This document shows, piece by piece, positions 1 through 64,000 of a stretch of 64,000 nucleotides of DNA. The DNA comes from an uncultured Spirochaetales bacterium (GTDB lineage Bacteria; Myxococcota_A; UBA9160; PR03). The translations under genes were made by a program, and so were the position numbers. Position 1 is the first letter of the stretch; each line of letters opens with the position of its first letter. Location of the stretch: contig CAYGWM010000002.1 in assembly GCA_964353555.1 (NCBI GenBank), positions 34,379 through 98,378 on the forward strand. Direction: 5' to 3'. The notes below the pieces were generated by a model that did not search any database, had not been told where the DNA came from, and saw only the letters and a program-made list of their open reading frames with translations.

Positions 1-180
1 GTGTCGAATTTCCTGCTCTGGCAGATCGCCTATGCCGAGCTGCACGTGACCGACGTGATGTGGCCGGACTTCCGCAAGAGCGATCTTGTCGAAGCGATCT
101 GGGACTACCAGCAGCGCGAGCGCCGCTACGGTCTCATCTCTGCGCAAGTGCAGAGCGGCGACAAGGAGCCCGAGGCTTGA
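1..180 (+). CDS. uppS: Undecaprenyl-diphosphate synthase (cis-prenyltransferase), C-terminal fragment; 5' end outside window
   Basis: Frame +1 from the window edge reads [43 protein letters not shown], the conserved UppS C-terminus. Stop is TGA 178-180. It is not in the ORF track because no start codon lies in the window. Confidence 0.8.
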
Positions 181-1376
181 AGCGCATCGCGATTCTCGGC
201 AGCACCGGCAGCGTCGGCGAGCAGTCGCTCGAAGTGGCGGCAGCCTTTCCGGAGCGCTTCCAGGTCGTTGCGCTCGCCGCGGGCCGGCGCATCGAGAAGC
301 TGGCCGAGCAGGTGCGGCGCTTCCGCCCGGCGCTCGTTTCCGTCTCAGAAGCGGACGAAGCGCTGGCGCTGAAGCATCAGCTCGGCGCCGACGCGCCGGC
401 AATCGCGTTCGGCGACGCCGGTCTCGCCGAGGTCGCGACCGCCGACGCCGATCTCGTCGTGTCCGCATTGGTCGGTGCGGTGGGGCTCGAGCCGACGCTG
501 GCGGCGATTCGCGCCGGTCGCGACGTCGCGCTCGCGAACAAGGAAGTGATGGTGATGGCGGGCGCGTTGGTGCTGCGCGAGGTGAAGGCGCGCGGCGTGC
601 GCTTGCTGCCCGTCGACAGCGAACACAGCGCGATCTTCCAAGTGCTGGCAGGCCAGCGCCCGCAGGATCTGCTGCGCATCGTGCTCACCGCTTCGGGCGG
701 ACCGTTTCGCACCTGGTCCGCGGAGCGCATCGCGCGCGCGACGATCGACGAGGCGCTCGCGCACCCGAACTGGTCGATGGGTCCGAAGATCACGATCGAC
801 TCGGCGACGCTGATGAACAAGGGTCTCGAAGTGATCGAGGCGCGCTGGCTCTTCGATACGCCGCCCGAACGCATCGACGTCGTCGTGCATCCGCAATCGG
901 TCGTGCACTCGCTGATCGAACTCTGCGACGGCTCGGTGCTCGCGCAGCTCGGTGTTCCAGACATGCGCGTGCCGATCGCGGTGGCGCTTGCCTGGCCCGA
1001 GCGATTGCCGCTGCTGGGCACGGGCAGCGGACTCGCGCGAGAACTGCCGCCGCTCGATCTCACGGTCGCCGCTCGCCTCGATTTCGAGACGCCCGACCGC
1101 AAGCGCTTCCCGTGCCTCGATCTAGCCTACGCCGCGCTGCGTGGCGACGAGGCGGCGCCGGCCGCGCTGAATGCGGCGAACGAAGTGTCGGTGGCGGCGT
1201 TCCTCGCGAAGCAGGTTCCGTTCGCGGCGATCGCAGCGACCAACGCAGCCGTTCTCGAGGCTCACCTCGCGCAGTGCGGCTCGGCTGCGCTGCGCGATCT
1301 CGCTGACGTAGTGGAAGCCGACGCCTGGGCGCGCGAACGCGCCCGTGCGCTGCTCTCCGTGGGGGTCGCTGCATGA
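177..1376 (+). CDS. dxr: 1-deoxy-D-xylulose 5-phosphate reductoisomerase
   Basis: Track ORF 60..1376. Motifs: [19 protein letters not shown] (NADPH site), [39 protein letters not shown]. Start re-set to the in-frame TTG at 177, which overlaps the uppS stop (TTGA). Residues upstream of it are R/S/A-rich and non-homologous. Confidence 0.93.
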
Positions 1377-3100
1377 CCGCTCTGTCCTTCGTGTTCGCGT
1401 TCGTGCTGATGCTGGGCGTGCTGGTGTTCGTACACGAACTCGGCCACTTCCTGGTCGCGAAGCTCTTCGACGTGAAGGTGCTGAAGTTCTCGCTCGGCTT
1501 CGGTCCGGCGATCGGCATCGGGAAGTACCGGCTCGCCTTCACGCGCGGTGAGACCGAATACGTGGTGGCGTGGTTCCCGCTTGGTGGCTTCGTGAAGATG
1601 CTCGGCGAGAATCCGGACGAAGAAGTCCGCGAACTCCGGGACGGCGAAGTGGCAGAAGATCTGCCGCCGCCCGACCCGATCGATCCCTCGGACATTCCGC
1701 GCGCGTTCAACAACAAGCCGGTGTGGCAGCGATTGCTGGTGCTCTTTGCCGGTCCGGCGATGAACCTGCTGTTGCCGGTCGTGATCTTCATCGGTGTGCT
1801 CTCCGTCGGCATGCCGCGTCCCGAACCGGTGATCGGCACGATCGAGCCGGGCTCGCCCGCGGCCAAGGCCGGGCTTTCCGTCGGCGATCGAGTCGTTTCG
1901 GTGCGGGGTGAGCCAGTCCTCTGGTGGGACGCGATCGAGGACGACTTGCGCGCGCGCCCCGGCGAAAGCGTTCCGATCCGCGTCCAGCGCGGCGCGGAGA
2001 CGATCGACGCCGCGCTCGCACTCGAAGATCGAGCCGGCATGGACGCGGTGGGCGCACCCGCGCAGGTCGGCTGGTCGGGGCTCGGTCACTCGCGCCTCGC
2101 GGCGGTCGTCGGTATCCCCACCGCGGATGCGCCGGCGAACCGGACCAATCTGCGCTCGGGCGACCGCGTGGCCGCGGTGGCTGGCGAAGAGGTGGAAGAC
2201 TGGGTCGGCTTTGCGTCGCGCTACGCCGCGGCCGGAAGCAGCGGCGAAGTGGCCGTGCGCGCGCTGCGACTCGAAGACGGTCAGACGGAGCCACAGAAGC
2301 ACGACCTGACGTTGCCTGCGCTCGGCAGTGTCGAGGCGCTCGGGGTGGTACCGGCGACGGTGTTGGTCGCGGGCACGACGCCGGGCTCGCCCGCGGAGCA
2401 GGCGGAAATCCGCGCGGGCGATCTGATCGTCGCCGTCGACGGCGCGCCGGTGGGCTCCTTCGCTGCGTTCTCGGAACTGGTGCGTGCCAGTGGTGGTCGC
2501 GCATTGCAGATCAGCTACGCGCGCGGCGGCGAACGCCGCGAGATCAGCGTAAAGCCTCAAATGCTCGAAGCCGACACCGGCCTCGGGATTCCCGAGGAGC
2601 GCTACCTGATCGGGATCACCGCGCATGCCGCGGCGGTGCAGGGCGCCGTCGGCATCGATCGGGAGACCAACCCATTGGTCTCGGTGCCGCGCGCGATCGG
2701 GATGACCGCCGAGCTGACCAAGACATTCCTGTCGGGCCTCAAGCGACTGGTGTCGGGCGATGTGTCGCGCAAGCAGCTCGCCGGGCCGATCGGCATCGCC
2801 GAGATCGCGCACAACGCGTTCGAGCAGGGCTGGTTCGCGTATCTGACGACGTTGATCCTGATCAGCATCAATCTCGCGGTGCTGAACCTGCTGCCGATTC
2901 CGGTGCTCGACGGCGGTCAGGCGCTGCTGATCGCGATCGAAGGCGTGAAGCGCTCGCCGCTCTCGGTCCGCACGCGCGACGTCGTCCAGCAGATCGGCGT
3001 CACAGTGATGGTGATGCTGATGGGCCTCGCGTTCTGGAACGATCTGTCGCGCCACTGGTCGCGTCTCGTCGACTGGGTTCGGCACAGCGCCGGACTCTGA
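1373..3100 (+). CDS. rseP: RIP zinc metalloprotease RseP (M50 site-2 protease) with PDZ domains
   Basis: HELGHF (HExxH) in the first TM region, central PDZ-like repeats (GSPAAKAGL..GDRV, GSPAEQAEIRAGDLI), and C-terminal NLLPIPVLDGG. ATGA start/stop overlap with dxr. Confidence 0.92.
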   Translation: MTALSFVFAFVLMLGVLVFVHELGHFLVAKLFDVKVLKFSLGFGPAIGIGKYRLAFTRGETEYVVAWFPLGGFVKMLGENPDEEVRELRDGEVAEDLPPPDPIDPSDIPRAFNNKPVWQRLLVLFAGPAMNLLLPVVIFIGVLSVGMPRPEPVIGTIEPGSPAAKAGLSVGDRVVSVRGEPVLWWDAIEDDLRARPGESVPIRVQRGAETIDAALALEDRAGMDAVGAPAQVGWSGLGHSRLAAVVGIPTADAPANRTNLRSGDRVAAVAGEEVEDWVGFASRYAAAGSSGEVAVRALRLEDGQTEPQKHDLTLPALGSVEALGVVPATVLVAGTTPGSPAEQAEIRAGDLIVAVDGAPVGSFAAFSELVRASGGRALQISYARGGERREISVKPQMLEADTGLGIPEERYLIGITAHAAAVQGAVGIDRETNPLVSVPRAIGMTAELTKTFLSGLKRLVSGDVSRKQLAGPIGIAEIAHNAFEQGWFAYLTTLILISINLAVLNLLPIPVLDGGQALLIAIEGVKRSPLSVRTRDVVQQIGVTVMVMLMGLAFWNDLSRHWSRLVDWVRHSAGL

Positions 3101-3103
3101 CGC

Positions 3104-4982
<1,879 letters not shown>

Positions 4983-4995
4983 GAATCGAGCGAAG

Positions 4996-5673
4996 ATGGC
5001 GGAAGACGAGCGAGCGCCGAAGTTCTCCGAGCGACCGACTGCGCCGATCGCGCCGGAGGGCTGGCCCTTCATCGCCGCTGCACTGGCTCTGACCGGCATC
5101 GCGTTCGGGGTGGGCATCTGGTGGCTGACCGCGTTCCTCGGCGCAGTCACGGCCTTCGTGATCACATTCTTCCGCAACCCGTCGCGCGACGTGCCGGGTG
5201 ACGAGAGTACCGTCGTCGCGCCCGCCGACGGCCGCGTGCTCGCGGTCGACGCGACCCTGGACGAACAGGGCCGCAAGGGCCTGCGCATCGCGATCTTCCT
5301 GTCGGTCTTCAACGTCCACGTGAACCGCGCGCCGCTCGCCGGCCGCGTGCTGTCGCTGACGCGCGGTGGCACGCGCTTCCTCGCAGCGTGGGACCCACGC
5401 GGCGAACGCGAGAACGTGCGCCTCGCGATGGAGCTGGAACTCGAGGGTGGGCGCCGCATCGTCGTCACGCAGATCACCGGGCTGATCGCGCGGCGCATCG
5501 TGTGCCACGCGAAGGTCGGCGAGTGGATTCCCCGCGGCGTACGCTACGGACTGATCCGCTTCGGCTCGCGCACCGACGTGCTGCTGCCGCCGGGCAGTGT
5601 CGCGACCGTGAAGCCGGGCGATCGTGTGCGCGGCGGCGCGTCGATCATCGGGCGCCTCGGGGCGGCGCAATGA
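4996..5673 (+). CDS. psd: Phosphatidylserine decarboxylase proenzyme (short, Asd-type)
   Basis: FFRNPSRDVP..VAPADGRV..SVFNVHVNRAP..GLIRFGSRTDVLLP (G-S self-cleavage motif). 225 aa. Confidence 0.88.
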   Translation: MAEDERAPKFSERPTAPIAPEGWPFIAAALALTGIAFGVGIWWLTAFLGAVTAFVITFFRNPSRDVPGDESTVVAPADGRVLAVDATLDEQGRKGLRIAIFLSVFNVHVNRAPLAGRVLSLTRGGTRFLAAWDPRGERENVRLAMELELEGGRRIVVTQITGLIARRIVCHAKVGEWIPRGVRYGLIRFGSRTDVLLPPGSVATVKPGDRVRGGASIIGRLGAAQ

Positions 5674-6509
5674 GCGAGTTCCCCTTCGACCGGAGCGAAT
5701 CGCGCCGCCAACGCCGCCGCCGCCGGCGTCGCAGCGAGCCGCGCCGACGCCGCCGCGGCGTCTACCTGCTGCCGCAGCTCTTCACCACGGCGAATCTGTT
5801 CTTCGGCTTCTTCACGATCGTGAAGGCGCAGGAGGGCAACTTCTTCCTGGCCGCGCTCGGCATCGTCTTCGCCGGCATCTGCGACGGCCTCGATGGGCGC
5901 GTCGCGCGACTCTCGAAGACCACCTCCAAGTTCGGGCTCGAGTACGACTCGCTCGCCGACATCGTGTCGTTCGGTCTCGCGCCCGCGATCCTCGCGTTCC
6001 ACGGCGGCCACCTCGAGGGATTCCGGCGCACCGGCTTCGCGATCGCATTCCTCTTCGTGGCGTGCGCCGCGCTGCGCCTCGCGCGCTTCAATGTGCAGCC
6101 GTCGCGCTACAGCGGTCGCTTCGAGGGACTGCCGAGTCCCGCGGCGGCCGGCATGGTTTCGGCGACTCAACTCTTCATCTTGTTCCTGCGCGACGAGCAG
6201 ATCGATCTGGTCGTGCCCGAGGCGCTCGTCGCGGCGGGCGTCGCCGCGCTGGGCCTGTTGATGGTGAGCGCGATCCCGTACCGCTCCTTCAAGGAAATCG
6301 ACCTGCGACATTCGTATCGCGCGATCGTGCTGATGGTGCTGGTGCTCGCGCTGATCGTGCAGGAGCCGCAGATCTCGATCTTCGTGATCGGCATGCTCTA
6401 CGTGCTCTCGGGACCCGTCGAGTGGGTCTGGCGGATTCTCGCCGGCAATCCGCTCGAGAAAGTGCCGCCGCCTCTTCCGCCGGAGGCGTTGAAGGAGACG
6501 ACGTCATGA
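5670..6509 (+). CDS. pssA: CDP-diacylglycerol--serine O-phosphatidyltransferase
   Basis: CDP-alcohol phosphatidyltransferase motif CDGLDGRVARLSKTTSKFGLEYDSLADIV and multiple TM helices. Start ATG 5670 overlaps the psd stop (ATGA). The track ORF 5388.. has a spurious extension. Confidence 0.9.
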   Translation: MSEFPFDRSESRRQRRRRRRRSEPRRRRRGVYLLPQLFTTANLFFGFFTIVKAQEGNFFLAALGIVFAGICDGLDGRVARLSKTTSKFGLEYDSLADIVSFGLAPAILAFHGGHLEGFRRTGFAIAFLFVACAALRLARFNVQPSRYSGRFEGLPSPAAAGMVSATQLFILFLRDEQIDLVVPEALVAAGVAALGLLMVSAIPYRSFKEIDLRHSYRAIVLMVLVLALIVQEPQISIFVIGMLYVLSGPVEWVWRILAGNPLEKVPPPLPPEALKETTS

Positions 6510-8050
6510 GCGAGCTCGTCCGCATCTTCGACACTACTTTGCGCGACGGCGAACAGTCGCCCGGTTGCAGCATGAATCTCGCCGAGAAGCTCACGCTCGC
6601 GCGCCAACTCGAGCGACTCGGCGTCGACGTGGTCGAAGCCGGCTTCCCGATTGCGAGTGACGGCGACTTCGAGGCCGTGCAAGCGATCGCGCGTGAGGTG
6701 CGCGGCCTCAGCGTCTGCGGCCTGGCTCGCACCGGAAGCGAAGACATCGAGCGCGCGGGCCGGGCGCTCGAAGGCGCCGCCCATCCGCGCATCCATACTT
6801 TCATTGCCACCAGCGACATCCATCTCGAACACAAGCTGCGGATGAGCCGCGCGCGCGTGCTCGAAGAGGTCGATCGCGCGGTGCACCAGGCGCGGCAGTT
6901 CTGCGACGACGTCGAGTTCTCCGCCGAAGACGCCACGCGCTCGGATTGGGCGTACCTGGTGCAGGTCTTCGACGTGGCGCTGCGGGCGGGCGCGCGCACG
7001 CTGAACGTGCCCGACACCGTCGGTTACACGACTCCCGATGAGCTGGCCGCGCTGTTCCGCCACCTGCGCGAACACGTGCCGAACGCCCCGCAGGCGATCC
7101 TGTCGGCGCACTGCCACGACGACCTCGGTCTCGCCGTCGCGAACAGCCTCGCGGCCGTCCGGGCGGGCGCCCGGCAGGTCGAATGCACGATCAACGGCAT
7201 CGGTGAGCGCGCCGGCAACACCGCGATGGAAGAGGTCGTGATGGCGATCCGCACGCGACCGGATGTCTTTGCCGGCATCGAGACGAAGGTGCGCGCCGAG
7301 GAGATCTACGCGTCGAGCCGACTGCTGTCGTCGATCATTGGTGTCGGCGTGCAGCCGAACAAGGCGATCGTCGGAGCCAACGCGTTCGCGCACGAAGCCG
7401 GCATCCACCAGGACGGCGTGCTGAAGGCCGCGATCACCTACGAGATCATGACGCCGCGCTCGATCGGGCGGCCGTCGAACGAACTGGTGCTCGGCAAGCA
7501 CTCCGGCCGCCACGCATTCCGCGACCGCATTGCCGAGTTGGGTTTCGCGCTGGAAGGCGACGATTTCGAGCGCGCGTTCAAGCGCTTCAAGGACCTCGCG
7601 GACAAGAAGAAGAGCATCTTCAACGAGGACCTCGAAGCGATCGTCGCGGACGCCGTGGTGCAGACCGAGGAGCGCTTCCAGTTCCAACAACTGACGGTGC
7701 TCTCGGGATCGTTCCCGATGCCGACCGCGACGGTCGAGCTGACGATCGACGGGGTGCTGCGCAAGACCACAGCCACCGGTGTCGGCCCGGTGGACGCGAT
7801 CTTCAAGGCGGTCGCGGAACTGACGGAGACCAAGAGCGAACTGGTCCGCTATCAGGTCAACGCGATCACGGCCGGCCTCGACGCGCAGGGCGAAGTCGCC
7901 GTGACGCTCTCCGAGGGCAGCCGGCGGGTGATCGGTCACGGCGCGCACTACGACGTGCTGGTGGCGAGCGCGAAGGCGTACATCCACGCGCTGAACAAAC
8001 TCGCGTGGCACATCCGGCGCCACGCAGCGTCCGAGCCGAAAGGGGTCTAG
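6506..8050 (+). CDS. leuA: 2-isopropylmalate synthase
   Basis: [47 protein letters not shown], plus a C-terminal LeuA dimerisation/regulatory domain. ATG 6506 overlaps the pssA stop (ATGA). The track ORF 5624.. is over-extended. Confidence 0.93.
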
Positions 8051-8051
8051 G

Positions 8052-9137
8052 TTGCAGCAGGCGCGCATCATTGTGTTGGGGGGCGACGGAATCGGCCCCG
8101 AAGTGACGCGCGAAGCGAAGCGCGTGCTCGAAAGGGTCGCGCCGAGGCATGGCATCGCGCTCGAGTTCGAGGATCACCTGATCGGCGGCGCCTCGATCGA
8201 CGTGCACGGCACGCCGCTGCGCGACGAAGTGATCGAGCGCGCGCGCAACAGCCAGGCCGTGCTGCTCGGGGCGGTCGGCGGCACCAGGTGGGACGCGATG
8301 CCGGTCGCCACGCGCCCCGAACGCGGCTTGCTGCGCATCCGCAAGGAACTCGGCCTGTTCGCGAATCTGCGACCCGCGATGGTGTTCCCCGCGCTCGCGC
8401 AGGCGTCGACGCTGCGGCCCGAAGTGGTAACCGGCATCGACATGCTCGTGGTGCGCGAACTCACCGGCGGGCTCTATTTTGGCGAACCGCGCGGGATGAC
8501 GGTCGTGAACGGCATGCGCGAGGCGCGCAACACGATGGTCTATGACGAGAGCGAGATCGCGCGCATCACGCGCGTCGCGTTCCAGGCTGCGCAGCGGCGC
8601 CGCAAGCACGTGACGCATGTCCACAAGGCGAACGTGCTGGAGACGTCGCAGCTCTGGGTGCAAGTGGTGAACGAGATCGCGCCCGAGTTTCCGGACGTGA
8701 CGCTCGCGCACCAGCTGGTCGATTCGTGCGCGATGCTGCTGGTGCGCGATCCCGCCCGCTTCGACGTGATCGTCACCGAGAACCTGTTTGGCGACATCCT
8801 GTCGGACGAGGCCGCGCAGATCACCGGTTCGCTCGGCATGTTGCCGTCCGCGAGCCTCGGAGCCGGCGGTATCGGCCTCTACGAACCGGTGCACGGCTCG
8901 GCGCCCGACATCGCCGGCCAGGACATCGCGAACCCGCTCGCCGCAATTCTGTCGGTGGCGATGCTCTTCGAGCACTCGTTCAGCGCGCTCGGCGCTGCGC
9001 AGCAGGTTCGCGATGCGGTCACGGCGGTGCTCGACGCGGGTCATCGAACCGCAGACCTGCTGCTTCCGGGAGAGCGACGCGAGACGGTCGGTTGCCGCGC
9101 GATGGGCGACCTCGTCGTCGCGAGGCTCGGCGCCTAG
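8052..9137 (+). CDS. leuB: 3-isopropylmalate dehydrogenase
   Basis: RIIVLGGDGIGPEV..LLGAVGG..W..RPE.GLL.IRKELGLFANLRP..ENLFGDILSDEAAQITGSLGMLPSASL..YEPVHGSAPDIAG. Confidence 0.95.
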   Translation: MQQARIIVLGGDGIGPEVTREAKRVLERVAPRHGIALEFEDHLIGGASIDVHGTPLRDEVIERARNSQAVLLGAVGGTRWDAMPVATRPERGLLRIRKELGLFANLRPAMVFPALAQASTLRPEVVTGIDMLVVRELTGGLYFGEPRGMTVVNGMREARNTMVYDESEIARITRVAFQAAQRRRKHVTHVHKANVLETSQLWVQVVNEIAPEFPDVTLAHQLVDSCAMLLVRDPARFDVIVTENLFGDILSDEAAQITGSLGMLPSASLGAGGIGLYEPVHGSAPDIAGQDIANPLAAILSVAMLFEHSFSALGAAQQVRDAVTAVLDAGHRTADLLLPGERRETVGCRAMGDLVVARLGA

Positions 9138-10120
9138 TGCGCGTCGCGGTCGTCGGCGCAACCGGTTCGCTGGGAACCGAGCTGCTCGCGGTGCTCGACG
9201 AATCTCCGCTCGCGGTGCGCGAGCTGGTGCCGATCGCCAGCGAGCGCTCGTTCGGCACCGAAGTGGAGTTCCGCGGCGGCGTCTTCCCGGTGGAGACGGA
9301 ACTCACGGCGCTGCGCGGTTGCGATCTCGCGTTCCTGTGTGCGCCGGCAGAGGTGTCGCTCGAAGCGGTGCGCACGGCTTTGCACGCGCGCGTCGCGTCG
9401 ATCGACTGCTCGGGCGTGCTCGCGACGTCGCCGGAGGTGCCCCTCGTCGGCGAAGTGGGTGTGCCGGGAGCGGTGTCGCTGGGCGTGCCGATGCTGGCGG
9501 TGCCACCGGGCTTGTCGCTCGCCTGCACGCGCGTGCTCGCGCCGCTGGCGCGTGCGTTCGGCATCTCCCGCGCAGTCGCGACGCTGCTGGTCTCGGCGTC
9601 GGCTTCGGGCGCAGGCCGTGTGGCCGTCGCAGCGCTCGCGGAGGAGACGATCGCACTGCTCTCGCAACAGGAACTGGCTGATCCCCCGTCACTCGGACTG
9701 CCGATTGCGTTCGATGTGCTGCCATGGATCGGAAGTACCGAGGGCGACGGCACGACCGCCCACGAACGCGGCTTCGCGTCGGTGCTACGCCGTACGCTCG
9801 GCGACGCATCCATAGCCGTCACATCGGTGCGCATGCCGACCTTCTGCGGCGACGGCGCCGCGCTCGCGATCGAGATGCGCGAGCAGGCGTCGCTGCAGGC
9901 TGTCCTCGACGTGCTCGGCAAGGTCCCAGGCCTCGCGCACGCCGGTATCGGGCCGACCACGCGGGCTGCGGCTGGCAGCGAGCTAGTCCACATCGGGCGC
10001 GTGCGCCGCGACGAATCGCGGCCGGCGGGCGTGCTGCTGTGGCTCGCCGCCGATAGCGTGCGCGTAACGGTCGCCCACGCAGTGCGCGTAGCGGAGGCGC
10101 GCTCAGCAGGGCGCATCTGA
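9137..10120 (+). CDS. Aspartate-semialdehyde dehydrogenase family protein (USG-1-like paralogue)
   Basis: VRVAVVGATGSLGTELLAVL (Rossmann N-terminus) and a semialdehyde dehydrogenase C-terminal domain (SVRMPTFCGDGAALAIEM). It lies directly upstream of truA, as usg does in E. coli. GTG 9137 overlaps the leuB stop. The track ORF 8726.. is over-extended. Confidence 0.75.
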   Translation: MRVAVVGATGSLGTELLAVLDESPLAVRELVPIASERSFGTEVEFRGGVFPVETELTALRGCDLAFLCAPAEVSLEAVRTALHARVASIDCSGVLATSPEVPLVGEVGVPGAVSLGVPMLAVPPGLSLACTRVLAPLARAFGISRAVATLLVSASASGAGRVAVAALAEETIALLSQQELADPPSLGLPIAFDVLPWIGSTEGDGTTAHERGFASVLRRTLGDASIAVTSVRMPTFCGDGAALAIEMREQASLQAVLDVLGKVPGLAHAGIGPTTRAAAGSELVHIGRVRRDESRPAGVLLWLAADSVRVTVAHAVRVAEARSAGRI

Positions 10121-10121
10121 C

Positions 10122-10925
10122 GTGCCCAACTTCCGCTTGCTCGTCGAGTACGACGGCACCGATCTCGAGGGCTGGCAGATCCAGCCGGAGCCGGCGCGGA
10201 CCGTGCAGGGCCTGCTGGTCGCGACGCTCGCGCGCGTCACCGGCGCGACGGCGACGCTGAACGGCGCGGGTCGCACCGACGCCGGCGTGCACGCAGAAGG
10301 GCAGGTCGCGAACACGTCGATCGCGACGCGGCTCGCCCCCGCCGAACTCCAGCGCGCGCTGAACGCGTTGCTTCCCCTCGACGTCGCGGTGCGCGAGGTC
10401 ACCGTGGTACCCGACTGCTTTCACGCGCGTCGCGATGCGCACTCGAAACTCTACGTGTACCGGCTCTGGACGGGCATCGTGCGATCGCCGCTTCGCGAGC
10501 GGAACTCGCTACGGGTACGTGCGCCGCTCGATCTCGATGCGATGCGCGCGGCGGCGCTCGGCCTCGTCGGGACGCACGACTTCTCCTCGTTCCGCGGGGC
10601 AGGCTCGGCGGTGATCGGCAGCATTCGCACGCTCTCGCGCGTCGAGATCCGCGGCGAGCGCGGTGGCGATGTCGCGTTGGAATTCGAGGGGAACGGCTTC
10701 CTGCGCCATATGGTGCGCAATCTGGTCGGGACGCTGCTCGAGGTGGGCCGGGGCCGCCGCGCGCCGGAGTCGATCCCCGCGCTGCTCGCAGCGCGAGACC
10801 GCAACCTGGCCGGCCCCACCGTGCCCGCGCAGGGCCTCACGCTGATCCGCGTTCGATACGATTTCCCACTGGAATCCGCGGGTTTGGCTGCAGAACGGGT
10901 TGACGCCGGAGAGCCACTTGGCTAA
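10122..10925 (+). CDS. truA: tRNA pseudouridine(38-40) synthase TruA
   Basis: [34 protein letters not shown] (catalytic Asp), [24 protein letters not shown]. Confidence 0.93.
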
Positions 10926-11035
10926 CGACTGCGGCTCCCCGGGACCGATCTGCTGGTTCTACCGGGCGCCTCGCTCCCGCTCGGCAAACCGACCCGCAAT
11001 CGATTGCCGCGCACAGCACTTCGCAGGAGAAGCAA

Positions 11036-11488
11036 ATGCCCGTCGCCAGGCCGCCGCGGCCGACTCGCAGCATCCGGTCCGGAGATCGGCAGCACTGGTG
11101 GGTGCTGGATGCGGCGGACCAGACGCTCGGCCGGCTCGCCGCGCGGGTTGCGTCGCTGCTTCGCGGCAAGGAAAACATCCTCTTCACACCGCATGCGGAC
11201 GCCGGTGACTTCGTCGTGATCGTCAACGCGGAGCGCGTCCGTCTCACCGGTCGCAAGCGCGAGCAGAAGACCTACTACCGCCACACCGGCTATGTGGGAC
11301 ATTTGAAGTCCCGCACGGCGGACCAGGTCCTCAGCGGCGCGCATCCCGAGCGCGTGATCGAAACGGCCATTCGCGGGATGCTCCCCAAGAACACCCTGGG
11401 CCGGAAGCTCTACCGGAAGCTCAAGGTGTACTCCGGTCCGAATCATCCCCACGCGGCGCAGCAGCCGCAGGAGCTGACGCTTGGCTGA
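11036..11488 (+). CDS. rplM: 50S ribosomal protein L13
   Basis: [40 protein letters not shown].. fits the L13 family. It has a slightly extended basic N-terminus. Confidence 0.93.
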
Positions 11489-11879
11489 AGCGCTCACGGC
11501 ATCGCCGATCACTGGCAAGCGCAAGACCGCGGTGGCGCGCATCCGGCTCAAGCTCGGCTCGGGCTTGATCGTCGTGAATGGCCGCGCAATCGATGAGTAC
11601 TTCGGTCGCGAGACGCTGCGCATGCTGGTGAGGCAGCCGCTCGACGCCGCGAACGCGACGACCCGCTACGACATCGCCGCGAGCGTGAAGGGCGGCGGAC
11701 CGACGGGCCAGGCCGGCGCGCTCCGACACGGAATCGCCCGCGCGCTGTGCGGACTCGACGAAGGTCTTCGCCCGACGCTGAAGCACGCCGGCTTCTTGAC
11801 GCGCGATGCACGCAAGAAGGAGCGCAAGAAGTACGGACAGCGCGGCGCGCGCGCTCGGTTCCAGTTCTCGAAGCGCTAG
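11481..11879 (+). CDS. rpsI: 30S ribosomal protein S9
   Basis: [69 protein letters not shown] start overlaps the rplM end. Confidence 0.93.
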
Positions 11880-11951
11880 ATCACAACGCGCCGACCATCA
11901 ATCTCCATCGTCCCGCGTAGCGAGCCAGCGGCGAGCGGCGACTTCATGTAC

Positions 11952-11984
11952 GGGAGGCCCAACGGCCTCCCGTCGTCGTTTTGG
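11952..11984 (+). terminator. Rho-independent terminator after rplM-rpsI
   Basis: GGGAGGCC (11952-11959), loop CAAC, GGCCTCCC (11964-11971), followed by GTCGTCGTTTTGGGGTTT. This is a perfect 8-bp GC stem with a T-rich tail, about 70 nt after the rpsI stop. Confidence 0.7.
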
Positions 11985-11997
11985 GGTTTGACACGAG

Positions 11998-12519
11998 GTG
12001 GCTCGCGGAGCTATCTCCGACCGGGCATCCCCGACAACACGTATGCTGGAGTGTTCGTTGAGTCGCTACTTCGCGACCGATCCGCACGAAGTGCGCCTCT
12101 CGGTATCGGCCGTGGTCTGGCGTGATGGGCGGCGTCGCGAGCTGCTGCTGATGCAACGAAGCGACAACGCGCACTGGGGTCTCCCTGGGGGATACATGGA
12201 GCCGGGCGAGTCGATCGATGTCGCCACCGCACGCGAGGTGCGTGAGGAAACCGGCGTGCAGGTCGAGGTCGGACGCCTCGTCGGAGTCTACTCGGATCCC
12301 GCGATCCAGGTGATCGAGTATCCCGACGGTCGCCGTGTGCAGGCAGTGAACCTGTGTTTTGAAGCCGTACCCGTCGGCGTGGGCGTCGCCACGACGCCGG
12401 ACGAGGTGCTGGCTACGGGCTACTTTGGCGTCGACGCGCTCCCCGAACCGCTCGTGCCGATCCACCGAGTGCGCATCGCGGACGCCGTCGCCGGGGGCTC
12501 TGCAACGAAGTTGCGTTAG
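11998..12519 (+). CDS. NUDIX hydrolase
   Basis: Nudix box [27 protein letters not shown]. The start is uncertain (GTG 11998 or ATG 12043). Confidence 0.8.
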
Positions 12520-12533
12520 CGAGAGGTGCTTCG

Positions 12534-14144
12534 ATGAGCGATCGCGCGACCAAGTTCATCTTCGTGACGGGTGGCGTGCTTTCGTCGCTCGGAAAAGGCC
12601 TTGCCTCCGCATCGGTCGGTGCGCTGCTCGAAGCGCGCGGCCTTCGCGTTTCGTTCTTGAAGCTCGACCCGTACCTGAACGTCGACCCGGGAACGATGAA
12701 CCCGTTCCAGCACGGCGAAGTGTTCGTCACCGAAGACGGCGCCGAGACCGATCTCGACCTCGGTCACTACGAACGCTTCACCACCGCCACGATGGGCAAG
12801 ATCAACAACGTCACGGCCGGCAAGGTCTACGAGACGGTGATCAACAAGGAGCGTCACGGCGAGTATCTCGGTGGCACGGTGCAGGTGATCCCGCACGTCA
12901 CCGACGAGATCAAACGCCGCATCCATACCGCGGCGGCGGGTGTGGATCTGTTGTTGGTCGAGGTGGGCGGTACCGTGGGCGACATCGAGTCGTTGCCGTT
13001 CCTGGAGGCGATCCGCCAGTTCCGCGCCGACGTCGGCCGCGAGAACGTGCTCTACATGCACATCGCGCTGGTCCCGTACGTCGCGACGGCCGGTGAGCTG
13101 AAGACGAAGCCGGTGCAGCACTCGGTGAAGGAACTGCGCGCGGCGGGCATCTCGCCCGACGTGATCGTCTGCCGCACCGACCGCTTCCTGCCGCGCTCGG
13201 TCAAACAGAAAGTGGCGCTCTTCTGCGACGTCGATGACGACGCGGTGATCACGGCCAAGGACGTCGAGTCGATCTACGAGGTACCGCTGATCCTGCATGA
13301 TGAGGGGCTCGACGAGAAGGTCACGAAGCTTCTCAACATCTGGACCGGACGTCCCAACCTCGAAAAGTGGCAGCGACTCGTGGAGACGGTGAAGAACCCC
13401 GAGCGCACCGTCCGGATCGCGATGGTCGGCAAGTACGTGGATCTCACGGAGTCGTACAAGAGCCTCAACGAGGCGCTCTATCACGCCGGCTTCGCGCACA
13501 AGGCACGCGTCGTGATCGAGTACATCGATTCAGAGAAGCTCTCGGACCCGGCGCTGATCGCGGACGTCGACGGGATCCTGGTTCCGCACGGTTTCGGCGC
13601 GCGCGGGGTCGAAGGCAAGATCGTCGCGATCCGCCACGCGCGCGAGCAGAAGGTTCCGTACTTCGGGATCTGCTTCGGCATGCAGCTGGCCGTGATCGAG
13701 TTCGCGCGCCACGTGGCCGGCCTCGTTGGCGCCAGCTCGATCGAGATCGATCCCGAGACGCCCTACCCGGTGATCGACCTGATGCCGGAGCAGCGCCAGG
13801 TTTCCGAGAAAGGCGCGACGATGCGACTCGGCGCCTATCCCTGCGTGTTGCGCCAGGGCACCAAGGCGTACGCCGCGTATGGCACCGCGCAGATCTCCGA
13901 ACGCCACCGGCATCGCTACGAAGTCAATCCGGACCTGCGCGATCAGCTCTCGCGTGCCGGGCTGGTCTTCTCGGGAATCTCGCCGGACGGGCGCCTCGTC
14001 GAAGTGATCGAACTCGAGAACCACCCGTGGTTCCTGGGCTGCCAGTATCACCCGGAGTTCAAGTCTCGACCGTTCGCCGCGCACCCGCTCTTCGACGCGT
14101 TCGTGTCGGCCGCGATCGCCAACCAGCGCGCGCGAAAGACCTGA
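12534..14144 (+). CDS. pyrG: CTP synthase
   Basis: [51 protein letters not shown], and a C-terminal GATase with GICFGMQ and HRHRYEVN. Confidence 0.96.
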
Positions 14145-14208
14145 ACGTGCCGCGGGTTGCCACGGCTTCGCTCGTCGCCTAAAACCCTGCGGCGCTGGTG
14201 GTGGAAAC

Positions 14209-14284
14209 GGGACGTTAGCTCAGTTGGTAGAGCGCCGTGTTCACACCGCGGAGGTCACTGGTTCGAGCCCAGTACGTCCCACCA
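14209..14284 (+). tRNA. tRNA-Val (anticodon CAC), CCA encoded
   Basis: Hand-folded cloverleaf. Acceptor GGGACGT/ACGTCCC, D-arm AGCTCAGTTGGTAGAGC, anticodon stem CCGTG/CGCGG with loop TTCACAC, T-arm ACTGG-TTCGAGC-CCAGT, then ACCA. Confidence 0.9.
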
Positions 14285-14364
14285 CCCTGCAAGCCGTCCT
14301 CGGCGCGCAGCGAGGCGAAGCCGAGCGAAGATCATCAGGACGCGATCGCCTTTGCAAGGTCTCC

Positions 14365-14441
14365 GGCCCAGTAGCTCAGTTGGATAGAGCGCTTGCCTCC
14401 GAAGCAAGAGGTCGCAGGTTCGATTCCTGCCTGGGTCACCA
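14365..14441 (+). tRNA. tRNA-Arg (anticodon CCG), CCA encoded
   Basis: Acceptor GGCCCAG/CTGGGTC (one G-T pair), D-arm TAGCTCAGTTGGATAGAGC, anticodon stem CTTGC/GCAAG with loop CTCCGAA, T-arm GCAGG-TTCGATT-CCTGC, then ACCA. Confidence 0.9.
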
Positions 14442-14472
14442 CACCAATTCGCGTCGATCCGGTGCCACGGGA

Positions 14473-14980
14473 TCAAGTCTCCTGGAGACCGCGCACCATC
14501 AGGATCTTCCCGGAGCGGACCAACTCGCGCATGCCGTAGGGACGCAGCAGCGCGATGAAGGCGTCGAGCTTCTCGCTGTCGCCGTAGACGCGCAGGATCA
14601 GCGACTGCTGGCCGTAGTCGGTCACCTTCGCGCCGAAGTTCTCGGCGATCTGCAGGATCTCGGTGCGCTCGTGCAGATCGGCGCACAGCTTGACCAGCGC
14701 GATCTCGGTTTCGTACGCGTCGCCGCCGGTGTGGTCGGTCGCGTGCACGACGTCGATCAGTTTCTGGAGCTGCTTGATGATCTGCTCGAGCGTGGCGGGA
14801 TCGCCGCTGCAGGTGATCGTCATCCGCGAGAAGTCGCCGTCGACGGTCGGGGAGACGACGAGACTCTCGATGTTGTAGCCGCGCCGCGAGAACACCAGCG
14901 CCACGCGCACCAGCACGCCCGGCTTGTTGTTGACGAAGAGCGAGATGGTGTGGATGTCGTCGCGCGTTCGGAGGCTCAGT

Positions 14981-14994
<14 letters not shown>
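14473..14994 (-). CDS. ilvN: Acetolactate synthase small (regulatory) subunit
   Basis: HTISLFVNNKPGVLVRVALVFSRRGYNIESLVV (ACT domain), and a C-terminal ALS_ss_C-like region. TTG start overlaps the ilvB end by 14 nt. Confidence 0.9.
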
Positions 14995-16696
<1,702 letters not shown>

Positions 16697-16883
16697 CGGC
16701 TCTCCGTCACCATTTTGGTGGACGCAGACTAGAAGATGGCGTTTCGATCGGCAAATCGGTGCGAGTGAAGCAATTCCTGGCGGGATTCTCGCGTTCAGAA
16801 ACAGAAGCTGCGAGGACAGCAGGGTCGTATGGCGAAATCAGCGGGAATTTTTCCGGAACTTGCGAGCCCCGTGGGGATTCTGG

Positions 16884-18110
16884 TCAGATCTTTGATCCCA
16901 ACAGTGAGGCAATCGGGTCGATCGTGGACGCCTCCTCGCGCAGTTGCTCGCCGACCTCTCGTGCCCGCTCGGCGACGAACTCGTTGTCGAGGATCGTGCT
17001 GAGCGTCCCAATCAGGCCGGGTGCGTCGAGCCGGCTGCGGCGGATCGAAGGGGCCCCGAGACCCAGCAGAGCCACGCGCCGCGCCCAATAGAACTGGTCG
17101 GCCAGATGTGGCACGACCAGCTGCGGCACGCCGCTGCGTGCGGCCGTCGTGGTGGTCCCGGCGCCGCCGTGATGAACGACGGCCGCGCAGCGCGCGAAGA
17201 GCTCTGGGTGGGAGACCGCCCCGACTTCCATCACGCCCTCGGGCAGCGCCGTGCCGCCGAGTTCCGCCCAGCCGGCGCCGATCACGGCGCGGCAGCCGAT
17301 CGCGGCGATCGCATCGAGCAGCACGCGCGTGGTCGCCGCGGGTCGGGCATCCGGCATGCTGCCGAAGCCGAAATAGACGGGCGCCGGGCCCGCTTCGAGG
17401 AACGACACGAGCTTGGCGGGGAGCGCCTCGCCTCCGAGCGGGTGCAGCGCGGGGATCTGGTCGAGTTGCAGCGGCGCAACGGAGCGTGCGTCTGCGAACA
17501 CCGAGTCGACCGCCAGCAGCGGCCGGTCGCTGAACAGCAGTTGCAACAGATCGCCGGCAGCTGCGAGGCCGACGTGACGCCGCGCAGGCGCGAGCACGCG
17601 CCCGATCGCCATCTGCACGGGCGCCATCAGCAGCGGCCAGAGCGCTCGATTCGCCCAACCCGGCAGGCTCTGCCAGGGCGAGAAGATCGGTCCGTGTTCG
17701 CGAGACGGAAACAGCGCCGCGCAGTACGCGACATAGCGATACGCGACCCCATTTCGCTCTGCCGCGCTCGAGGCCGCGATCTCGGGACCGCCGCCGACGA
17801 CCAGGTCGGCGCCGCGCGTCACCTCGATCAGCTCGCTGAGTCGCGCGTTCAGCTGCTGGCGCATATGGCGGATCATCTCCGTCATCAGCGTCATCGGATT
17901 GCGTCCCAACAGATTGGCGCGCGCCACCAGGAAGTCGCGGCAGCTCGGTCCGAGCGAGTGGAACGCGACGCCGCGCGCGAGCGCTTGCGCCTCGAAGTCG
18001 GGCGGCCCGCACACGAGCGCGTCATGCCCCGCCGCGCGCAGCCGCGATCCCAGCTCGATCATCGGCTGCAGGTCGCCCCGAGTTCCCTCGGCGGCCAGTA
18101 CGATGCGCAT
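16884..18110 (-). CDS. Glycosyltransferase family 1 (MGT/UDP-glycosyltransferase type)
   Basis: MRIVLAAEGTRGDLQPMIELGSRLRAAGHDALV (GT28-like N-domain) and C-terminal VSHPELFARCAAVVHHGGAGTTTTAARSGVPQLVVPHLADQFYWA (UDP-sugar binding). Start chosen at the internal ATG 18110; ATG 18140 is also possible. The track start at 18263 would overlap the neighbouring remnant. Confidence 0.8.
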   Translation of the reverse strand: MRIVLAAEGTRGDLQPMIELGSRLRAAGHDALVCGPPDFEAQALARGVAFHSLGPSCRDFLVARANLLGRNPMTLMTEMIRHMRQQLNARLSELIEVTRGADLVVGGGPEIAASSAAERNGVAYRYVAYCAALFPSREHGPIFSPWQSLPGWANRALWPLLMAPVQMAIGRVLAPARRHVGLAAAGDLLQLLFSDRPLLAVDSVFADARSVAPLQLDQIPALHPLGGEALPAKLVSFLEAGPAPVYFGFGSMPDARPAATTRVLLDAIAAIGCRAVIGAGWAELGGTALPEGVMEVGAVSHPELFARCAAVVHHGGAGTTTTAARSGVPQLVVPHLADQFYWARRVALLGLGAPSIRRSRLDAPGLIGTLSTILDNEFVAERAREVGEQLREEASTIDPIASLLGSKI

Positions 18111-18244
18111 CGGTTCGGCCTCCAGTTGACCGTCCGCCATCGATCCATCAGGCCGCGTGCTTGAGTCGAAGGGCCGATTCCGATCGTGACGCGCTGCCAG
18201 CACCCGCGAGGCGCCGCGCCCGAGATCGGCGCCAGCAGCCTCGG

Positions 18245-18577
18245 TCAGAGCCCGCGCGCCCACTCCGGTCGCAGCGCGATCACACTGGTCTGCAATCCCG
18301 CGGCATGCGCGCGCCGCGCCGCTTCGACGTGATCGGCGAAGGTTCCACCCTTGGCGATCCGCTTCAGCGTCACGTCGTCGCCCGACTCGGGGCCGAGGTA
18401 GAGCAACGACAGTCCTTCTGCACGCAGCCGCACCAGTTCAGTGTCCGTTTTCTCGAGGACGTTGCGCGCCATCGCGTAGCACGAAACGCGGCGGAGCTGT
18501 GGAAGCTGCTCGCGCGCGACCTCGAGCATCGGCAGCCAGTGATCCAGCGGAAGCACGAGCGCGTCGCCGTCCGCCAC
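18245..18577 (-). pseudogene. Radical SAM enzyme remnant (central TIM-barrel segment only)
   Basis: The 110-aa ORF ADGDALVLPLDHWLPMLEVAREQLPQLRRVSCYAMARNVLEKTDTELVRLRAEGLSLLYLGPESGDDVTLKRIAKGGTFADHVEAARRAHAAGL matches the middle of about 300-aa radical SAM proteins. The N-terminal CxxxCxxC segment and the C-terminal third are absent. There is no room for them between uvrA (ends 18626) and the GT1 gene. Confidence 0.55.
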
Positions 18578-18625
18578 GAAGAGCGTCTCGATGCGGTCGC
18601 CTGCGACTGCGGCCTTCGTAACGCA

Positions 18626-21487
18626 TCACGAAGGCCCAGAAGCGCGCCGCCGGCCGGGCGCCGGCCTTGCGCCCAACAGCGGCGCGAGGTGTCGTCCGGT
18701 GTGCGATGCGCGCACGCGCGCCACCTGTTCGGGCGTTCCCTGCGCGACCACATGACCGCCGAGCGGCCCGCCTTCGGGACCGAGGTCGAGCACCCAGTCG
18801 GCGCACTTCACGACGTCGAGGTTGTGTTCGATCACGACCACCGTGTTGCCGGTATCGACGAGGCGCTGCAGCACTTCGAGCAATTTGCGCACGTCGTCGA
18901 AGTGGAGGCCGGTGGTCGGCTCGTCGAGGATGTACAGCGTCTTGCCGGTGCCGCGCCGCGACAGTTCGCGCGCCAGCTTGATGCGCTGCGCTTCGCCGCC
19001 CGAGAGCGTCGGCGAAGGCTGGCCGAGGTGCAGGTAGTCGAGGCCCACGTCGGCGAGCAACGCGAGCGGCTCGCGCACGCGCGGATGCGCGGCAAAGATT
19101 TCGAGCGCCTCGCGGACGGTCAGATCGAGCACGTCCGCGATCGACTTCTCCTTGTAGCGGACCGCGAGCGTGGCTTCGTTGAAGCGACGGCCCTGACACG
19201 CCTCGCAGTGGACGTACACGTCCGGCAGGAAGTGCATCTCGATCTGCTTCATGCCGTCGCCCTGGCAGGCTTCGCAGCGACCGCCCTTCACGTTGAACGA
19301 GAAGCGACCGGGCTTGTAGCCCTGCACGCGCGCGCCCGGCAGTTGCGCGAAGAATGAGCGGATCGCGTCGAAGACCTTGATGTAGGTGACCGGATTGCTG
19401 CGCGGCGTGCGACCGATCGGGCGCTGATCGATCGCGATCACCTTGTCGAGCTGCGCGAGGCCCTCGATCGCGCGATGCCGACCGGCGCGCTGCGACGAGG
19501 CGTGGAAGCGGCGCGCGAGCGCCGGGTAGAGCACGTCGTTCACCAGTGTCGACTTGCCGGCGCCCGAGACACCGGTCACGGCGACGAGCACGCCGAGTGG
19601 GAACAGGGCGTCGAGGTCGCGCAGGTTGTTTTCACTCGCGCCCCGCACCCACAGCGCGCCGCTCGGCTTGCGACGCTGGGCGGGCACCGCGATGCGTGTG
19701 CGGCCAGAGAGATAGGCGCCGGTGAGCGAGCGGGCGTTCTTCGCCAGCGACGCGGGCGTGCCCGCATGCACGATCTGACCGCCCTTTACGCCCGCACCGG
19801 GACCGAAATCGATCACCCAGTCGGCGCTGCGGATCGTCTCCTCATCGTGTTCGACCACGACGACGGTGTTCCCGATGTCGCGCAGGTGGAAGAGCGTCTC
19901 GAGCAGGCGCTGGTTGTCGCGTGAATGGAGCCCGATCGACGGCTCGTCGAGAATGTAGACGACGCCGGTGAGTTCGGAGCCGACCTGCGACGCGAGCCGG
20001 ATGCGTTGCGACTCGCCGCCCGACAGCGAAGGACCCGCGCGGTCGAGCGAGAGGTAGCCGAGCCCCACCGCGCCGAGGAAGTCGAGACGGTTGCGGATCT
20101 CCTTCAACAACTCGACGGCGATCTTCTGGGCCGCGCCGTCGAGCCGGAGTTCGGTGAAGAACGTGCGCGCGTCGTCGATCGTCAGCGCCGAGATTTCGAC
20201 GATCGTGCGGCCCGCGACGCGCACGCCGGCGCTCTCCGCGCGCAGTCGCGTGCCGCGGCAGGTGGAGCAGGGACTGTCGGCGAGGAACTGCGCGTACCAG
20301 CGCTTCGCGCTTTCGGAGCTGCTCTCGAGGAAGCGGCGCATCAAACGCGGCAGCACGCCTTCCCAGTCCATCACGAAGGTCGCTTCACCGCCCTTCTTGC
20401 CGGCCCACTTCACCTTGAACTTGCGATCGCCGGCGCCGTGCAGCACGAGTTCGCGGTGGCGCTTGCTGAGCCTGCTCCACGGCAAGTCGAACGGAACCCC
20501 GAGCTGTACCAGGATCTGCGTGCGCAAACCCGACCAGCTGGTCTTCTCCGAGATCTCCTTGCCCCACGACTTGACAGCGCCTTCGTCGATCGTCAGCGAC
20601 TCGTCGGGCACCACCAGCGCGGGATCGATCTCGACGCGCACGCCCAGGCCGTTGCAGTCGACGCACATGCCTTGCGGGCTGTTGAACGAGAACGCCTGCG
20701 GCGTCAGTTCCGGGAACGACAGGTTGCAGCCCGCGCACGCCATCTTCTCGGAGTAGACGCGATCCTTGCCGTCGCGGTGGGCGATCAGCGTGCCTTCGCC
20801 TTTTCGCAGCGCCTGCTCGACCGAATCGGTGACGCGCCCGCGCTGGCCCGCGCCGACGACGAGGCGGTCGACTACCACCTCGAGGTGGTGTTTCTTGCGC
20901 TTGTCGAGCGCATCGAGGCCCTCGCTCTCGATGATCCCGCCGTCGACGCGTAGCCGCACGAAGCCGGCCTGCCGCAGCTCTGCCAGTAGCTCACGGTGTT
21001 CGCCCTTGCGGTTCACCAGCACCGGCGCGAGTAGCACGACGCGCGTGCCGCTCGGCGCCGCGAGGATCTCCTTCGCGATCTGCTCGGCCGTCTGCGAATG
21101 GACTGCCTTCCCGCAGCGGTGGCAGTGCTGCACGCCGACGCGCGCGAACAGCACGCGCAGATAGTCCGAGATCTCGGTGATGGTGCCGACCGTCGAGCGC
21201 GGGTTGGTGCCGGTCGTCTTCTGCTCGATCGAGATCGTCGGCGAGAGCCCGCGGATCGAGTCGTACTTCGGCTTCTCCATCTGTCCGAGGAACTGGCGCG
21301 CATAGGCGGACAGCGACTCGACGTAGCGCCGCTGCCCCTCGGCGTACAGCGTGTCGAACGCCAGCGACGACTTGCCCGACCCCGAGACGCCCGTCAGCAC
21401 CACGAGCTGCTTCTTCGGGATGCGCACGTCGACGCCCTGCAGGTTGTGCTCGCGCGCGCCGCGGATCTGGATGTGGTCGAGTTCCAT
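18626..21487 (-). CDS. uvrA: Excinuclease ABC subunit A
   Basis: IRGAREHNLQGVDVRIPKKQLVVLTGVSGSGKSSLAFDTLYAEGQRRYVESLSAYARQFLG, two ABC modules, zinc-finger cysteines (CxxC pairs) and LSGGE signatures. 953 aa. Confidence 0.97.
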   Translation of the reverse strand: MELDHIQIRGAREHNLQGVDVRIPKKQLVVLTGVSGSGKSSLAFDTLYAEGQRRYVESLSAYARQFLGQMEKPKYDSIRGLSPTISIEQKTTGTNPRSTVGTITEISDYLRVLFARVGVQHCHRCGKAVHSQTAEQIAKEILAAPSGTRVVLLAPVLVNRKGEHRELLAELRQAGFVRLRVDGGIIESEGLDALDKRKKHHLEVVVDRLVVGAGQRGRVTDSVEQALRKGEGTLIAHRDGKDRVYSEKMACAGCNLSFPELTPQAFSFNSPQGMCVDCNGLGVRVEIDPALVVPDESLTIDEGAVKSWGKEISEKTSWSGLRTQILVQLGVPFDLPWSRLSKRHRELVLHGAGDRKFKVKWAGKKGGEATFVMDWEGVLPRLMRRFLESSSESAKRWYAQFLADSPCSTCRGTRLRAESAGVRVAGRTIVEISALTIDDARTFFTELRLDGAAQKIAVELLKEIRNRLDFLGAVGLGYLSLDRAGPSLSGGESQRIRLASQVGSELTGVVYILDEPSIGLHSRDNQRLLETLFHLRDIGNTVVVVEHDEETIRSADWVIDFGPGAGVKGGQIVHAGTPASLAKNARSLTGAYLSGRTRIAVPAQRRKPSGALWVRGASENNLRDLDALFPLGVLVAVTGVSGAGKSTLVNDVLYPALARRFHASSQRAGRHRAIEGLAQLDKVIAIDQRPIGRTPRSNPVTYIKVFDAIRSFFAQLPGARVQGYKPGRFSFNVKGGRCEACQGDGMKQIEMHFLPDVYVHCEACQGRRFNEATLAVRYKEKSIADVLDLTVREALEIFAAHPRVREPLALLADVGLDYLHLGQPSPTLSGGEAQRIKLARELSRRGTGKTLYILDEPTTGLHFDDVRKLLEVLQRLVDTGNTVVVIEHNLDVVKCADWVLDLGPEGGPLGGHVVAQGTPEQVARVRASHTGRHLAPLLGARPAPGRRRASGPS

Positions 21488-21539
21488 GCGAATCGCCAGA
21501 GTAGCCGCGCGGATCGGCGTCGCCGCGTATCATCACGCA

Positions 21540-22262
21540 ATGCAAAATCACGCGATGCGAACCCGGTCCGGACTGGCTCTGGCGCTCGTCGCGGTTACCG
21601 CGGTGGGAGCGGCAATGACTGCACACGAAACGGAGCGGCGGCGCATGGTCGACGAGCAGATCGAGGCGCGGGAGATCGTGGATCCGCGCGTGCTGGCCGC
21701 GATGCGACAGGTGCCGCGCCACGAGTTCGTCCCGGCCGCCGAGCGCGCCCACGCCTACGAGGACCGTCCGCTGCCGATCGGCGAGGGGCAGACGATCAGC
21801 CAGCCCTACATCGTGGCGCTGATGACGCAGTTGGCCGCCGTTGGTCCCGGCTCGAAGGTCCTCGAGGTGGGGACCGGATCGGGCTACCAGGCCGCCGTGC
21901 TCGCGGCCTGTGGAGCCGAGGTCTACTCGATCGAGATCGTCGATGCGCTGGCGAAGCGCGCCCAGCACGATCTCGCGCGGCTCGGCATCGAGAACGTCCA
22001 CGTCCGCAGCGGCGACGGCTACCGCGGCTGGCCGGAGGTCGCGCCGTTCGACGCGATCGTCGTCACGGCCGCCGCACCGCAGGTGCCCCCCGCGTTGCTC
22101 TCGCAGCTTCGCATCGGTGGCCGGCTGGTGATTCCCGTCGGCGAGACGTGGCAGGCGCAGACGCTGCAAGTGCACACGCGTACCGAAACCGGATTCGATG
22201 TGCATGACGTCGTGCCGGTGCGCTTCGTGCCGATGACCGGCGCGGTGCGCGGCAAACCCTGA
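21540..22262 (+). CDS. pcm: Protein-L-isoaspartate O-methyltransferase with hydrophobic N-terminal extension
   Basis: VPRHEFVP..AY.D.PLPIGEGQTISQPYIVALMT..VLEVGTGSGYQAAVLA..GGRLVIPVG. Start at ATG 21540 or 21555. The track ORF 21351.. is over-extended into the uvrA divergent region. Confidence 0.9.
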   Translation: MQNHAMRTRSGLALALVAVTAVGAAMTAHETERRRMVDEQIEAREIVDPRVLAAMRQVPRHEFVPAAERAHAYEDRPLPIGEGQTISQPYIVALMTQLAAVGPGSKVLEVGTGSGYQAAVLAACGAEVYSIEIVDALAKRAQHDLARLGIENVHVRSGDGYRGWPEVAPFDAIVVTAAAPQVPPALLSQLRIGGRLVIPVGETWQAQTLQVHTRTETGFDVHDVVPVRFVPMTGAVRGKP

Positions 22263-22272
22263 AGGAGCCCCT

Positions 22273-23073
22273 TTGCACTACGAACAGATCACCGTCGAGC
22301 GCCTCGGTGAGGTTTCGCTCGTCACGTTGAACCGGCCCGAGCGGCTGAACGCCTGGACGCCGCGGATGAGTGTCGAACTCGCCGACGCGATCGAACGCGC
22401 CAACCAGGACCGCGAGGTCGGCGCGATCGTCGTGACCGGCGCGGGACGCGGCTTCTGCGCCGGCGCGGACATGAGCGACACATTCGAGGCGCGCATCGAC
22501 GGCCGCGATCCTGGCGAGGACACGGCGGGCGGCGAGGGCGGTCTCCCGCGCGGGCTCGACTGGGTGGCGCTGGTACGCGCGTCGAAGCCGCTCGTTGCCG
22601 CGGTGAACGGCGCGGCGGTCGGCGTCGGCCTGACGATGATCCTGCCGTTCGACGTGATCGTCGCTTCGGAGCGCGCCCGCTTCGGGATGTTCTTCATCAA
22701 GATGGGGCTCGTGCCCGAGCTGGCGAGCACGCACTTCCTGGTGCAGCGGATGGGCTTCGGGCGCGCCAGCGAGATGTGTCTCTCGGGCCGGCTCTACGCC
22801 GCGGGCGAAGCCTACGAGAAGGGTCTCGCCGATCGCCTGGTGCCGCACGACGACGTTGCGCAGCAGGCGATCGCGCTCGCTCGCGAGATCGGCGCCAATC
22901 CCGCTCCGCAACTGCGGATGACCAAGCAGTTGCTGACGCGGAATGGTTCTGCGACGGATCTCAGCGAGATCCAGCGCGCAGAGACCCGTCTGCTGCGCGA
23001 GTGCTGGGAGACGCCCGAGCACAAGGAAGCGGTGCGCGCCTTCCTGGAGAAGCGACCGCCGAAGTTCGCGTAG
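22273..23073 (+). CDS. Enoyl-CoA hydratase/isomerase (crotonase) family protein
   Basis: VTLNRPERLNAW..VVTGAGRGFCAGADM..AAVNGAAVGVGLTMILPFD..F..GLVPE is the crotonase fold signature. Confidence 0.88.
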   Translation: MHYEQITVERLGEVSLVTLNRPERLNAWTPRMSVELADAIERANQDREVGAIVVTGAGRGFCAGADMSDTFEARIDGRDPGEDTAGGEGGLPRGLDWVALVRASKPLVAAVNGAAVGVGLTMILPFDVIVASERARFGMFFIKMGLVPELASTHFLVQRMGFGRASEMCLSGRLYAAGEAYEKGLADRLVPHDDVAQQAIALAREIGANPAPQLRMTKQLLTRNGSATDLSEIQRAETRLLRECWETPEHKEAVRAFLEKRPPKFA

Positions 23074-23079
23074 CGGGAA

Positions 23080-23835
23080 TCAGAGCCGATACGCCTTCGC
23101 GCGCTCCGCGATGTAGCGCTGCAACGCGATGGTGGCTTCGGGTGAAACCTCGGTGAATCGGACACCCATTCCGACGGGTGCGTTCGGCAGGCGCATGTTA
23201 CCGGGGACGTTGTTCCACATCACGAGGCCGTGGATTTCGATTTCGCCACCTTCCAGTGGAACCTGCATCGTCAGCGTTCCGCTGCGCATCGCCGGCCGTG
23301 GCGTCGCCAGATAGGCGCCGAGTGTCGAGAGGTTGCAGACCACGGCTACGCGTTCTCCGGTTTTCGTCGTGACACGCGCGCGGATCAGGGTTGGAACGCG
23401 TTGCTCGATGCGCAGGACTTCCGGAGAGCCGGCATGGTGCGCTTCGCTCACGACGAAGCGCAGATCCTCGTCGCTGAACGGGTCGAAGAGCGCGAAGTGC
23501 ACGCCGGCGCCGCGTAGCATCGCCAGCTCCGAATCGCCGGGCCGGCGTCCAATCGCGATCCATTGCATGGGTTGGGGAGAGAGCGTGGCGATCTCGCGCA
23601 GCGCCGCTGCGGGGTCGGCCAGACCGTGATCGCTGGCGAGCAGGCCGACCCGAATCGGCGGCAGAGCCAGCGCGAGCATGCGCAGCGCTGCGGCCACGTC
23701 CGTGGCTCCCGCCGCGCGGTAGCCGAGCAGCAGCAGATGGCCGGCCAGAAAGCGCGCGCGCTCGGCGGGACCGAGGATCAGCACCTGCTGCCGCGCGTTG
23801 GTGTCTGTCCCGCTCACGGAAGTGGCATCGGTCAT
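23080..23835 (-). CDS. PilZ domain protein with N-terminal receiver-like region
   Basis: The C-terminal domain has both PilZ c-di-GMP motifs: RIEQR (RxxxR) and NLSTLGA (D/NxSxxG). The N-terminal ~120 aa resembles a degenerate CheY-like fold (QVLILGP...VGLLASD). Confidence 0.7.
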   Translation of the reverse strand: MTDATSVSGTDTNARQQVLILGPAERARFLAGHLLLLGYRAAGATDVAAALRMLALALPPIRVGLLASDHGLADPAAALREIATLSPQPMQWIAIGRRPGDSELAMLRGAGVHFALFDPFSDEDLRFVVSEAHHAGSPEVLRIEQRVPTLIRARVTTKTGERVAVVCNLSTLGAYLATPRPAMRSGTLTMQVPLEGGEIEIHGLVMWNNVPGNMRLPNAPVGMGVRFTEVSPEATIALQRYIAERAKAYRL

Positions 23836-23856
23836 CGCGCGGGGAGCCTTGACGGG

Positions 23857-25278
23857 CTAGCCCGCCGAAGCTCCCTCCCGGGCGTGGGCAGCGAGCACCT
23901 GCGCGACCGCGCCGGTGAGCCGCTTTGCGGTCGGCACGTGCAGGAACTCGTTCGGGCCGTGCGCATTGGCGCCCGGACCGAGCACGCCGGTGATGACGAA
24001 GTGCGCCGCGGGAAATCTTGCGCCGAGCATCGCCATGAACGGAATCGTGCCGCCTTCGCCCATCGCGACCGCGTCGCGGCCGAACCAGTCGCGCGATGCG
24101 CTCGACAACGCCTCGTCGAGCCAGCCCGCCGTCGCGGGCGCGTTCCAACCCTGCGCCGCCGCATCGCCATCGAAGCTCAGCTCGGCGCCATAGGGCGGGT
24201 CGGCGCACAGGATCTCGCCAATGCGCCGCGTGGCCGTCGCAGCATCGAGAGTCGGCGGCAGTCGCAGCGAGAGTTTGAGCGTTGTCTCGGGGCGCAGCAC
24301 GTTGCCCGCGCTGCGCAATGCGGGTAGGCCATCGGCGCCGGTCACTTCGAGAACGGGACGCCAGGTTCGGTTCAGCACCAGCTCGGCGCCGTCGCGGGTG
24401 ACGGGTGTGGTGCCCGCTGCAAACGGAAAACGCTCGTGCAGCAGCGAACCCAGCACTTGCGCGGCCGCGTGCGCCTGTGCGACCCGCTCTGCGGGAATCT
24501 CGACGTGGAACTCGCGCGGACGGATCGCGCCGGTCGCCGCGTCTTCGAGGCGTTCGAGGAGTTGGCGCGCGATCCGAAAGCTCGACGGCACGATGCCGCC
24601 GGCATCGCCCGAGTGCACACCTTCTTCGAGCACGCGCACGCGCAGTGCACCGGCGGCGATTCCGCGCAACGACGTCGTGCACCAGAGCTGCTCGTAGTTG
24701 CCACAGCCGGAGTCGAGCGCCACGACGAGGCTCGGGCTACCGATCCGCTCGCGCAGGTGATCGATGTAGAAGGGCAGGTCGAAGCTGCCGCTCTCTTCGC
24801 AGGTCTCGATCAGCACGATGCAGCGTGCGTGGGGCAGGCGTTGCGCACGCAGCGCGCGAATCGCCGTCACCGCGGCGAAGACGGCATAGCCGTCGTCTGC
24901 GCCGCCCCGCCCGTAGAGGCGGTCGCCGCGACGCACCGGCGTCCAGGGCCCGAGTCCGTCGCCCCAGCCGCTCATCTCGGGCTGCTTGTCGAGATGCCCA
25001 TACAGCAGCACGGTGTCGTCGATGGCGCCGGGCACTTCGAGTAGCAGCACGGGCGTGCGGCCGGGCAGTCGCACGATCTCGAGTCGCAGGCCGTCGATGC
25101 GCTGCGCGTGCACCCACTCGGCGGCGAGCGCAACGACGCGCTCCAGATGCCCGTGTTGCTGCCAGTCGACGTCGAACGCGGGGGACTTCGCAGGGATCGC
25201 GATGTAGCGCTCGAGCGCCGGGAGGATCGACGACTCCCAGCTTCGCTCGACGAGTTGGCGCGCCGCGTCCGTGTCCAA
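23857..25278 (-). CDS. M20 family metallopeptidase (CNDP/Dug1-like dipeptidase)
   Basis: LLYGHLDKQPEMSGW..PW.P....DRLYGRGGADDGYA..IETCEESGS..HGPNEF are metal-ligand motifs of the M20A family. Confidence 0.85.
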   Translation of the reverse strand: MDTDAARQLVERSWESSILPALERYIAIPAKSPAFDVDWQQHGHLERVVALAAEWVHAQRIDGLRLEIVRLPGRTPVLLLEVPGAIDDTVLLYGHLDKQPEMSGWGDGLGPWTPVRRGDRLYGRGGADDGYAVFAAVTAIRALRAQRLPHARCIVLIETCEESGSFDLPFYIDHLRERIGSPSLVVALDSGCGNYEQLWCTTSLRGIAAGALRVRVLEEGVHSGDAGGIVPSSFRIARQLLERLEDAATGAIRPREFHVEIPAERVAQAHAAAQVLGSLLHERFPFAAGTTPVTRDGAELVLNRTWRPVLEVTGADGLPALRSAGNVLRPETTLKLSLRLPPTLDAATATRRIGEILCADPPYGAELSFDGDAAAQGWNAPATAGWLDEALSSASRDWFGRDAVAMGEGGTIPFMAMLGARFPAAHFVITGVLGPGANAHGPNEFLHVPTAKRLTGAVAQVLAAHAREGASAG

Positions 25279-25280
25279 CG

Positions 25281-26456
25281 CTACTTCGCGTCCACCAACG
25301 CGCGCAGCGTTTCGAGATGTTTGGCCACCGATGCGGGCAGTTGCTCGCCCTGGGATCCCGTGTAGCTGGCAACCGTCTCCTCTTCGAGCACGAGGTAGGC
25401 GTCTTCAGCGAATGGCTCCTTCGGCGCCAGCCGGATCGCGCTTTCGAGGTAGATGTCGGCCTGGGAGACCCAGTAGGTGTCGCCGATGTGCGTCTCCGCG
25501 AGACCGAGCAGGTAGTAGGCTTCCGCGGCGTCGCGGTCCGAGGGCGGCGGTGTCGTCGCAAGGAAACGCTGCAATATGCTCGACGCCACCAGGTAGTGGA
25601 CCAGCGGGCCGTAGTCCGCGGGAACCTTCGCGATGCCCCGGGCGCGTTCGATCAGGTCGCGCGCGGTGGCGAGGTCCGGCGTGCCGCTGCCGAGCGGCGC
25701 CAGTTCGCGCAGCGCGCGCATCCACTCTTCGACGTCGACGCGGAGGTGCCGCCACAGATCGGGGCGCTTCGCGAATTTCGCGAGCGTCTTTGCGGGCCGC
25801 TGGAAGTCGCCCTTCACGCGCACCTCGAGCGTCAGGTACTGGATCAGCGGCGTCAGCAGCTCGCTCGGCGGGACTTTCGGCGACGCGAGCAGCTTCTCGT
25901 AGCTGACGACGGCCTCGTCGAACTGGCGCGTCGCCACCTCCAGGCGGGCGCGCTCGGCGAGCGGCAGGCTCGCGAGCGACGAGCTGTCGACGAAGTGCTT
26001 CGCCGCCGGCGAGTCGCCGGGACTGCGCAGCTTGGTATGGCAGGCCACGCAGTTCTCGGTGGCTTGCTGGATCTGGAAGGCCGCCCCTTCGTAGTGCGCT
26101 GCGCGATAGCGATCGAGCGCTTCACGGGCGTCGTGTTCGAGAGATCCGCCGAGGTAGAGGCGGGCAGGGTCGGTCGCGCGCGCATGGGTCGCGAGCGCGC
26201 TGGCGTTGTCGGCGAGCGCCGTGAGCGCCTGCTCGATCGTGGCGCGGTTCCCGGGCGCCGCGAACTTGTCCTCGCTTGCGCTGAGCGGCAAGAGCACGCG
26301 GATGCTCTCGAAGATCTTGCGCATCGTCGCGAGCGTCGCCTCGGGCTCCGCGTCCGCCGCGCGCGCCGGTGCGGCCAGAGAAACCAACGCGAACCCCAAT
26401 ACGACGGCCAACGCGACGATCCGCGCGAGCGCGCCGAGCGAACGGTTCCACGACAA
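25281..26456 (-). CDS. Secreted helical-repeat protein with a single CxxCH haem-binding motif (putative c-type haem protein)
   Basis: Signal peptide RIVALAVVLGFALVSLAAPARA/AD and one NCVACH motif; the rest is alpha-helical and TPR-like by composition. TTG start. The stop lies 3 nt before the M20 gene start (same strand). Confidence 0.6.
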   Translation of the reverse strand: MSWNRSLGALARIVALAVVLGFALVSLAAPARAADAEPEATLATMRKIFESIRVLLPLSASEDKFAAPGNRATIEQALTALADNASALATHARATDPARLYLGGSLEHDAREALDRYRAAHYEGAAFQIQQATENCVACHTKLRSPGDSPAAKHFVDSSSLASLPLAERARLEVATRQFDEAVVSYEKLLASPKVPPSELLTPLIQYLTLEVRVKGDFQRPAKTLAKFAKRPDLWRHLRVDVEEWMRALRELAPLGSGTPDLATARDLIERARGIAKVPADYGPLVHYLVASSILQRFLATTPPPSDRDAAEAYYLLGLAETHIGDTYWVSQADIYLESAIRLAPKEPFAEDAYLVLEEETVASYTGSQGEQLPASVAKHLETLRALVDAK

Positions 26457-26582
26457 TTGCGTCCCCCCCCACAGCGATCAACGGCCCGCGCGGAACCTAG
26501 CTCCCAGCGGCGAGGCTGACAGGCTACCCGCACCGGATCGGGTCCAGCTTTCCGGCGGTCTCGCCGATGCAAAGGAGTCATC

Positions 26583-28364
26583 TTGTGCGGAGTCGAGGAC
26601 GCGTTGATTGAAGCGATTCAAGACTACCGGCGGCTGCGCGCGCTGCTGGTCGATACCGACGCGGCGGCCAGTGCACGCGTCGCAGCGGAGTTGCGCGCGC
26701 GAGGCATGCTGGTCGTGACCTGCACCGATGCGCCCAGCGCGCTTCGCAGCATGCACGAGGACGGCGCCGACGTGGTGTTGCTGGCGACTCCGCTCGGCGA
26801 CACCGACTGGATCGCCGCGGCCGCCGCGCTGAAGGGCGGGATGGCACCGCCTGCACTGCTGGTGCTCGACGGCACTGGCCAGGCCTCGGAACTGGGACGC
26901 GTGCTGCCAGCGGATCGCGCGCCCGACGCGGTCGTGGCGCGCTCGGCTGGCACCGCGGAACTGCTGTACTGGATGGGCGAAGTGCTGGGCCCGATGGGCG
27001 CTGCGGGACCTTGCTTCCCCGAGATCCTGGTGGCGCTGCGCGCGCGCGGAGATTCCGGGGTCCTCGAGGTGCGCGGCGGGGGCGTCTGCACACGAGTCCT
27101 GATGCGAGACGGCGCGCCTGTTTTCGCTGAGGGCGGCGCGCTGCGTGAGACGCTCGGTCGCATGTTGCTGCGACGCGGTGCGCTGACAGAGGCCGAGTAC
27201 ATCCGGGTGATCGAGCGGATGACCGAGCGCTTGATCGAGAACGAAGCCACGCGCATGGGCGAGGTGCTCGTCGAACTCGGTCTGCTGACGCCGCAGGACG
27301 TCGTCGACGCGCTGTCGATCCAGGTCCGCGAGAAGGTCATCCGCTGCTTCCAGTGGCCGCACTTCGAGCACCACTTCGAGCTGCTGGATGCGCCGCCCGA
27401 CGCGGGGCTCGCCTATGCCTGCCCGCCGGTGGAAGCGCTGGTGCTCGCGGGAATGCGCGAACACTTCGACGCCGCGCGCATCGCGCCGCTCTTCGCCGCG
27501 CACGCCGCGATGCGTGCCCGGCTGCTGCGCGGCGCCGAAGAGACCGCGCTGCGATTCCAGGCAACGCCCGCGGAGCAGCGTCTGCTCCGCGAAATCAACG
27601 GCGAGCGAACGCTCGCTGAACTTCGCGACGGCTCTTGCCTCGACGCCGCGCATTCGGCGCCGCTCCTCGCAGCACTGATCGTGACGCGAGCGCTCGATCT
27701 GGCGGTACCGGCGACGCCATATCGCGTCGCCCGACCGCCGGTCGCCGCGCCGGTGCGCGTGCCTGTGCGGCGCGCGACTTCGCACGCCACGCCTCCGGCG
27801 CCGATTCCCGTGCGGCCTTGCCCCGCGAGCGCGGTATCGCTCTCGAGTCTGCGCCGCGAGCTGGCCAAATCCCGCAACGCGCCGATCGCCGTGCCGCCCA
27901 CCCGCCCCGCGGACGAACGCAGCGCCCGGATCGAAGCCGAACGAGCGTTTCGGCACGGCATTCAGATGCTCGAGCAGTCGGCGCTCGGCGGTGCGCAGAA
28001 GGCGTTCGCGCTCGCGTGCGAGCGGAATGGCGACGAGCCCGAGTACAGGATGTTCGAGGCGTGGGTGCAGGTGCTGAGCGTCAAGGACGAGGAGATGCGC
28101 CGCGCCGCGCGCGCCGAGACGACGATATGGGCTCGGCGCGTGCTCGACCGCGATCACGACTCGGTCCGTGCGCAGACGATCCTCGGTCAGCTCGAGATCG
28201 CCGCGGGCGATCTCGACGGCGCCGAGCGCCACTTCCGCCACGCGCTGCGCGTTGCGCCCAAAGACCGCGACGCGCTGCGCGGCGCCCGTTCGGTCGAGCG
28301 CCGCCGCAGCGAGCAGCCGGCGCCGGCGAAACCCGCAAAGCCCGAGAAACCGAAGAAGCGCTAG
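26583..28364 (+). CDS. Pseudo-receiver + DUF4388 (PatA-like) + TPR protein with Lys/Pro-rich tail
   Basis: N-terminus ALLVDTD...DVVLLATPLGDTDW is CheY-like. Next comes FPEILVALRARGDSGVLEVRGGG..RVLMRDGAPVFAEGG (DUF4388 signature), then C-terminal TPR-like helices, and the tail PAPAKPAKPEKPKKR. Confidence 0.7.
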   Translation: MCGVEDALIEAIQDYRRLRALLVDTDAAASARVAAELRARGMLVVTCTDAPSALRSMHEDGADVVLLATPLGDTDWIAAAAALKGGMAPPALLVLDGTGQASELGRVLPADRAPDAVVARSAGTAELLYWMGEVLGPMGAAGPCFPEILVALRARGDSGVLEVRGGGVCTRVLMRDGAPVFAEGGALRETLGRMLLRRGALTEAEYIRVIERMTERLIENEATRMGEVLVELGLLTPQDVVDALSIQVREKVIRCFQWPHFEHHFELLDAPPDAGLAYACPPVEALVLAGMREHFDAARIAPLFAAHAAMRARLLRGAEETALRFQATPAEQRLLREINGERTLAELRDGSCLDAAHSAPLLAALIVTRALDLAVPATPYRVARPPVAAPVRVPVRRATSHATPPAPIPVRPCPASAVSLSSLRRELAKSRNAPIAVPPTRPADERSARIEAERAFRHGIQMLEQSALGGAQKAFALACERNGDEPEYRMFEAWVQVLSVKDEEMRRAARAETTIWARRVLDRDHDSVRAQTILGQLEIAAGDLDGAERHFRHALRVAPKDRDALRGARSVERRRSEQPAPAKPAKPEKPKKR

Positions 28365-28466
28365 GAGCCTGCCTCGGGATGCGCGGTCGTGCCTGGGGCC
28401 GAACGTCGCGCCCCTGCGCCCCACGCGTCGGCTTTCGAGAGACAGGATCCATGTTGGGCCAGTCGC

Positions 28467-29354
28467 CTAGCGGTGCAGCGCGATCGCCCACGCGATTGCA
28501 AGCGCGGCGAGTGCGCTCGACCCGGCGATCATTTGGAGCGCGCATGACCCGAGCCAGCGCGCCGGCAGCGCCGACGCGATCCCACCGAGCGCTACCCCCG
28601 CCACGAGCCCGAATCCGTGCGCCCAGATGTCGACGCGTTCGCCCTCGGTCCCGAGCATCGCGAGCAGCGCGAGGGCGGCGCCGATCGGCAGCCACACGGG
28701 CCGCCCGCGCAGCGAAGCACGCCGAAGCGCGAGCGCATGACCGACCAGCAGGCCGAGCGCCCCGAACACGGCCGTCGAGGCACCGATCGTCGCATGCGAC
28801 GGCGCCTGCACGAGCGCATTGGCGATGTTGCCGAGCGCGCCTGCCGCGAGCGCGAGCGCGCCGCCGAAGCCGAAGCCGAACGCACGGAACACCGCGGAGA
28901 GGAACAGCGCCCCAGCAGTCGCGTTGCCGAGCACGTGCGCGAAGTCGGCATGCAGCGTCAGTGCGGTGACCGCGCGCCAGGATTCTCCCGCGACGATGCG
29001 CGACGCCTCGGCGCTGCCGCGCTCGCCGAATGCCGAGTCCGATCGGCCAGCGGGTCCCGTCGCGGCGAACAGCGCGAGCAGGAAGGCCGCGACGACGAGT
29101 GCGTGACCGCCGGCATTTGCGTCGATCGGCGCGGGCAGAGCGGGTGGAGGCGGGCTCTCGTTCTCGCGCTGCCAGACGGCCAACGCGTGCTCCGCGCTCG
29201 GCACGTCGCTCGCTGCAACTTCGACGGTGAAGCCCGCAGGGCTGCCGCGCACAAGCGTGCTCAGACCCTCGGCGCTGAGCACCAGCACCCACTCGTCCAC
29301 CTGCGCACGGCGTCGCGACACGCGCAGCACGACGAGCTCGTCGGTTTCGTCCAT
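28467..29354 (-). CDS. Rhomboid family intramembrane serine protease
   Basis: WRAVTALTLHADFAHVLGN (rhomboid H motif), IGASTAVFGALG (GxSxxxF catalytic Ser), a later AHGFG His, and 6 TM helices. Start re-set to ATG 29354 (MDETDELVV) to avoid a 77-nt overlap with the kinase gene. Confidence 0.8.
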   Translation of the reverse strand: MDETDELVVLRVSRRRAQVDEWVLVLSAEGLSTLVRGSPAGFTVEVAASDVPSAEHALAVWQRENESPPPPALPAPIDANAGGHALVVAAFLLALFAATGPAGRSDSAFGERGSAEASRIVAGESWRAVTALTLHADFAHVLGNATAGALFLSAVFRAFGFGFGGALALAAGALGNIANALVQAPSHATIGASTAVFGALGLLVGHALALRRASLRGRPVWLPIGAALALLAMLGTEGERVDIWAHGFGLVAGVALGGIASALPARWLGSCALQMIAGSSALAALAIAWAIALHR

Positions 29355-29379
29355 GGCCGGCCGAGCATCGCACAGGCTC

Positions 29380-31185
29380 TCAGCTGCGCGTCGTTCCCAG
29401 CTCCGGATCGAAGTCCCCATGCGGCGGCAGATGCGCGACGAAGCACGCGCCGCCATCGGTCATGGGACGCAGCTCCAGCACACCGCCGTGTTCGCGCACG
29501 ATGTCGAACGCGATCGAGAGCCCGAGCCCGGTGCCGCGCTCGGGGCCCTTGGTGGTGAAGAAGGGATCGAAGATGCGGTGGCGCAGCGCTGCGGGCACGC
29601 CCGGGCCGTCGTCGCGCACACTCACTTCTACGACGTGGCCGGCCAGCCGCGTGACCACCTCGATGCGCCCGGCGGGTCGTTCCGCGAGCGCATGTTTGGC
29701 GTTGACCAGCAGATTCAGGAACACCTGCTCGAGGCGCGAAGCAGAGCCGTGCACGAAGGGCAGGTCGGGTTCGAGCAGGGCCTGGACCTGCACATCGCGA
29801 TTGCAGTGTAGATCGGCGAGGCGGATCGACTCCCCGATCACGAGGTTCACGTCGACCGGGACGAACTCGTCGCTCGGCACCCGCGAGAAGCGCTGCATCC
29901 CGTCGACGATGCGACGGATGCGTCCGACGCCTTCCTGGCACTCCGCGACGAGCTGGGGCATCTCCGCCAGACCTTCGGTCTCGCCGTCTTCCGGCGCGGG
30001 AAGTCGCTTTGCCACCAACGCCGCCATTCGCTCGAGCTGGCCGAGATTCGCCGACACGAACGCAAGTGGGTTGTTGACCTCATGTGCGACACCAGCCACC
30101 AGGCTGCCCACCGTCTCCAGCTTCTGGCTCTGGCGGAGCAGCGCCTCGGTGCGGCGCTCGTCGGTTCGATCGCGCAGCACCGCGAAGCGCCCGAGCGCTT
30201 CGCCCTCGGGCGCACGCAGACACTTCGCGGTGACTTCGATGCGGCGCTGCTGGCGTGTCGACCACTCGAGTGGCGCGGCGCCGGCATCCGGTGCGAGCTG
30301 TTCGAAGCTCTCGCTCAGCGAGTCGATTTCGGCCGCGCTGCCACCGAGCGGCGCGAGCACTTCGCCGAGGCGTGCGCCACGCACGTCGCTGATGCTGCAA
30401 CCGAGAATCGCGAGCGCGCCGGGGTTCGCGTCGATCAAGCGGCCGGCGGCGTCGGCAATCACGACGCCGTCGCGCAGATGGTCGACTACATCGCCGCGCG
30501 CGAGCGGGAGCGCCTGGAGCAGCTGATAGCGAAATTCCCCGAACGTCAGGATCACCAGCGAGCAACCCAGCATCGCCGGCGTCGGGTCGTATGCCATCGG
30601 CCACAAACGCGCGATGAACAGCAGACTGGCAGTCGTCGGAAGCACGGCGGCGCCCGCCAGCAGCAGGCAACGGGGCCAGCCGTTCGATGTCAGCATGCGT
30701 CGAGCGTTCACCAGGAACAACGCGATGCCGGCGATCACCATCGGGTAGGCGAATGCGAGGTACGCGTAGAAAAGCGGGCCGCGCTGGGGCAGGCCGCGCG
30801 GCGAGAAGTCGCGGAAAAAGAGCTGATGCTCGCGGGTCGTTGCGACCGCCAGCAGCGTGAAGAGCGACGGCACGAACAGCGCGACGGCGAGCGCCGGACG
30901 CCGCTCGAAGCTGCGAATCCGCGCATAGCGCGCTGCCAGCAGCAACCACAGCGGGGGGACCGTCGATACACCGATCCAGGTGAACACGAGCCCTGCGAAC
31001 GCGCTTCGAACGTCCGTCGCGGCGAATCGCCAGATCACGCCACCCGACCACACGATCAGCGCGACGAACATCGCCAGCAGCGGGACGCGCAGCGGCGCGC
31101 GCCGCGCGCGGAGCTGGACATAGGTGGCCAGCACCGCGGCGACGAGAAGCGTCAGGGCCGCCTGGAGCGTCGCGCCGAACATCAC
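29380..31185 (-). CDS. Sensor histidine kinase (N-terminal 7TM domain, PAS, HisKA, HATPase_c)
   Basis: About 7 N-terminal TM helices and a PAS-like segment (VVIADAAGRLIDANPGA). H-box VAHEVNNPLAFV, N-box LNLLVNAKHA, G-boxes RDDGPGV and GTGLGLSIAFDIVREHGG. No cognate response regulator lies adjacent. Confidence 0.88.
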   Translation of the reverse strand: MMFGATLQAALTLLVAAVLATYVQLRARRAPLRVPLLAMFVALIVWSGGVIWRFAATDVRSAFAGLVFTWIGVSTVPPLWLLLAARYARIRSFERRPALAVALFVPSLFTLLAVATTREHQLFFRDFSPRGLPQRGPLFYAYLAFAYPMVIAGIALFLVNARRMLTSNGWPRCLLLAGAAVLPTTASLLFIARLWPMAYDPTPAMLGCSLVILTFGEFRYQLLQALPLARGDVVDHLRDGVVIADAAGRLIDANPGALAILGCSISDVRGARLGEVLAPLGGSAAEIDSLSESFEQLAPDAGAAPLEWSTRQQRRIEVTAKCLRAPEGEALGRFAVLRDRTDERRTEALLRQSQKLETVGSLVAGVAHEVNNPLAFVSANLGQLERMAALVAKRLPAPEDGETEGLAEMPQLVAECQEGVGRIRRIVDGMQRFSRVPSDEFVPVDVNLVIGESIRLADLHCNRDVQVQALLEPDLPFVHGSASRLEQVFLNLLVNAKHALAERPAGRIEVVTRLAGHVVEVSVRDDGPGVPAALRHRIFDPFFTTKGPERGTGLGLSIAFDIVREHGGVLELRPMTDGGACFVAHLPPHGDFDPELGTTRS

Positions 31186-31226
31186 GCGGTCTCATCGGCC
31201 CGAGGGGCCGTGGGCGTGAGGCTGTC

Positions 31227-32132
31227 TCAGCCGGCGAGGTAGCGACCCGGCTCGACCTCGCGGACCTCGCCTGCGGCCAACAGGCGCTCGAGATGCTGCG
31301 CCATCGAGCGCGCCTCGACGGGTTCCGCGAACGAAATCGGGTCCTCGGGGCGGTAGACGAAGCGATGCCGGGCGATTTCGGCGAGCGACCGCGGCGCCTC
31401 GCGCAGGTACGCGACGAGACGTCGCTCGCGGTCGGCGATCACCGCCTCGAAGCGATCGAGCCGGTCGAGGAACGCAGCGCGCTCGTCGAGCACGCCGATG
31501 TGATGGAAGGTGGCCCAATGGCGCGGTGCGAGCGGTCGGAGCGCCGCGAGCGTGCGCTCGAAATCGCCGAGGTTCGACCAGGCATCGCCGTAGTACGGGC
31601 CGAAGCTGGAGAGATCGACATCGGCGAGATAGAGCACGTCGTCGGGCTCGATCCAGAAGAACGAGTGACCGCGCGTGTGACCCGGCGCGTGCAGCACGCG
31701 GATCCGCACGCCGCCGCCGAGATCGAAGACCGTGCCGTCGCAAAACGGCTGTGCGTCCTGCCGCGCGACGAAGTGGAACTCCTCGACGACGACCTTGCGA
31801 AAGGCAGAATGCACCGGCTCGGGATAGCCGTAGATCGCCATCATCCCGTCGAGTGAGCGGATGCCGGGCAGGTCGGCCTCGTGCAGGTGCCAGCTCGCGT
31901 CGGGAAACAAGTGATTGCCCGCGATGTGATCTTCGTGGCAGTGGCTGTTCAGCACGCGGTCGGCGTGCGGGAGCGCGTCGCGTCGTGCCAGCATGCCGAG
32001 GCCGGGATCGATCACGACGCTCTCGTCCTTGCCGCGTACGAGCAGGGAGTTCCCGTGCGGGTACTTGCCCCCGCGTGCGCCGAAGAGCACGGTGACGGAG
32101 CCGATGCGGCGCTCGGGCAGCGATTCACTCAT
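31227..32132 (-). CDS. MBL-fold metallo-hydrolase
   Basis: HCHEDHIAGN (HxHxDH motif), later HAPGHTRGH, with a C-terminal winged-helix-like tail. Confidence 0.8.
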   Translation of the reverse strand: MSESLPERRIGSVTVLFGARGGKYPHGNSLLVRGKDESVVIDPGLGMLARRDALPHADRVLNSHCHEDHIAGNHLFPDASWHLHEADLPGIRSLDGMMAIYGYPEPVHSAFRKVVVEEFHFVARQDAQPFCDGTVFDLGGGVRIRVLHAPGHTRGHSFFWIEPDDVLYLADVDLSSFGPYYGDAWSNLGDFERTLAALRPLAPRHWATFHHIGVLDERAAFLDRLDRFEAVIADRERRLVAYLREAPRSLAEIARHRFVYRPEDPISFAEPVEARSMAQHLERLLAAGEVREVEPGRYLAG

Positions 32133-32186
32133 CGAGCGCCACGGTACCGCGCTTCAGCGACGCGCTCGATCGACCGAGGACGACGC

Positions 32187-32375
32187 ATGGCACGAAGCTC
32201 CGATCCGGCTGTGACGCCGCCCCGCAGCGAGACGCGGGCGAGCTTTGTCGGCGTCGTCTGCGCCTGGTGCCGGGCCGCGATGCTGCGCCCCGGACCGAGC
32301 GTGCGCGGCCCCTCGGTGAGCCACGGACTCTGCGTGCCGTGCGCGCGCCGACTCGCCCGCAGCCACCGTCGTTAG
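32187..32375 (+). CDS. Small (62 aa) zinc-ribbon-like protein, CxxC...CxxC
   Basis: ATG 32187 within track ORF 31881..32375. The sequence is MARSSDPAVTPPRSETRASFVGVVCAWCRAAMLRPGPSVRGPSVSHGLCVPCARRLARSHRR. It has high GC3 like its neighbours and fills an otherwise empty 240-nt gap. The pattern (V)CAWC...SHG(I/L)CxxC recurs in small bacterial proteins. Confidence 0.45.
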   Translation: MARSSDPAVTPPRSETRASFVGVVCAWCRAAMLRPGPSVRGPSVSHGLCVPCARRLARSHRR

Positions 32376-33814
32376 CCACTGCGCGCGCGCTCGACCGCGC
32401 GCTGCCACGAAACGCGCCAATCAGCGCGCTCCGCGTCGTCCATCTGCGGCGCGATCTTCTCCGGCGCAGCAGCGGTCGCCACCGCTTCTTCTGCGCTGCG
32501 CCATACGCCCACGGCGATCCCCGCGAGATACGCCGCGCCGAGCGCCGTCGTCTCGGTCTCGGCCGCGCGCCACACCTCGCGTCCGAGCGCATCCGCGAGC
32601 GACGCGACGAAGGCGTCGCTGCGCGAAAGGCCGCCGTCGACGCGCAGCGGTCCGGGCGGAAGCGCCAACGCGCCGCAGACATCTGCGCAGCGCTGCGCGA
32701 TGCCCTCGATCATCGCCCGCACCACGTGCTCGGTGCGCGAGCCGCGCGAGAGGCCGAGCAAGATCGCGCGGGCGCCGTCTTCGAGCCAAGGTGTGCCGAG
32801 CCCTTGCAGTGCGGGCACGCAGACGACGCCTTCCGACGTCGGTGCGCGCGCCGCGACGCGATCGAGGTCGCTCGCGCTCGCCAGCAGACCGAGATCGACG
32901 AGCCACTCGATCGCGGCGCCCGCGGTGATCACCGTGCCTTCGAGACAGAACGCGCGTGGCCCGGCCTCGAGTTCCCAGAGCGCCAGCGGATAGGATCCGC
33001 GCGGGGCACGCGCCGGCGTGTCGCCGGTGTGGAGGTCGAGCATCGCCGAGGTGCCGAGCGTCAGCTTGGCGGAGCCGACCGAGAGGGCACCCTGCGCGAA
33101 GGTCGCGGCCTGTTGATCGCCAGCGCGCGCGGCGATCGGCACACGCGCGCCGAGCCAGCCTCGCGGCGTTTCGCCGACCACCGCATTGGTGGACACCACG
33201 GCAGGCAGCCAGCTGCGGTCGATTCCGAAGCACGCGAGCGCCGGCTCCGACCACGCACCGCTTCGCAAGTCGTAGAGACCGGTGCAGCAGGCCTGGCTCG
33301 CGTCGGTCGCGAACGCGCCGCCGCCGGTGAGGCGATCGGTGAGCCAGACGTCCGGCGTTCCCAAGCGGAGCCGACCGTCCCGAGCGGCCGCGCTCAGGCC
33401 CGCTTCGTGGTGGAGGAGCCACTCGAACTTCGTCGCGGAAGCCAGCGTCGTCACAGGGATTCCGCTGGCGACCAGATCCCGCACGCGGGGTCCGGTGCGC
33501 TGATCCTGCCAGCCGATCGCCGGGGCCAGCGGGGTGCCGCGTTCGGCGTCCCAGGCGAGCGCCGTCGAGCGCTGGGTCACGACACCGATCGCGGCCAGAT
33601 CGCGCGCGGTGAGCCGCGCCTCCGCGAGAGCCGCGCGCACCGCCTCGCCGCTGCGCGTCCAGTACGCGGCGGGATCCTGCTCGATCCAGCCGGGCTGCGG
33701 AAAGCGCGACGCGAGTGGGCGCCACGCACGCGCGCGGACCGCGCCATCGCCGCCGACCACCAGCGCGCGCACGCCGGTCGTGCCGAGATCGAGCGCGAGG
33801 ACGTGCTCGGCCAT
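32372..33814 (-). CDS. FGGY-family carbohydrate kinase (glycerol kinase-like)
   Basis: HVLALDLGTTGVRALVV..FPQPGWIEQDP..YW (FGGY N-domain), and GTSAMLDLHTG with a C-terminal FGGY_C (VDGGLSRSD). It is the last gene of the glpD operon. Confidence 0.78.
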   Translation of the reverse strand: MAEHVLALDLGTTGVRALVVGGDGAVRARAWRPLASRFPQPGWIEQDPAAYWTRSGEAVRAALAEARLTARDLAAIGVVTQRSTALAWDAERGTPLAPAIGWQDQRTGPRVRDLVASGIPVTTLASATKFEWLLHHEAGLSAAARDGRLRLGTPDVWLTDRLTGGGAFATDASQACCTGLYDLRSGAWSEPALACFGIDRSWLPAVVSTNAVVGETPRGWLGARVPIAARAGDQQAATFAQGALSVGSAKLTLGTSAMLDLHTGDTPARAPRGSYPLALWELEAGPRAFCLEGTVITAGAAIEWLVDLGLLASASDLDRVAARAPTSEGVVCVPALQGLGTPWLEDGARAILLGLSRGSRTEHVVRAMIEGIAQRCADVCGALALPPGPLRVDGGLSRSDAFVASLADALGREVWRAAETETTALGAAYLAGIAVGVWRSAEEAVATAAAPEKIAPQMDDAERADWRVSWQRAVERARSG

Positions 33815-33822
33815 GCCGTTCG

Positions 33823-35217
33823 CTACGGGATCAGGTTGCCGGGGTTCAGCAGAGCGGCGGGATCGAGCGCGTGTTTCAGCGCACGCAGAACGGTGACGCC
33901 CGTCTCGCCGATTTCAGCGGCGAGCCACGGACGTCGCACGCGGCCGATGCCGTGGTGATGCGCGATGCCGCCCCCGGCGGCAAGCGTTGCTTCCATCGCG
34001 GCGCGCCAACAGGCGGAGTAGCTGTCGCGCAGTCGCGCGGGGTCGTCGGGCTTCGCCGCGAAGGAGAAGTAGAGGCAGGTGCCGGATCGATAGCTGTGGC
34101 TCGAATGCGCGGTCGCCGAGAGGACACCCGGCACGCGCGAGAGCGCATCGACGACGCCCCGGTAGAGCGCGTCGACGCGGCTCCAGGTAGCGGCCACTTC
34201 GATCGTATCGACCACCACTCCCTGTTCCAGGAAGCTGCGAAAGCTGGGCACCCGGTTGCGATGCCCCATCCATTGATCGACCGCGGCCGCGTCGGCCTCG
34301 ATGCCGCCCGACTCGCGACACAGACGTGCTAGCGCTTCCGCCTCCGCGGTGACGGCGCTCGCCGGCCCTTCGTGCAGCAGCAGCAGCAGCGCGCGGTCCC
34401 GCGGCACGAAGTCGCGGAAGTTGCGGCGCGACTCGCGCGCGTCGTAGAGACGTGCGACCGCTGGGCGAAAGCCGGCGCGCAGCGCACGCCGGATCGGCTC
34501 GAGCCCGGCCCGGAAGCCATCGAAGTGGAACGCCTGGCGGTGCGTGGTCTCGGCGCGGGGCCGCACCGAGAAGGTCACTTCGGTGACGATGCCGAGCGTA
34601 CCCTCGGAGCCGAGGAAGAGCTGGCGCAAGTCGGGGCCGGCCGCGGCGCGCGGCGTTTCGCGCGTGCGCAACACCGATCCGTCGCCCAGCACGACCTCGA
34701 GCGCGAGCACCAGATCCTCGATGCTGCCGTTCGCCGTCGAGAACTGTCCCGACGCACGCGTCGCGACCCAGCCGCCGACGGTCGAGATCTCGATCGACTG
34801 CGGCCAGTGGCCGAGCGTGAGTTCGTGCAGATTGAGCGCGCGCTCGGCTTCGATCCCCATCGTGCCGGCGCCGAAGACGGCGAGAAGATCTTCGCTGTCG
34901 ACGCGGCGCAGGCCGTCGAGTCGGCGCGTCGAGAGCGCGACGCTGCGTGCGTCCGGCGCGATCGCACCGCACACGCCCGAGCCCGCGCCGATCGGAACGA
35001 CGGCGACACCGAGCGAGCGACACAGCGCGAGCGAGCGTGAAACGGCCGCTGTCGAGGCCGGCTCGAGGACGGCCAGCGGCATCGCGCGCGGCGCGTTTTC
35101 GAATGCGTCCAGTTCGGCCATCACCCAGGCGTCGCGGTCATGGGCGGCGCGTGTCTCAGCGTCGCTGCGCACGGCGTCGCCGAGTTCCCGGCGCAGGGTT
35201 TCCAGCACGTCGGTCAC
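33823..35217 (-). CDS. FAD-linked oxidase (FAD_binding_4 / FAD-oxidase_C; GlcD or alkyl-DHAP-synthase-like)
   Basis: VVPIGAGSGVCGAI..GAGTMG..LTLGHWPQS....VGGWVATRASGQFS..GSIEDLVLALEVVL.DG.. and C-terminal HHHGIGR. GTG start overlaps the glpD stop (GTGA). Confidence 0.82.
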   Translation of the reverse strand: MTDVLETLRRELGDAVRSDAETRAAHDRDAWVMAELDAFENAPRAMPLAVLEPASTAAVSRSLALCRSLGVAVVPIGAGSGVCGAIAPDARSVALSTRRLDGLRRVDSEDLLAVFGAGTMGIEAERALNLHELTLGHWPQSIEISTVGGWVATRASGQFSTANGSIEDLVLALEVVLGDGSVLRTRETPRAAAGPDLRQLFLGSEGTLGIVTEVTFSVRPRAETTHRQAFHFDGFRAGLEPIRRALRAGFRPAVARLYDARESRRNFRDFVPRDRALLLLLHEGPASAVTAEAEALARLCRESGGIEADAAAVDQWMGHRNRVPSFRSFLEQGVVVDTIEVAATWSRVDALYRGVVDALSRVPGVLSATAHSSHSYRSGTCLYFSFAAKPDDPARLRDSYSACWRAAMEATLAAGGGIAHHHGIGRVRRPWLAAEIGETGVTVLRALKHALDPAALLNPGNLIP

Positions 35218-36866
35218 GGTTGTGTCTCCTCACGGAAGGCCAGATCGGCGGCGAGCCGTTCGCGCACCGCGCGCGTCTGTTCGGTGGTGCGTTCGGCGCT
35301 CCAACCGAGACGCAAAGCCATGCGTTGCGCGACCGGTTCGGCGAGCGCCGCGCGCGCGTCGGGATCGTAGAGCGCGGCGCGCGTGCGGCGATACACGACG
35401 TCGAGCGCGTCGAGTGCGCCTTCGACGTCGATCGCCCATTCGACTTCACCTTCGAGCACCGCGGCGCCCGGCACGAGCGGCTTGCGACCGCGCGCGATCA
35501 CGGCTTCGGACTCGGTGCCGTAGAGCCGCACCAGTCTCGCGGCGATATGCGCTTCGACGCCGCTCGCGCGCGCAACCCGTGCTGCGAGCGCATCGAGGTC
35601 GCCGTCGAAGTCACCGCCCGGGAGCGGCATGTCTTCGTCATGCCCAGGCGCGAGCGAGCGGCCCAGCACTTCGGCGACGCGCGCCAACACGTCGACGCCC
35701 ATTTTGCGGTAACCGGTGAGCTTGCCGCCGGCGATCGTGACGACCCCGCTCGGGCTCAGGGCGATCTCGTCGCGCCGCGACAGCTCGGCCGGCGCCTTGC
35801 CCGGCTCGGCGAGTAGCGGGCGCAGTCCAGCCCATGCCGTCACGCAATCGGCGAGATGAAGCGGATCGGTGTCGAAGTAGCGCGGCACCGGCTCGAGCAG
35901 ATACTCGACCTCGTCGCGCAGCACCGGCGGCTCCGGATCGGCGCCGTGTTCGTAGCTGGTGTCGGTGGTGCCGAGGTAGACGACGTCGCCACGCGGGATC
36001 GCGAAGATCGAACGCTTGTCCGCCGTGCCGAGGATCGCGATCTGGCGCAGCGGCAGCCGCGAAGAAGACACCGCCACGTGTACGCCCTTCGACAAGTGCA
36101 GCCACGGCAGCGCCGCCGGCTCTTCGAGCCGGCGAACGGCTTCGACCCAGGGACCCGCCGCGTTGACGACGCAGCGCGCACGCACGCGCACGCTGCGACC
36201 GCTGCCGCTGCAGCGCGCGACGACCCCCGTGGCGTGACCGGCTTCGACCGTGATGTCGTTCACCGGTACGTGGTTCAGCGCCACCGCGCCGCGCCGCACG
36301 GCATCGCGCAGATTCGCGAGCACCAGCCGCGCGTCGTCGGTCAGATACTCGCGGTAGACGCAGGCGTAGCGAAAACGATCGCGTCGCAGCATCGGTTCTT
36401 CGCGCGCGAGATCGGCGGCGTTCCAGTTGTGGTGGCGATCCGGCTCTTCTACGGCGCCGAGCTTTTCGTAGCTGGCGAGGCCAGCGCGGAACTTCAGCAG
36501 TCCAGCGTACGATCGCGCGGGAACGAGCATCCAGCGGCGTTCGGCGAGATGCGGCGCGAGCGCGAAGACGCGCTTGCGCTCGAGCGCGGTGTCGCGCACC
36601 AGCGCGATGTCGCCCATCGCGAGGTAGCGCAGACCGCCGTGGATCAGCTTGGACGAGCGGCTCGAGGTGCCCGACGCGAAGTCGCGCGCTTCGAGCAGCG
36701 CGACGCGCAGACCGCGCAGCGCGGCTTCGCGCGCCACACCCGCGCCGGTGATGCCTCCCCCGACGACCACACAGTCGAAGTGTTCGCGCTCCAGCGCATC
36801 GAGCGTGCGCGCGCGGTCCGGCGTTGCGAGCGCTGCAAGCGTGGAGGGCGGCATCGGCGCGGGCAT
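35214..36866 (-). CDS. glpD: FAD-dependent glycerol-3-phosphate dehydrogenase
   Basis: FDCVVVGGGITGAGVAREAALRGLRVALLEARDFASGTSSRSSKLIHGGLRYL, with a GlpD C-terminal helical domain. Start re-set to ATG 36866 (MPAPMPPS). The track ORF extends to 36977. Confidence 0.9.
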   Translation of the reverse strand: MPAPMPPSTLAALATPDRARTLDALEREHFDCVVVGGGITGAGVAREAALRGLRVALLEARDFASGTSSRSSKLIHGGLRYLAMGDIALVRDTALERKRVFALAPHLAERRWMLVPARSYAGLLKFRAGLASYEKLGAVEEPDRHHNWNAADLAREEPMLRRDRFRYACVYREYLTDDARLVLANLRDAVRRGAVALNHVPVNDITVEAGHATGVVARCSGSGRSVRVRARCVVNAAGPWVEAVRRLEEPAALPWLHLSKGVHVAVSSSRLPLRQIAILGTADKRSIFAIPRGDVVYLGTTDTSYEHGADPEPPVLRDEVEYLLEPVPRYFDTDPLHLADCVTAWAGLRPLLAEPGKAPAELSRRDEIALSPSGVVTIAGGKLTGYRKMGVDVLARVAEVLGRSLAPGHDEDMPLPGGDFDGDLDALAARVARASGVEAHIAARLVRLYGTESEAVIARGRKPLVPGAAVLEGEVEWAIDVEGALDALDVVYRRTRAALYDPDARAALAEPVAQRMALRLGWSAERTTEQTRAVRERLAADLAFREETQP

Positions 36867-36937
36867 CCTATCAGAACGCGGCGCAGGCCCCGGTTGCCGC
36901 TCGCAGAGCCGGCGATGTGGCCTAGTCTCCGCCCGCC

Positions 36938-38578
36938 GTGATCGAAGCAACCAACGTCCCCAACGCAACTGACGCAACGAGTGTCCCTGGCGATCTTGCG
37001 ATCGGTGCGTTTTCTGAGCATGGGCCGTGGCGGGTCGAACCCGAGCGCATGGCGTGGCGTCGGGGCGTCGATGCGCTGCGGGCGGCGAGCCAGGCGCAGG
37101 TGCCGGACTGGGTGCGGCGGCGGCGGCTTCCGCCGGTGCGGCGCTTCCTGCGCGCGGGCACGCTGGTCGGTAGCGCCGTCGCGATGTGGTGGCTCTTCGA
37201 TAAACGCCGAGGGCCCGAGGCGTCGCGTCCAGGTCTGTCGCGCCGGCTGCGGATCGCGTTCGAGAAACTCGGCTCTTCGTACATCAAGCTCGCGCAGATC
37301 GTGTCGTCGGGGCAGGGCATCTTCCCTGACGAACTCGTCGCGGAGTTCAAGATCTGCCGCGACCGGGTGCCGCCGGAGCCGTTCTCGCACGTGCGCGAGG
37401 TCGTCGAGCAAGAGCTGGGCGCGTCGCTCGAATCGGTGTTCGCGCGCTTCGAACCGACACCGCTCGCCTCCGCATCGATTGCGCAGGTGCACGCGGCGCA
37501 GCTTCGCAGCGGTGAGGAAGTCGTCGTGAAGGTGCAGCGGCCGCAGGTCGCGACGCTGGTGCGCCAGGATGTGGCGGCGATGGCGTGGATCGCGCCGTAT
37601 CTGGTCGGGCGGATCCCGGTCGCGGCGCTCGCGAATCCGCCTGCGCTGGTCGAGCTCTTCGCCGAGACGATCTCCGAGGAACTCGACTTCCGGCTCGAAG
37701 GCCAGAACATGCTCGACATCGCGCACGTGCTGCGCGACGCCGGCCAGACGCTGATCGTCGTGCCGCGGCCGCATCCCGAGCTCGTTACGCGGCGTCTGCT
37801 CGTGATGGAGCGTCTCGACGGCTTCCACGCCGACGACATCGACGGCATGCGCGCCGCGGGCATCGACACCGCCGCGGTGTTGCGCTCGCTGATGATCGCG
37901 TTCCTCGAGGGCGCGATGATCTACGGCGTCTTCCACGGCGATCTGCACGGCGGCAATCTGGTCGTGATGCGCGACGGCCGCGTGGGCCTCTTCGACTACG
38001 GCATGACCGGCCGGATGGCCGAGCCGCAGCGACTCGCCTTCCTGCGCATGATGATGACCGGCGCGGCGAACGACGTGCGCGGCCAGCTCGCCGCATTCCG
38101 CGATCTCGGCGCACTGGCGCCCGATGCGGACCTCGACGAGTTGATGCGGATCCTGAAAATCGACCAGCCGGTGCGGGATCCGACCAAGATGGGCAGCGAG
38201 GAATTGCTCGCGGAGATCCAGCAGGTGCTGCGCGGGCTGCTGAAGCACGGTGCGCGGATGCCCAAGCACCTGATGCTCTACGTGAAGAACATGCTCTTCA
38301 TCGACGGATCGATCGGCCGCTACGCACCGGACGTAAACCTGTTCGGCGAGCTGGCGAAGATCTACGGCTACTTCGCCGAGAAGCACGGCGCGCGCATCCT
38401 GCGCGACATCGGCTTCGACCCGAGCCGCCAGGCGCTCGACCTCACCGGCGTGCGCGCGGGCCTCGGAATCGAAGGTGAGGTCGACTCGCTGACGCCAGAG
38501 GAACTCCAGGCGCGCCGCGACACGATGCGCAAAAAGCTCGAAGAGGTCAGGCCACAGTTCCGGATTCGGTCCGAGTAG
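36938..38578 (+). CDS. ABC1/UbiB-family atypical protein kinase
   Basis: FEKLGSSYIKLAQIVSS..GIFPDELVAEF..D.VPP.PF..V..VVEQELG..F..F...PLASASIAQVHAA.L.SGEEVVVKVQRP..HGDLHGGNL. The true start is probably ATG 37049 (MAWRRG). The first 37 codons of the track ORF are encoded by the repeat element. Confidence 0.88.
   Translation: MIEATNVPNATDATSVPGDLAIGAFSEHGPWRVEPERMAWRRGVDALRAASQAQVPDWVRRRRLPPVRRFLRAGTLVGSAVAMWWLFDKRRGPEASRPGLSRRLRIAFEKLGSSYIKLAQIVSSGQGIFPDELVAEFKICRDRVPPEPFSHVREVVEQELGASLESVFARFEPTPLASASIAQVHAAQLRSGEEVVVKVQRPQVATLVRQDVAAMAWIAPYLVGRIPVAALANPPALVELFAETISEELDFRLEGQNMLDIAHVLRDAGQTLIVVPRPHPELVTRRLLVMERLDGFHADDIDGMRAAGIDTAAVLRSLMIAFLEGAMIYGVFHGDLHGGNLVVMRDGRVGLFDYGMTGRMAEPQRLAFLRMMMTGAANDVRGQLAAFRDLGALAPDADLDELMRILKIDQPVRDPTKMGSEELLAEIQQVLRGLLKHGARMPKHLMLYVKNMLFIDGSIGRYAPDVNLFGELAKIYGYFAEKHGARILRDIGFDPSRQALDLTGVRAGLGIEGEVDSLTPEELQARRDTMRKKLEEVRPQFRIRSE
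36941..36992 (+). repeat. Single-arm copy of the GTTGCG/GGGGACGTT repeat element
   Basis: An ungapped hand alignment of 36941-36992 with 44022-44073 gives 45 of 52 identical positions (core AACGTCCCCAACGCAAC..CGCAACGAGTGTCCC). I found no matching inverted partner within about 100 nt. Confidence 0.75.
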
Positions 38579-38632
38579 CGGCGCGCGAGCTGTGCGTGGC
38601 GGTGTCGAGCGCGGCGCGTGCAGCTTCCCCGC

Positions 38633-38914
38633 TCACCATCTGGCGAGCCACTCGGCGGGCGTGCGCAACGCGGGATCGTGGCGCGCGACGCTGCGGAGCA
38701 GATCGCGCGCCTGACGCGGCGCCAGCGCGAGTTCGTGCTCGCGCAAAAAGGCGTCCAGATGGTCGCGGCAGAACGCCACGACGTCGCGCTGCGACAGCCG
38801 GTCGGCGTCCATGCCCAGTTCGCGAAGGCGCAGCCAGAGAGCATAGCGCGGCGCCAGGCGACCGATTCGCACGGAGATTTCCTCGAACAGATGATCGAAT
38901 CGGCCACGCAGCAA
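38633..38914 (-). CDS. Hypothetical 93-aa cytoplasmic protein
   Basis: Balanced, non-low-complexity composition (MLRGRFDHLFEEISVRIGRLAPRYALWLRLRELGMDADRLSQRDVVAFCRDHLDAFL...). Same strand as the MutS-like gene and 80 nt downstream of it. No family recognised. Confidence 0.5.
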   Translation of the reverse strand: MLRGRFDHLFEEISVRIGRLAPRYALWLRLRELGMDADRLSQRDVVAFCRDHLDAFLREHELALAPRQARDLLRSVARHDPALRTPAEWLARW

Positions 38915-38994
38915 CGGCGCATGCCTCCCACTCTACGATGTGGCAGGTGGTCCGGATGCGTGGCAGCGCCGTCATCCCCAGAACGGAGGATGCT

Positions 38995-40806
38995 TCAGAC
39001 TTCTAGCCCGACCGCGCGCATCAGCGCGAGCGCGTTGCTGCGCGTCACGACGCCCGGTCGCATCCGGTAGTCGAAGTGCATCACGCCGTCCTGGACCTGA
39101 TCCTCGAAGTGCACATTGGCTGCGCGCGCGCCGAGCTCGTCGGCGATCTTCGCGAGCGCGAGATCGTGCGTGGTGACGAGTCCGAGCGCGCCGCGCGCAA
39201 CCAGGTTTCGCACCACGGCTTCCGCGCCGATGCGCCGGTCGTGCGAGTTGGTGCCGTGCAGGATCTCGTCGAGCAGGAATAGCACGGGGATCTTGCCGGT
39301 GATCAATTCCACCACCTGGCGCAAGCGGCGGATCTCCGCGTAGAAGTGCGAATGGCCGTCCTTCAGCGAGTCGAACACGCGCAGCGACGCACCGACCGCG
39401 AGCGGCGACAGCAGCAGCGATTGCGCCCGCACCGGCGCGCCCGCCTGTGCCAGCACCGTCGCAACGCCGACGCTGCGCAGCAGTGTGCTCTTGCCGGACA
39501 TGTTCGATCCGCTCACCAGCAACAGGCGCGGCGCATCGCCGAGCCGCACGTCGTTGCGCACGCAACGCGACTCGGGCAGCAGCGGATGGCCGAGTGCCTC
39601 GGCTTCGAAGCGGGGCGGTCCGTCGCAAAGCTCCGGGAATACATCATTCGGATGTTCGTGGGCGTGGGTGGCGAGCGACGCGAGTGCCTCGAACTCGGCG
39701 GTCGCGTCGATCCACGCGCGCAGCACCGGGCCACAGCGCGCGCGCCAGGCGTCGATCGCCAGCGCAACCTGCGTGGTGAAGAACAGCGCTGCGCCGATCG
39801 GCGCGAACAATTGATTGCGACGCGCGTCGAGCACTTCGACGAGCCGTCCGAGCCGCGCGATCTCGCGGGATGCGGGAACGCCTGCGGTCGCGATTGCGCT
39901 GCGCAGCGTGACGAGGCGCGGCGACTCGAAGCGCTGCGACTCGAGCACTGCGAGCAATCGCGCGAGCAGCGCGAGATCGCGGGCCGGCGCTTCGGTTTCG
40001 GCGATCGCGCGCCGCACGCGCCGTCGCTGTGTTGCGGCGACGAAGGCGCCGATCGCCAGCACGGCGAGCCACGGGATCAGCAGCGGCGCGCCCGCGAGCG
40101 TTCCGGCGATCAGCGCCGCCGAGAGCAGCGCGAGCGCAACGAGCGCGATGCGCAGCGCCGGAGCGGGTGCGGCGGGCGCCGATTCGCCCCACCGCATCAA
40201 CGCGTCGGCATGCAGGCCGGTTGCGACCGAATCGCCGACCAGCGCCAGCGACTCGCGTAGCGCGAGCGCCGGAGCGAGCTCCGCGACCGCATGCTGGCGG
40301 CCACGCACTTCGTCGCTGGGCGCCGGGGCGAGTAGCCATCCGGCGAGCGTGGCCTCGCCCGCCGCGGTGCGCGCGCGGCACAGCAGATCGAAGAGACCCG
40401 CCTCGCCGAAGAGGTCGAGGTCGTCGGCGTACGGATGCTCGGGATCGCGAAAGCGCTCGCCGCTCGGACCCCGACCCGCGAACTTCGCGTCGAGTCGCGC
40501 GACGCCGTCTTCGTAGTAGCGGACCGAATGCTCGCGCGCGTCGCGGCGGCGCAGCACGCGGTCGTGCAGGGCGACGAGCGCCGCGAAGCCCAGCGCGGGC
40601 ACGAGCAGCCAGCGCGGATCGAGTCGCTTCGCGCCGAGCGCAACGCCGGCGAGCACGACGCCGAGCGCGAACACCGCGAGGCGCGCCTGCGAGATGCGTG
40701 TCGCGAGCCGGCGTGCCGCGGTCGCGTCGGTGCGGCGCGCAGCCAGACGTTGCTCGTACTCGGCGCGCACCTGCGCTTCGGCATCGGGAGCAGCGGCGTT
40801 GGGCAT
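38995..40806 (-). CDS. Membrane-anchored MutS-domain-V ATPase (MutS-related, no mismatch-binding domain)
   Basis: The C-terminus has LLLVSGSNMSGKSTLLRSVG (Walker A), LFLLDEILHGTNSHDR (Walker B/MutS signature) and TTHDLAL. The N-terminal 350 aa contain at least 4 hydrophobic helices (RLAVFALGVVLAGVALGA, WLLVPALGFAALVAL, IALVALALLSAALIAGTLAGAPLLIPWLAVLAIGAFVA, LFAPIGAALFFTTQVALAI). Start re-set to ATG 40806. Confidence 0.8.
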   Translation of the reverse strand: MPNAAAPDAEAQVRAEYEQRLAARRTDATAARRLATRISQARLAVFALGVVLAGVALGAKRLDPRWLLVPALGFAALVALHDRVLRRRDAREHSVRYYEDGVARLDAKFAGRGPSGERFRDPEHPYADDLDLFGEAGLFDLLCRARTAAGEATLAGWLLAPAPSDEVRGRQHAVAELAPALALRESLALVGDSVATGLHADALMRWGESAPAAPAPALRIALVALALLSAALIAGTLAGAPLLIPWLAVLAIGAFVAATQRRRVRRAIAETEAPARDLALLARLLAVLESQRFESPRLVTLRSAIATAGVPASREIARLGRLVEVLDARRNQLFAPIGAALFFTTQVALAIDAWRARCGPVLRAWIDATAEFEALASLATHAHEHPNDVFPELCDGPPRFEAEALGHPLLPESRCVRNDVRLGDAPRLLLVSGSNMSGKSTLLRSVGVATVLAQAGAPVRAQSLLLSPLAVGASLRVFDSLKDGHSHFYAEIRRLRQVVELITGKIPVLFLLDEILHGTNSHDRRIGAEAVVRNLVARGALGLVTTHDLALAKIADELGARAANVHFEDQVQDGVMHFDYRMRPGVVTRSNALALMRAVGLEV

Positions 40807-40900
40807 GGCGGCGGAGTCTCCCGAACTCGTCAGGCGCGCGCATCGTCCGGCCGCTGTAGGGAGGACCGGGACGGGGTAGGTTCCAACGCGCGAGGGGGGG

Positions 40901-42271
40901 GTGGTGGTGCAGCGATCCGTGCGTCTGGGGATTCTATTCGTCGGGCTGACCGCGCTCGTGCCAGCGTCGGCATCGGCGCAGCGAGCGGCGAAGCCCTTCG
41001 CGTTTCCGCTCGGCCGCACGCCGCTCGAGCTCGGCGCGGGCTACGACTCGCAACAGGGACTCGCGCGCGGCGAGATGGGCGCCTGCGTGGCCGGCGACGA
41101 GACTGAGCGCCGCGATGGGGCTCGCGCGCAGTACTCGATCGCGACGCTGACGCGCGCGGGCGGCCGGCTCGTCGTCGGTATCTACGTCTCGGCGCCGCTC
41201 TTCGTCGACGTGCTGAAGAGTTCCCACCTCACCGATGCCGCGCGGCGTCTCCGGGGCGCAGACGCCGAAGCATTCCGCGATCTGTGCGGCGACGGCTTCG
41301 TCGGGACGGTCACGTTCGGCGATCACCTGCTCGCCGAGGTCGAAGTCGAACCCAACGATGTGTTGCAGGCGCGCAACCATCTGATCAGCGGGAGCTGGGC
41401 GGATCCCGAGTCGTTCCGGCGGGCGCTCGAAGCGCTCGTGAAACGCCACGACGTGAGAGTGCGCGAGTTGCCGGGCGGCAGTCGCGCCGCGGCGCGCCCG
41501 CTCACGGTCGACGAACTGATCCCGCGGACGCTGGCGTTTCCGGCCAGCGTCACGCAGGCGAACGCGAAGCCCTACCTCGCCAGCTTCGAGCCGTACAGCG
41601 CCGATTCCTTCGCGGGGCTGCCGCTGCCGGAGCCGGGCGAGATCGAGGCCCGCGACATGACCGAGCAGGTGTTCCGGGATCGGCGTGGGCGCTCGCAGAG
41701 CACGGCCAGCCGGGCCGCCGACCTGCGCGCCGCGCAGGTGCATCGGACCGAGCCGGAGGAGTTGCCGTCCGCCCCGCGCGCTTCGATCGCAGAGACGCAC
41801 CCCGAGAGCGACGCGGCCACGGAGATCGCCGCGGTGCGCGAAGTTGTGCCCCCGGCTGCGCCGGCGCCCGCAACGGTGTCGCCCGCGCCGCGACTGCATT
41901 CCCAGCCGGCTCTCGTCTTCACCCCGGCTGGCGAGCTGCCGGTGTTCGCGACCACGCACGCGCCGGCCGGCGTCTACGCGGAGCGCGTGCGCGAGCGCGA
42001 CTACTGGGTTCCGGGCGCAGCCACTGCCACGCCGGCCGTGAAGCGCGCGATCGACAAAGCCCGCGCCGATGCGCCGGCTCGCGGCGCGACGGTCGTGATC
42101 GCGGAAGTGGGCACGGTAACGGTGGTGATGACCGACGCGGCGCCGGTCGGCGGCACGCACAGCGAATCTGCCGGCGAGCGGCGCGCGTGGATCGCCGGCG
42201 TCGCCGCGCCGAACGCCGCCGAGCGCGCCGCGCTCGCGGTGGCGATCGAGGCCGACGCGCGCCCGCAGTGA
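40901..42271 (+). CDS. Secreted hypothetical protein
   Basis: Signal peptide VRLGILFVGLTALVPASASA/QR and a Pro/Ala-rich linker in the middle. No family recognised. GTG start immediately follows a G8 tract. Confidence 0.6.
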   Translation: MVVQRSVRLGILFVGLTALVPASASAQRAAKPFAFPLGRTPLELGAGYDSQQGLARGEMGACVAGDETERRDGARAQYSIATLTRAGGRLVVGIYVSAPLFVDVLKSSHLTDAARRLRGADAEAFRDLCGDGFVGTVTFGDHLLAEVEVEPNDVLQARNHLISGSWADPESFRRALEALVKRHDVRVRELPGGSRAAARPLTVDELIPRTLAFPASVTQANAKPYLASFEPYSADSFAGLPLPEPGEIEARDMTEQVFRDRRGRSQSTASRAADLRAAQVHRTEPEELPSAPRASIAETHPESDAATEIAAVREVVPPAAPAPATVSPAPRLHSQPALVFTPAGELPVFATTHAPAGVYAERVRERDYWVPGAATATPAVKRAIDKARADAPARGATVVIAEVGTVTVVMTDAAPVGGTHSESAGERRAWIAGVAAPNAAERAALAVAIEADARPQ

Positions 42272-42356
42272 CGGCGAGGCGACATCGCGCCTAGAATGCC
42301 CCGACTTTCGAAGCAAGAGGACAGGCGCATGGCGGCCTGCTCAGAGGAGGGGCTCC

Positions 42357-43925
42357 GTGCGCGTTCTGCTGATCAATCCGTCGTACCCGTTCGAAGAGTT
42401 TCCGCGGCTGCTCGTGACGCTGCCCTACCTGGCGTCAGCGCTGCGCTCGGAAGGCCACGAGGTCGAAATCCTCGACCTGCTGTTGGCGCGCACCACGCCC
42501 GACAAGATCGAGCGCCGCATGGAGCGCTTCCGGCCGCAGGCCGTCGGCATCACCTCGGTCACGCTGAATCACCACATCGCCGAGAGCATCGCCGAGGTGG
42601 TGCGCAAGTGTGACGAGCAGGTGCCGATCGTGATGGGCGGCCCGCACGTCTCGTTCGAGATCGAGGGCTCGTTCCAGCGGCTGCCCGCGCTCGACTACAT
42701 CGCGATCGGCGAGGGCGAGCACACGCTGCGCGAACTCGTGCGCTCGCTCGAAGGCCGCATGGACGTGCGCGACGTGCGCGGTCTTGCCGGCATCGACCGC
42801 AGCACCGGCCGCGCCTGGAAGAACGCGCCGCGCCCGCTCGAAGACGATCTCGACACGCTGCCCAACCCGGCGCGCGATCTGGTGCCGCTGGCGCGCTATC
42901 TGGCGTTCGACAGCCACGCAAGCGTCGTCACCAGTCGCGGCTGTCCCTACGAGTGCATCTTCTGTTCGGCGCCGGCATGGACCGGGCGCAAGGTGCGCTA
43001 CCGCGATCCCGTGAAGTGCGTCGACGAAATCGAAGACCTCGCACGGATGGGCTTCACCGAGATCACCATCGAGGACGATCTGTTCACGCTCTACCGCAAG
43101 CACTTCCTCGCGGTCTGCGGAGAGATGATCGACCGCAACACGGGGATCCGCTGGAACGCGTTCTCGCGCGTGGACACGATCACGCCCGAGATCGTCGGCA
43201 CGATGGCCAAAGCCGGTTGCCAGGCGATCTGTTTCGGTGTCGAGAGCGGCGACCAGGAAGTCCTCGACCTGATCAAGAAGAACTCGAGCCTCGCCAAGGT
43301 GAAGGAAGCGATGCGGATGACGAAGGACGTGGGCATCTGCGCGCTCGCGTCGTTCATCGTCGGGCTGCCCGGCGAGACCGAGGAGACGTTGCGCAAGACC
43401 GTCGAGTTCGCGGAGGAACTGAAAAACGAGTTCGGTTCGCTCTACGGCTTCCACATCCTGTCGCCGTTCCCGGGCACCGAAGTGCGCGAGAAGGCCGCCG
43501 AGTACGGCCTCGAGATCCTGAACAGCGACTGGACGAAGTACGACGCGAATCACGTCGTGTCGCGCACGCCGGGTGCGAGTCCGGAGGCGATCCAGGCCGT
43601 GTCCGACGCCTACGAGGACACCATCGAGCGCTACGTCGAGTACCAGGACCACCTGGTCAAGACGGGCCAGCTCTCGGGCTACGAGTTGAAGACCTACCGG
43701 CGCCGCAAGCGACAGTCGCTGCTGTGGAAGTTGCTGCTCGACGAAGTGGTCGAGTCGCTTCCCGCGTTGCCGGGCGACGCACCGGAGGCGCTGACCCGTC
43801 ACGTGATCGAAGCAACCGGCGCCGAGCGGGCGCTGGTCGCGGAGGAGGTCGTGCGCGTCCTCGCCCTCGGCGCGCTAGTCGCCGACCAGACGCCCGAAGG
43901 CACCCGCTACCGCTGGGCCGAGTGA
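42357..43925 (+). CDS. B12-binding-domain radical SAM enzyme (class B rSAM)
   Basis: N-terminal Rossmann-like B12 domain (VLLINPSYPF..AVGITSVT..PIVMGGPH). Cluster motif SRGCPYECIFCSAP (CxxxCxxC), GVESGDQEVLD, and SFIVGLPGET. GGAGG lies 8 nt upstream of GTG 42357. Confidence 0.88.
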   Translation: MRVLLINPSYPFEEFPRLLVTLPYLASALRSEGHEVEILDLLLARTTPDKIERRMERFRPQAVGITSVTLNHHIAESIAEVVRKCDEQVPIVMGGPHVSFEIEGSFQRLPALDYIAIGEGEHTLRELVRSLEGRMDVRDVRGLAGIDRSTGRAWKNAPRPLEDDLDTLPNPARDLVPLARYLAFDSHASVVTSRGCPYECIFCSAPAWTGRKVRYRDPVKCVDEIEDLARMGFTEITIEDDLFTLYRKHFLAVCGEMIDRNTGIRWNAFSRVDTITPEIVGTMAKAGCQAICFGVESGDQEVLDLIKKNSSLAKVKEAMRMTKDVGICALASFIVGLPGETEETLRKTVEFAEELKNEFGSLYGFHILSPFPGTEVREKAAEYGLEILNSDWTKYDANHVVSRTPGASPEAIQAVSDAYEDTIERYVEYQDHLVKTGQLSGYELKTYRRRKRQSLLWKLLLDEVVESLPALPGDAPEALTRHVIEATGAERALVAEEVVRVLALGALVADQTPEGTRYRWAE

Positions 43926-43942
43926 GCCGACTCAGTTGACTC

Positions 43943-44069
43943 GGGGACGTTGGTTGCGCCGGTTGCGTTGGGGACGTTCGTTGCGTCGCGAAACGACGCC
44001 CCAGCTCGCACGGCCATGAAGCGCGACGCAACGAACGTCCCCAACGCAACCGGCGCAACGAGTGTCCCC
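43943..44069. repeat. 127-nt imperfect palindrome (48-nt arms, 31-nt loop), REP/MITE-like element
   Basis: The left arm 43943-43990 is the reverse complement of the right arm 44022-44069 at 45 of 48 positions (hand count; mismatches at 43949, 43950, 43952). Each arm contains two copies of GGGGACGTT(G/C)GTTGCG. Confidence 0.85.
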
Positions 44070-45551
44070 GGCGCGACGATTCGTTGCGAGGCGGTGGTGA
44101 TCGGGTCGGGCGCCGGCGGGGCGCCGGCGGCGTTGGCGCTCGCGGAGGCGGGTCTCGACGTCGTGGTGCTCGAAGCGGGCGAACGGCTCGAGACGCGCGA
44201 CTTCTCGGGCGAGGAGGGCGAGATGATTGCCCGGCTGATGACCGCGAACACCGCGCGCGACAGCGGTATCGAGGTCTACGCCGGCGCCTGCGTGGGCGGC
44301 TCGACGGTCGTGAACGACGCGCTGTGCTGGCGCCCGCCGCCCGAGATCCTCGAGAGCTGGCGCCGCGACTTCGGCCTCACGGGGCTCAGTGACGCGGCGT
44401 TCGCGCGGTACGTCGATCGCGCGTGGCAGACGGTCAACGCGTCGCCCACCGATCGCGAGCATCTGAGTCGCAACGCGCACCAGCTCGAAGTGGGCGCCGC
44501 ACGCCTCGGTTGGTCCGCCGAAGCGATGCACCGCAACGTGCGCGGCTGCGCGAATCTCGGGCTCTGCAACCTCGGCTGCCCGAGCGGCGCGAAGCAGTCG
44601 GCGCTGGTGACGTGGATCCCAGACGCGGAGGCGCGCGGCGCGCGCGTCGTGCCGCTGGCGCGCGCCGATCGCATCGAGGTCGAAGCCGGTCGCGTACGGG
44701 CCGTCACGGCGACACGCTTCGATCCGAAGACCCGCGCTCCGATCGGCGCGCTGCGCGTCGAGGCAGACGTCGTGTGTGTCGCGGCGGGCGTGCTCGGCAC
44801 GCCCGCGCTGCTGTTGCGCAGCGGGCTCGGCGCCGGCACCGCGCTCGGCCGCGGCATCCAGTTCCACTCGAGCGTTTACGTGACGGCGCGCTTCCGCGAG
44901 CCGGTACTCGGCTTCTACGGACCGACGATGGCCTACGCGGTCACCGAGTGGAGCGACGTGAACGGGCGTCGCGGCCCGGGCTACATGCTCGAGAACGTCG
45001 CGGTGTCGCCGAGCGTGACGGCGTCGTCGCTGCCCGGTTTCGGCGCCGAGCACGAGCGCGTGATGGAGGCGCTGCCGTACCTGGCGCGCGCCGTCGTCGT
45101 GCTGCGCGACTGCACGCGCGGCAGCGTCGCGACCCCGGGCGAAGGTCCTCCTGCGCTGTCGTACCAGCCCGTCGCCGACGATCTCGTGCGGATCCGCGAC
45201 GCGGTGAAGCAGCTTGCGCGTCTCTATCTCGCCGCGGGCGCGACCGAGGTGTATCTGCCGGTGAACGGTGTCGCGCCGGTCCGCTCCGAGGCCGACCTCG
45301 CGGCGCTCGACGCGGTGGAGTTCACACCTCGCGCGCTGTCGTTGCTCTACGCCGTGCACCTCTTCGGAGGCGCTGCGATGGCCGGCTCGCGTGCGCAGGG
45401 CTTCTGCGACGAGAGCGGTCGCGCCTTCGACGTCGAGGGTCTCTACGTCACCGACGCAGCGGCATTGCCGAGCAACACCGGCGCGAATCCGCAGATCACG
45501 ATCATGGCGAATGCGCTGCGCACGGCGGCGGGGATCGTGGCCGCCCGGTAG
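44016..45551 (+). CDS. GMC-family FAD-dependent oxidoreductase
   Basis: AVVIGSGAGGAPAALALAEAGLDVVVLEAG (FAD GxGxxG) and C-terminal LYVTDAAALPSNTGANPQITIMANA (GMC signature 2). The start is uncertain: ATG 44016 lies in the hairpin loop and GTG 44094 lies just before the GxGxxG. The track ORF 43950.. starts inside the left arm. Confidence 0.85.
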   Translation: MKRDATNVPNATGATSVPGATIRCEAVVIGSGAGGAPAALALAEAGLDVVVLEAGERLETRDFSGEEGEMIARLMTANTARDSGIEVYAGACVGGSTVVNDALCWRPPPEILESWRRDFGLTGLSDAAFARYVDRAWQTVNASPTDREHLSRNAHQLEVGAARLGWSAEAMHRNVRGCANLGLCNLGCPSGAKQSALVTWIPDAEARGARVVPLARADRIEVEAGRVRAVTATRFDPKTRAPIGALRVEADVVCVAAGVLGTPALLLRSGLGAGTALGRGIQFHSSVYVTARFREPVLGFYGPTMAYAVTEWSDVNGRRGPGYMLENVAVSPSVTASSLPGFGAEHERVMEALPYLARAVVVLRDCTRGSVATPGEGPPALSYQPVADDLVRIRDAVKQLARLYLAAGATEVYLPVNGVAPVRSEADLAALDAVEFTPRALSLLYAVHLFGGAAMAGSRAQGFCDESGRAFDVEGLYVTDAAALPSNTGANPQITIMANALRTAAGIVAAR

Positions 45552-45583
45552 GCTTTCGCGTCGCAGTGATTGCGGGAGTTCCG

Positions 45584-47206
45584 ATGCGCGTCCGGTTCGT
45601 GTGTCTCGAAGACGGCATGACTTCGTGTGGCTTCCGCAAGATGGCCGCGTTCGCGGAACGTCTGCACCCGGGCGTCGAGTCCTGCTACGTGTCGACGCGG
45701 CGCTACCTCGGCGTACGCTCGGCCGTTTCGGGAACGGTGGGACGAGGCCAGCTCGGTGACGATCAGGTCGACGAGATCGCCGCGGGACTCGCGGACGCCG
45801 ACGTGCTGGGCTTCTCGTCGATGACCGGTTACGCAGCGCTGACCCGCCGCGTGATCCAGCGTGTTCGCGAGCGCAACCCTTCGATCTACATGATCTGGGG
45901 CGGGATCCATCCGATCATCCAGCCGGAGGACGCGATCACTGCAGCGGTCGATGCGATCTGTACCGGCGAGGGAGAGTTCGCGTTCGAGCAGGTGCTCGCG
46001 GGACTCCGCGACGGGCGCGATGTCACCGCCACGCGGAACTTCTGGTTCAAGGGGCGCGACGGAGCGGTGATCCAGAACGCTTTCCTCCCGCTGATGACGG
46101 CCGAGGAAATGGAGGCGTTGCCGTTCCCGCTCTACGGCGCGGCGGCGGAGCGAATCTACACGCCCGGCCGGGGCTTCCTCCCGATGAGCACGCAGGACTA
46201 CCTGCTGAACGACGGCCTCGGCTACACGGCGCTGTGGTCGATCGGTTGTCCGCTGCACTGCAGCTACTGCGGCAACACCAAATTCATCGCCAACGATGCG
46301 AAGTACAAGCAGATCCGCCACCCGAGCGCTCGCTACATCGTCGAGCAGATCAAGGATGCGAAGCGGCGATTTCCGCACCTGTCGCAGGTGAGCTTCCACG
46401 ACGACAGCTTCATGGCGATCCGCTACCCGGAGATCGAGGCCTTCGCCGAACTGTGGCGCGCCGAGGTCGGACTGCCGTTCGCGATCTACGGCGTGATTCC
46501 GAACTACGTGAACCGCGAGAAGTTCGAAGTGTTGACGTGGGCCGGCATGAACCGGATCCGGATGGGCATCCAGAGCGGCAGCAAGGCGATGCTCGACTTC
46601 TACAAGCGACCCACCCCGTCCGAGAAGATCCTGGCCGCCGGTCGCGTGATCTCGTCGTTTGCGCCGAAATATCACATCCCTCCGACCTACGACATCATCG
46701 TGGACAACCCGATCGAGAGCCGGGACGACGTGCTCGCGACGCTCGAACTCCTCTACGCGATTGAGCGCCCGTACACGCTGCTGATCTACTCGCTGAAGGT
46801 GATCCCGAACACGGGACTCGCGGCGGCGCTGCAACAGCGCGGGGTCGACCTCGAACAGATCGACGACAGCTATCTGGTGATCCCTCCGCGCGTCGCGAAT
46901 CTGCTGCTCTACCTGCTCTGCCTGTGGCGGCCGCCGCGCTGGCTGTGGGAGCGCCTGCTGCGCCGGGTGCGAGCGAGTTCGGAGCCGCAACCGGTGTATC
47001 CGCGCGTCGCCGTGGTGTTGCGCACGCTCTACCTGACCAAGCGCGTTCTCGGCCATCTGCGCGTGATGGACTTCTCGATCACGCCAGGGAAGACCGGCTA
47101 CCTCTTCTGGCGCGCCGGCCTCGTCGACCTCTGGCAGAAGCGATTCCGGCGAACGCCTCCGCGGCCGGCCAGCCGGCAGCCGTTGGCGCTCCGCAGCGCC
47201 GGGTGA
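45584..47206 (+). CDS. Radical SAM enzyme with N-terminal B12-binding-like domain
   Basis: MRVRFVCLEDGMTSCGFRKMAAFAE..VLGFSSMTGYA..MIWGGIHP (B12-like domain). SIGCPLHCSYCGNT (CxxxCxxC), MGIQSGSKAMLD, and a hydrophobic/basic C-terminal tail. Start is ATG 45584. The track ORF 44423.. runs out of frame through the GMC gene. Confidence 0.85.
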   Translation: MRVRFVCLEDGMTSCGFRKMAAFAERLHPGVESCYVSTRRYLGVRSAVSGTVGRGQLGDDQVDEIAAGLADADVLGFSSMTGYAALTRRVIQRVRERNPSIYMIWGGIHPIIQPEDAITAAVDAICTGEGEFAFEQVLAGLRDGRDVTATRNFWFKGRDGAVIQNAFLPLMTAEEMEALPFPLYGAAAERIYTPGRGFLPMSTQDYLLNDGLGYTALWSIGCPLHCSYCGNTKFIANDAKYKQIRHPSARYIVEQIKDAKRRFPHLSQVSFHDDSFMAIRYPEIEAFAELWRAEVGLPFAIYGVIPNYVNREKFEVLTWAGMNRIRMGIQSGSKAMLDFYKRPTPSEKILAAGRVISSFAPKYHIPPTYDIIVDNPIESRDDVLATLELLYAIERPYTLLIYSLKVIPNTGLAAALQQRGVDLEQIDDSYLVIPPRVANLLLYLLCLWRPPRWLWERLLRRVRASSEPQPVYPRVAVVLRTLYLTKRVLGHLRVMDFSITPGKTGYLFWRAGLVDLWQKRFRRTPPRPASRQPLALRSAG

Positions 47207-47270
47207 CGTCGCTTCTGCCGGCGAACGACAGCGAAAGTTCGGTGCGGGGCGAACGGGGGAAAGGACTCGC

Positions 47271-48140
47271 GTGGGTGGGAATCTGCGACCCGGGCTGACG
47301 ACGCAGGGCGGTGATGCGTGTCCCGTCTGTGGAGCGGAGGCCGAACCGCGCATCGACCTCGGCGACTACCGGCTGTTTCGTTGCCGGCGCTGCGAGTCCT
47401 GGTCGAGCGACGCGCTGGCGCGCGGGGCGCAGACGTCCTTCGAACCCGACGCCTACTTCGCGAATGCCGACACCGATCAGGTGCGGTGGGAAGATCTGCT
47501 GGGGCGCGCGAGGATCGATCGCGCAGGCGCGGCACGAATTCTAGACGTTGGCTGCGGCCGCGGCGATTTCCTGCGCTTCCTCGGCCGACACGGCTCGCCG
47601 AGCGAGCGCTGCGGCATCGAAGTCGATCCCGTGCGCGCGGCGGCAGCGCGCGCCGCGGATCCGGGCGCACAAATCGCGACCGGCGCGGTTTCCGAAGCGC
47701 TTGCGGATCTGGCGGGCGCGTTCGACCTGATCACGCTCTGGGACGTCTTCGAGCACCTCGTCGATCCGCGCGCGGTGCTGCACGCGCTGGCCGCGCGGCT
47801 CGCGCCGGAGGGCCAGCTGTTTCTGCAGACGATTCACGAGCACAGCGTCGTGCCGACACTCGGACGCGCCCTCTACGCGGCATCGGCGGGCCGGATCAGC
47901 GGTCCGGTGCGCCGCACGCATGAGCCCCATCACCTGGTCTTCTTCAGCCGCCGCGGACTCGAGAATCTCGCGGACGAGGCGGGGCTGCGGATTCGGGAGC
48001 TCTGGTTCGATCGGCTCGCGATGGCACGGATGGACGGAAGCCGCGCGCTCACCGCGGCCACGGCGGCGCTGCTCGCGGTCGAGAATGCGCTGGGCAATGG
48101 CCTCTTCGTGAACCTGCTGCTCGAGAAGAAGCCGTTCTAG
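47271..48140 (+). CDS. Class I SAM-dependent methyltransferase with N-terminal zinc ribbon
   Basis: CPVCGAEAEPRIDLGDYRLFRCRRCESW (CxxC..CxxC) followed by ILDVGCGRGDFL (motif I) and DLITLWDVFEHL. The GTG start has GGGGGAAAGG upstream. Confidence 0.82.
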   Translation: MGGNLRPGLTTQGGDACPVCGAEAEPRIDLGDYRLFRCRRCESWSSDALARGAQTSFEPDAYFANADTDQVRWEDLLGRARIDRAGAARILDVGCGRGDFLRFLGRHGSPSERCGIEVDPVRAAAARAADPGAQIATGAVSEALADLAGAFDLITLWDVFEHLVDPRAVLHALAARLAPEGQLFLQTIHEHSVVPTLGRALYAASAGRISGPVRRTHEPHHLVFFSRRGLENLADEAGLRIRELWFDRLAMARMDGSRALTAATAALLAVENALGNGLFVNLLLEKKPF

Positions 48141-48853
48141 CGGCGTCGTGCGCGCAACAGCAGGTTCTTGCCTGCGAGCCGATGCAACGCGCGGTCGAGC
48201 CACAGGCTGACCGGGAACAGCATCCGATCATAGATCCGGACCGAACGCGCGGTGATCTGGCCGTCGGCGCGGCCGATCAGCCGATACGCGAGAGTCGCGA
48301 TGAACCCCAGCGAATCGGCGTAGCGCACGTCGTCCACGACGAAGCCCGCATCGCGAAAAAGCCGCGACAGCTCGCTTTTCCGATAGCGCCGCTGGTGTCC
48401 CACGAGCGTGTCGTTCGCGGTCCACAGCATCGAGAGAGCGGGCACGTAGATCAGGCAGCGACCGCCCGGTGCGAGGTGGTCGTGAAGCTCCCGCGCAACC
48501 TGGGCGTCGTCGGGGCAGTGCTCGAGCACGTTCACCGAAACGGCGTAGTCGAAGCGGCGTTCCCCGAGGTCGCTGAGCGCGGAGACGCTGGTCAGGTGGC
48601 GCTGCGTGAGCCGCGCGCGAAGCTCTGGATCGGGCTCGACGCAGGTGACATCGAGACCGTGGGCGGCGAGCGAAGCCGCGAGCCGCCCGGTGCCGGCGCC
48701 GAAGTCGACGACGGTCCGTGACGACCCTGCGAACGCGAGGACCTGATCGAGCAGGTAGCGGTTGTAGCGCTCGGCGTGGTCGAGTACGTCGAGCAGCGGC
48801 GTCGCTTCGAAACGGCGTTCCAAGCCGGCTACCCGCGCATCGATCGCTTCCAC
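48137..48853 (-). CDS. Class I SAM-dependent methyltransferase
   Basis: VVDFGAGTGRLAASLAAHGLDVTCVEPD (motif I/II) and FDYAVSVNVLEHC. Start set at GTG 48853, which overlaps the GT2 stop by 25 nt. The rest of the 526-aa track ORF (48854..49717) is an out-of-frame read-through of the GT2 gene. Confidence 0.8.
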   Translation of the reverse strand: MEAIDARVAGLERRFEATPLLDVLDHAERYNRYLLDQVLAFAGSSRTVVDFGAGTGRLAASLAAHGLDVTCVEPDPELRARLTQRHLTSVSALSDLGERRFDYAVSVNVLEHCPDDAQVARELHDHLAPGGRCLIYVPALSMLWTANDTLVGHQRRYRKSELSRLFRDAGFVVDDVRYADSLGFIATLAYRLIGRADGQITARSVRIYDRMLFPVSLWLDRALHRLAGKNLLLRARRR

Positions 48854-49764
48854 TGCTCGATCGTCTCCTGGTGATAGCCGGAGATCGTGTCGAGCAGCAG
48901 GCCGACGCCGAAGCTGACGGCCGCGAGGATTGCCAGCCCGGCCGCGAGAATCGCGCGTGGCACGTGGTAGACGTACGCGTGCCGGTAGAAATCGAGCACC
49001 GGCGCCGCGCCTGTGATCACCGAGAAGAGCGCGAAGATCGCCGCCACTGCGGTGAAGAACACGAACGGCTTGTAGTCCTTGAAGAGCAGGAAGATGCATT
49101 TGAAGATCAGCAAGCCGTCGCTGACGGTGTCGAGCTTCGAATGGCTTGCATCGGGCCGGCGCCCATACTCGATCGGAACCTCGAGGATCGGCAGTCCTTT
49201 GGCGAGCGCTTGCAGCGTCATCTCCGTCTCGATCTCGAAGCCTTCGGAACGCAGATGGACGAGTCGCACGAAGCGGCTCGACAGCAGCCGGTAGCCGGAG
49301 AGCACGTCGGTGATCGGCGCCCGGAAGAGCAGCGAGATGATGCGCGCGATCAGCCGGTTGCCGAGTTCGTGAAAGACGCGGAAGGCACCCGCGTCGTGGG
49401 ACTCGAGGCGGGTCGCCACGAGCATGTCGACACCGGTCTCGAGGAAGCGCTGCACCAGGCGCGGCGCTTCGGCGGCGGGGTAGGTGTCGTCGCCGTCGAG
49501 CAGCACGTAGACGTCGGCGTCGATCACGTTGGCCATGTGGCGAATCACGTTTCCCTTGCCGCGCCGCGGCGAGGCGATCACCGCGGCGCCCGACGCGCGC
49601 GCGATCTCGGCGGTCCGGTCGGACGAGCCGTTGTCGAAGACGGTGATCTCCGCGCCGGGCAGCGCGGCCTTCATGTCCTCGATGACTTTCGCCACCGTGC
49701 GCTCTTCGTTCAGGCACGGGATCACCACGGAAACACGGGGCTGTGTGGCGTGTTGCGCGAGCAC
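48829..49764 (-). CDS. Polyprenyl-phosphate glycosyltransferase, GT2 (GtrB/ArnC/DPM1-like)
   Basis: VSVVIPCLNEERTV, DNGSSDRT, and LLDGDDTYP (DxD). Two C-terminal TM helices (FFTAVAAIFALFSVITGAAPVL, AILAAGLAILAAVSFGVGLLL) complete the architecture of lipid-phosphate sugar synthases. Confidence 0.85.
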   Translation of the reverse strand: MLAQHATQPRVSVVIPCLNEERTVAKVIEDMKAALPGAEITVFDNGSSDRTAEIARASGAAVIASPRRGKGNVIRHMANVIDADVYVLLDGDDTYPAAEAPRLVQRFLETGVDMLVATRLESHDAGAFRVFHELGNRLIARIISLLFRAPITDVLSGYRLLSSRFVRLVHLRSEGFEIETEMTLQALAKGLPILEVPIEYGRRPDASHSKLDTVSDGLLIFKCIFLLFKDYKPFVFFTAVAAIFALFSVITGAAPVLDFYRHAYVYHVPRAILAAGLAILAAVSFGVGLLLDTISGYHQETIEQWKRSMRG

Positions 49765-49803
49765 GCGATCAGTCTAGGCCGGTCCGCTGCGAATTCGCCA
49801 AGG

Positions 49804-51783
49804 TCAGCCGAGTTGGCTCCATACGATCGCGCCTAGAAACGCCGCCGCCCAACAGTAGGGAAGGGCACGAATCGCATTCGGGAGACGTCGGTCGAGCGCT
49901 GCGAAGCCGAGCGCGGCCAGCACCGCGAGGGTCGGCGTCAGAGCGAGCGCGTAGAACGATTTGGCGACCGACCAGAACGGATAGTGCAGGCTCACGCTCG
50001 CGATCGAGGCGAGCAGGATCGGGGGCAATACGACGAGCAGCGAGTAGCTGATCCGACGTCCGCGATCGCTCCCGCGCAGCGCCGCGCGTATGGCGCAGGC
50101 CCACCCGAGGCCCAAAATAGGCGTGGCCGGCACGGCGAGCAGGAAGACGGCCGCCATCCACTCGTAGTTCCAGCCGGCGAATCCGAGACGCGGCGAGATC
50201 GCGCCGCTCAGTAGACCATTTCCCCACAGCGTCGAATAGAGCGCGTCCCAGAACGAATGAAAGCTGGAAAACCAGGGTTGCTCGAGCGCATCGCCGAAAC
50301 GCAGGAAGTAGTCGGCGCTGTGAAAGCCCGGGAGTTGCCACCAGCTGTTGTCGGGGTCCGCGTTCAGGTTCCAGACGAGTAAGTTGCCGGAGAGTCGGTA
50401 GTTGCGCAGATAGACCCAGCCCGCGAGCCCCGCTGTGATGGCGAGGCTCAGCGACGCGCCACCGGCCGCGCGCGCGATGCGGGTCCCCTCGACGGTCCAG
50501 CGCTTCGCCGCGAGCGTGCCCAGCAGGATCGGCACCCAGAGCAGGATCGAGTACTTGGTCAGTGCGGCAGCGCCGAATACGATCCCGAGCAGCATGTCAT
50601 CGCGTAGCGACGAGCGCTCGCGCAGCAACGCTCGCAGCGTTGCGAGCAGTGCGAGACTCGCGAGCAGCGCGTAAGGCGCTTCGTTCGAGACACAGGTGGC
50701 GAGCGTGACGTTCATCGGGAGCAGCCCGGCCATCAACGTGGAGCCCGCTGCGAGCCACGGCGCGTCCGGCGCCAGCGTTCGCGCCATGCTCCGCGCGACG
50801 AACGCCAGGCCGAGACCCGACAGGAACGGCAGCAAGACGAGGATCGCGCGGTCCCTTACACCCATCGGGCCGAGCACTCGCAGCAACGCGGCTGTGAGCG
50901 CGTGATAGAGCGGAGGGTGATACATCGCGCTGCCGTCGGTGGGGCGCGGGAGCGCGTGATGGGCGCGGATCCACTCGATGTACTGGATGTGCGCCGACGC
51001 ATCGAAGCCGACTTCAGCGGGCACGCGGGCGATCCGGTGGAACAGGAGAACCCAGAAAAGCGTCACAAGCAGGAGCGCGCCAGTGGGCGCCCATTGCGCC
51101 AGCTCCGGACGCCGTCGGAGCCACCCGAAGAGAGCGCCTCCGGCTGCGCCGAGCAACAACAGCGGCACCGCCTTCGCCCGGAGCGCTGCCGGCGGGGCCG
51201 GTAGCGCGACACTCTCCGGGTGACGGATGCTGTCCTCGGCGCGGACCGCATATGCGACCGGATCGCCCTGCCACGCCGAGATCCAGCGCTCATCGGTGGT
51301 GAGCGTCCCTGCGAGACCGTCGATCCGGAGCTGCAGCGCCGGGTTGCCGGCGGGATTCCGCACCGAGGCGAACAGTACGTTCTCGCCGGCCACCAGGTGG
51401 GGCGTCAGATCCAGCAGCGTCGCGTCCTTCCAGCGATCGGGATCGCGGCCCGGGAGCGGGAGTTCCTTCCCGTTGAGCAGTAGCGAGACCTCGCGCAGCG
51501 CGCGCACGCGCAGCGTCACATGCGTCGCTCCCGGCTTTGCGATGAACTTGCGCTCGAAAAAACTCGTCGGCGGCTTCGCCCGCTCGATCAGCATGCCGTC
51601 GGTCTGCAGCGGCGTCCGCGCGACGATCCACGGGGTGTCGTCGCGCGCGAGGAAGGGCACAGCCGGCGAACGCAGCACGTCCCAGGTGAGGACGCCTGCG
51701 ATGCCGAGTGCGAGCAGTGCCGCGATCGCGAGCTGGCCGCGCGTGAAACGGCGCTCGGCGCGCTCGACCAGATCAGCGCTCAA
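49804..51783 (-). CDS. GT-C-fold membrane glycosyltransferase (PMT_2/ArnT-like) with ~200-aa N-terminal extracytoplasmic domain
   Basis: One N-terminal TM (LAIAALLALGIAGVL), then a beta-rich soluble segment (TLRVRALREVSLLLNGKELPLP...NVLFASVRNPAGNPALQLRIDG). After that come at least 10 TM helices with GFDASAHIQYIEW and YHPPLYHAL loops typical of GT39/GT83-like enzymes. The TTG start is uncertain. Confidence 0.72.
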   Translation of the reverse strand: MSADLVERAERRFTRGQLAIAALLALGIAGVLTWDVLRSPAVPFLARDDTPWIVARTPLQTDGMLIERAKPPTSFFERKFIAKPGATHVTLRVRALREVSLLLNGKELPLPGRDPDRWKDATLLDLTPHLVAGENVLFASVRNPAGNPALQLRIDGLAGTLTTDERWISAWQGDPVAYAVRAEDSIRHPESVALPAPPAALRAKAVPLLLLGAAGGALFGWLRRRPELAQWAPTGALLLVTLFWVLLFHRIARVPAEVGFDASAHIQYIEWIRAHHALPRPTDGSAMYHPPLYHALTAALLRVLGPMGVRDRAILVLLPFLSGLGLAFVARSMARTLAPDAPWLAAGSTLMAGLLPMNVTLATCVSNEAPYALLASLALLATLRALLRERSSLRDDMLLGIVFGAAALTKYSILLWVPILLGTLAAKRWTVEGTRIARAAGGASLSLAITAGLAGWVYLRNYRLSGNLLVWNLNADPDNSWWQLPGFHSADYFLRFGDALEQPWFSSFHSFWDALYSTLWGNGLLSGAISPRLGFAGWNYEWMAAVFLLAVPATPILGLGWACAIRAALRGSDRGRRISYSLLVVLPPILLASIASVSLHYPFWSVAKSFYALALTPTLAVLAALGFAALDRRLPNAIRALPYCWAAAFLGAIVWSQLG

Positions 51784-51909
51784 GGTGATCCTCTACTGTG
51801 TTCATCGCAGTCAACTCCCCGGCGCAGGCTGCACGCTGCTGCTCGCGACGACCTTTGCTATGAACGAATGATTCGGCGCGCCATGGTATCGACGAGGAGT
51901 GAGCGCACC

Positions 51910-54141
51910 ATGTCCCGCCCGCTTCGCACGCTGTTGCTTGCCGCTCTGCTCGTTGCGGCGACGCTCGCTAGCTACGCGCCGACGTTCTCGGCGGCCTTCG
52001 TCGACATCGACGATGCCGACTATGTGCCGGAGAACGAGACGGTCAAAGCGGGCCTCGGTGTCGACGGCGTGGTGTGGGCCTTTACCGACTCGCACGCGGG
52101 CAACTGGTTCCCGCTCACCTGGATCAGCCACATGGCCGACGTGGAGCTCTTTGGCGTCGAGCCGACGGGGCACCACGCGATGAACGTCGCGTTGCACGTC
52201 GCGAACGCGCTGCTGCTGTTCCTGGCGCTGGCGTCGATCACCGGGGAGTGGGCCCCGAGTTTCGTCGTGGCCGGCCTGTTCGCGCTGCATCCGGCCAACG
52301 TCGAATCGGTGGCCTGGATCTCGCAGCGCAAGACCACGCTCGCCACGCTCTTCGGAATTCTCGCGATCTGGAGCTATGCCCGCTACGCGCGGGCCGGAAA
52401 GCGATCGTCGTACGTGCTGAGTCTCGCGAGCTTCGCGCTCTCGCTGCTGTCGAAGCAGATGTTCGTGACGTTGCCGTTCGCGCTGCTGCTGCTCGATTAC
52501 TGGCCGCTCCGGCGTGCAGAGCTGGAACCGCGCGATGGGGACGGACCGACGCTCCGCTCCATGTCGCGCGGCTGGTTGCGGCTGCTGCCCGAGAAGATCC
52601 CGTTCCTGCTGCTTGCGCTGGCTGCGAGCGTCGCGGCGATCGTCTCGCAACGCGACGCGATCTCGACGGGTGCGGCGTACCCGCTTGCGGTGCGCCTCGG
52701 CAACGTCGCGCTCTCCTACGTTCACTACCTCGGGATGCTGATCTCGCCGACGCATCTGGCGGTGTTCTACCCGCTCTACGAAGACGATGTCACGCTGGCC
52801 AGGGTGCTCGCGAGTGTCGCAGTGCTGCTCGGCATCTCAGTCGGCGTCTGGCGGTTCGGCCGAACCCGGCGCTTCCTGCTCGTCGGCTGGATCTGGTTCC
52901 TGGGTACGCTGGTGCCGGTGATCGGCCTGGTGCAGATCGGCGGGCAGTCGAGGGCGGACCGTTACGCGTACGTGCCGTTCTGGGGCCTCTTGATCGCGCT
53001 GACGTGGACAGGGTGGAATCTCGTCCAGTCGCCGGGCGCGGGCCGGGAGGTGCGTGGGGCGGTGCTTGCGGGTGTCGCAGCGCTGCTCGCGATTCTCGGA
53101 GTCCAGACGTTTCGGCAGGCGGAGAAGTGGCACGACTCGATCGCGCTCTTCGAGGACGCGGTGGCGGACACCGATCGCAACTACGTCGCGCACCGCGCGC
53201 TGGCGGGCCAGTACTTCAACCGCGGCGACTTCGCGCAGGCGCTCCATCACGCCGAGGAGGGCGCGAAGCATCCGCGCGATCTCGGCGAGGTGCTGCCGGT
53301 CTACGGAATGGCGCTCTATCAGACCGGCTCGAAGGCAAGGGCGATCGAGAAGCTCGAAGAGGCGACGCGCGTGGCGCCGAACAACGTGATGGGATTCACG
53401 AACCTCGGCTGGATCTACCTGCAGGAGGGAGACTACGAGGATGCGGTCGAATCGCTGCACGCCGCACTGCGCGTCGATCCGCAGAGCGCCCGCGCCGCCC
53501 AGCTGCTCGCGACGACGGAACTGCGCCGCGGAAATCTCGCGGAGGCCGCGACGGCATTCGAACGCGTGGTCGCACTCGAAGGGCAGAACTTCGATGCGCG
53601 GATCGAGTGGGCGCGGACGCTGGCGACACTGGAGCGCTCAGCGGAGGCCGCTGACGTTCTGCGCAGCGCGCTCGTCGCGGCGCGCCAGTTTCCCGAGGCG
53701 CAACGCAGCCGGCTGACGTCGACGCTCCACCAGTATCTCGGCGACGTTCTGCTGGCGCAGCCGGATCGCAACGGCGCTGCCGCGCACTACGAACTCGCGC
53801 TCGCGGAGTGGGCAGACAACTACGGGGCGAATCGCAATCTCGCGACGCTGCTGCTGACGACGGAGGGCGCGGTGCGCAGCGATCCCGCGCGCGCGGTGCT
53901 TCTCGCCGAGCATGCCTGCACGCTGTCGCAGCGTCGCAAGCCCGAGGCGTTGGCAACGCTTGCCTCGGCCTACGCCGCAGCGGGACGGCGCGACGACGCC
54001 GCGCGCGTCGCGCGCGAGGCGCTGGTGCTGGCGCGCGAGACGGGCAACGTCCCGATGATCGAGATGCTCGAAGCGCAACTCGGCTCTGGTGCGCAAGCGG
54101 CTCGACCGTTCGGCGAGACGGAATCGTCGTTGCATCGCTGA
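51910..54141 (+). CDS. TMTC-like GT-C glycosyltransferase (DUF1736-type membrane domain + C-terminal TPR array)
   Basis: Start is ATG 51910. TM1 is followed by FVDIDDADYV. Loop LFALHPANVESVAWISQRK and about 11 TM helices. The C-terminal ~330 aa are TPR repeats (NLGWIYLQEGDYEDAVESLHAALRVDP...). The track ORF 51520.. is over-extended. Confidence 0.8.
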   Translation: MSRPLRTLLLAALLVAATLASYAPTFSAAFVDIDDADYVPENETVKAGLGVDGVVWAFTDSHAGNWFPLTWISHMADVELFGVEPTGHHAMNVALHVANALLLFLALASITGEWAPSFVVAGLFALHPANVESVAWISQRKTTLATLFGILAIWSYARYARAGKRSSYVLSLASFALSLLSKQMFVTLPFALLLLDYWPLRRAELEPRDGDGPTLRSMSRGWLRLLPEKIPFLLLALAASVAAIVSQRDAISTGAAYPLAVRLGNVALSYVHYLGMLISPTHLAVFYPLYEDDVTLARVLASVAVLLGISVGVWRFGRTRRFLLVGWIWFLGTLVPVIGLVQIGGQSRADRYAYVPFWGLLIALTWTGWNLVQSPGAGREVRGAVLAGVAALLAILGVQTFRQAEKWHDSIALFEDAVADTDRNYVAHRALAGQYFNRGDFAQALHHAEEGAKHPRDLGEVLPVYGMALYQTGSKARAIEKLEEATRVAPNNVMGFTNLGWIYLQEGDYEDAVESLHAALRVDPQSARAAQLLATTELRRGNLAEAATAFERVVALEGQNFDARIEWARTLATLERSAEAADVLRSALVAARQFPEAQRSRLTSTLHQYLGDVLLAQPDRNGAAAHYELALAEWADNYGANRNLATLLLTTEGAVRSDPARAVLLAEHACTLSQRRKPEALATLASAYAAAGRRDDAARVAREALVLARETGNVPMIEMLEAQLGSGAQAARPFGETESSLHR

Positions 54142-54158
54142 GCGGTGCCGCGTTCCTC

Positions 54159-56222
54159 TCAGCGCTCCGGATCTACATCGCGCATGCGCTGCAGATTGGC
54201 GGTTGCCCCCGGATGGAGCGGGTCGAAGCGCAATGCCTGCTCGAACGCGGCGATCGCAGCCTCGCGATCGCCGCGGTTCTCGAAGACGACGCCCAGCAGG
54301 TTGTGTGCGTCCGCGTTGCGCGGGTCGAGTGCGAGGAGCTGACGCAACGGCTGCTCCGCCGACCCGAGATCGCCCGCCATCATTAGCGAAGCAGCGAGCC
54401 CGTGTCGGTACACGAGCTGCTCCGGCGCCAGCTGCACCGCGACGCGCAGCGGCTCGAGCGCGCCCGCGAAATCGCCGCTCTCGGACAGCAGCTTTCCCAG
54501 CGCGTACTGAGACTTCGCGATCGTTGCGTCGCTCGCGACGGCGTCCCGCAGCGCCGCGATCGCGCCGGCGTGATCTCCGGTCTGGCGCAGCATGATGCCG
54601 AGGTTGTAGTGGAGTTCTGCGGCGCCGGGCGTCAGCGCCGCACCGGCTCGAAACGCGGCGGCTGCATCTTCGAAACGGTTCTGCGCGACGCGCAGATTGC
54701 CGAGGTGGAGCTGCGTCGTCGCGCGTTCCTCATCGTCCAGGTCGCCCGCCAGCGCGATCTCGAACTCCGCGGCGGCTTCTTCGAAATGGCCGAGCGCGAC
54801 CTGATTGATGCCGATGCTGGTGTGGAGCCTCGCGTACTCCGGGTAGAGCTGCAGCGCCTGCTGGAACTCCGCAATCGCCTCCGAGTTCTTGCGCTCATTT
54901 TGCAAAACCAGCCCGAGCCGGTAGCGAGCCGTCCAGGAATCGGGCTGCTGCGCAGCGTTGTGTCGGATCAGCGTGACGTCATCCCGGTAGGCATGGGTCT
55001 CGCGATGCGCGAGCCCTGCCAACGCGATCACGACGCAGACCGTTGCGACGCGCGCCAGCCAGCGCGCGCTCCCTTGCCATCGAGTGCCGAGCATCGCAGC
55101 GCCGGCCGCTGCGAGCGCGAAGAGCGCCATGCTCGCGTGATACTGGTAGTGATCGGCGACGAACGAATAGAGGAACGGGTAGACATCGAAGAAGCCGAGC
55201 GCGGGAAACAGCATGCCGACGAAGAGCAGCATCGCAGCGAGCGGCCCGCGTCCGAGCTGCCGCCGCATCGCCCACAGCGTGACGAGCAGGCCGGCGAGCG
55301 CGAGCGGAAAGCCATATTGCCAGGCCGCCTGCGAGTCGACGTGCCAGCGCGGGTATGTGAAGCCGAGCGGATGCGGCCACAGCAGCTTGCCGATGTAGAA
55401 CCACACGGCGCGGCCCGCGATCAGCGCGCGTTCGACGGGCGAAAGGCTCCACGCCGCGCCCGTCGCGCCGACGTGCACGCGCTCGACCCACACCGTGAGC
55501 CCCGCAATCGGCAGGCCCAACGCGAAGAACGGCAGCAGCGGGCGTATGTCGCGCCAGCGGAGGCTGCCGGAGTTCCACCAACGAATCACCAGCAGCGCTG
55601 CAGGCGTCGTGACAGTGACCGTCTTGCTCAGCAACGCGGCAAGATAGAGAGCGAGCGACACGAGGTAGGATCGCCGCGCGGATGGAATGCTGTCCGCGAC
55701 GGATCCGGCGGTTGGATCGAGCGGCGCGAAGCGCAGATAGGCGCGCATCGACGCGAGCGCGAACGCAGCCGAGAACAGGTTCTTCCGCTCGCTCGCCCAC
55801 GCCACGGTTTCGACGTGCACCGGGTGCACCGCAAAGAGCGCCGCCGCGAGCCACGCACCGGGCATCCGCAACCGCGCGAGGAACCGCCAGAACATCAGCA
55901 CGACCACCGCGTGCATCGCCAGGTTCATCGCGTGGAAACCGAGAGGATCGAGCCCCCAGAGCCGGTACTCGAACCAGAACGCGGTGTGGACGAGCGGGTA
56001 GTACTGCGGAATCGTGCCGATCCGGAACCAGATGTCGCGAAGCCCTGCGAGCGACGCGAGATCGCGGATGCCGCGGATGTAGATCTCATCGTCCGAGACG
56101 TAGCCGTTCTCGAGAATCGGCCAGTACGCCGCAACGACGAGCGCAACGAGCGCGAGCGCCCGCGCCCAGCCCGGGACCGCCTCGTGGCCGGGAGCGGCGC
56201 GGTGCTGATCCGCCAGCGGCAT
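54159..56222 (-). CDS. TMTC-like GT-C glycosyltransferase (membrane domain + C-terminal TPR array)
   Basis: TM1 is followed by YVSDDEIYI. Loop LFAVHPVHVETVAWASERK and multiple TM helices. C-terminal TPRs (AELHYNLGIMLRQTGDHAGAIAALRDAV..., NLLGVVFENRGDREAAIAAFEQALRFDP). The start lies 3 nt after the stop of the 56226..57968 gene. Confidence 0.8.
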   Translation of the reverse strand: MPLADQHRAAPGHEAVPGWARALALVALVVAAYWPILENGYVSDDEIYIRGIRDLASLAGLRDIWFRIGTIPQYYPLVHTAFWFEYRLWGLDPLGFHAMNLAMHAVVVLMFWRFLARLRMPGAWLAAALFAVHPVHVETVAWASERKNLFSAAFALASMRAYLRFAPLDPTAGSVADSIPSARRSYLVSLALYLAALLSKTVTVTTPAALLVIRWWNSGSLRWRDIRPLLPFFALGLPIAGLTVWVERVHVGATGAAWSLSPVERALIAGRAVWFYIGKLLWPHPLGFTYPRWHVDSQAAWQYGFPLALAGLLVTLWAMRRQLGRGPLAAMLLFVGMLFPALGFFDVYPFLYSFVADHYQYHASMALFALAAAGAAMLGTRWQGSARWLARVATVCVVIALAGLAHRETHAYRDDVTLIRHNAAQQPDSWTARYRLGLVLQNERKNSEAIAEFQQALQLYPEYARLHTSIGINQVALGHFEEAAAEFEIALAGDLDDEERATTQLHLGNLRVAQNRFEDAAAAFRAGAALTPGAAELHYNLGIMLRQTGDHAGAIAALRDAVASDATIAKSQYALGKLLSESGDFAGALEPLRVAVQLAPEQLVYRHGLAASLMMAGDLGSAEQPLRQLLALDPRNADAHNLLGVVFENRGDREAAIAAFEQALRFDPLHPGATANLQRMRDVDPER

Positions 56223-56225
56223 CGA

Positions 56226-57968
56226 CTACTGAGACCCTGCGGATGCGCGGGTGTCGTAGATCCGGATCGATCCGAGTCGCAGTACCGGCTCGTAGGATCG
56301 CAGCCACGCGGCGGTGTCACCGCTGACTCCCACCAAGCCACCACCCGGCGCGACGGTCAAGTAGGAGTAGCCCCACAGGAAATTCTCGGAGACCGCGATG
56401 ATTCCCGACACGGGCGTCGGTGGCAGCAGTCGATATTGCAGCCCATAGAGAGCCGGATCGACGAGCCCGAAGTACAGCAGATAGGGCGTCTCTGCTGGAT
56501 CGATGGCTGCCACCGCAGCTGGCACCCGGTAGAGGTCCTGTCCCCAATCGAGGTTCGAGTCGAGCAGCCACTCGCTCCCATGACGGGGCCCGCCCGCGAT
56601 CGCGTTGAAGAACGTGAGGTAGTCGGGGTGGATCGTCGCGACGTTGAAAACGGTCGCCGCCGCTGCACCCGCGGCGAGCGCCAGCGACACGCGTTCGCGC
56701 CCGCCGCTTCGCGTCGCCATGAACACGGGGCCCAGCAGCAGGAACAGGAACGGGAACGCGGGCAGCACGTGTCGGATTCCGATGTTCAGGTTGCTGGCCG
56801 TCGCGAACACCACGATGAGCGTCGCGAGTGGGACCAGCAACGAGTAGAGCTCGATCCTCGCGACTTCGCTGCGGCGCCAAAATGCGACAGACGCCGCCAG
56901 CAGCACGAGGATCGCGACTGGCAGTTTCACGCCGAGCGCGACCCCGTTGTAGTACCACCAGCCGTGCTCCGACCATTGCCCCATCAAGTAGCTGCCGAAT
57001 TCGCCGTGTTCGGAGATCTCCTTCGCCGCATCGAAGCCGAGCGCCCACTCGCGCGGCAGCGGCACCGGAGTCCACGCGGGGAGGACGCTTTGCAGCGACG
57101 TGGCAAAGTGCGAGCGGAACGCGAGGCTGCCGAGCGCGCAGAACGATTCCTCGAAGCCGATGCTCGCGTTGAGCACGACGAGCGCCGCGACGAGAATCCA
57201 CGCGAAGTCTCCGGACGCCTGCTGGAGTCGGCGCGCGGGGGATCGCGTCGCGGCGCGCCATCGATGCACAACGGCGAGCAGCGCGAACGCCGGAAGCAGC
57301 AGCACCGCGAGGAACTTGGTGGCGAGCGCGAGCCCGAGCGCAGCGCCGGCGACGAGCAGCCGCGTGCGCGTCGGATCCCGGTAGCTCCAGCGCAGCGCGA
57401 ACATTGCGAGCAGGATCGTCGTGAGCGCCCCCATGTCGATCGTCGCCAGATGGCCGTGCGCCAGCACGTTCGGGCACAGCAGGAAGAGCGAAGTGACCAC
57501 GGCGGCGGCGCGCAATCCGAAGGCGTCGCGTGCCCACAGGAAGACGACCAGGCCCGCGAGCAATCCGAGAGCGATCGCCACCCAGCGCGCGCGGAACATC
57601 AGCGTCAGGTACTGGGCGCGATTCGCCTCCAGGAAGCGATGGCCGTATTCCCACGGCCCCCACTGCATCGGTGGCTCGACGACGACCGGGGCATTCACCG
57701 ACGCGTCGGCGGCGATGGGCGCTGCCAGCAGCAGCTTCAGCAGCGGCGGATTCACGCGATACAGATCGGTTCGACCCTGGCGCCAGGCCGCGACGCCGGC
57801 GGGCACGTGCGCGAACTCGTCGGCGGTGGGCGTCTCGACGCGTGCGGCATGCAGCGTGAGCGCGAGGTACGCGATCGCAGCGGCGACGGGCATCCATGCC
57901 CAGGCCTTCGGCTCTCGCGCGATTCTCTCTGCTGCGCGGTCGTCGTCGCGTTGCGGCATGCCAGTCAT
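56226..57968 (-). CDS. GT-C-fold membrane glycosyltransferase (GT39/ArnT-like, no TPR)
   Basis: TM1 is followed by ETPTADEFAHVPAG...LYRVNPPLLKLL (typical first-loop motif). About 12 TM helices and a C-terminal soluble domain of about 130 aa. Confidence 0.75.
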   Translation of the reverse strand: MTGMPQRDDDRAAERIAREPKAWAWMPVAAAIAYLALTLHAARVETPTADEFAHVPAGVAAWRQGRTDLYRVNPPLLKLLLAAPIAADASVNAPVVVEPPMQWGPWEYGHRFLEANRAQYLTLMFRARWVAIALGLLAGLVVFLWARDAFGLRAAAVVTSLFLLCPNVLAHGHLATIDMGALTTILLAMFALRWSYRDPTRTRLLVAGAALGLALATKFLAVLLLPAFALLAVVHRWRAATRSPARRLQQASGDFAWILVAALVVLNASIGFEESFCALGSLAFRSHFATSLQSVLPAWTPVPLPREWALGFDAAKEISEHGEFGSYLMGQWSEHGWWYYNGVALGVKLPVAILVLLAASVAFWRRSEVARIELYSLLVPLATLIVVFATASNLNIGIRHVLPAFPFLFLLLGPVFMATRSGGRERVSLALAAGAAAATVFNVATIHPDYLTFFNAIAGGPRHGSEWLLDSNLDWGQDLYRVPAAVAAIDPAETPYLLYFGLVDPALYGLQYRLLPPTPVSGIIAVSENFLWGYSYLTVAPGGGLVGVSGDTAAWLRSYEPVLRLGSIRIYDTRASAGSQ

Positions 57969-58108
57969 CGGGTGCGGCGGAGACTACCACCCGCGCGACT
58001 CGCCTTGACGATGACCTCGGCAGCGAGGCAGTGTCCGCGGCCGTGCTTCGAAACCCGCAACGCCAGCATTCCTTGCGTACAACGCAGCAGTGTCGGACCG
58101 GCAGGCGC

Positions 58109-59251
58109 GTGGCGACGGCGTTCGCCCTCGCTACGGTCACCGCGGCGACGCTGGGCGCGGTCTGCGACCCGAGCGCCATCCGCGTCACGAATCGGCTGCC
58201 CGACCCCGCGCTCGTCGACGCCCGTGGCGACGTCGACCCCGACGGCTTCGATGCGCTGGTGGCGGCGACCGAGAAGCAGCGCGGGCTGGGATTCATCCAG
58301 CGCCCGCGTCTCGAATTGTTGCGCGACGACGATCCGCGGCTCGCGTCGCTGCGCGAACGGGCGCGGGCGCTCGCGCCGTGTCCTCGCGTCGCGGCCGCGG
58401 CCGCGAACGCGAGCGCAGCCGAAGCCGACGCGCCCGGAAGCTGCTTTCCCGATCCGGGTCTGCAATGGGTGCTCTGCCTTGCGCCGCCCGATCGCGAGCA
58501 GGCGCGCCGCGCTCTGAAGCGCTTGCTCGATGCGCAGAACTATCCGCGGCTCGCGGACGCGGCGCCGGTGCTGCGCGGCGATCCCGGTGTCGCGATCCGA
58601 TCGCTGCTCGCCGCCAGCGCGCGCAGCGTCGCGACCGGCCGCGGCGATTCCGGCGCGGAGGCGCCCTCGTTCGAGATCCTCGAAGAGCTGGATGTCGTGG
58701 TGCCGCGCTCGGCGACTCCCGAGGCCATCTGCGTCGATCTCGCCGACGGATTCCTCGGCACCCACCGCGATCGCGAAGCGCCGTTCCGGACGCCGCCGCT
58801 TTCGACCAAGCAGCTGGCGAGTTCGCGCGCGTACCGCGGATCCGAGCGTCCGTACCGGATCGTGGGTCCCGCGCCGACACCCGACGGATGCGAGGTCGAG
58901 AGCGATGAGAGTATCGGCGTCGCGAGGCTGCTGGCCGAGCGAATGGCGATAGGGGGATTGCTGCCGGGACGTGCGCTCGCGGGCTGGCGGGGCGATCGCG
59001 GCATCCGCTTCGCGTGTCCGGACGGCGCCCGGCCGTGGCTCTACCTGGCGGAACTCGCCGCGAAGGCTGATGCGACTGCGTTCGCAGCGCAGATTCCGCA
59101 GTCGCTTCCGGCGGAGTTCGCGGGCGCTTCGGAGACGCTGCGTCTCGGGCGGCGCGTCGTGATCTTCCACGACTTCGATCGGGACCGCGCACGCGCGTGG
59201 GCGACGTCGGCCGCGACCGACGAGCTCACGCGTCTCGACGAGCTCGATTGA
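58109..59251 (+). CDS. Hypothetical exported protein embedded in the GT-C block
   Basis: In-frame GTG 58109 gives the hydrophobic N-terminus VATAFALATVTAATLGAVC. No family recognised; there are several Cys pairs. The stop overlaps the start of the next GT-C gene (TGATG). The track ORF start at 57896 overlaps the divergent gene. Confidence 0.5.
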   Translation: MATAFALATVTAATLGAVCDPSAIRVTNRLPDPALVDARGDVDPDGFDALVAATEKQRGLGFIQRPRLELLRDDDPRLASLRERARALAPCPRVAAAAANASAAEADAPGSCFPDPGLQWVLCLAPPDREQARRALKRLLDAQNYPRLADAAPVLRGDPGVAIRSLLAASARSVATGRGDSGAEAPSFEILEELDVVVPRSATPEAICVDLADGFLGTHRDREAPFRTPPLSTKQLASSRAYRGSERPYRIVGPAPTPDGCEVESDESIGVARLLAERMAIGGLLPGRALAGWRGDRGIRFACPDGARPWLYLAELAAKADATAFAAQIPQSLPAEFAGASETLRLGRRVVIFHDFDRDRARAWATSAATDELTRLDELD

Positions 59252-61425
59252 TGCGCTGGAAGCTCTGCCTGCTGTTCGGACTCGCGCTGGCGGTGCGGCT
59301 GCTGCATTTCGCCGCGATGCAACACTCGATGCTGTACGAGCTGCTGCTGGGTGACGCCAGCCAGTACGACCGTTGGGCGCAACAGATCGCGGCCGGCGAC
59401 TGGCTCGGCTCCGAGGTCTTCTACCAGACACCGCTCTATCCGTATCTGCTGGGCGCGTCGTATCGCGTCTTCGGCCACGACCCCTGGGTCGTGCGCATCT
59501 TGCAGGCGGTCTTCGGTGCGCTGTCGTGTGTCTTCCTCGCGCGCGCCGGCGCCGGGTTCTTCTCGGAACGCGTCGGCTGGATCGCCGGAATCCTGCTCGC
59601 GTTCTATCCGCCGGCGATCTTTTTCGACGGCATCGTGCAGAAGGCGTCGCTCGATCTGCTGCTGATGACCGCGCTGCTGTGGCTCGCGGCGATCACGCAG
59701 GCGCGTCCGCGCGCCGGCCCGCTTTTCGGCATCGGAATGTTGCTGGGCGCGATGATGCTGAACCGCGAGAACGCGGCGGTGCTCGCGCCGGTGCTGCTCG
59801 CCTGGATCGCGTGGTGCGCGTGGCCGCGTGGCGCGCTGCGCGTGGCGCTCTTCGGTGCGAGCTTCGTGCTCGGCGCCGCAGCGCTGCTGGTGCCGGTCGG
59901 CGTCCGCAACGCCTACGTCGGCGGCGAATTCCTGGTCACGACGTCGCAGATGGGATCGAACTTCTACATCGGCAACCACCGCGGCGCGGACGGCAGCTAC
60001 ACGCCGATGCGAGCCGGTCGGGGCGACGCGACCTACGAGCGCGACGACGCGCGGCGGATCGCGGAAGACCAGTCGAAGCGCGCGCTGCATCCGTCGGAAG
60101 TGTCGGCGTACTGGATGGCGCGATCCTGGGATGAGATTCGCAGCGCGCCAGAAGAGTGGATGCGGCTGCTCGCCTGGAAGTGGTTCCTCACCTGGAACCG
60201 GCTCGAACTCGTCGACGCCGAGGCGATCCATACCCACCAACAAGACTCGCCGCCGCTGCGCGCGCTCGGCTGGATCCTGCAATTCGGCGTGCTCGTGCCG
60301 CTCGCCGTGATGGGCCTCTGGTGGACGCGAGCGCAGTGGCGGCGTCTGTGGCTGCTATATGCGATGGGCGCGAGCTTCGCGGCTGCGGTGACCCTCTTCT
60401 ATGTGTTCGCCCGCTATCGCTATCCGCTGGTTCCGATCGCGGCGTTGTTCGCGGGGGCGGGACTCGCCGAAGGCTGGCGTCGGCTTCGCGATCGTCGCGG
60501 CGCGTCGGTGCGCGAACTCGGCGTCGGGCTCGCGCTCGGCGCGGCGGCCGCCGTCGCGACCAACTGGCCGGTTCCGCAGCGCTACGCCGACGACGCCGTG
60601 ACGTACTACAACGCCGGAACCGCGCTGCTCGAGGCGGGCCGCGTGCGTGACGCGTTGCATCTGCTCGAAGCGGCGCGGCGCGCCGACGCGCAGTTCCCGG
60701 AGACCTACAACAATCTGGGACGCGCCTTCATGGCGCAGGGGAATCTGGCGGAGGCGCGTCGCAGCCTGGAACGCGGCGTCGCGCTCGCGCCGAGCCACGC
60801 GGTGCTGCACTTCAATCTCGCCGTCGCGGCGTCGCAGCAGGGCGACGACGCGACGGCGCGAGCGATGCTGGCGAAGGCGATCGAACTCGACCCGCTGCTG
60901 GCGCCAGCCTACGGACCGCTCGCGGAGCTGGAACTTCGCAGTGGGGACTTGGACTCTGCGATCCGCCGCTTGCGGCGCGCCGTCGAACTCGAGCCCGATG
61001 CGGCAGTTGCTCACGCGGATCTCGGGCTCGCGCTGCTGATGCAGGGGAAAGCGCCCGAGGCCGTGACCGAACTGCGCGCCGCGCTGCGTGCGGATCCGCA
61101 TCTGTTGCCGGTCCGGAATCGGCTGGCCTGGATCCTCGCGACCGCCGCCGACCCGCAACTGCGGAATGGTCGTGAGGCGCTGGCTCTCGCGGAGGAAACG
61201 TGTCGGCCCACTGGCTGCCGCCAGCCGGAGCTACTGCAGACGCTCGCGGCCGCCTACGCGGCTTCGGGTGCGTTCGGCGAGGCCGAGAAGGTCGCTGCCG
61301 ACGGAATCCGGCTGGCTCGCGACGGCAACCAGGTCGAGTTGGCAGAGCGGCTGGAGCGGCAGAAGCGCTCCTACCGGGAGGGACTGCCGCTGCGCGAGAG
61401 CGCCGTCACTACGGAGCGTCGCTGA
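59251..61425 (+). CDS. GT-C-fold glycosyltransferase (PMT_2/GT39-like membrane domain) fused to C-terminal TPR array
   Basis: MRWKLCLLFGLALAVRLLHF...LGDASQYDRWAQQI..YQTPLYPYLLG (first loop) and about 11 TM helices. The C-terminal ~290 aa are TPRs (TYNNLGRAFMAQGNLAEARRSLERGVALAP...). Start is ATG 59251. Confidence 0.8.
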   Translation: MRWKLCLLFGLALAVRLLHFAAMQHSMLYELLLGDASQYDRWAQQIAAGDWLGSEVFYQTPLYPYLLGASYRVFGHDPWVVRILQAVFGALSCVFLARAGAGFFSERVGWIAGILLAFYPPAIFFDGIVQKASLDLLLMTALLWLAAITQARPRAGPLFGIGMLLGAMMLNRENAAVLAPVLLAWIAWCAWPRGALRVALFGASFVLGAAALLVPVGVRNAYVGGEFLVTTSQMGSNFYIGNHRGADGSYTPMRAGRGDATYERDDARRIAEDQSKRALHPSEVSAYWMARSWDEIRSAPEEWMRLLAWKWFLTWNRLELVDAEAIHTHQQDSPPLRALGWILQFGVLVPLAVMGLWWTRAQWRRLWLLYAMGASFAAAVTLFYVFARYRYPLVPIAALFAGAGLAEGWRRLRDRRGASVRELGVGLALGAAAAVATNWPVPQRYADDAVTYYNAGTALLEAGRVRDALHLLEAARRADAQFPETYNNLGRAFMAQGNLAEARRSLERGVALAPSHAVLHFNLAVAASQQGDDATARAMLAKAIELDPLLAPAYGPLAELELRSGDLDSAIRRLRRAVELEPDAAVAHADLGLALLMQGKAPEAVTELRAALRADPHLLPVRNRLAWILATAADPQLRNGREALALAEETCRPTGCRQPELLQTLAAAYAASGAFGEAEKVAADGIRLARDGNQVELAERLERQKRSYREGLPLRESAVTTERR

Positions 61426-63853
61426 CCCGCGGCGGCTGCCCGTAAAGCTGCAGCTGTTGCTCGAGCGCCGCGACGGCCGATCGGTCGTTGGCCCGGGTCG
61501 CGAGGTCCAGAGCCTCACGCGCGGTAGCGGCCGCCACGGGCAGCCGCCCCGCGGCCGCATTCGCCACTGCGAGCGTGGCCAGCGACCCGTACTCCCGGCG
61601 CTGGCTGCAAGCACGCGTGGCGAGTTCGATCGCACGGGGCGGGTCGCGGAGCGTCGGATCCGCGGCGGTTGCGAGCAGGAAGGCGAGGCGGTTGTTGGCG
61701 TCGTAGTTGTCGGGCCAGACGGAGACCGCGCGATCGAGCGCTGCGATCGCGTCCGCGACATCCCCGTGTTCGAGCGCGATCTCGCCGCGATGGGTGAGCA
61801 CGGTGGAGGTGACGAAGCGCGCGTCCGCGTCGTTGGCAGGCGGAGGCTGCGCGAGCAGCGCATCGAGCAGCCGGATCGCTTCGTCGCGCCGGTCCTCGCT
61901 GGCGAGCGTTCTCGCGAGGTCGATGGTGACGACCGCCTGGCGCGGATTCGATGCGAGTGCGCGCTCGAAGCGGTTCGCCGCCTCGGCCGAGTTGCCTTGT
62001 AGTTCGAGCGCGCTGGCGAGCAGGTACGCGGCATCGGCATCCCCCGGATCGGCGGCGAGCACGCGGCGCAGGCGCTCGATGGCTGCTTCGGGATCGCGCA
62101 AGCGCAGGTCGACGCGCGCCGCATCGCGCAGCAAGGCGGCCTCGTTCGGCTCGATCTCGAGCGCGAGCGCGAACTTCTCGCGGGATTCCTGCAGCCGCCT
62201 GGTCTTCGCGAGCGCGCTGGCCCAGTTTGCGAAGATCGTCTTGCGCGTGTAGCCCGGCGTGGTGTGCTCGATCAGACGGGCGGCGTTCGCGAGGCGCGCC
62301 AGCGCGAGGTCGTAGAGGCCACGCTCGGTGTAGATCCAGCCGAGGTTCATGTAGCCGACGGGATTGTCCGGCTCCTGCGCCACCGCCAGTTCGAACTGCT
62401 CGAGCGCGAGGTCCGGGAATCCGGTCTCGTAGAGCGCGAGTCCCCAGGTGCTGCGGATCGTTCCCATGTCGCGGTTGTGCTTCGCCGCTTGCTGGCAGTG
62501 CTCGATCGTCTTCGGGAAGTCGCTGCGTGCGAAATAGCGCTCCGCGAGGACCCCGTGCGCGAGCCAGTTCCGCTCGGTGTTGGCGAGCGTGTGTTCGAAG
62601 AGCCCGATCTCGTCGTGCCATTTCGCGCTTTGGCGATGCGTGAGCAGCGCCAGTCCCGCGAGCAGCAGCGCGAGCGCCATTCCCGCGATCGCTCGCACGG
62701 CGGCCGGAGTCGGGCGCCATCGCAGCAGGTCCTGGGCGGACCACGCGAGTGCGATTCCGAGCCCCCAGAACGGCGCATACACATAGCGGTCCGCCATCGA
62801 CTGCATGCCGACCTGCACGAGGCCGATCACCGGGACCAGCGTCCCGAGGAACCAGAGCCAACCCACCAGCAGGTAGCGGTGGCGAAATCCGAGCCAGACG
62901 AATGCGATCGTCGTCGCGACCAAGATTGCGACACACGAGAGCACCAGGCGGGGCGTCAATCCTTCCGGGTCGAGCGGATAGAAGACCGCGAGATGGAACG
63001 GCGCGAAGAAGGTCCGGATGTATGCGACGTAGGAGAGCGCGACGTTGCCGAGGCGGGCCGCGATCGAGAAGTTCTCGACGGTCGACATCGAATCCTGTTG
63101 CGCGTGGAGCGTGATGACCGACGTCGCCACCGAGAGCAGCACGAACGGAAGCTTCTCCGGAAGCAGCTTCCACCAGCCGCGCGCTAGCGCGCGCGGCGTG
63201 ATGGCGCTCCCTTCGGCCGTCTCGAACGCGGCGCGCCGGAGCGGCCAGTAGTCCAGCAGCAGCAGTCCGAAGGGCAGCGTCACGAACATTCCCTTGGACA
63301 TCAGCGAGAGCGCGAGGCACAGAACGCTCGCGACGTAACGGCTGCGACCGCCGCCGCGCGCGTAGCGCGCGTAGCTCCCGATCGACAGCAGCGCGAAGAG
63401 CGTCGAGAGCAGCGTCTTGCGCTGCGCGATCCACGCGACCGACTCGACGTTGGCTGGATGCAGCGCAAAGACCGCCGCGACGAACAGACTCGGCGCCACG
63501 TCATTCGTCAGCGAGCGCAGCACGAGAAAGAGCAGCACCGCATTCAGTAGATGCAGCGCGACGTTCACCGCGTGATGGCCGCGGGGCTCGAGGCCGAAGA
63601 CCTCGACGTCGATCATGTGGCTGATCCACGTGAGCGGGTGCCAGTTCGACGACTGATGGCCGGTGAGCGCCCAACGGATGTTCGCGAGCCGCAGGCCGGT
63701 CGCTACCGGTGGATTGGCTTGGATGTAGGCCGAGTCGTCGAAGCGGATGAACTCCGCATCGAGGGCGGGTCCGTAGCTCCAGAGCGTCGCGGCGATCAGC
63801 ACGGCGAGCACGACCAGCCAGCGGAATCTGGGAAACATCAGGTGCGGATCCAC
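61409..63853 (-). CDS. TMTC-like GT-C glycosyltransferase (DUF1736-type membrane domain + long C-terminal TPR array)
   Basis: TM1 is followed by IRFDDSAYI. Loop VFALHPANVESVAWIAQRK. It is collinear with the 51910..54141 protein over the whole membrane domain. The C-terminal ~400 aa are TPRs. Start is GTG 63853 or ATG 63838 (GAGGTG upstream of the latter). Confidence 0.8.
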   Translation of the reverse strand: MDPHLMFPRFRWLVVLAVLIAATLWSYGPALDAEFIRFDDSAYIQANPPVATGLRLANIRWALTGHQSSNWHPLTWISHMIDVEVFGLEPRGHHAVNVALHLLNAVLLFLVLRSLTNDVAPSLFVAAVFALHPANVESVAWIAQRKTLLSTLFALLSIGSYARYARGGGRSRYVASVLCLALSLMSKGMFVTLPFGLLLLDYWPLRRAAFETAEGSAITPRALARGWWKLLPEKLPFVLLSVATSVITLHAQQDSMSTVENFSIAARLGNVALSYVAYIRTFFAPFHLAVFYPLDPEGLTPRLVLSCVAILVATTIAFVWLGFRHRYLLVGWLWFLGTLVPVIGLVQVGMQSMADRYVYAPFWGLGIALAWSAQDLLRWRPTPAAVRAIAGMALALLLAGLALLTHRQSAKWHDEIGLFEHTLANTERNWLAHGVLAERYFARSDFPKTIEHCQQAAKHNRDMGTIRSTWGLALYETGFPDLALEQFELAVAQEPDNPVGYMNLGWIYTERGLYDLALARLANAARLIEHTTPGYTRKTIFANWASALAKTRRLQESREKFALALEIEPNEAALLRDAARVDLRLRDPEAAIERLRRVLAADPGDADAAYLLASALELQGNSAEAANRFERALASNPRQAVVTIDLARTLASEDRRDEAIRLLDALLAQPPPANDADARFVTSTVLTHRGEIALEHGDVADAIAALDRAVSVWPDNYDANNRLAFLLATAADPTLRDPPRAIELATRACSQRREYGSLATLAVANAAAGRLPVAAATAREALDLATRANDRSAVAALEQQLQLYGQPPRVSDAP

Positions 63854-64000
63854 CTCGGAGTTCGAGTCGGAAGACTACCCGAGACCGCGGCGCCGCCATC
63901 GCGCGTTCTGAGCGATGCCCGGATCTGGAAAAACTTTTCCCAAGTGTGGGTAGGTGCATTCCGCATCTGGCTCGCGCGATCTCGCGATGATGCCGCGGTT

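Follow-up and report, generated by a model that had tools for sequence, protein, structure and literature searches.

Comparison of gene neighbourhoods suggests that an interval of radical SAM, flavoprotein, methyltransferase and glycosyltransferase genes from an uncultured soil Myxococcota (contig GC ∼69%) consists of two or three independent units and is not one cassette, a reading to which we give a probability of about 0.55. The genes lie in the window, by which we mean the whole 64,000-nucleotide stretch of DNA analysed, and what the data show for g1–g7 is which genes and domain families are present, how they co-occur and a step in divergence between g2 and g3; all substrates and reactions are inferred. 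The function of most B12-type radical SAM enzymes has yet to be assigned, chiefly with the help of genome neighbourhood, and a tidy same-strand 'cassette' in one genome can mislead. The features, assigned by Pfam, are as follows:

42357..43925, + strand, g1, B12-binding-domain radical SAM protein, 522 aa
44016..45551, + strand, g2, GMC-family FAD dehydrogenase, 511 aa
45584..47206, + strand, g3, B12-binding-domain radical SAM protein, 540 aa
47271..48140, + strand, g4, class I SAM methyltransferase with an N-terminal CxxC...CxxC zinc ribbon, 289 aa
48137..48853, − strand, g5, class I SAM methyltransferase, 238 aa, GTG start at 48853
48829..49764, − strand, g6, GT2 of the polyprenyl-phosphate glycosyltransferase type (DPM1/GtrB/ArnC/AglJ-like; Glycos_transf_2)
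49804..51783, − strand, g7, polytopic GT-C-type membrane protein (PMT_2), 659 aa
51811..54141, + strand, d1, PMT_2-like membrane domain plus TPR repeats, start uncertain
54159-56222, TPR gene
56226-57983, PMT gene
59071-61425, PMT_2+TPR gene
61409-63874, TPR gene

Codon-position GC and Pfam bear out the earlier note's description of g1–g4 as four + strand genes with short gaps (24–90 nt for g1–g2, 32 nt for g2–g3 and 64 nt for g3–g4); its domain calls for them, two B12-type radical SAM proteins, a GMC flavoprotein and a Zn-ribbon methyltransferase, were right by Pfam and motif coordinates, and the run is convergent with g5–g7 (a methyltransferase, a polyprenyl-phosphate-type GT2 and a GT-C gene), as it had claimed. 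Because the four genes share a strand with short gaps and no convincing terminator was found between them, co-transcription of g1-g2-g3-g4 is possible in the window genome, and this lineage may have drawn all four into a single pathway. A promoter and terminator scan of positions 42000-52200 gave counts no higher than those of shuffled sequence, an Rfam scan of the window returned two tRNAs only, with no cobalamin or SAM riboswitch, and scans of the window proteins showed no flippase, NDP-sugar enzyme or cobalamin gene; a literature search on this gene combination found nothing relevant, an EF-P paper that it brought up having no bearing on the locus. The layout favours a single pathway from g1 to g7, in which g2 would oxidise a sugar hydroxyl, g1 and g3 would C-methylate or rearrange the sugar and g4 and g5 would O-methylate it, giving an unusual polyprenyl-phosphate donor for the GT-C proteins, but comparison with other loci makes such a pathway quite unlikely.

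We inspected up to 10 kb on each side of every locus, and co-occurrence here means linkage and not presence in the same genome. Across 41 orthologous Myxococcota-type loci (40 from a genome scan plus L002) g1 is 71–96% identical, and g2–g7 are all absent around it in ∼33 of the 41, which argues against the single pathway. No neighbour of g1 is conserved, the most recurrent being present in 9 of 42 loci; among the two genes on either side, luciferase-like monooxygenase (10) and DoxX (8) are the commonest Pfam families, and there is not one glycosyltransferase in the 25 commonest. Second-tier homologues (36–46% identity; Dehalococcoidia, Syntrophus, Spirochaetota) have no universal neighbour either; the most frequent one, found at 8 of 21 loci, is methyltransferase-like. 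Judged by sequence comparison, g1 is a strongly conserved, lineage-wide singleton or orphan of this uncultured Myxococcota lineage. Its product has an N-terminal B12-binding domain (PF02310, E=5e-21, 75.2 bits, gathering score 32.1) and a Radical_SAM domain (PF04055, E=7e-26, 91.7 bits, gathering score 29.5), with CPYECIFC as its CxxxCxxC motif (nt 42942–42965). The top NCBIfam matches, ApyD (192 bits, cut-off 750) and PhpK (190 bits, cut-off 600), together with PEP_mutase-family and phosphotriesterase-family neighbours in three or four loci, would fit a tailoring enzyme of RiPP or natural-product biosynthesis, with or without g2. However, these scores are far below the cut-offs and the models for BchE (188 bits, cut-off 481), ladderane, BzaD and HpnJ score alike, the spaces between the genes leave no room for a precursor ORF, and a biosynthetic cluster would hardly look like a singleton conserved to this degree over ∼40 species amid changing housekeeping neighbours; we regard this role as very improbable. 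A tblastx search of the 600-bp flanks of g1 at the 41 loci for a small ORF or precursor peptide gave output dominated by low-complexity, high-GC matches. The earlier note had named occurrence without a GT2/GT-C partner, in a different conserved context, as the outcome that would speak against its reading; the cassette genes were indeed found without GT2/GT-C, and no alternative conserved context (RiPP precursor or lipid pathway) was found for g1.

The flavoprotein gene g2 directly follows g1 only in L003, L004, L006, L007, L009 and L170, which belong to the nearest sub-clade; L009 carries g1–g2 without the glycosylation block, and L005 has kept g1 with mere remnants of g2 as a pseudogene, a decay that also argues against the single pathway. 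For g2, an ATG start at 44016 is likelier than TTG at 43950, and its product matches GMC_oxred_N (PF00732, E=7e-44, 150.7 bits) and GMC_oxred_C (PF05199, E=8e-17, 62.5 bits). The GxGxxG FAD motif, GSGAGG (nt 44103–44120), and the active-site pair His448 and Asn487 are kept in six orthologues. A Cys triad, C178/C184/C188 (nt 44547–44579), which the earlier note had missed, is invariant in the same number of orthologues and aligns with C212/C218/C222 of the FAD-glucose dehydrogenase alpha subunit 6a2u_B, residues that we take to be the ligands of its 3Fe-4S cluster, and from its sequence g2 is a probable 3Fe-4S-carrying FAD GMC dehydrogenase. The solved members of this Cys-triad subgroup are sugar dehydrogenases, a point in favour of a common sugar pathway. 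No cytochrome c domain was present among the window proteins scanned, the neighbours of g2 being g1 and g3, and the gene context compared gave no evidence that g1–g2 feed the glycosyltransferases. We would place g1, with the downstream g2 acquired in the window's sub-clade, in a first unit, whose substrate is probably a small molecule or a lipid alcohol or carbonyl.

The order of genes in the closest loci is that of a mosaic. L003 and L170 have g1-g2-g4-g5-g6-g7, with g3 missing, and L004 has g1-g2-GDSL-g4-g3-g5-g6-g7; apart from the window's own species (L086/L087, partial contigs), L004 alone has all of g1–g4, in rearranged order, and all other loci hold subsets. Nucleotide identity between the window and L003/L004 is 86–89% up to the g2 stop codon and 74–79% from g3/g4 onwards, and this step, which falls exactly at the g2/g3 junction, speaks against a single pathway; it could also come from faster-evolving envelope genes and not from separate ancestry. 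The abutment of g1–g2 and the block in the window, L003, L004 and L170 is what a single pathway would predict, but the four are closely related (g1 at least 95% identical in L003 and L004; g4 77–78% in L003, L004 and L170), and their adjacency therefore counts as a single event. The four-gene cassette of the earlier note thus falls apart as a unit, with g1 mostly on its own, g2 confined to a sub-clade, g3 missing from L003 and L170, and the divergence step within the run.

What does recur is the convergent arrangement of g4 against g5–g6, a triad kept in 9 of 11 g4 loci at a g4 identity of 58–97% and adjoined by a polytopic membrane protein (hydropathy). In L085, L166 and L168 (tblastn) and in L169 and L171 (called genes and Pfam) the triad is present with g4 at 58–74% identity and with neither g1 nor g2 nearby, again contrary to the single pathway. 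The g4 product matches Methyltransf_23 (E=2.5e-26), carries its zinc ribbon as CPVC...CRRC (nt 47319–47399) and has UbiG and CalS10 as nearest solved relatives. AGGAG stands upstream of the GTG start of g5, which overlaps the g6 stop by 25 nt and, convergently, the g4 stop by 4 nt; homologues of g5 (46–78% identical) hold the same position in L003, L004, L085, L166 and L168 (tblastn), and a Methyltransf_23 gene was called there in L169–L171. The GT2 g6 matches PF00535 with a DGDD motif, scores 220 bits against the NCBIfam AglJ model (below the equivalog cut-off of 325), has DPMS (5mlz) and ArnC as PDB matches and shows two C-terminal hydrophobic segments at residues 231–290. For g7 the PMT_2 score is 29.7 bits against a gathering score of 26.1, with at least eight hydrophobic segments; it is syntenic in L003, L004 and L085 (tblastn, 55–64%), and in L169 and L170 a membrane gene of similar size follows the GT2. 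Beyond it, d1 is the first of an array of GT-C/TPR paralogues that extends to the window end; it is syntenic with the glycosylation block in L003, L004 and L085, and in L169 and L170 the genes after the block are again of the TPR and PMT kinds. The best reading of g4, g5–g7 and these paralogues is a periplasmic glycosylation module, similar to Gtr or DPM-PMT systems, with methyltransferases. In such a module g6 would attach a hexose to polyprenyl phosphate on the cytoplasmic side, the soluble methyltransferases g4 and g5 would modify the lipid-linked sugar or its product, and, after flipping, g7 and the TPR-bearing GT-C paralogues would pass the sugar to envelope acceptors. The connection with the GT2/GT-C genes, which the earlier note had drawn from adjacency, gains support for g4 from its recurrence with g5–g6 and, more loosely, for g3, which adjoins g4 in five loci despite rearrangement; it gains none for g1–g2, which also occur apart from the block.

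The second radical SAM gene, g3, starts at ATG 45584; a 927-aa ORF from 44423 was rejected as a high-GC artefact. Its product is 22–25% identical to that of g1 and has an N-terminal B12-binding domain (PF02310, E=6e-12, 46.0 bits, gathering score 32.1), a Radical_SAM domain (PF04055, E=4e-12, 47.1 bits, gathering score 29.5) with the CxxxCxxC motif CPLHCSYC (nt 46247–46270), and a conserved, helical C-terminal region that is basic and hydrophobic; the best NCBIfam match, TIGR04013, reaches 79 bits (cut-off 251). Homologues are 65–79% identical, several being labelled Actinomycetota or Solirubrobacteraceae, and the family, with a mean column identity of 69%, comes from contigs of at least two phyla. 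Five loci (window, L004, L085, L105 and L167) have g3 adjoining g4, in at least four different arrangements; it is absent from L003, the closest relative, and from L166, L168, L170 and L171, and in L169 the triad has no g3 within 10 kb. From this distribution g3 is an apparently optional accessory gene of the block, and we propose it as a third unit, a mobile B12-type radical SAM gene that would have landed repeatedly beside g4. Because most other family members (65–73% identical) stand alone without glycosylation genes, beside DtxR-type repressors, VIT1 proteins and SARP-type regulators, the substrate of g3 is perhaps not specific to the module. Class I methyltransferases make up 7 of 121 immediate neighbours of g3-family loci.

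These solitary homologues are also what would be expected if g3, g4 and g5 modified the isoprenoid carrier or another membrane lipid or quinone, their linkage to g6 and g7 reflecting a shared polyprenyl substrate or membrane location. The C-terminal region of g3 suggests membrane association, among named proteins UbiG-type polyprenyl-quinol O-methyltransferases come closest to g4 and g5, and characterised lipid-modifying B12-type radical SAM enzymes exist in HpnP/HpnR and Gmm (PMC13459092). Nevertheless the UbiG scores are far under the cut-off (46 versus 103 bits), the tightly conserved set of three genes includes a polyprenyl-phosphate glycosyltransferase but no prenyl or quinone gene, and some other g3-family loci have YfhO-like membrane proteins 25–33 bp downstream or polyprenyl-phosphate-type GT2s nearby, so that a non-sugar substrate appears unlikely. 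Returning to the glycosylation module, g3 would most plausibly, by analogy, add one further radical modification, C-methylation or an HpnJ/Cds-type ring rearrangement, to the same lipid-linked sugar in strains that have it.

Seen in comparative context, g1 is a lineage-wide orphan, separate from a glycosylation module in which the pair of methyltransferases is fixed and the radical SAM enzyme optional. A bolder proposal, which we hold to be unlikely, is that the widespread and highly conserved g3 family modifies a polyprenyl-phosphate-linked hexose, by C-methylation or a carbocycle-forming ring contraction, before GT-C export, and that with the fixed ZnMT-MT-GT2 triad it would form an undescribed route by which soil Myxococcota and Actinomycetota make modified lipid-linked sugar donors to glycosylate the envelope. 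If g3 does act on a polyprenyl-phosphate sugar, HpnJ/Cds-type chemistry would extend to the universal bacterial glycan carrier and the envelope glycoconjugates of Myxococcota might then carry methylated or rearranged sugars; otherwise the locus would be an ordinary mosaic of uncharacterised enzymes.

Among known systems, g1 and g3 resemble the class B radical SAM enzymes (TsrM, TokK, CysS, QCMT/MgmA, OxsB and the cobalamin-free AprD4) in the N-terminal B12-binding Rossmann domain and CxxxCxxC core, and differ from them in the C-terminal domains. Foldseek searches with AF2 models of g1 and g3 gave TsrM, TokK, OxsB, QCMT and AprD4-type structures as best PDB matches (query-normalised TM-score, TMq, 0.43–0.62; identity in the alignments 13–23%), and PDB sequence matches agree. 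As a discriminator of chemistry this comparison was set aside, since it returned the class-B fold only and did not separate methylases from the others, and leads towards Tes, Mss, Grs and brGDGT were dropped for want of a sequence or fold tie, tetraether synthase being absent from the PDB matches. Classification by HMM, as the earlier note had suggested, confirmed the class B architecture of both proteins and yielded no named NCBIfam equivalog, no curated cut-off being reached among ApyD, PhpK, BchE, ladderane radical SAM, BzaD, HpnJ, HpnR, AprD4 and QCMT. Its assumption that class B means methylation was too narrow, as the nearest solved relatives include the non-methylating AprD4 and OxsB; the class covers methylation, ring contraction and dehydration, and thus the chemistry of g1 and g3 cannot be read from it. 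AprD4, which is close in structure, does not bind cobalamin (PMC12931638). The logic proposed for g3, a radical SAM enzyme beside a glycosyltransferase that loads sugar onto a lipid, is that of two characterised B12-type enzymes whose substrates are lipid-anchored sugars, Cds (calditol synthase) and HpnJ (which takes part in hopanoid cyclitol-ether formation), both proposed to be ring-contractases (PMC13459092). In contrast to the HpnJ system, the window has no hopanoid genes (hpnI/hpnK), g1 and g3 score 151 and 55 bits against the HpnJ model, far under its cut-off of 578, and the proposed lipid of g3 is polyprenyl phosphate instead of a hopanoid or GDGT.

The flavoprotein g2 shares the GMC N- and C-terminal domains and the Cys triad with FAD-GDH (Burkholderia alpha subunit) and the large subunit of Gluconobacter fructose dehydrogenase, but its overall match to the 3Fe-4S FAD sugar dehydrogenases is weak (38 bits), the best single match being cholesterol oxidase (53 bits), and, unlike the FAD-GDH, FDH and gluconate 2-dehydrogenase-type complexes, it has no adjoining gene for cytochrome c or a small Tat-signal subunit. 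TMTC-type O-mannosyltransferases combine GT-C and TPR parts, and the downstream genes are like them in having a PMT_2-type membrane domain and C-terminal TPR repeats, a likeness of domain architecture alone and in bacterial proteins. No GtrA-like flippase or small membrane protein was seen among the genes scanned, which covered short ORFs non-exhaustively; the GT2 and GT-C components are present, and, as in GtrA/GtrB/GtrC, DPM synthase plus PMT, CsbB/YfhO and PgfS/PgfM, the GT-C protein is polytopic and lies next to a GT2 whose catalytic domain is DPMS/ArnC/AglJ-like and whose C-terminus has membrane segments. In the Haloferax Agl pathway AglP methylates a dolichol-linked sugar, and the present block resembles that pathway in having methyltransferases together with the GT2. 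It differs from the three-component systems in that its GT2 forms a fixed convergent triad together with two methyltransferases, accompanied by an optional radical SAM enzyme, an optional GDSL esterase and several TPR-fused GT-C paralogues.

The window has a GC content of ~69% and for that reason raw ORF lists were crowded with artefacts; genes g1–g7 were called from codon-position GC and domain searches. Three gene boundaries were thereby slightly corrected, and the gene content that the earlier note had described, g1–g4 followed by g5 and the GT2 and GT-C genes, was recovered as claimed:

14209-14441: tRNA-Val(CAC) and tRNA-Arg(CCG), between pyrG and ilvH
16884-18263: GT28/EryCIII-like glycosyltransferase adjoining ilvB
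32372-38578: cluster of FGGY-family kinase, FAD_binding_4/FAD-oxidase_C protein, GlpD-like dehydrogenase and UbiB/ABC1 kinase
38995-41019, - strand: MutS-like protein, 674 aa, domain V and weak domain III alone
42357-43925, + strand: g1, 522 aa, B12-binding and Radical_SAM, CPYECIFC
44016-45551, + strand: g2, 511 aa, GMC_oxred_N and GMC_oxred_C, GSGAGG
45584-47206, + strand: g3, 540 aa, B12-binding and Radical_SAM, CPLHCSYC
47271-48140, + strand: g4, 289 aa, CxxC...CxxC and Methyltransf_23
48137-48853, - strand: g5, 238 aa, methyltransferase
48829-49764, - strand: g6, 311 aa, GT2
49804-51783, - strand: g7, 659 aa, PMT_2
51811-63874, past g7 to the window end: five large genes (PMT_2+TPR, TPR-only, PMT)

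The g5 start is the GTG at 48853, preceded by AGGAG; its overlap with the g6 stop is 25 nt, and that between the g4 and g5 stops 4 nt. The initial 30 kb of the window consists of housekeeping genes, and the region 5′ of g1 holds a 456-aa protein that matched no Pfam family and MutS-like, UbiB, GlpD, FAD-linked oxidase and glycerol-kinase-like genes. The MutS-like protein lacks the mismatch-binding N-terminus, and its gene is syntenic with g1 in L003–L006, L009 and L170 (L numbers denote homologous loci from other genomes or metagenomes). The cluster at 32372-38578, which may serve glycerol or ether-lipid metabolism, is kept together with the g1 region in L003–L005. Among the window proteins scanned, neither a flippase or NDP-sugar enzyme nor a cobalamin gene or cytochrome c was found.

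Homologues of g1 with 75–100% identity occur throughout metagenomes. A scan with one genome per species gave 40 loci at 71–96% identity, nearly all labelled as Myxococcota or ‘Deltaproteobacteria’ MAGs, with a second tier at 36–46%; L002, found by contig look-ups, brought the orthologous loci to 41. Their neighbourhoods, with at most 10 kb of context per locus, were compared by tblastn of the window proteins and gene maps, as follows (d1 is the PMT_2-like, TPR-containing gene after g7):

L003, g1 96%: MutS-hyp-g1-g2-g4-g5-g6-g7-d1, g3 absent
L004, g1 95%: g1-g2-GDSL-g4-g3-g5-g6-g7
L005, g1 93%: g1, then three short g2 remnants and unrelated genes
L006, L007 and L009, g1 92%, 87% and 80%: g1-g2 alone, helicase next in L009
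About 33 other loci, g1 71–87%: g1 without any of g2–g7 in this context

The remnants at L005:11566-12159 align to window positions 44082-44248, 44588-44726 and 45392-45536; thus g2 has decayed beside a 93% identical g1 and is dispensable for it. When the neighbours of g1 were clustered over 42 loci, none was shared by more than nine. A Pfam census of two genes on each side of g1 was led by luciferase-like monooxygenases (10), DoxX (8), PilZ (7) and acyl-CoA dehydrogenases (6), and its 25 commonest families included no glycosyltransferase. Hence, with such varied neighbours and with g2–g7 mostly absent, g1 is a conserved singleton and g2 its recent, dispensable companion. In a few species PEP_mutase-family (3) and phosphotriesterase-family (4) genes lie within two genes of g1, which we note because PhpK-type P-methyltransferases are among its top sub-threshold NCBIfam matches. 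In L008 an orthologue with 87% identity to g1 is followed 0.5 kb downstream, in convergent orientation, by a different GMC dehydrogenase (12094-13698, - strand), which is 30% identical to g2 and carries the same Cys-x5-Cys-x3-Cys motif. The arrangement may be due to chance or to a second, independent pairing, and gives a weak hint that g1 and a Cys-triad GMC dehydrogenase act together.

The junction between g2 and g3 is also visible at the nucleotide level. By blastn against L003 and L004, identity was 86–89% from the MutS-like gene to the g2 stop (45547) and just 74–79% from g3/g4 on. This step fits either a recombination boundary or the start of a faster-evolving envelope locus. Because the gaps are short and no terminator lies between the genes, g1–g4 could nevertheless be co-transcribed in the window genome.

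Beyond this junction the conserved unit is a triad in which g4 converges on g5–g6, a layout kept in nine of the eleven g4 loci examined: the window and three relatives with 77–79% identical g4 (L003, L004 and L170), L085 and L169 (70–74%), and L166, L168 and L171 (58–60%; g5 46–49% and g6 56–58% in L166 and L168). A polytopic membrane protein always adjoins the triad: a g7-like one in the closer loci, a member of a separate family in L166 and L168 (577–597 aa, 44% identity between the two loci, eight hydrophobic segments) and, in the same position in L171, a 559-aa protein that matched no Pfam family. The gene in this position overlaps the g4 start in L168 and L171, and a GDSL-type esterase lies ahead of g4 in L004, L085 and L169. 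Arrays similar to that at 51811-63874 come after the triad in L167, L169 and L170. Neither g1 nor g2 was nearby in L085, L166, L168, L169 or L171 (at most 10 kb of context per locus). By comparison g3 is variable: it adjoins g4 in the window (g3 then g4), L167 (overlapping), L004 (g4 then g3), L105 (divergent) and, at a distance of 2 kb, L085, but is absent from L003, L170, L166, L168 and L171 and not within 10 kb in L169. The persistence of this adjacency through rearrangements speaks for g3 and g4 being functionally linked, and presence or absence among near relatives makes g3 an accessory gene. The earlier note had proposed g1–g4 as one cassette, possibly tailoring a lipid-linked sugar donor, next to the GT2/GT-C genes. 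The single cassette does not hold, since g1 occurs without g2–g7 in about 33 loci (at most 10 kb of context each), g2 has decayed in L005 and g3 is accessory. The proposal is partly supported: g4, and more loosely g3, are linked to the GT2 and GT-C genes, whereas g1–g2 form a separate pair.

Elsewhere g3 mostly stands alone. Its homologues at 65–79% identity, several labelled Actinomycetota, Solirubrobacteraceae or Baekduia, are nearly always without g1, g2 or g4–g7 nearby (80 metagenome loci and three long contigs). Of 121 immediate neighbours, 18 are DtxR/MntR-type repressors, and in 17–18 loci such a repressor lies directly upstream of a stand-alone homologue (65–73% identical), which suggests metal-responsive regulation; other common neighbours are ferritin-like+VIT1 proteins (8), SARP-type regulators (8), class I methyltransferases (7) and YfhO/PTPS-related polytopic membrane proteins (4, 25–33 bp downstream). 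The g3-family loci in which such neighbours recur include L083, L084 and L090–L107, among others, with no counterpart in the window, and CobW-type GTPases are likewise recurrent there. That many homologues stand alone and are linked to metal regulators argues against a module-specific g3 substrate. Polyprenyl-phosphate-type GT2s lie near the homologue in L085, L088, L132 and L135. Mean column identity in the family is 69%, and a basic, hydrophobic helical C-terminal region is likewise conserved. The gene is tandemly duplicated in L128, L148 and L152, and in L085 an IS200/Y1-type transposase (7016-7822) lies directly upstream among fragmentary gene calls, which may reflect mobility or assembly errors.

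Both g1 and g3, which share just 22–25% identity, scored below the curated cut-offs of all NCBIfam equivalogs: g1 scored alike against ApyD, PhpK and BchE (~190 bits each), and the top score of g3 was 79 bits (TIGR04013). By sequence, the relatives with solved structures are AprD4, QCMT (9CCB; PMC12931638), TokK, TsrM, OxsB and CysS, and the AlphaFold models (pLDDT 77 and 81) matched the folds of the same enzymes. The class B assignment thus stands, but the methylation expected from it does not follow, because these relatives span methylation, ring contraction and diol dehydration. The g4 and g5 proteins belong to the class I methyltransferases and are of a generic kind, with UbiG and CalS10 as their nearest relatives. 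The catalytic His/Asn pair of GMC enzymes is present in g2, whose Cys triad C178/C184/C188 is unchanged across six orthologues and corresponds in alignment to C212/C218/C222 in the alpha subunit of Burkholderia FAD-glucose dehydrogenase, residues that ligate a 3Fe-4S cluster; no cytochrome or small-subunit partner gene accompanies g2.

The locus is therefore best read as a mosaic, in which an orphan radical SAM–GMC pair abuts a Gtr/DPM-like glycosylation module whose two methyltransferases are fixed and whose B12-type radical SAM enzyme is optional. In the literature searched, this combination of genes was not described. From these families, g1 and g2 would form a separate two-enzyme step on a putative alcohol or carbonyl substrate. 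In the module, g6 would make a polyprenyl-phosphate hexose, g4 and g5 would methylate that compound or its product, and g7 with the TPR-fused GT-C paralogues would transfer the sugar outside the cytoplasm, g3 adding a radical modification in strains that carry it. By its sequence g6 resembles dolichyl- or undecaprenyl-phosphate glycosyltransferases (AglJ, 220 bits in NCBIfam; DPMS and ArnC in the PDB) and has two C-terminal hydrophobic segments, and the PMT/TPR array appears to resemble TMTC-type O-mannosyltransferases in architecture. If g3 acts on a lipid-linked sugar, C-methylation would be one obvious option; the other would be ring contraction, as proposed for both HpnJ and Cds, the documented examples in which B12-type radical SAM enzymes act on lipid-anchored sugars (PMC13459092).

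Follow-up and report, generated by a model that had tools for sequence, protein, structure and literature searches.

Six large polytopic membrane proteins are encoded at six of eight consecutive gene positions in the window, by which we mean the whole 64-kb stretch of DNA that was analysed; it comes from an uncultured, high-GC bacterium of 'delta-proteobacterial' or Myxococcota-like character. The six open reading frames reported in the preliminary description are all present where it had placed them. Three features that it had overlooked are added in the following list, namely the X5 gene, the convergent methyltransferase gene MT2, which falls within the span described there, and an upstream pair of B12-radical SAM genes accompanied by a GMC oxidoreductase.

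42357..47206, forward strand: two genes for B12-binding radical SAM proteins flanking a gene for a GMC-family FAD oxidoreductase (Pfam B12-binding + Radical_SAM, GMC_oxred_N/C), co-directional with MT2
47271..48140, forward strand: MT2, another class I SAM methyltransferase, its gene converging with that of MT1
48137..48853, reverse strand: MT1, SAM-dependent methyltransferase of class I, closing the GTC1-GT2-MT operon
48829..49764, reverse strand: GT2, polyprenyl-phosphate hexose synthase-type enzyme that combines a GT-A catalytic domain with C-terminal TM helices
49804..51783, reverse strand: GTC1, GT-C bearing one additional TM helix at the N-terminus and a lectin/CBM-like β-sandwich in the periplasm (residues ~40-190), first gene of the GTC1-GT2-MT operon
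51910..54141, forward strand: GTC2, TMTC-like GT-C fused to TPRs (residues 465-710)
54159..56222, reverse strand: GTC3, TPR-fused GT-C, divergent TMTC-like member, second gene of the GTC4-GTC3 pair
56226..57968, reverse strand: GTC4, GT-C of the PMT/PMT_2 type, lacking TPRs and ending in an extramembrane segment
58109..59251, forward strand: X5, secreted protein, probably anchored to lipid, from a family that has no annotation, between the fourth and the fifth GT-C
59251..61425, forward strand: GTC6, PMT_2-type GT-C fused to TPRs
61409..63853, reverse strand: GTC7, TMTC-like GT-C fused to TPRs (residues 436-800)

All six GT-C reading frames display the codon-position GC bias typical of real genes, with GC3 values of 0.83-0.87 in a genome of 68-70% GC. 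The word 'island', used at first for this region, is apt for a gene cluster but not for its composition, since the cluster has the same base composition as its flanks. The clustering of GT-C genes is non-random: they fill six of eight consecutive positions, no GT-C gene was found among about 30 genes scanned of the roughly 36 others in the window, and other contigs share the arrangement.

The proposal that all six proteins have the GT-C fold held up by several routes. Three (GTC1, GTC4 and GTC6) match Pfam PMT or PMT_2 above threshold, GTC1 and GTC7 were recognized through AlphaFold models and Foldseek, and GTC2 and GTC3 through full-length homology. By BLAST, the six sort into four sequence families with no relation between them. 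The acidic motifs picked out in the first loops (FVDIDDADYV, IRFDDSAYI, YVSDDEIYI, TPTADEFAHV, LGDASQYDRW and GFDASAHIQY) were all found just after the first hydrophobic or first core segment, and in the two families that were aligned the conservation of an acidic residue there is complete: D39 and D40 of GTC7 are invariant in 60 TMTC-like sequences (alignment A3), and D261 of GTC1 (GFDASAH) in 52 of 52 homologues. Likewise, D35 of GTC6 (LLGDA) is kept in five orthologues, and the TPTADEFAHV motif of GTC4 in those of L006 and L091. Helix order in the GTC7 model and the positive-inside distribution would place the N-terminus in the cytoplasm, and the TPR domain together with every invariant polar residue in the periplasm.

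TPR arrays are present in exactly four of the six proteins, as had been claimed. Three of these four form a family. GTC2 and GTC7 are 45% identical over their full length, and GTC3 is related to both at 25-26% identity, again over the full length (E=1e-24 to 1e-28), while its own Pfam search returned TPR matches but no GT-C match; that of GTC2 to PMT_2 is sub-threshold (20.9-22.4 bits). The membrane part of GTC7 (residues 1-415) was modelled by AlphaFold with a pLDDT of 92.1 and a pTM of 0.92, and its best 24 PDB matches in Foldseek are GT-C enzymes throughout (STT3, PglB, AglB, ArnT, DPY19, Pmt4, Pmt1/2, AftD and Emb). Alignment A3, which includes GTC2 and GTC3, displays invariant DD, HP..E..W..RK, K..T and DR..Y residues. 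The HP(A/V)(N/H)VE(S/T)VAW..RK loop is indeed common to these three proteins, but its attribution to the DUF1736/TMTC group is not supported: neither they nor five homologues match PF08409 (DUF1736) even at E up to 1, and the loop, which lies between TM3 and TM4 in the GTC7 model, is not at the published position of the DUF1736 loop (PMC7801869). The basis for the label 'TMTC-like' is the architecture, along with about four of the seven TMTC motifs. The fourth TPR protein, GTC6, has a Pfam match to PMT_2 (47.1 bits) and to TPR, and its membrane domain has no BLAST relation to those of GTC2, GTC3 and GTC7, which it resembles through the TPR region only. GTC4 scores 42.1 bits to PF02366 PMT (cutoff 22.7) and 35.6 bits to PMT_2.

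The sugar donor is likely to come from GT2. This protein matches Pfam Glycos_transf_2 (68 bits); its top NCBIfam match is AglJ (TIGR04182, 220 bits against a cutoff of 325), followed by Dol-P-hexose transferase, PpgS and ArnC, and its top PDB sequence match is the Dol-P-Man synthase of P. furiosus (5MLZ, E=1.6e-11). Two to three hydrophobic segments (residues 234-294) lie in the C-terminal part, in keeping with the helices noticed earlier. Its relatives adjoin GT-C-type membrane proteins in many phyla, and together with the AglJ and Dol-P-Man synthase matches this sustains the assignment to the lipid-phosphate-sugar synthase type. Among 591 relatives, a large polytopic neighbour lies at most 700 nt away in about 51 of the 80 loci inspected, with Pfam matches to DUF6020 (17), PMT_2 (10), STT3 (2), PMT (2), YfhO and DUF2142. 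MT1 (Methyltransf_23, 77.6 bits) abuts or overlaps the 3' end of GT2, the overlap being 25 nt with the JGI start call in the 99%-identical contig L005; an MT1 homologue lies directly 3' of GT2 in L001, L003, L005, L006, L008, L021, L068, L090 and L095, and next to it in other arrangements in several further loci. MT2 (Methyltransf_23, 92.8 bits) is probably, but not certainly, part of the same system; a convergent second methyltransferase past GT2-MT is also seen in L003, L006 and L008. The link of the B12-radical SAM and GMC genes to the cluster is uncertain: no specific NCBIfam assignment was obtained, and fragments of the set adjoin the cluster in L006, while the genes are absent from L001 and L090.

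GTC1, GT2 and MT1 form the single tight GT2 operon of the region, with the expected 39 nt gap and then the overlap; the remaining cluster genes are spread over four separate transcription units of alternating orientation. Hence a first alternative, in which GTC1-GT2-MT alone would function, as a two-enzyme periplasmic modification pair, while the other five GT-Cs would use donors made elsewhere, and would be clustered through common regulation or past duplication, not through use of a common donor. Elsewhere, one GT-C is the usual partner number of GT2 relatives, most TMTC-like homologues have no adjacent GT2, and GTC1, which adjoins GT2-MT in L001, L005, L006, L090 and L095, is retained in L001 as GTC1-GT2-MT with a different set of neighbours. 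Comparison with relatives nevertheless makes this account improbable, and bears out the expectation that the genes occur together, in a shared order or as a shared set of components. Gene order is identical in L005 (99%), L006, L091 and L092, where GTC3 orthologues hold the equivalent position. In L090, L095 and L096, the same components (two GTC1-like genes, GT2, MT, TMTC-like and X5, with just one GTC1-like copy in L096) remain together in another order at about 42-52% identity, 52% for GTC1. In a Nitrospiria MAG, a TMTC-like gene adjoins GT2-MT, and no second lipid-sugar synthase was found in the window. Still, a TMTC-like gene is present in just two of about 80 genome loci anchored on GT2, so that the link between GT2 and TPR enzymes here rests on one lineage and one Nitrospiria locus.

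We see the region, with reasonable though limited confidence, as a chromosomal cluster for extracytoplasmic glycosylation based on a lipid-phosphate-monosaccharide donor, a reading that beyond fold, motifs and synteny is our inference. By family membership, GT2 would load polyprenyl phosphate with a hexose taken from a nucleotide sugar, on the cytoplasmic side of the inner membrane. MT1, and possibly MT2, may modify the donor sugar or the final product, as conserved adjacency suggests. The donor would be flipped to the periplasmic face by a flippase encoded elsewhere, no flippase gene having been found in the window. There, the six GT-Cs would transfer the sugar to acceptors by means of the invariant first-loop Asp, predicted to face the periplasm. 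Several acceptor-specific transferases drawing on one donor are possible, but the four unrelated families, taken with the sugar-binding-type domain of GTC1, fit stepwise glycan building equally well.

Among the possible acceptors is X5, which has no Pfam, NCBIfam or PDB match and whose homologues fill only 39 clusters among 1.84 billion representatives. In these homologues, a signal sequence precedes a conserved Cys, features of what is probably a lipid-anchored, lipoprotein-like protein. In all 11 loci compared, the X5 stop overlaps the start of a TPR-GT-C or lies at most 13 nt from it (here, the GTC6 ATG overlaps it as TGATG). As the coupled enzymes belong to either of two unrelated GT-C families, the TPR would be the common denominator. 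Such constant translational coupling puts X5 first among candidates, either as a dedicated acceptor or as a subunit obligately bound to the TPRs; its approximately 25 invariant residues, several of them acidic and including T233 (FRxPPLSTxQL), C261, C303 and W293-G-D-R, would be compatible, too, with X5 being an enzyme and not a passive acceptor.

In GTC1, a sugar-binding-type domain stands in place of TPRs. The protein scores 29.7 bits for PMT_2, where the cutoff is 26.1. The core of its AlphaFold model (pLDDT 93.9) has solely GT-C enzymes as top PDB structure matches in Foldseek (ArnT, AglB, STT3, Pmt4 and AftA), while the N-domain resembles the sugar-binding domains of GH78 rhamnosidases and a Pleurotus lectin. 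On the strength of this lectin-like β-sandwich and of the operon with GT2, GTC1 would most likely act on a sugar-bearing acceptor, for example to extend or decorate a glycan. The modelled domain thus points to a glycan acceptor and counts against proteins as acceptors. Carried to the whole cluster, this gives a second alternative, which we hold to be rather unlikely, though a more serious contender than the first: the products would be periplasmic or surface glycans (polysaccharide, LPS core/O-antigen or lipoglycan), with different GT-C families making different linkages from one polyprenyl-P-hexose, methyltransferases yielding O-methylated sugars and TPRs serving as scaffolds, much as in mycobacterial mannan/arabinan assembly (MptA/B/C, Emb, Aft) or in Rhizobium RgtE with RgtA-D. 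The four BLAST-unrelatable families suit such different linkages. Also in favour of glycan products are the rhamnose- and galactose-binding modules that the GTC1 domain resembles, the methyltransferases conserved beside GT2, and the presence among structural matches of Emb and AftD, which bear carbohydrate-binding domains. The interior of the L090 cluster also holds a gene for a PEP-CTERM protein; proteins of this class are associated with exopolysaccharide loci. Yet the entire 64-kb window yielded no initiating phosphoglycosyltransferase, polymerase, ligase or exporter and, as had been remarked at the outset, neither Wzx/Wzy/WaaL nor a small polytopic protein resembling GtrA nor any nucleotide-sugar gene; moreover, coupling of X5 to TPR enzymes of two families is easier to explain by protein-protein recognition.

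The four TPR-fused enzymes would most likely target folded periplasmic or surface proteins, recognized by their TPR solenoids. In favour of such protein acceptors we count the X5-TPR coupling, the tandem type IV pilin-like genes flanked by the closest TMTC-like homologues outside the cluster (L087, L088 and L106), and the precedents of TfpW, GtrB-PgtC2 and TMTC. To be sure, TPRs do not prove a protein acceptor: periplasmic TPR domains also scaffold polysaccharide machineries such as BcsC, PgaA and AlgK. The characterized TPR-fused GT-Cs nevertheless act on proteins, TMTC1-4 on cadherins and TfpW of P. aeruginosa, a GT-C with a periplasmic TPR domain, on pilin (bioRxiv 10.1101/2020.04.19.049825), so that bacterial homologues are not, as first thought, devoid of an assigned acceptor. 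Nor is the general scheme undescribed. That a GT2 makes a lipid-P-monosaccharide which a GT-C then uses in the periplasm is established for Gtr systems (PMC11127046), and for the protein O-glycosylation carried out in streptococci by GtrB/PgtC2 and PgfS/PgfM1 (PMC12041528); Pmt/Ppm1 likewise combines a lipid-P-sugar donor with a periplasmic GT-C. The cluster looks like an uncharacterized variant of the known bacterial route by which proteins or glycans receive sugars outside the cytoplasm.

The window is a chromosomal segment, rich in GC (68–70%) and uniform in composition, and the bias in GC content at codon positions was used to tell real genes from the many spurious open reading frames. The genes of the cluster are arranged as follows.

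47271-48140, + strand: MT2, SAM methyltransferase, convergent with the next gene
48137-48853, - strand: MT1, SAM methyltransferase
48829-49764, - strand: GT2, of the polyprenyl-phosphate-hexose synthase type
49804-51783, - strand: GTC1, GT-C enzyme with a lectin-like domain
51910-54141, + strand: GTC2, GT-C enzyme fused to TPRs
54159-56222, - strand: GTC3, GT-C enzyme fused to TPRs
56226-57968, - strand: GTC4, GT-C enzyme of the PMT type
58109-59251, + strand: X5, lipoprotein-like, of an unannotated family
59251-61425, + strand: GTC6, GT-C enzyme fused to TPRs
61409-63853, - strand: GTC7, GT-C enzyme fused to TPRs

Gaps and orientations delimit five transcription units, GTC1-GT2-MT1, GTC2, GTC4-GTC3, X5-GTC6 and GTC7. 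The remainder of the window is devoted to housekeeping functions (dxr, rseP, ilvC, psd, pssA, leuA/B, asd, truA, pyrG, ilvIH, uvrA and others). As reported in the preliminary description, the window contains neither Wzx, Wzy or WaaL nor nucleotide-sugar genes, and no small polytopic protein that could pass for a GtrA-like flippase. A specific search for a flippase of the GtrA/SMR or MATE type, among the window's open reading frames of 70–330 residues with coding-type GC3, returned no qualifying candidate: the only two frames of that size with at least three hydrophobic segments encode a TsaD-family protein and a rhomboid, both outside the cluster. A flippase gene could be located elsewhere in the genome. 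Next to the cluster, and co-directional with MT2, two genes for B12-binding radical SAM proteins flank a gene for a GMC-family FAD oxidoreductase (42357-47206, +); no specific family assignment was obtained for these genes, and fragments of their counterparts adjoin the cluster in a metagenomic locus, L006. Further away, and seemingly unrelated to the cluster, the product of a GT1-family glycosyltransferase gene (16884-18140, -) is similar to enzymes that inactivate macrolides and rifamycins, its match to Rgt (192 bits) falling far short of the cutoff.

The first-loop and other motifs originally listed for the six polytopic proteins are all present, and their GT-C nature is substantiated by several approaches. 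Curated Pfam thresholds are passed by GTC1 (PMT_2, 29.7 bits), GTC4 (PMT, 42.1 bits; PMT_2, 35.6 bits) and GTC6 (PMT_2, 47.1 bits), with GTC2 slightly under threshold (PMT_2, 20.9 bits), while the Pfam search gave no GT-C family match for GTC3 and GTC7. In BLASTP comparisons, GTC2 and GTC7 share 45% identity from end to end and GTC3 has 25–26% identity to each of them, whereas no relationship is seen between these three and the membrane domains of GTC1, GTC4 and GTC6, nor among the latter, so that the six enzymes form four sequence families. The N-terminal domain of GTC7 has at least 8000 homologues (8000 of the 8000 candidates scored, at E ≤ 1e-5), many with PF13231 and several named "protein O-mannosyl-transferase" by JGI; in this family the PMT_2 threshold was passed by four of the five homologue domains tested. 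An AlphaFold model of GTC7 residues 1–415, built on a 60-sequence alignment of the GTC2/GTC3/GTC7 family, is of high quality (pLDDT 92.1, pTM 0.92), and GT-C enzymes account for all of its best 24 Foldseek matches in the PDB (STT3, PglB, AglB, ArnT, DPY19, Pmt4, Pmt1/2, AftD and Emb; probability 0.97–1.00, TM-score 0.36–0.54). Similarly, the core of a full-length model of GTC1 (52 sequences, pLDDT 93.9) matches ArnT, AglB, STT3, Pmt4 and AftA in the PDB, with E down to 3.7e-6. The fold is thus documented by structure prediction for GTC7 and GTC1, by homology to GTC7 for GTC2 and GTC3, and by Pfam for GTC4 and GTC6. Phmmer searches of PDB chains with the membrane domains of GTC7 (1–415) and GTC4 gave no match, the profile search built on the 60-sequence alignment was swamped by TPR proteins, and a lookup of the exact GTC3 sequence returned no record. 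The acidic residues of the first loop, proposed at the outset as catalytic, are invariant in the GTC7 family (D39/D40, 60 sequences) and in the GTC1 family (D261, 52 sequences); the DE of GTC4 and the D35 of GTC6 are conserved in the 2–5 close orthologues available. The order of helices in the GTC7 model and the distribution of Arg and Lys in short loops (positive-inside rule) would place the N-terminus in the cytoplasm, with the invariant polar residues and the TPR domain in the periplasm. GTC2, GTC6 and GTC7 also share a similar ending over their last 90 residues or so (N.LA.LLAT..DP..R....A..LAE.A), recognised in GTC6 by NCBIfam as a "TPR end-of-group" domain (NF047558, 39.5 bits).

Whether GTC2, GTC3 and GTC7 belong to the DUF1736/TMTC group, as first suggested by their HP..VE..VAW..RK loop, is a different matter. 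Sought directly in these three proteins and five homologues, DUF1736 (PF08409, the TM7-TM8 loop) was unmatched at E values up to 1, PMT_2 being matched instead, and the HP loop sits between TM3 and TM4, outside the DUF1736 loop. Yet the general architecture, with about 11 TM helices in the model followed by C-terminal TPRs identified by Pfam and probably periplasmic, is that of the eukaryotic TMTC1-4 (GT105), where the TPRs are luminal (PMC7801869). The family was compared with the seven conserved TMTC motifs by way of the published list (PMC7801869, Table 4). The invariant DD of M1 in the first loop is present, the K....T of M4 in EL3 and the (D/E)RxxY of M7 before TM10 have fitting spacing at equivalent places, and M2 and M3 have partial counterparts; TM3 also has an HP..E segment that recalls the FAVHPIHT of TMTC3. 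In contrast, (S/N)WHPLTW stands where the TMTC enzymes have SHKSYRP, the three window proteins have Thr or Asn instead of the Asp of the M3 RxD, and neither the DW of M5 nor the PxxP of M6 was found. Since DUF1736 is unmatched, DW and PxxP are absent and the HP loop lies elsewhere, we withhold the GT105 label and describe GTC2, GTC3 and GTC7 as a bacterial family of the PMT_2 clan with TMTC-like architecture.

The model of GTC1 differs by an additional TM helix at the N-terminus and by a β-sandwich (residues ~40–190). In PDB structure searches this domain matches those with which GH78 α-L-rhamnosidases bind sugars, as well as a Pleurotus ostreatus lectin; it resembles rhamnose- and galactose-binding modules. 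Judging from this model, the acceptor of GTC1 would most likely bear a sugar. This domain, as well as the presence of four enzyme families, lends weight to the main rival of a protein glycosylation system, in which several GT-C enzymes would assemble or decorate a glycan step by step; that no other polysaccharide gene was found in the window speaks against it. Precedents for building a glycan in this way exist in mycobacterial lipoglycan assembly and in the Rgt enzymes of Rhizobium. Indeed, the mycobacterial and corynebacterial PPM- or DPA-dependent Mpt, Emb and Aft enzymes, and RgtA-D with RgtE in Rhizobium, are cases where many GT-C enzymes draw on one polyprenyl-phosphate-sugar donor, and some of them carry carbohydrate-binding domains. 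These enzymes, however, come from different sequence families, and are not known to include TPR fusions or to be accompanied by X5.

The sugar donor is likely to be the product of GT2. The best NCBIfam match of this protein is AglJ (TIGR04182), nearly full length at 220 bits for a curated cutoff of 325, which makes it a member of a related family rather than an equivalog; next come a haloarchaeal Dol-P-hexose transferase, PpgS and ArnC, with a weak match to PgfS (28.6 bits), and the best solved relative, by match to PDB sequences, is the Pyrococcus Dol-P-Man synthase. Compared with the Haloferax AglJ/AglB pair, GT2 is under the AglJ cutoff and the window has no STT3 gene; the match of GTC4 to Pfam PMT recalls the actinobacterial Ppm1/Pmt pair. 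A scan with one genome per species retrieved 591 relatives of GT2 across many phyla. Of the 80 loci kept, about 51 encode within 700 nt a polytopic protein (at least 350 residues and six TM segments), matching DUF6020 (17), PMT_2 (10), STT3 (2), PMT (2), YfhO, DUF2142 and others in Pfam. Going by this frequent adjacency, the GT2 family is a general partner of GT-C-type enzymes, which is what a lipid-phosphate-sugar synthase should show. In the window itself, the adjacency of GT2 points to a polyprenyl-phosphate-linked sugar as the putative donor of the GT-C enzymes. The uncharacterised DUF6020, the commonest polytopic partner (17 of 58, above PMT_2; loci L008-L086), may be a further GT-C-type family. 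In a Myxococcota MAG (GCA_050618075.1; L003:7745-9949, +), and also in locus L004, an STT3/AglB-type oligosaccharyltransferase is encoded upstream of GT2-MT, with a convergent methyltransferase and an MBOAT coming after it, an archaeal-looking pair of AglB and AglJ-like proteins in a bacterium. GTC1 is no diverged STT3, having no significant similarity to that of L003. A 542-residue GT2-methyltransferase "fusion" (P0050), the size of which is the sum of the two genes, was discounted as Rosetta-stone evidence because it belongs, like L006 with its visibly fragmented genes, to the ENA assembly series ERZ25039xxx.

The best-supported reading of these data is that of a periplasmic glycosylation system that would run on a polyprenyl-phosphate hexose made by GT2, possibly methylated by one or both of the conserved methyltransferases, with the six GT-C enzymes using this donor; the TPR enzymes would most likely act on proteins, X5 being a candidate acceptor or subunit. 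Gene content, folds, invariant residues and synteny are established by the analysis; the donor, the sidedness, the acceptors and the part played by the methyltransferases are inferences from them. Such a scheme has much in common with the three-component Gtr-type systems (GtrA/GtrB/Gtr of Shigella and Salmonella, and the pentofuranose system of C. youngae), in which the lipid-linked sugar can be tailored before transfer (PMC11127046). There, a GT2 synthase charges polyprenyl phosphate with a single sugar that a GT-C enzyme transfers outside the cytoplasm, as the window proteins would do, and their pairing of a GT2 that has C-terminal TM helices with a GT-C encoded beside it is present in the window. 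In contrast with Gtr-type loci and their single GT-C enzyme, the window has six, which fall into four families and four of which are fused to TPRs, has neither a nearby GtrA/SMR/MATE flippase gene nor an O-antigen locus, and displays methyltransferases and X5 as extra conserved members. The logic proposed in the preliminary description is also that of the streptococcal GtrB/PgtC2 and PgfS/PgfM1 systems, where an Und-P-monosaccharide made by a GT2 is moved by a GT-C onto extracytoplasmic proteins (PMC12041528). Unlike those of the window, the streptococcal GT-C enzymes are of the YfhO type, without TPRs, and target Ser/Thr-rich disordered regions (PMC12041528).

The neighbourhood is conserved in relatives. 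The same gene order is found in L005 and L006 (99% identity to the window for GT2 in L005, 77% in L006) and in L091 and L092 (77% and 52% identity for X5). The more distant L090, L095 and L096 (52% identity for GTC1, 42% for X5) have the same set of components in a different order: two GTC1-like genes, GT2, MT, one to three TMTC-like genes and X5, with just one GTC1-like gene in L096, on a contig that begins partway through GT2. The rearranged cluster of L090 also includes a gene (7166-7843, -) for a PEP-CTERM protein, of the class sorted by exosortases; PEP-CTERM motifs were sought in the window and not found. The nearest species-level genome, an "uncultured delta proteobacterium" MAG (L001), keeps GTC1-GT2-MT and a GTC2-like gene and is otherwise different. 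Directly upstream of GTC1-GT2-MT it encodes a 1040-residue spermine-synthase-like TPR protein (4842-7964, +), in place of the window's TPR-GT-C genes. The GTC1 family has 62 matches, all labelled "hypothetical", many of them on contigs equal in size to those with close GT2 homologues. In a Nitrospiria MAG a TMTC-like TPR protein is encoded divergently from GT2-MT. Speaking against a unit, TMTC-like genes outside the cluster mostly have no GT2 nearby, and one is present in only 2 of about 80 GT2-anchored loci. A second rival explanation would limit the functional unit to GTC1-GT2-MT.

X5 escaped the preliminary description. It has no match in Pfam, NCBIfam or the PDB, and an exhaustive HMMER scan of 1.84 billion representatives retrieved 39 homologous clusters only. 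These proteins have a signal sequence, a conserved lipoprotein-like Cys and a variable Pro-rich linker, followed by a conserved domain with invariant residues that include C261, C303, W293-G-D-R and the motif FRxPPLSTxQL. A purported 845-residue fusion (P0332) was rejected as an Arg-rich wrong-frame open reading frame of a high-GC contig. In all 11 loci with downstream sequence, the start of a GT-C gene is either overlapped by the X5 stop codon or no more than 13 nt away from it; the gene is GTC6-like in the window and six metagenome loci, TMTC-like in four others. TPRs are present in the four downstream proteins tested (4/4), and also in the product of a TMTC-like gene divergent from X5 in L095. 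As the two GT-C families found downstream share only the TPR domain, this coupling points to a relationship between X5 and the TPRs, and it speaks against the stepwise building of a glycan. On the strength of gene order, X5 is a candidate acceptor or subunit of the TPR enzymes.

The X5-TPR-GT-C module, which is the most original and most testable element of the cluster, has a parallel in Pseudomonas aeruginosa. There TfpW, a GT-C that spans the membrane with about 11 helices, contains a DDx motif and ends in a periplasmic TPR domain, O-glycosylates one particular protein, the pilin PilA, whose gene immediately precedes its own, using lipid-linked D-arabinofuranose from a Dpr-type pathway (bioRxiv 10.1101/2020.04.19.049825). 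X5-GTC6 mirrors pilA-tfpW in architecture and gene order, since in the latter the acceptor gene precedes a TPR-bearing GT-C gene. The parallel has its limits: no N-methylation motif of type IV pilins (G-F-T-L-I-E type) occurs in any frame of the window, and its GT-C genes do not lie immediately downstream of a pilin gene. In keeping with it, the nearest TMTC-like homologues outside the cluster (~47% identity; L087:2571-11890, L088:6183-11860, L106:2926-9854) adjoin a tandem array of two or three genes for type IV pilin-like (N_methyl) proteins, an arrangement reminiscent of pilA-tfpW, with a Rieske oxygenase and an ABC transporter also in the neighbourhood; a Syntrophales contig has a close TMTC-like homologue without flanking pilin-like genes. 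At its most specific, and we put this forward as a tentative and rather unlikely proposal, X5 and its coupled TPR-GT-C would make a dedicated module, where the TPR solenoid captures one folded lipoprotein, which the GT-C O-glycosylates (for example at the invariant Thr of FRxPPLSTxQL) with a possibly methylated hexose supplied by GT2-MT. If true, bacteria would have their own, genetically self-contained counterpart of the domain-specific O-mannosylation by eukaryotic TMTC enzymes, which would provide the very large bacterial TPR-GT-C family with its first acceptor outside pilins.

How much of this is new must be weighed against what has been established. To call the system undescribed was too strong, because its general scheme is known from the Gtr, streptococcal, Ppm1/Pmt and TfpW systems and because TfpW is a characterised bacterial TPR-GT-C. 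What stands is the novelty of the combination: in the searchable literature we found no description of TMTC-like and PMT_2 TPR enzymes together with a lectin-domain GT-C, an AglJ-like GT2-methyltransferase pair and X5, and no paper on the bacterial TMTC-like family, TfpW being the sole bacterial TPR-GT-C that we found to have been studied experimentally. TPR-fused GT-C enzymes are extremely common in environmental bacteria, under such usual labels as "tetratricopeptide repeat protein" or "protein O-mannosyl-transferase". Here, a single conserved locus joins a probable donor synthase, possible donor-tailoring enzymes, four TPR transferases and a candidate protein partner, so that the question of the acceptors of bacterial TMTC-like enzymes becomes approachable by heterologous reconstitution, in spite of the host being uncultured. 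If the TPR enzymes act on proteins, domain-specific O-glycosylation of the TMTC type would extend to bacteria; if the cluster builds a glycan instead, it would represent, in a Gram-negative lineage, a pathway that makes a glycan outside the cytoplasm with several GT-C enzymes.
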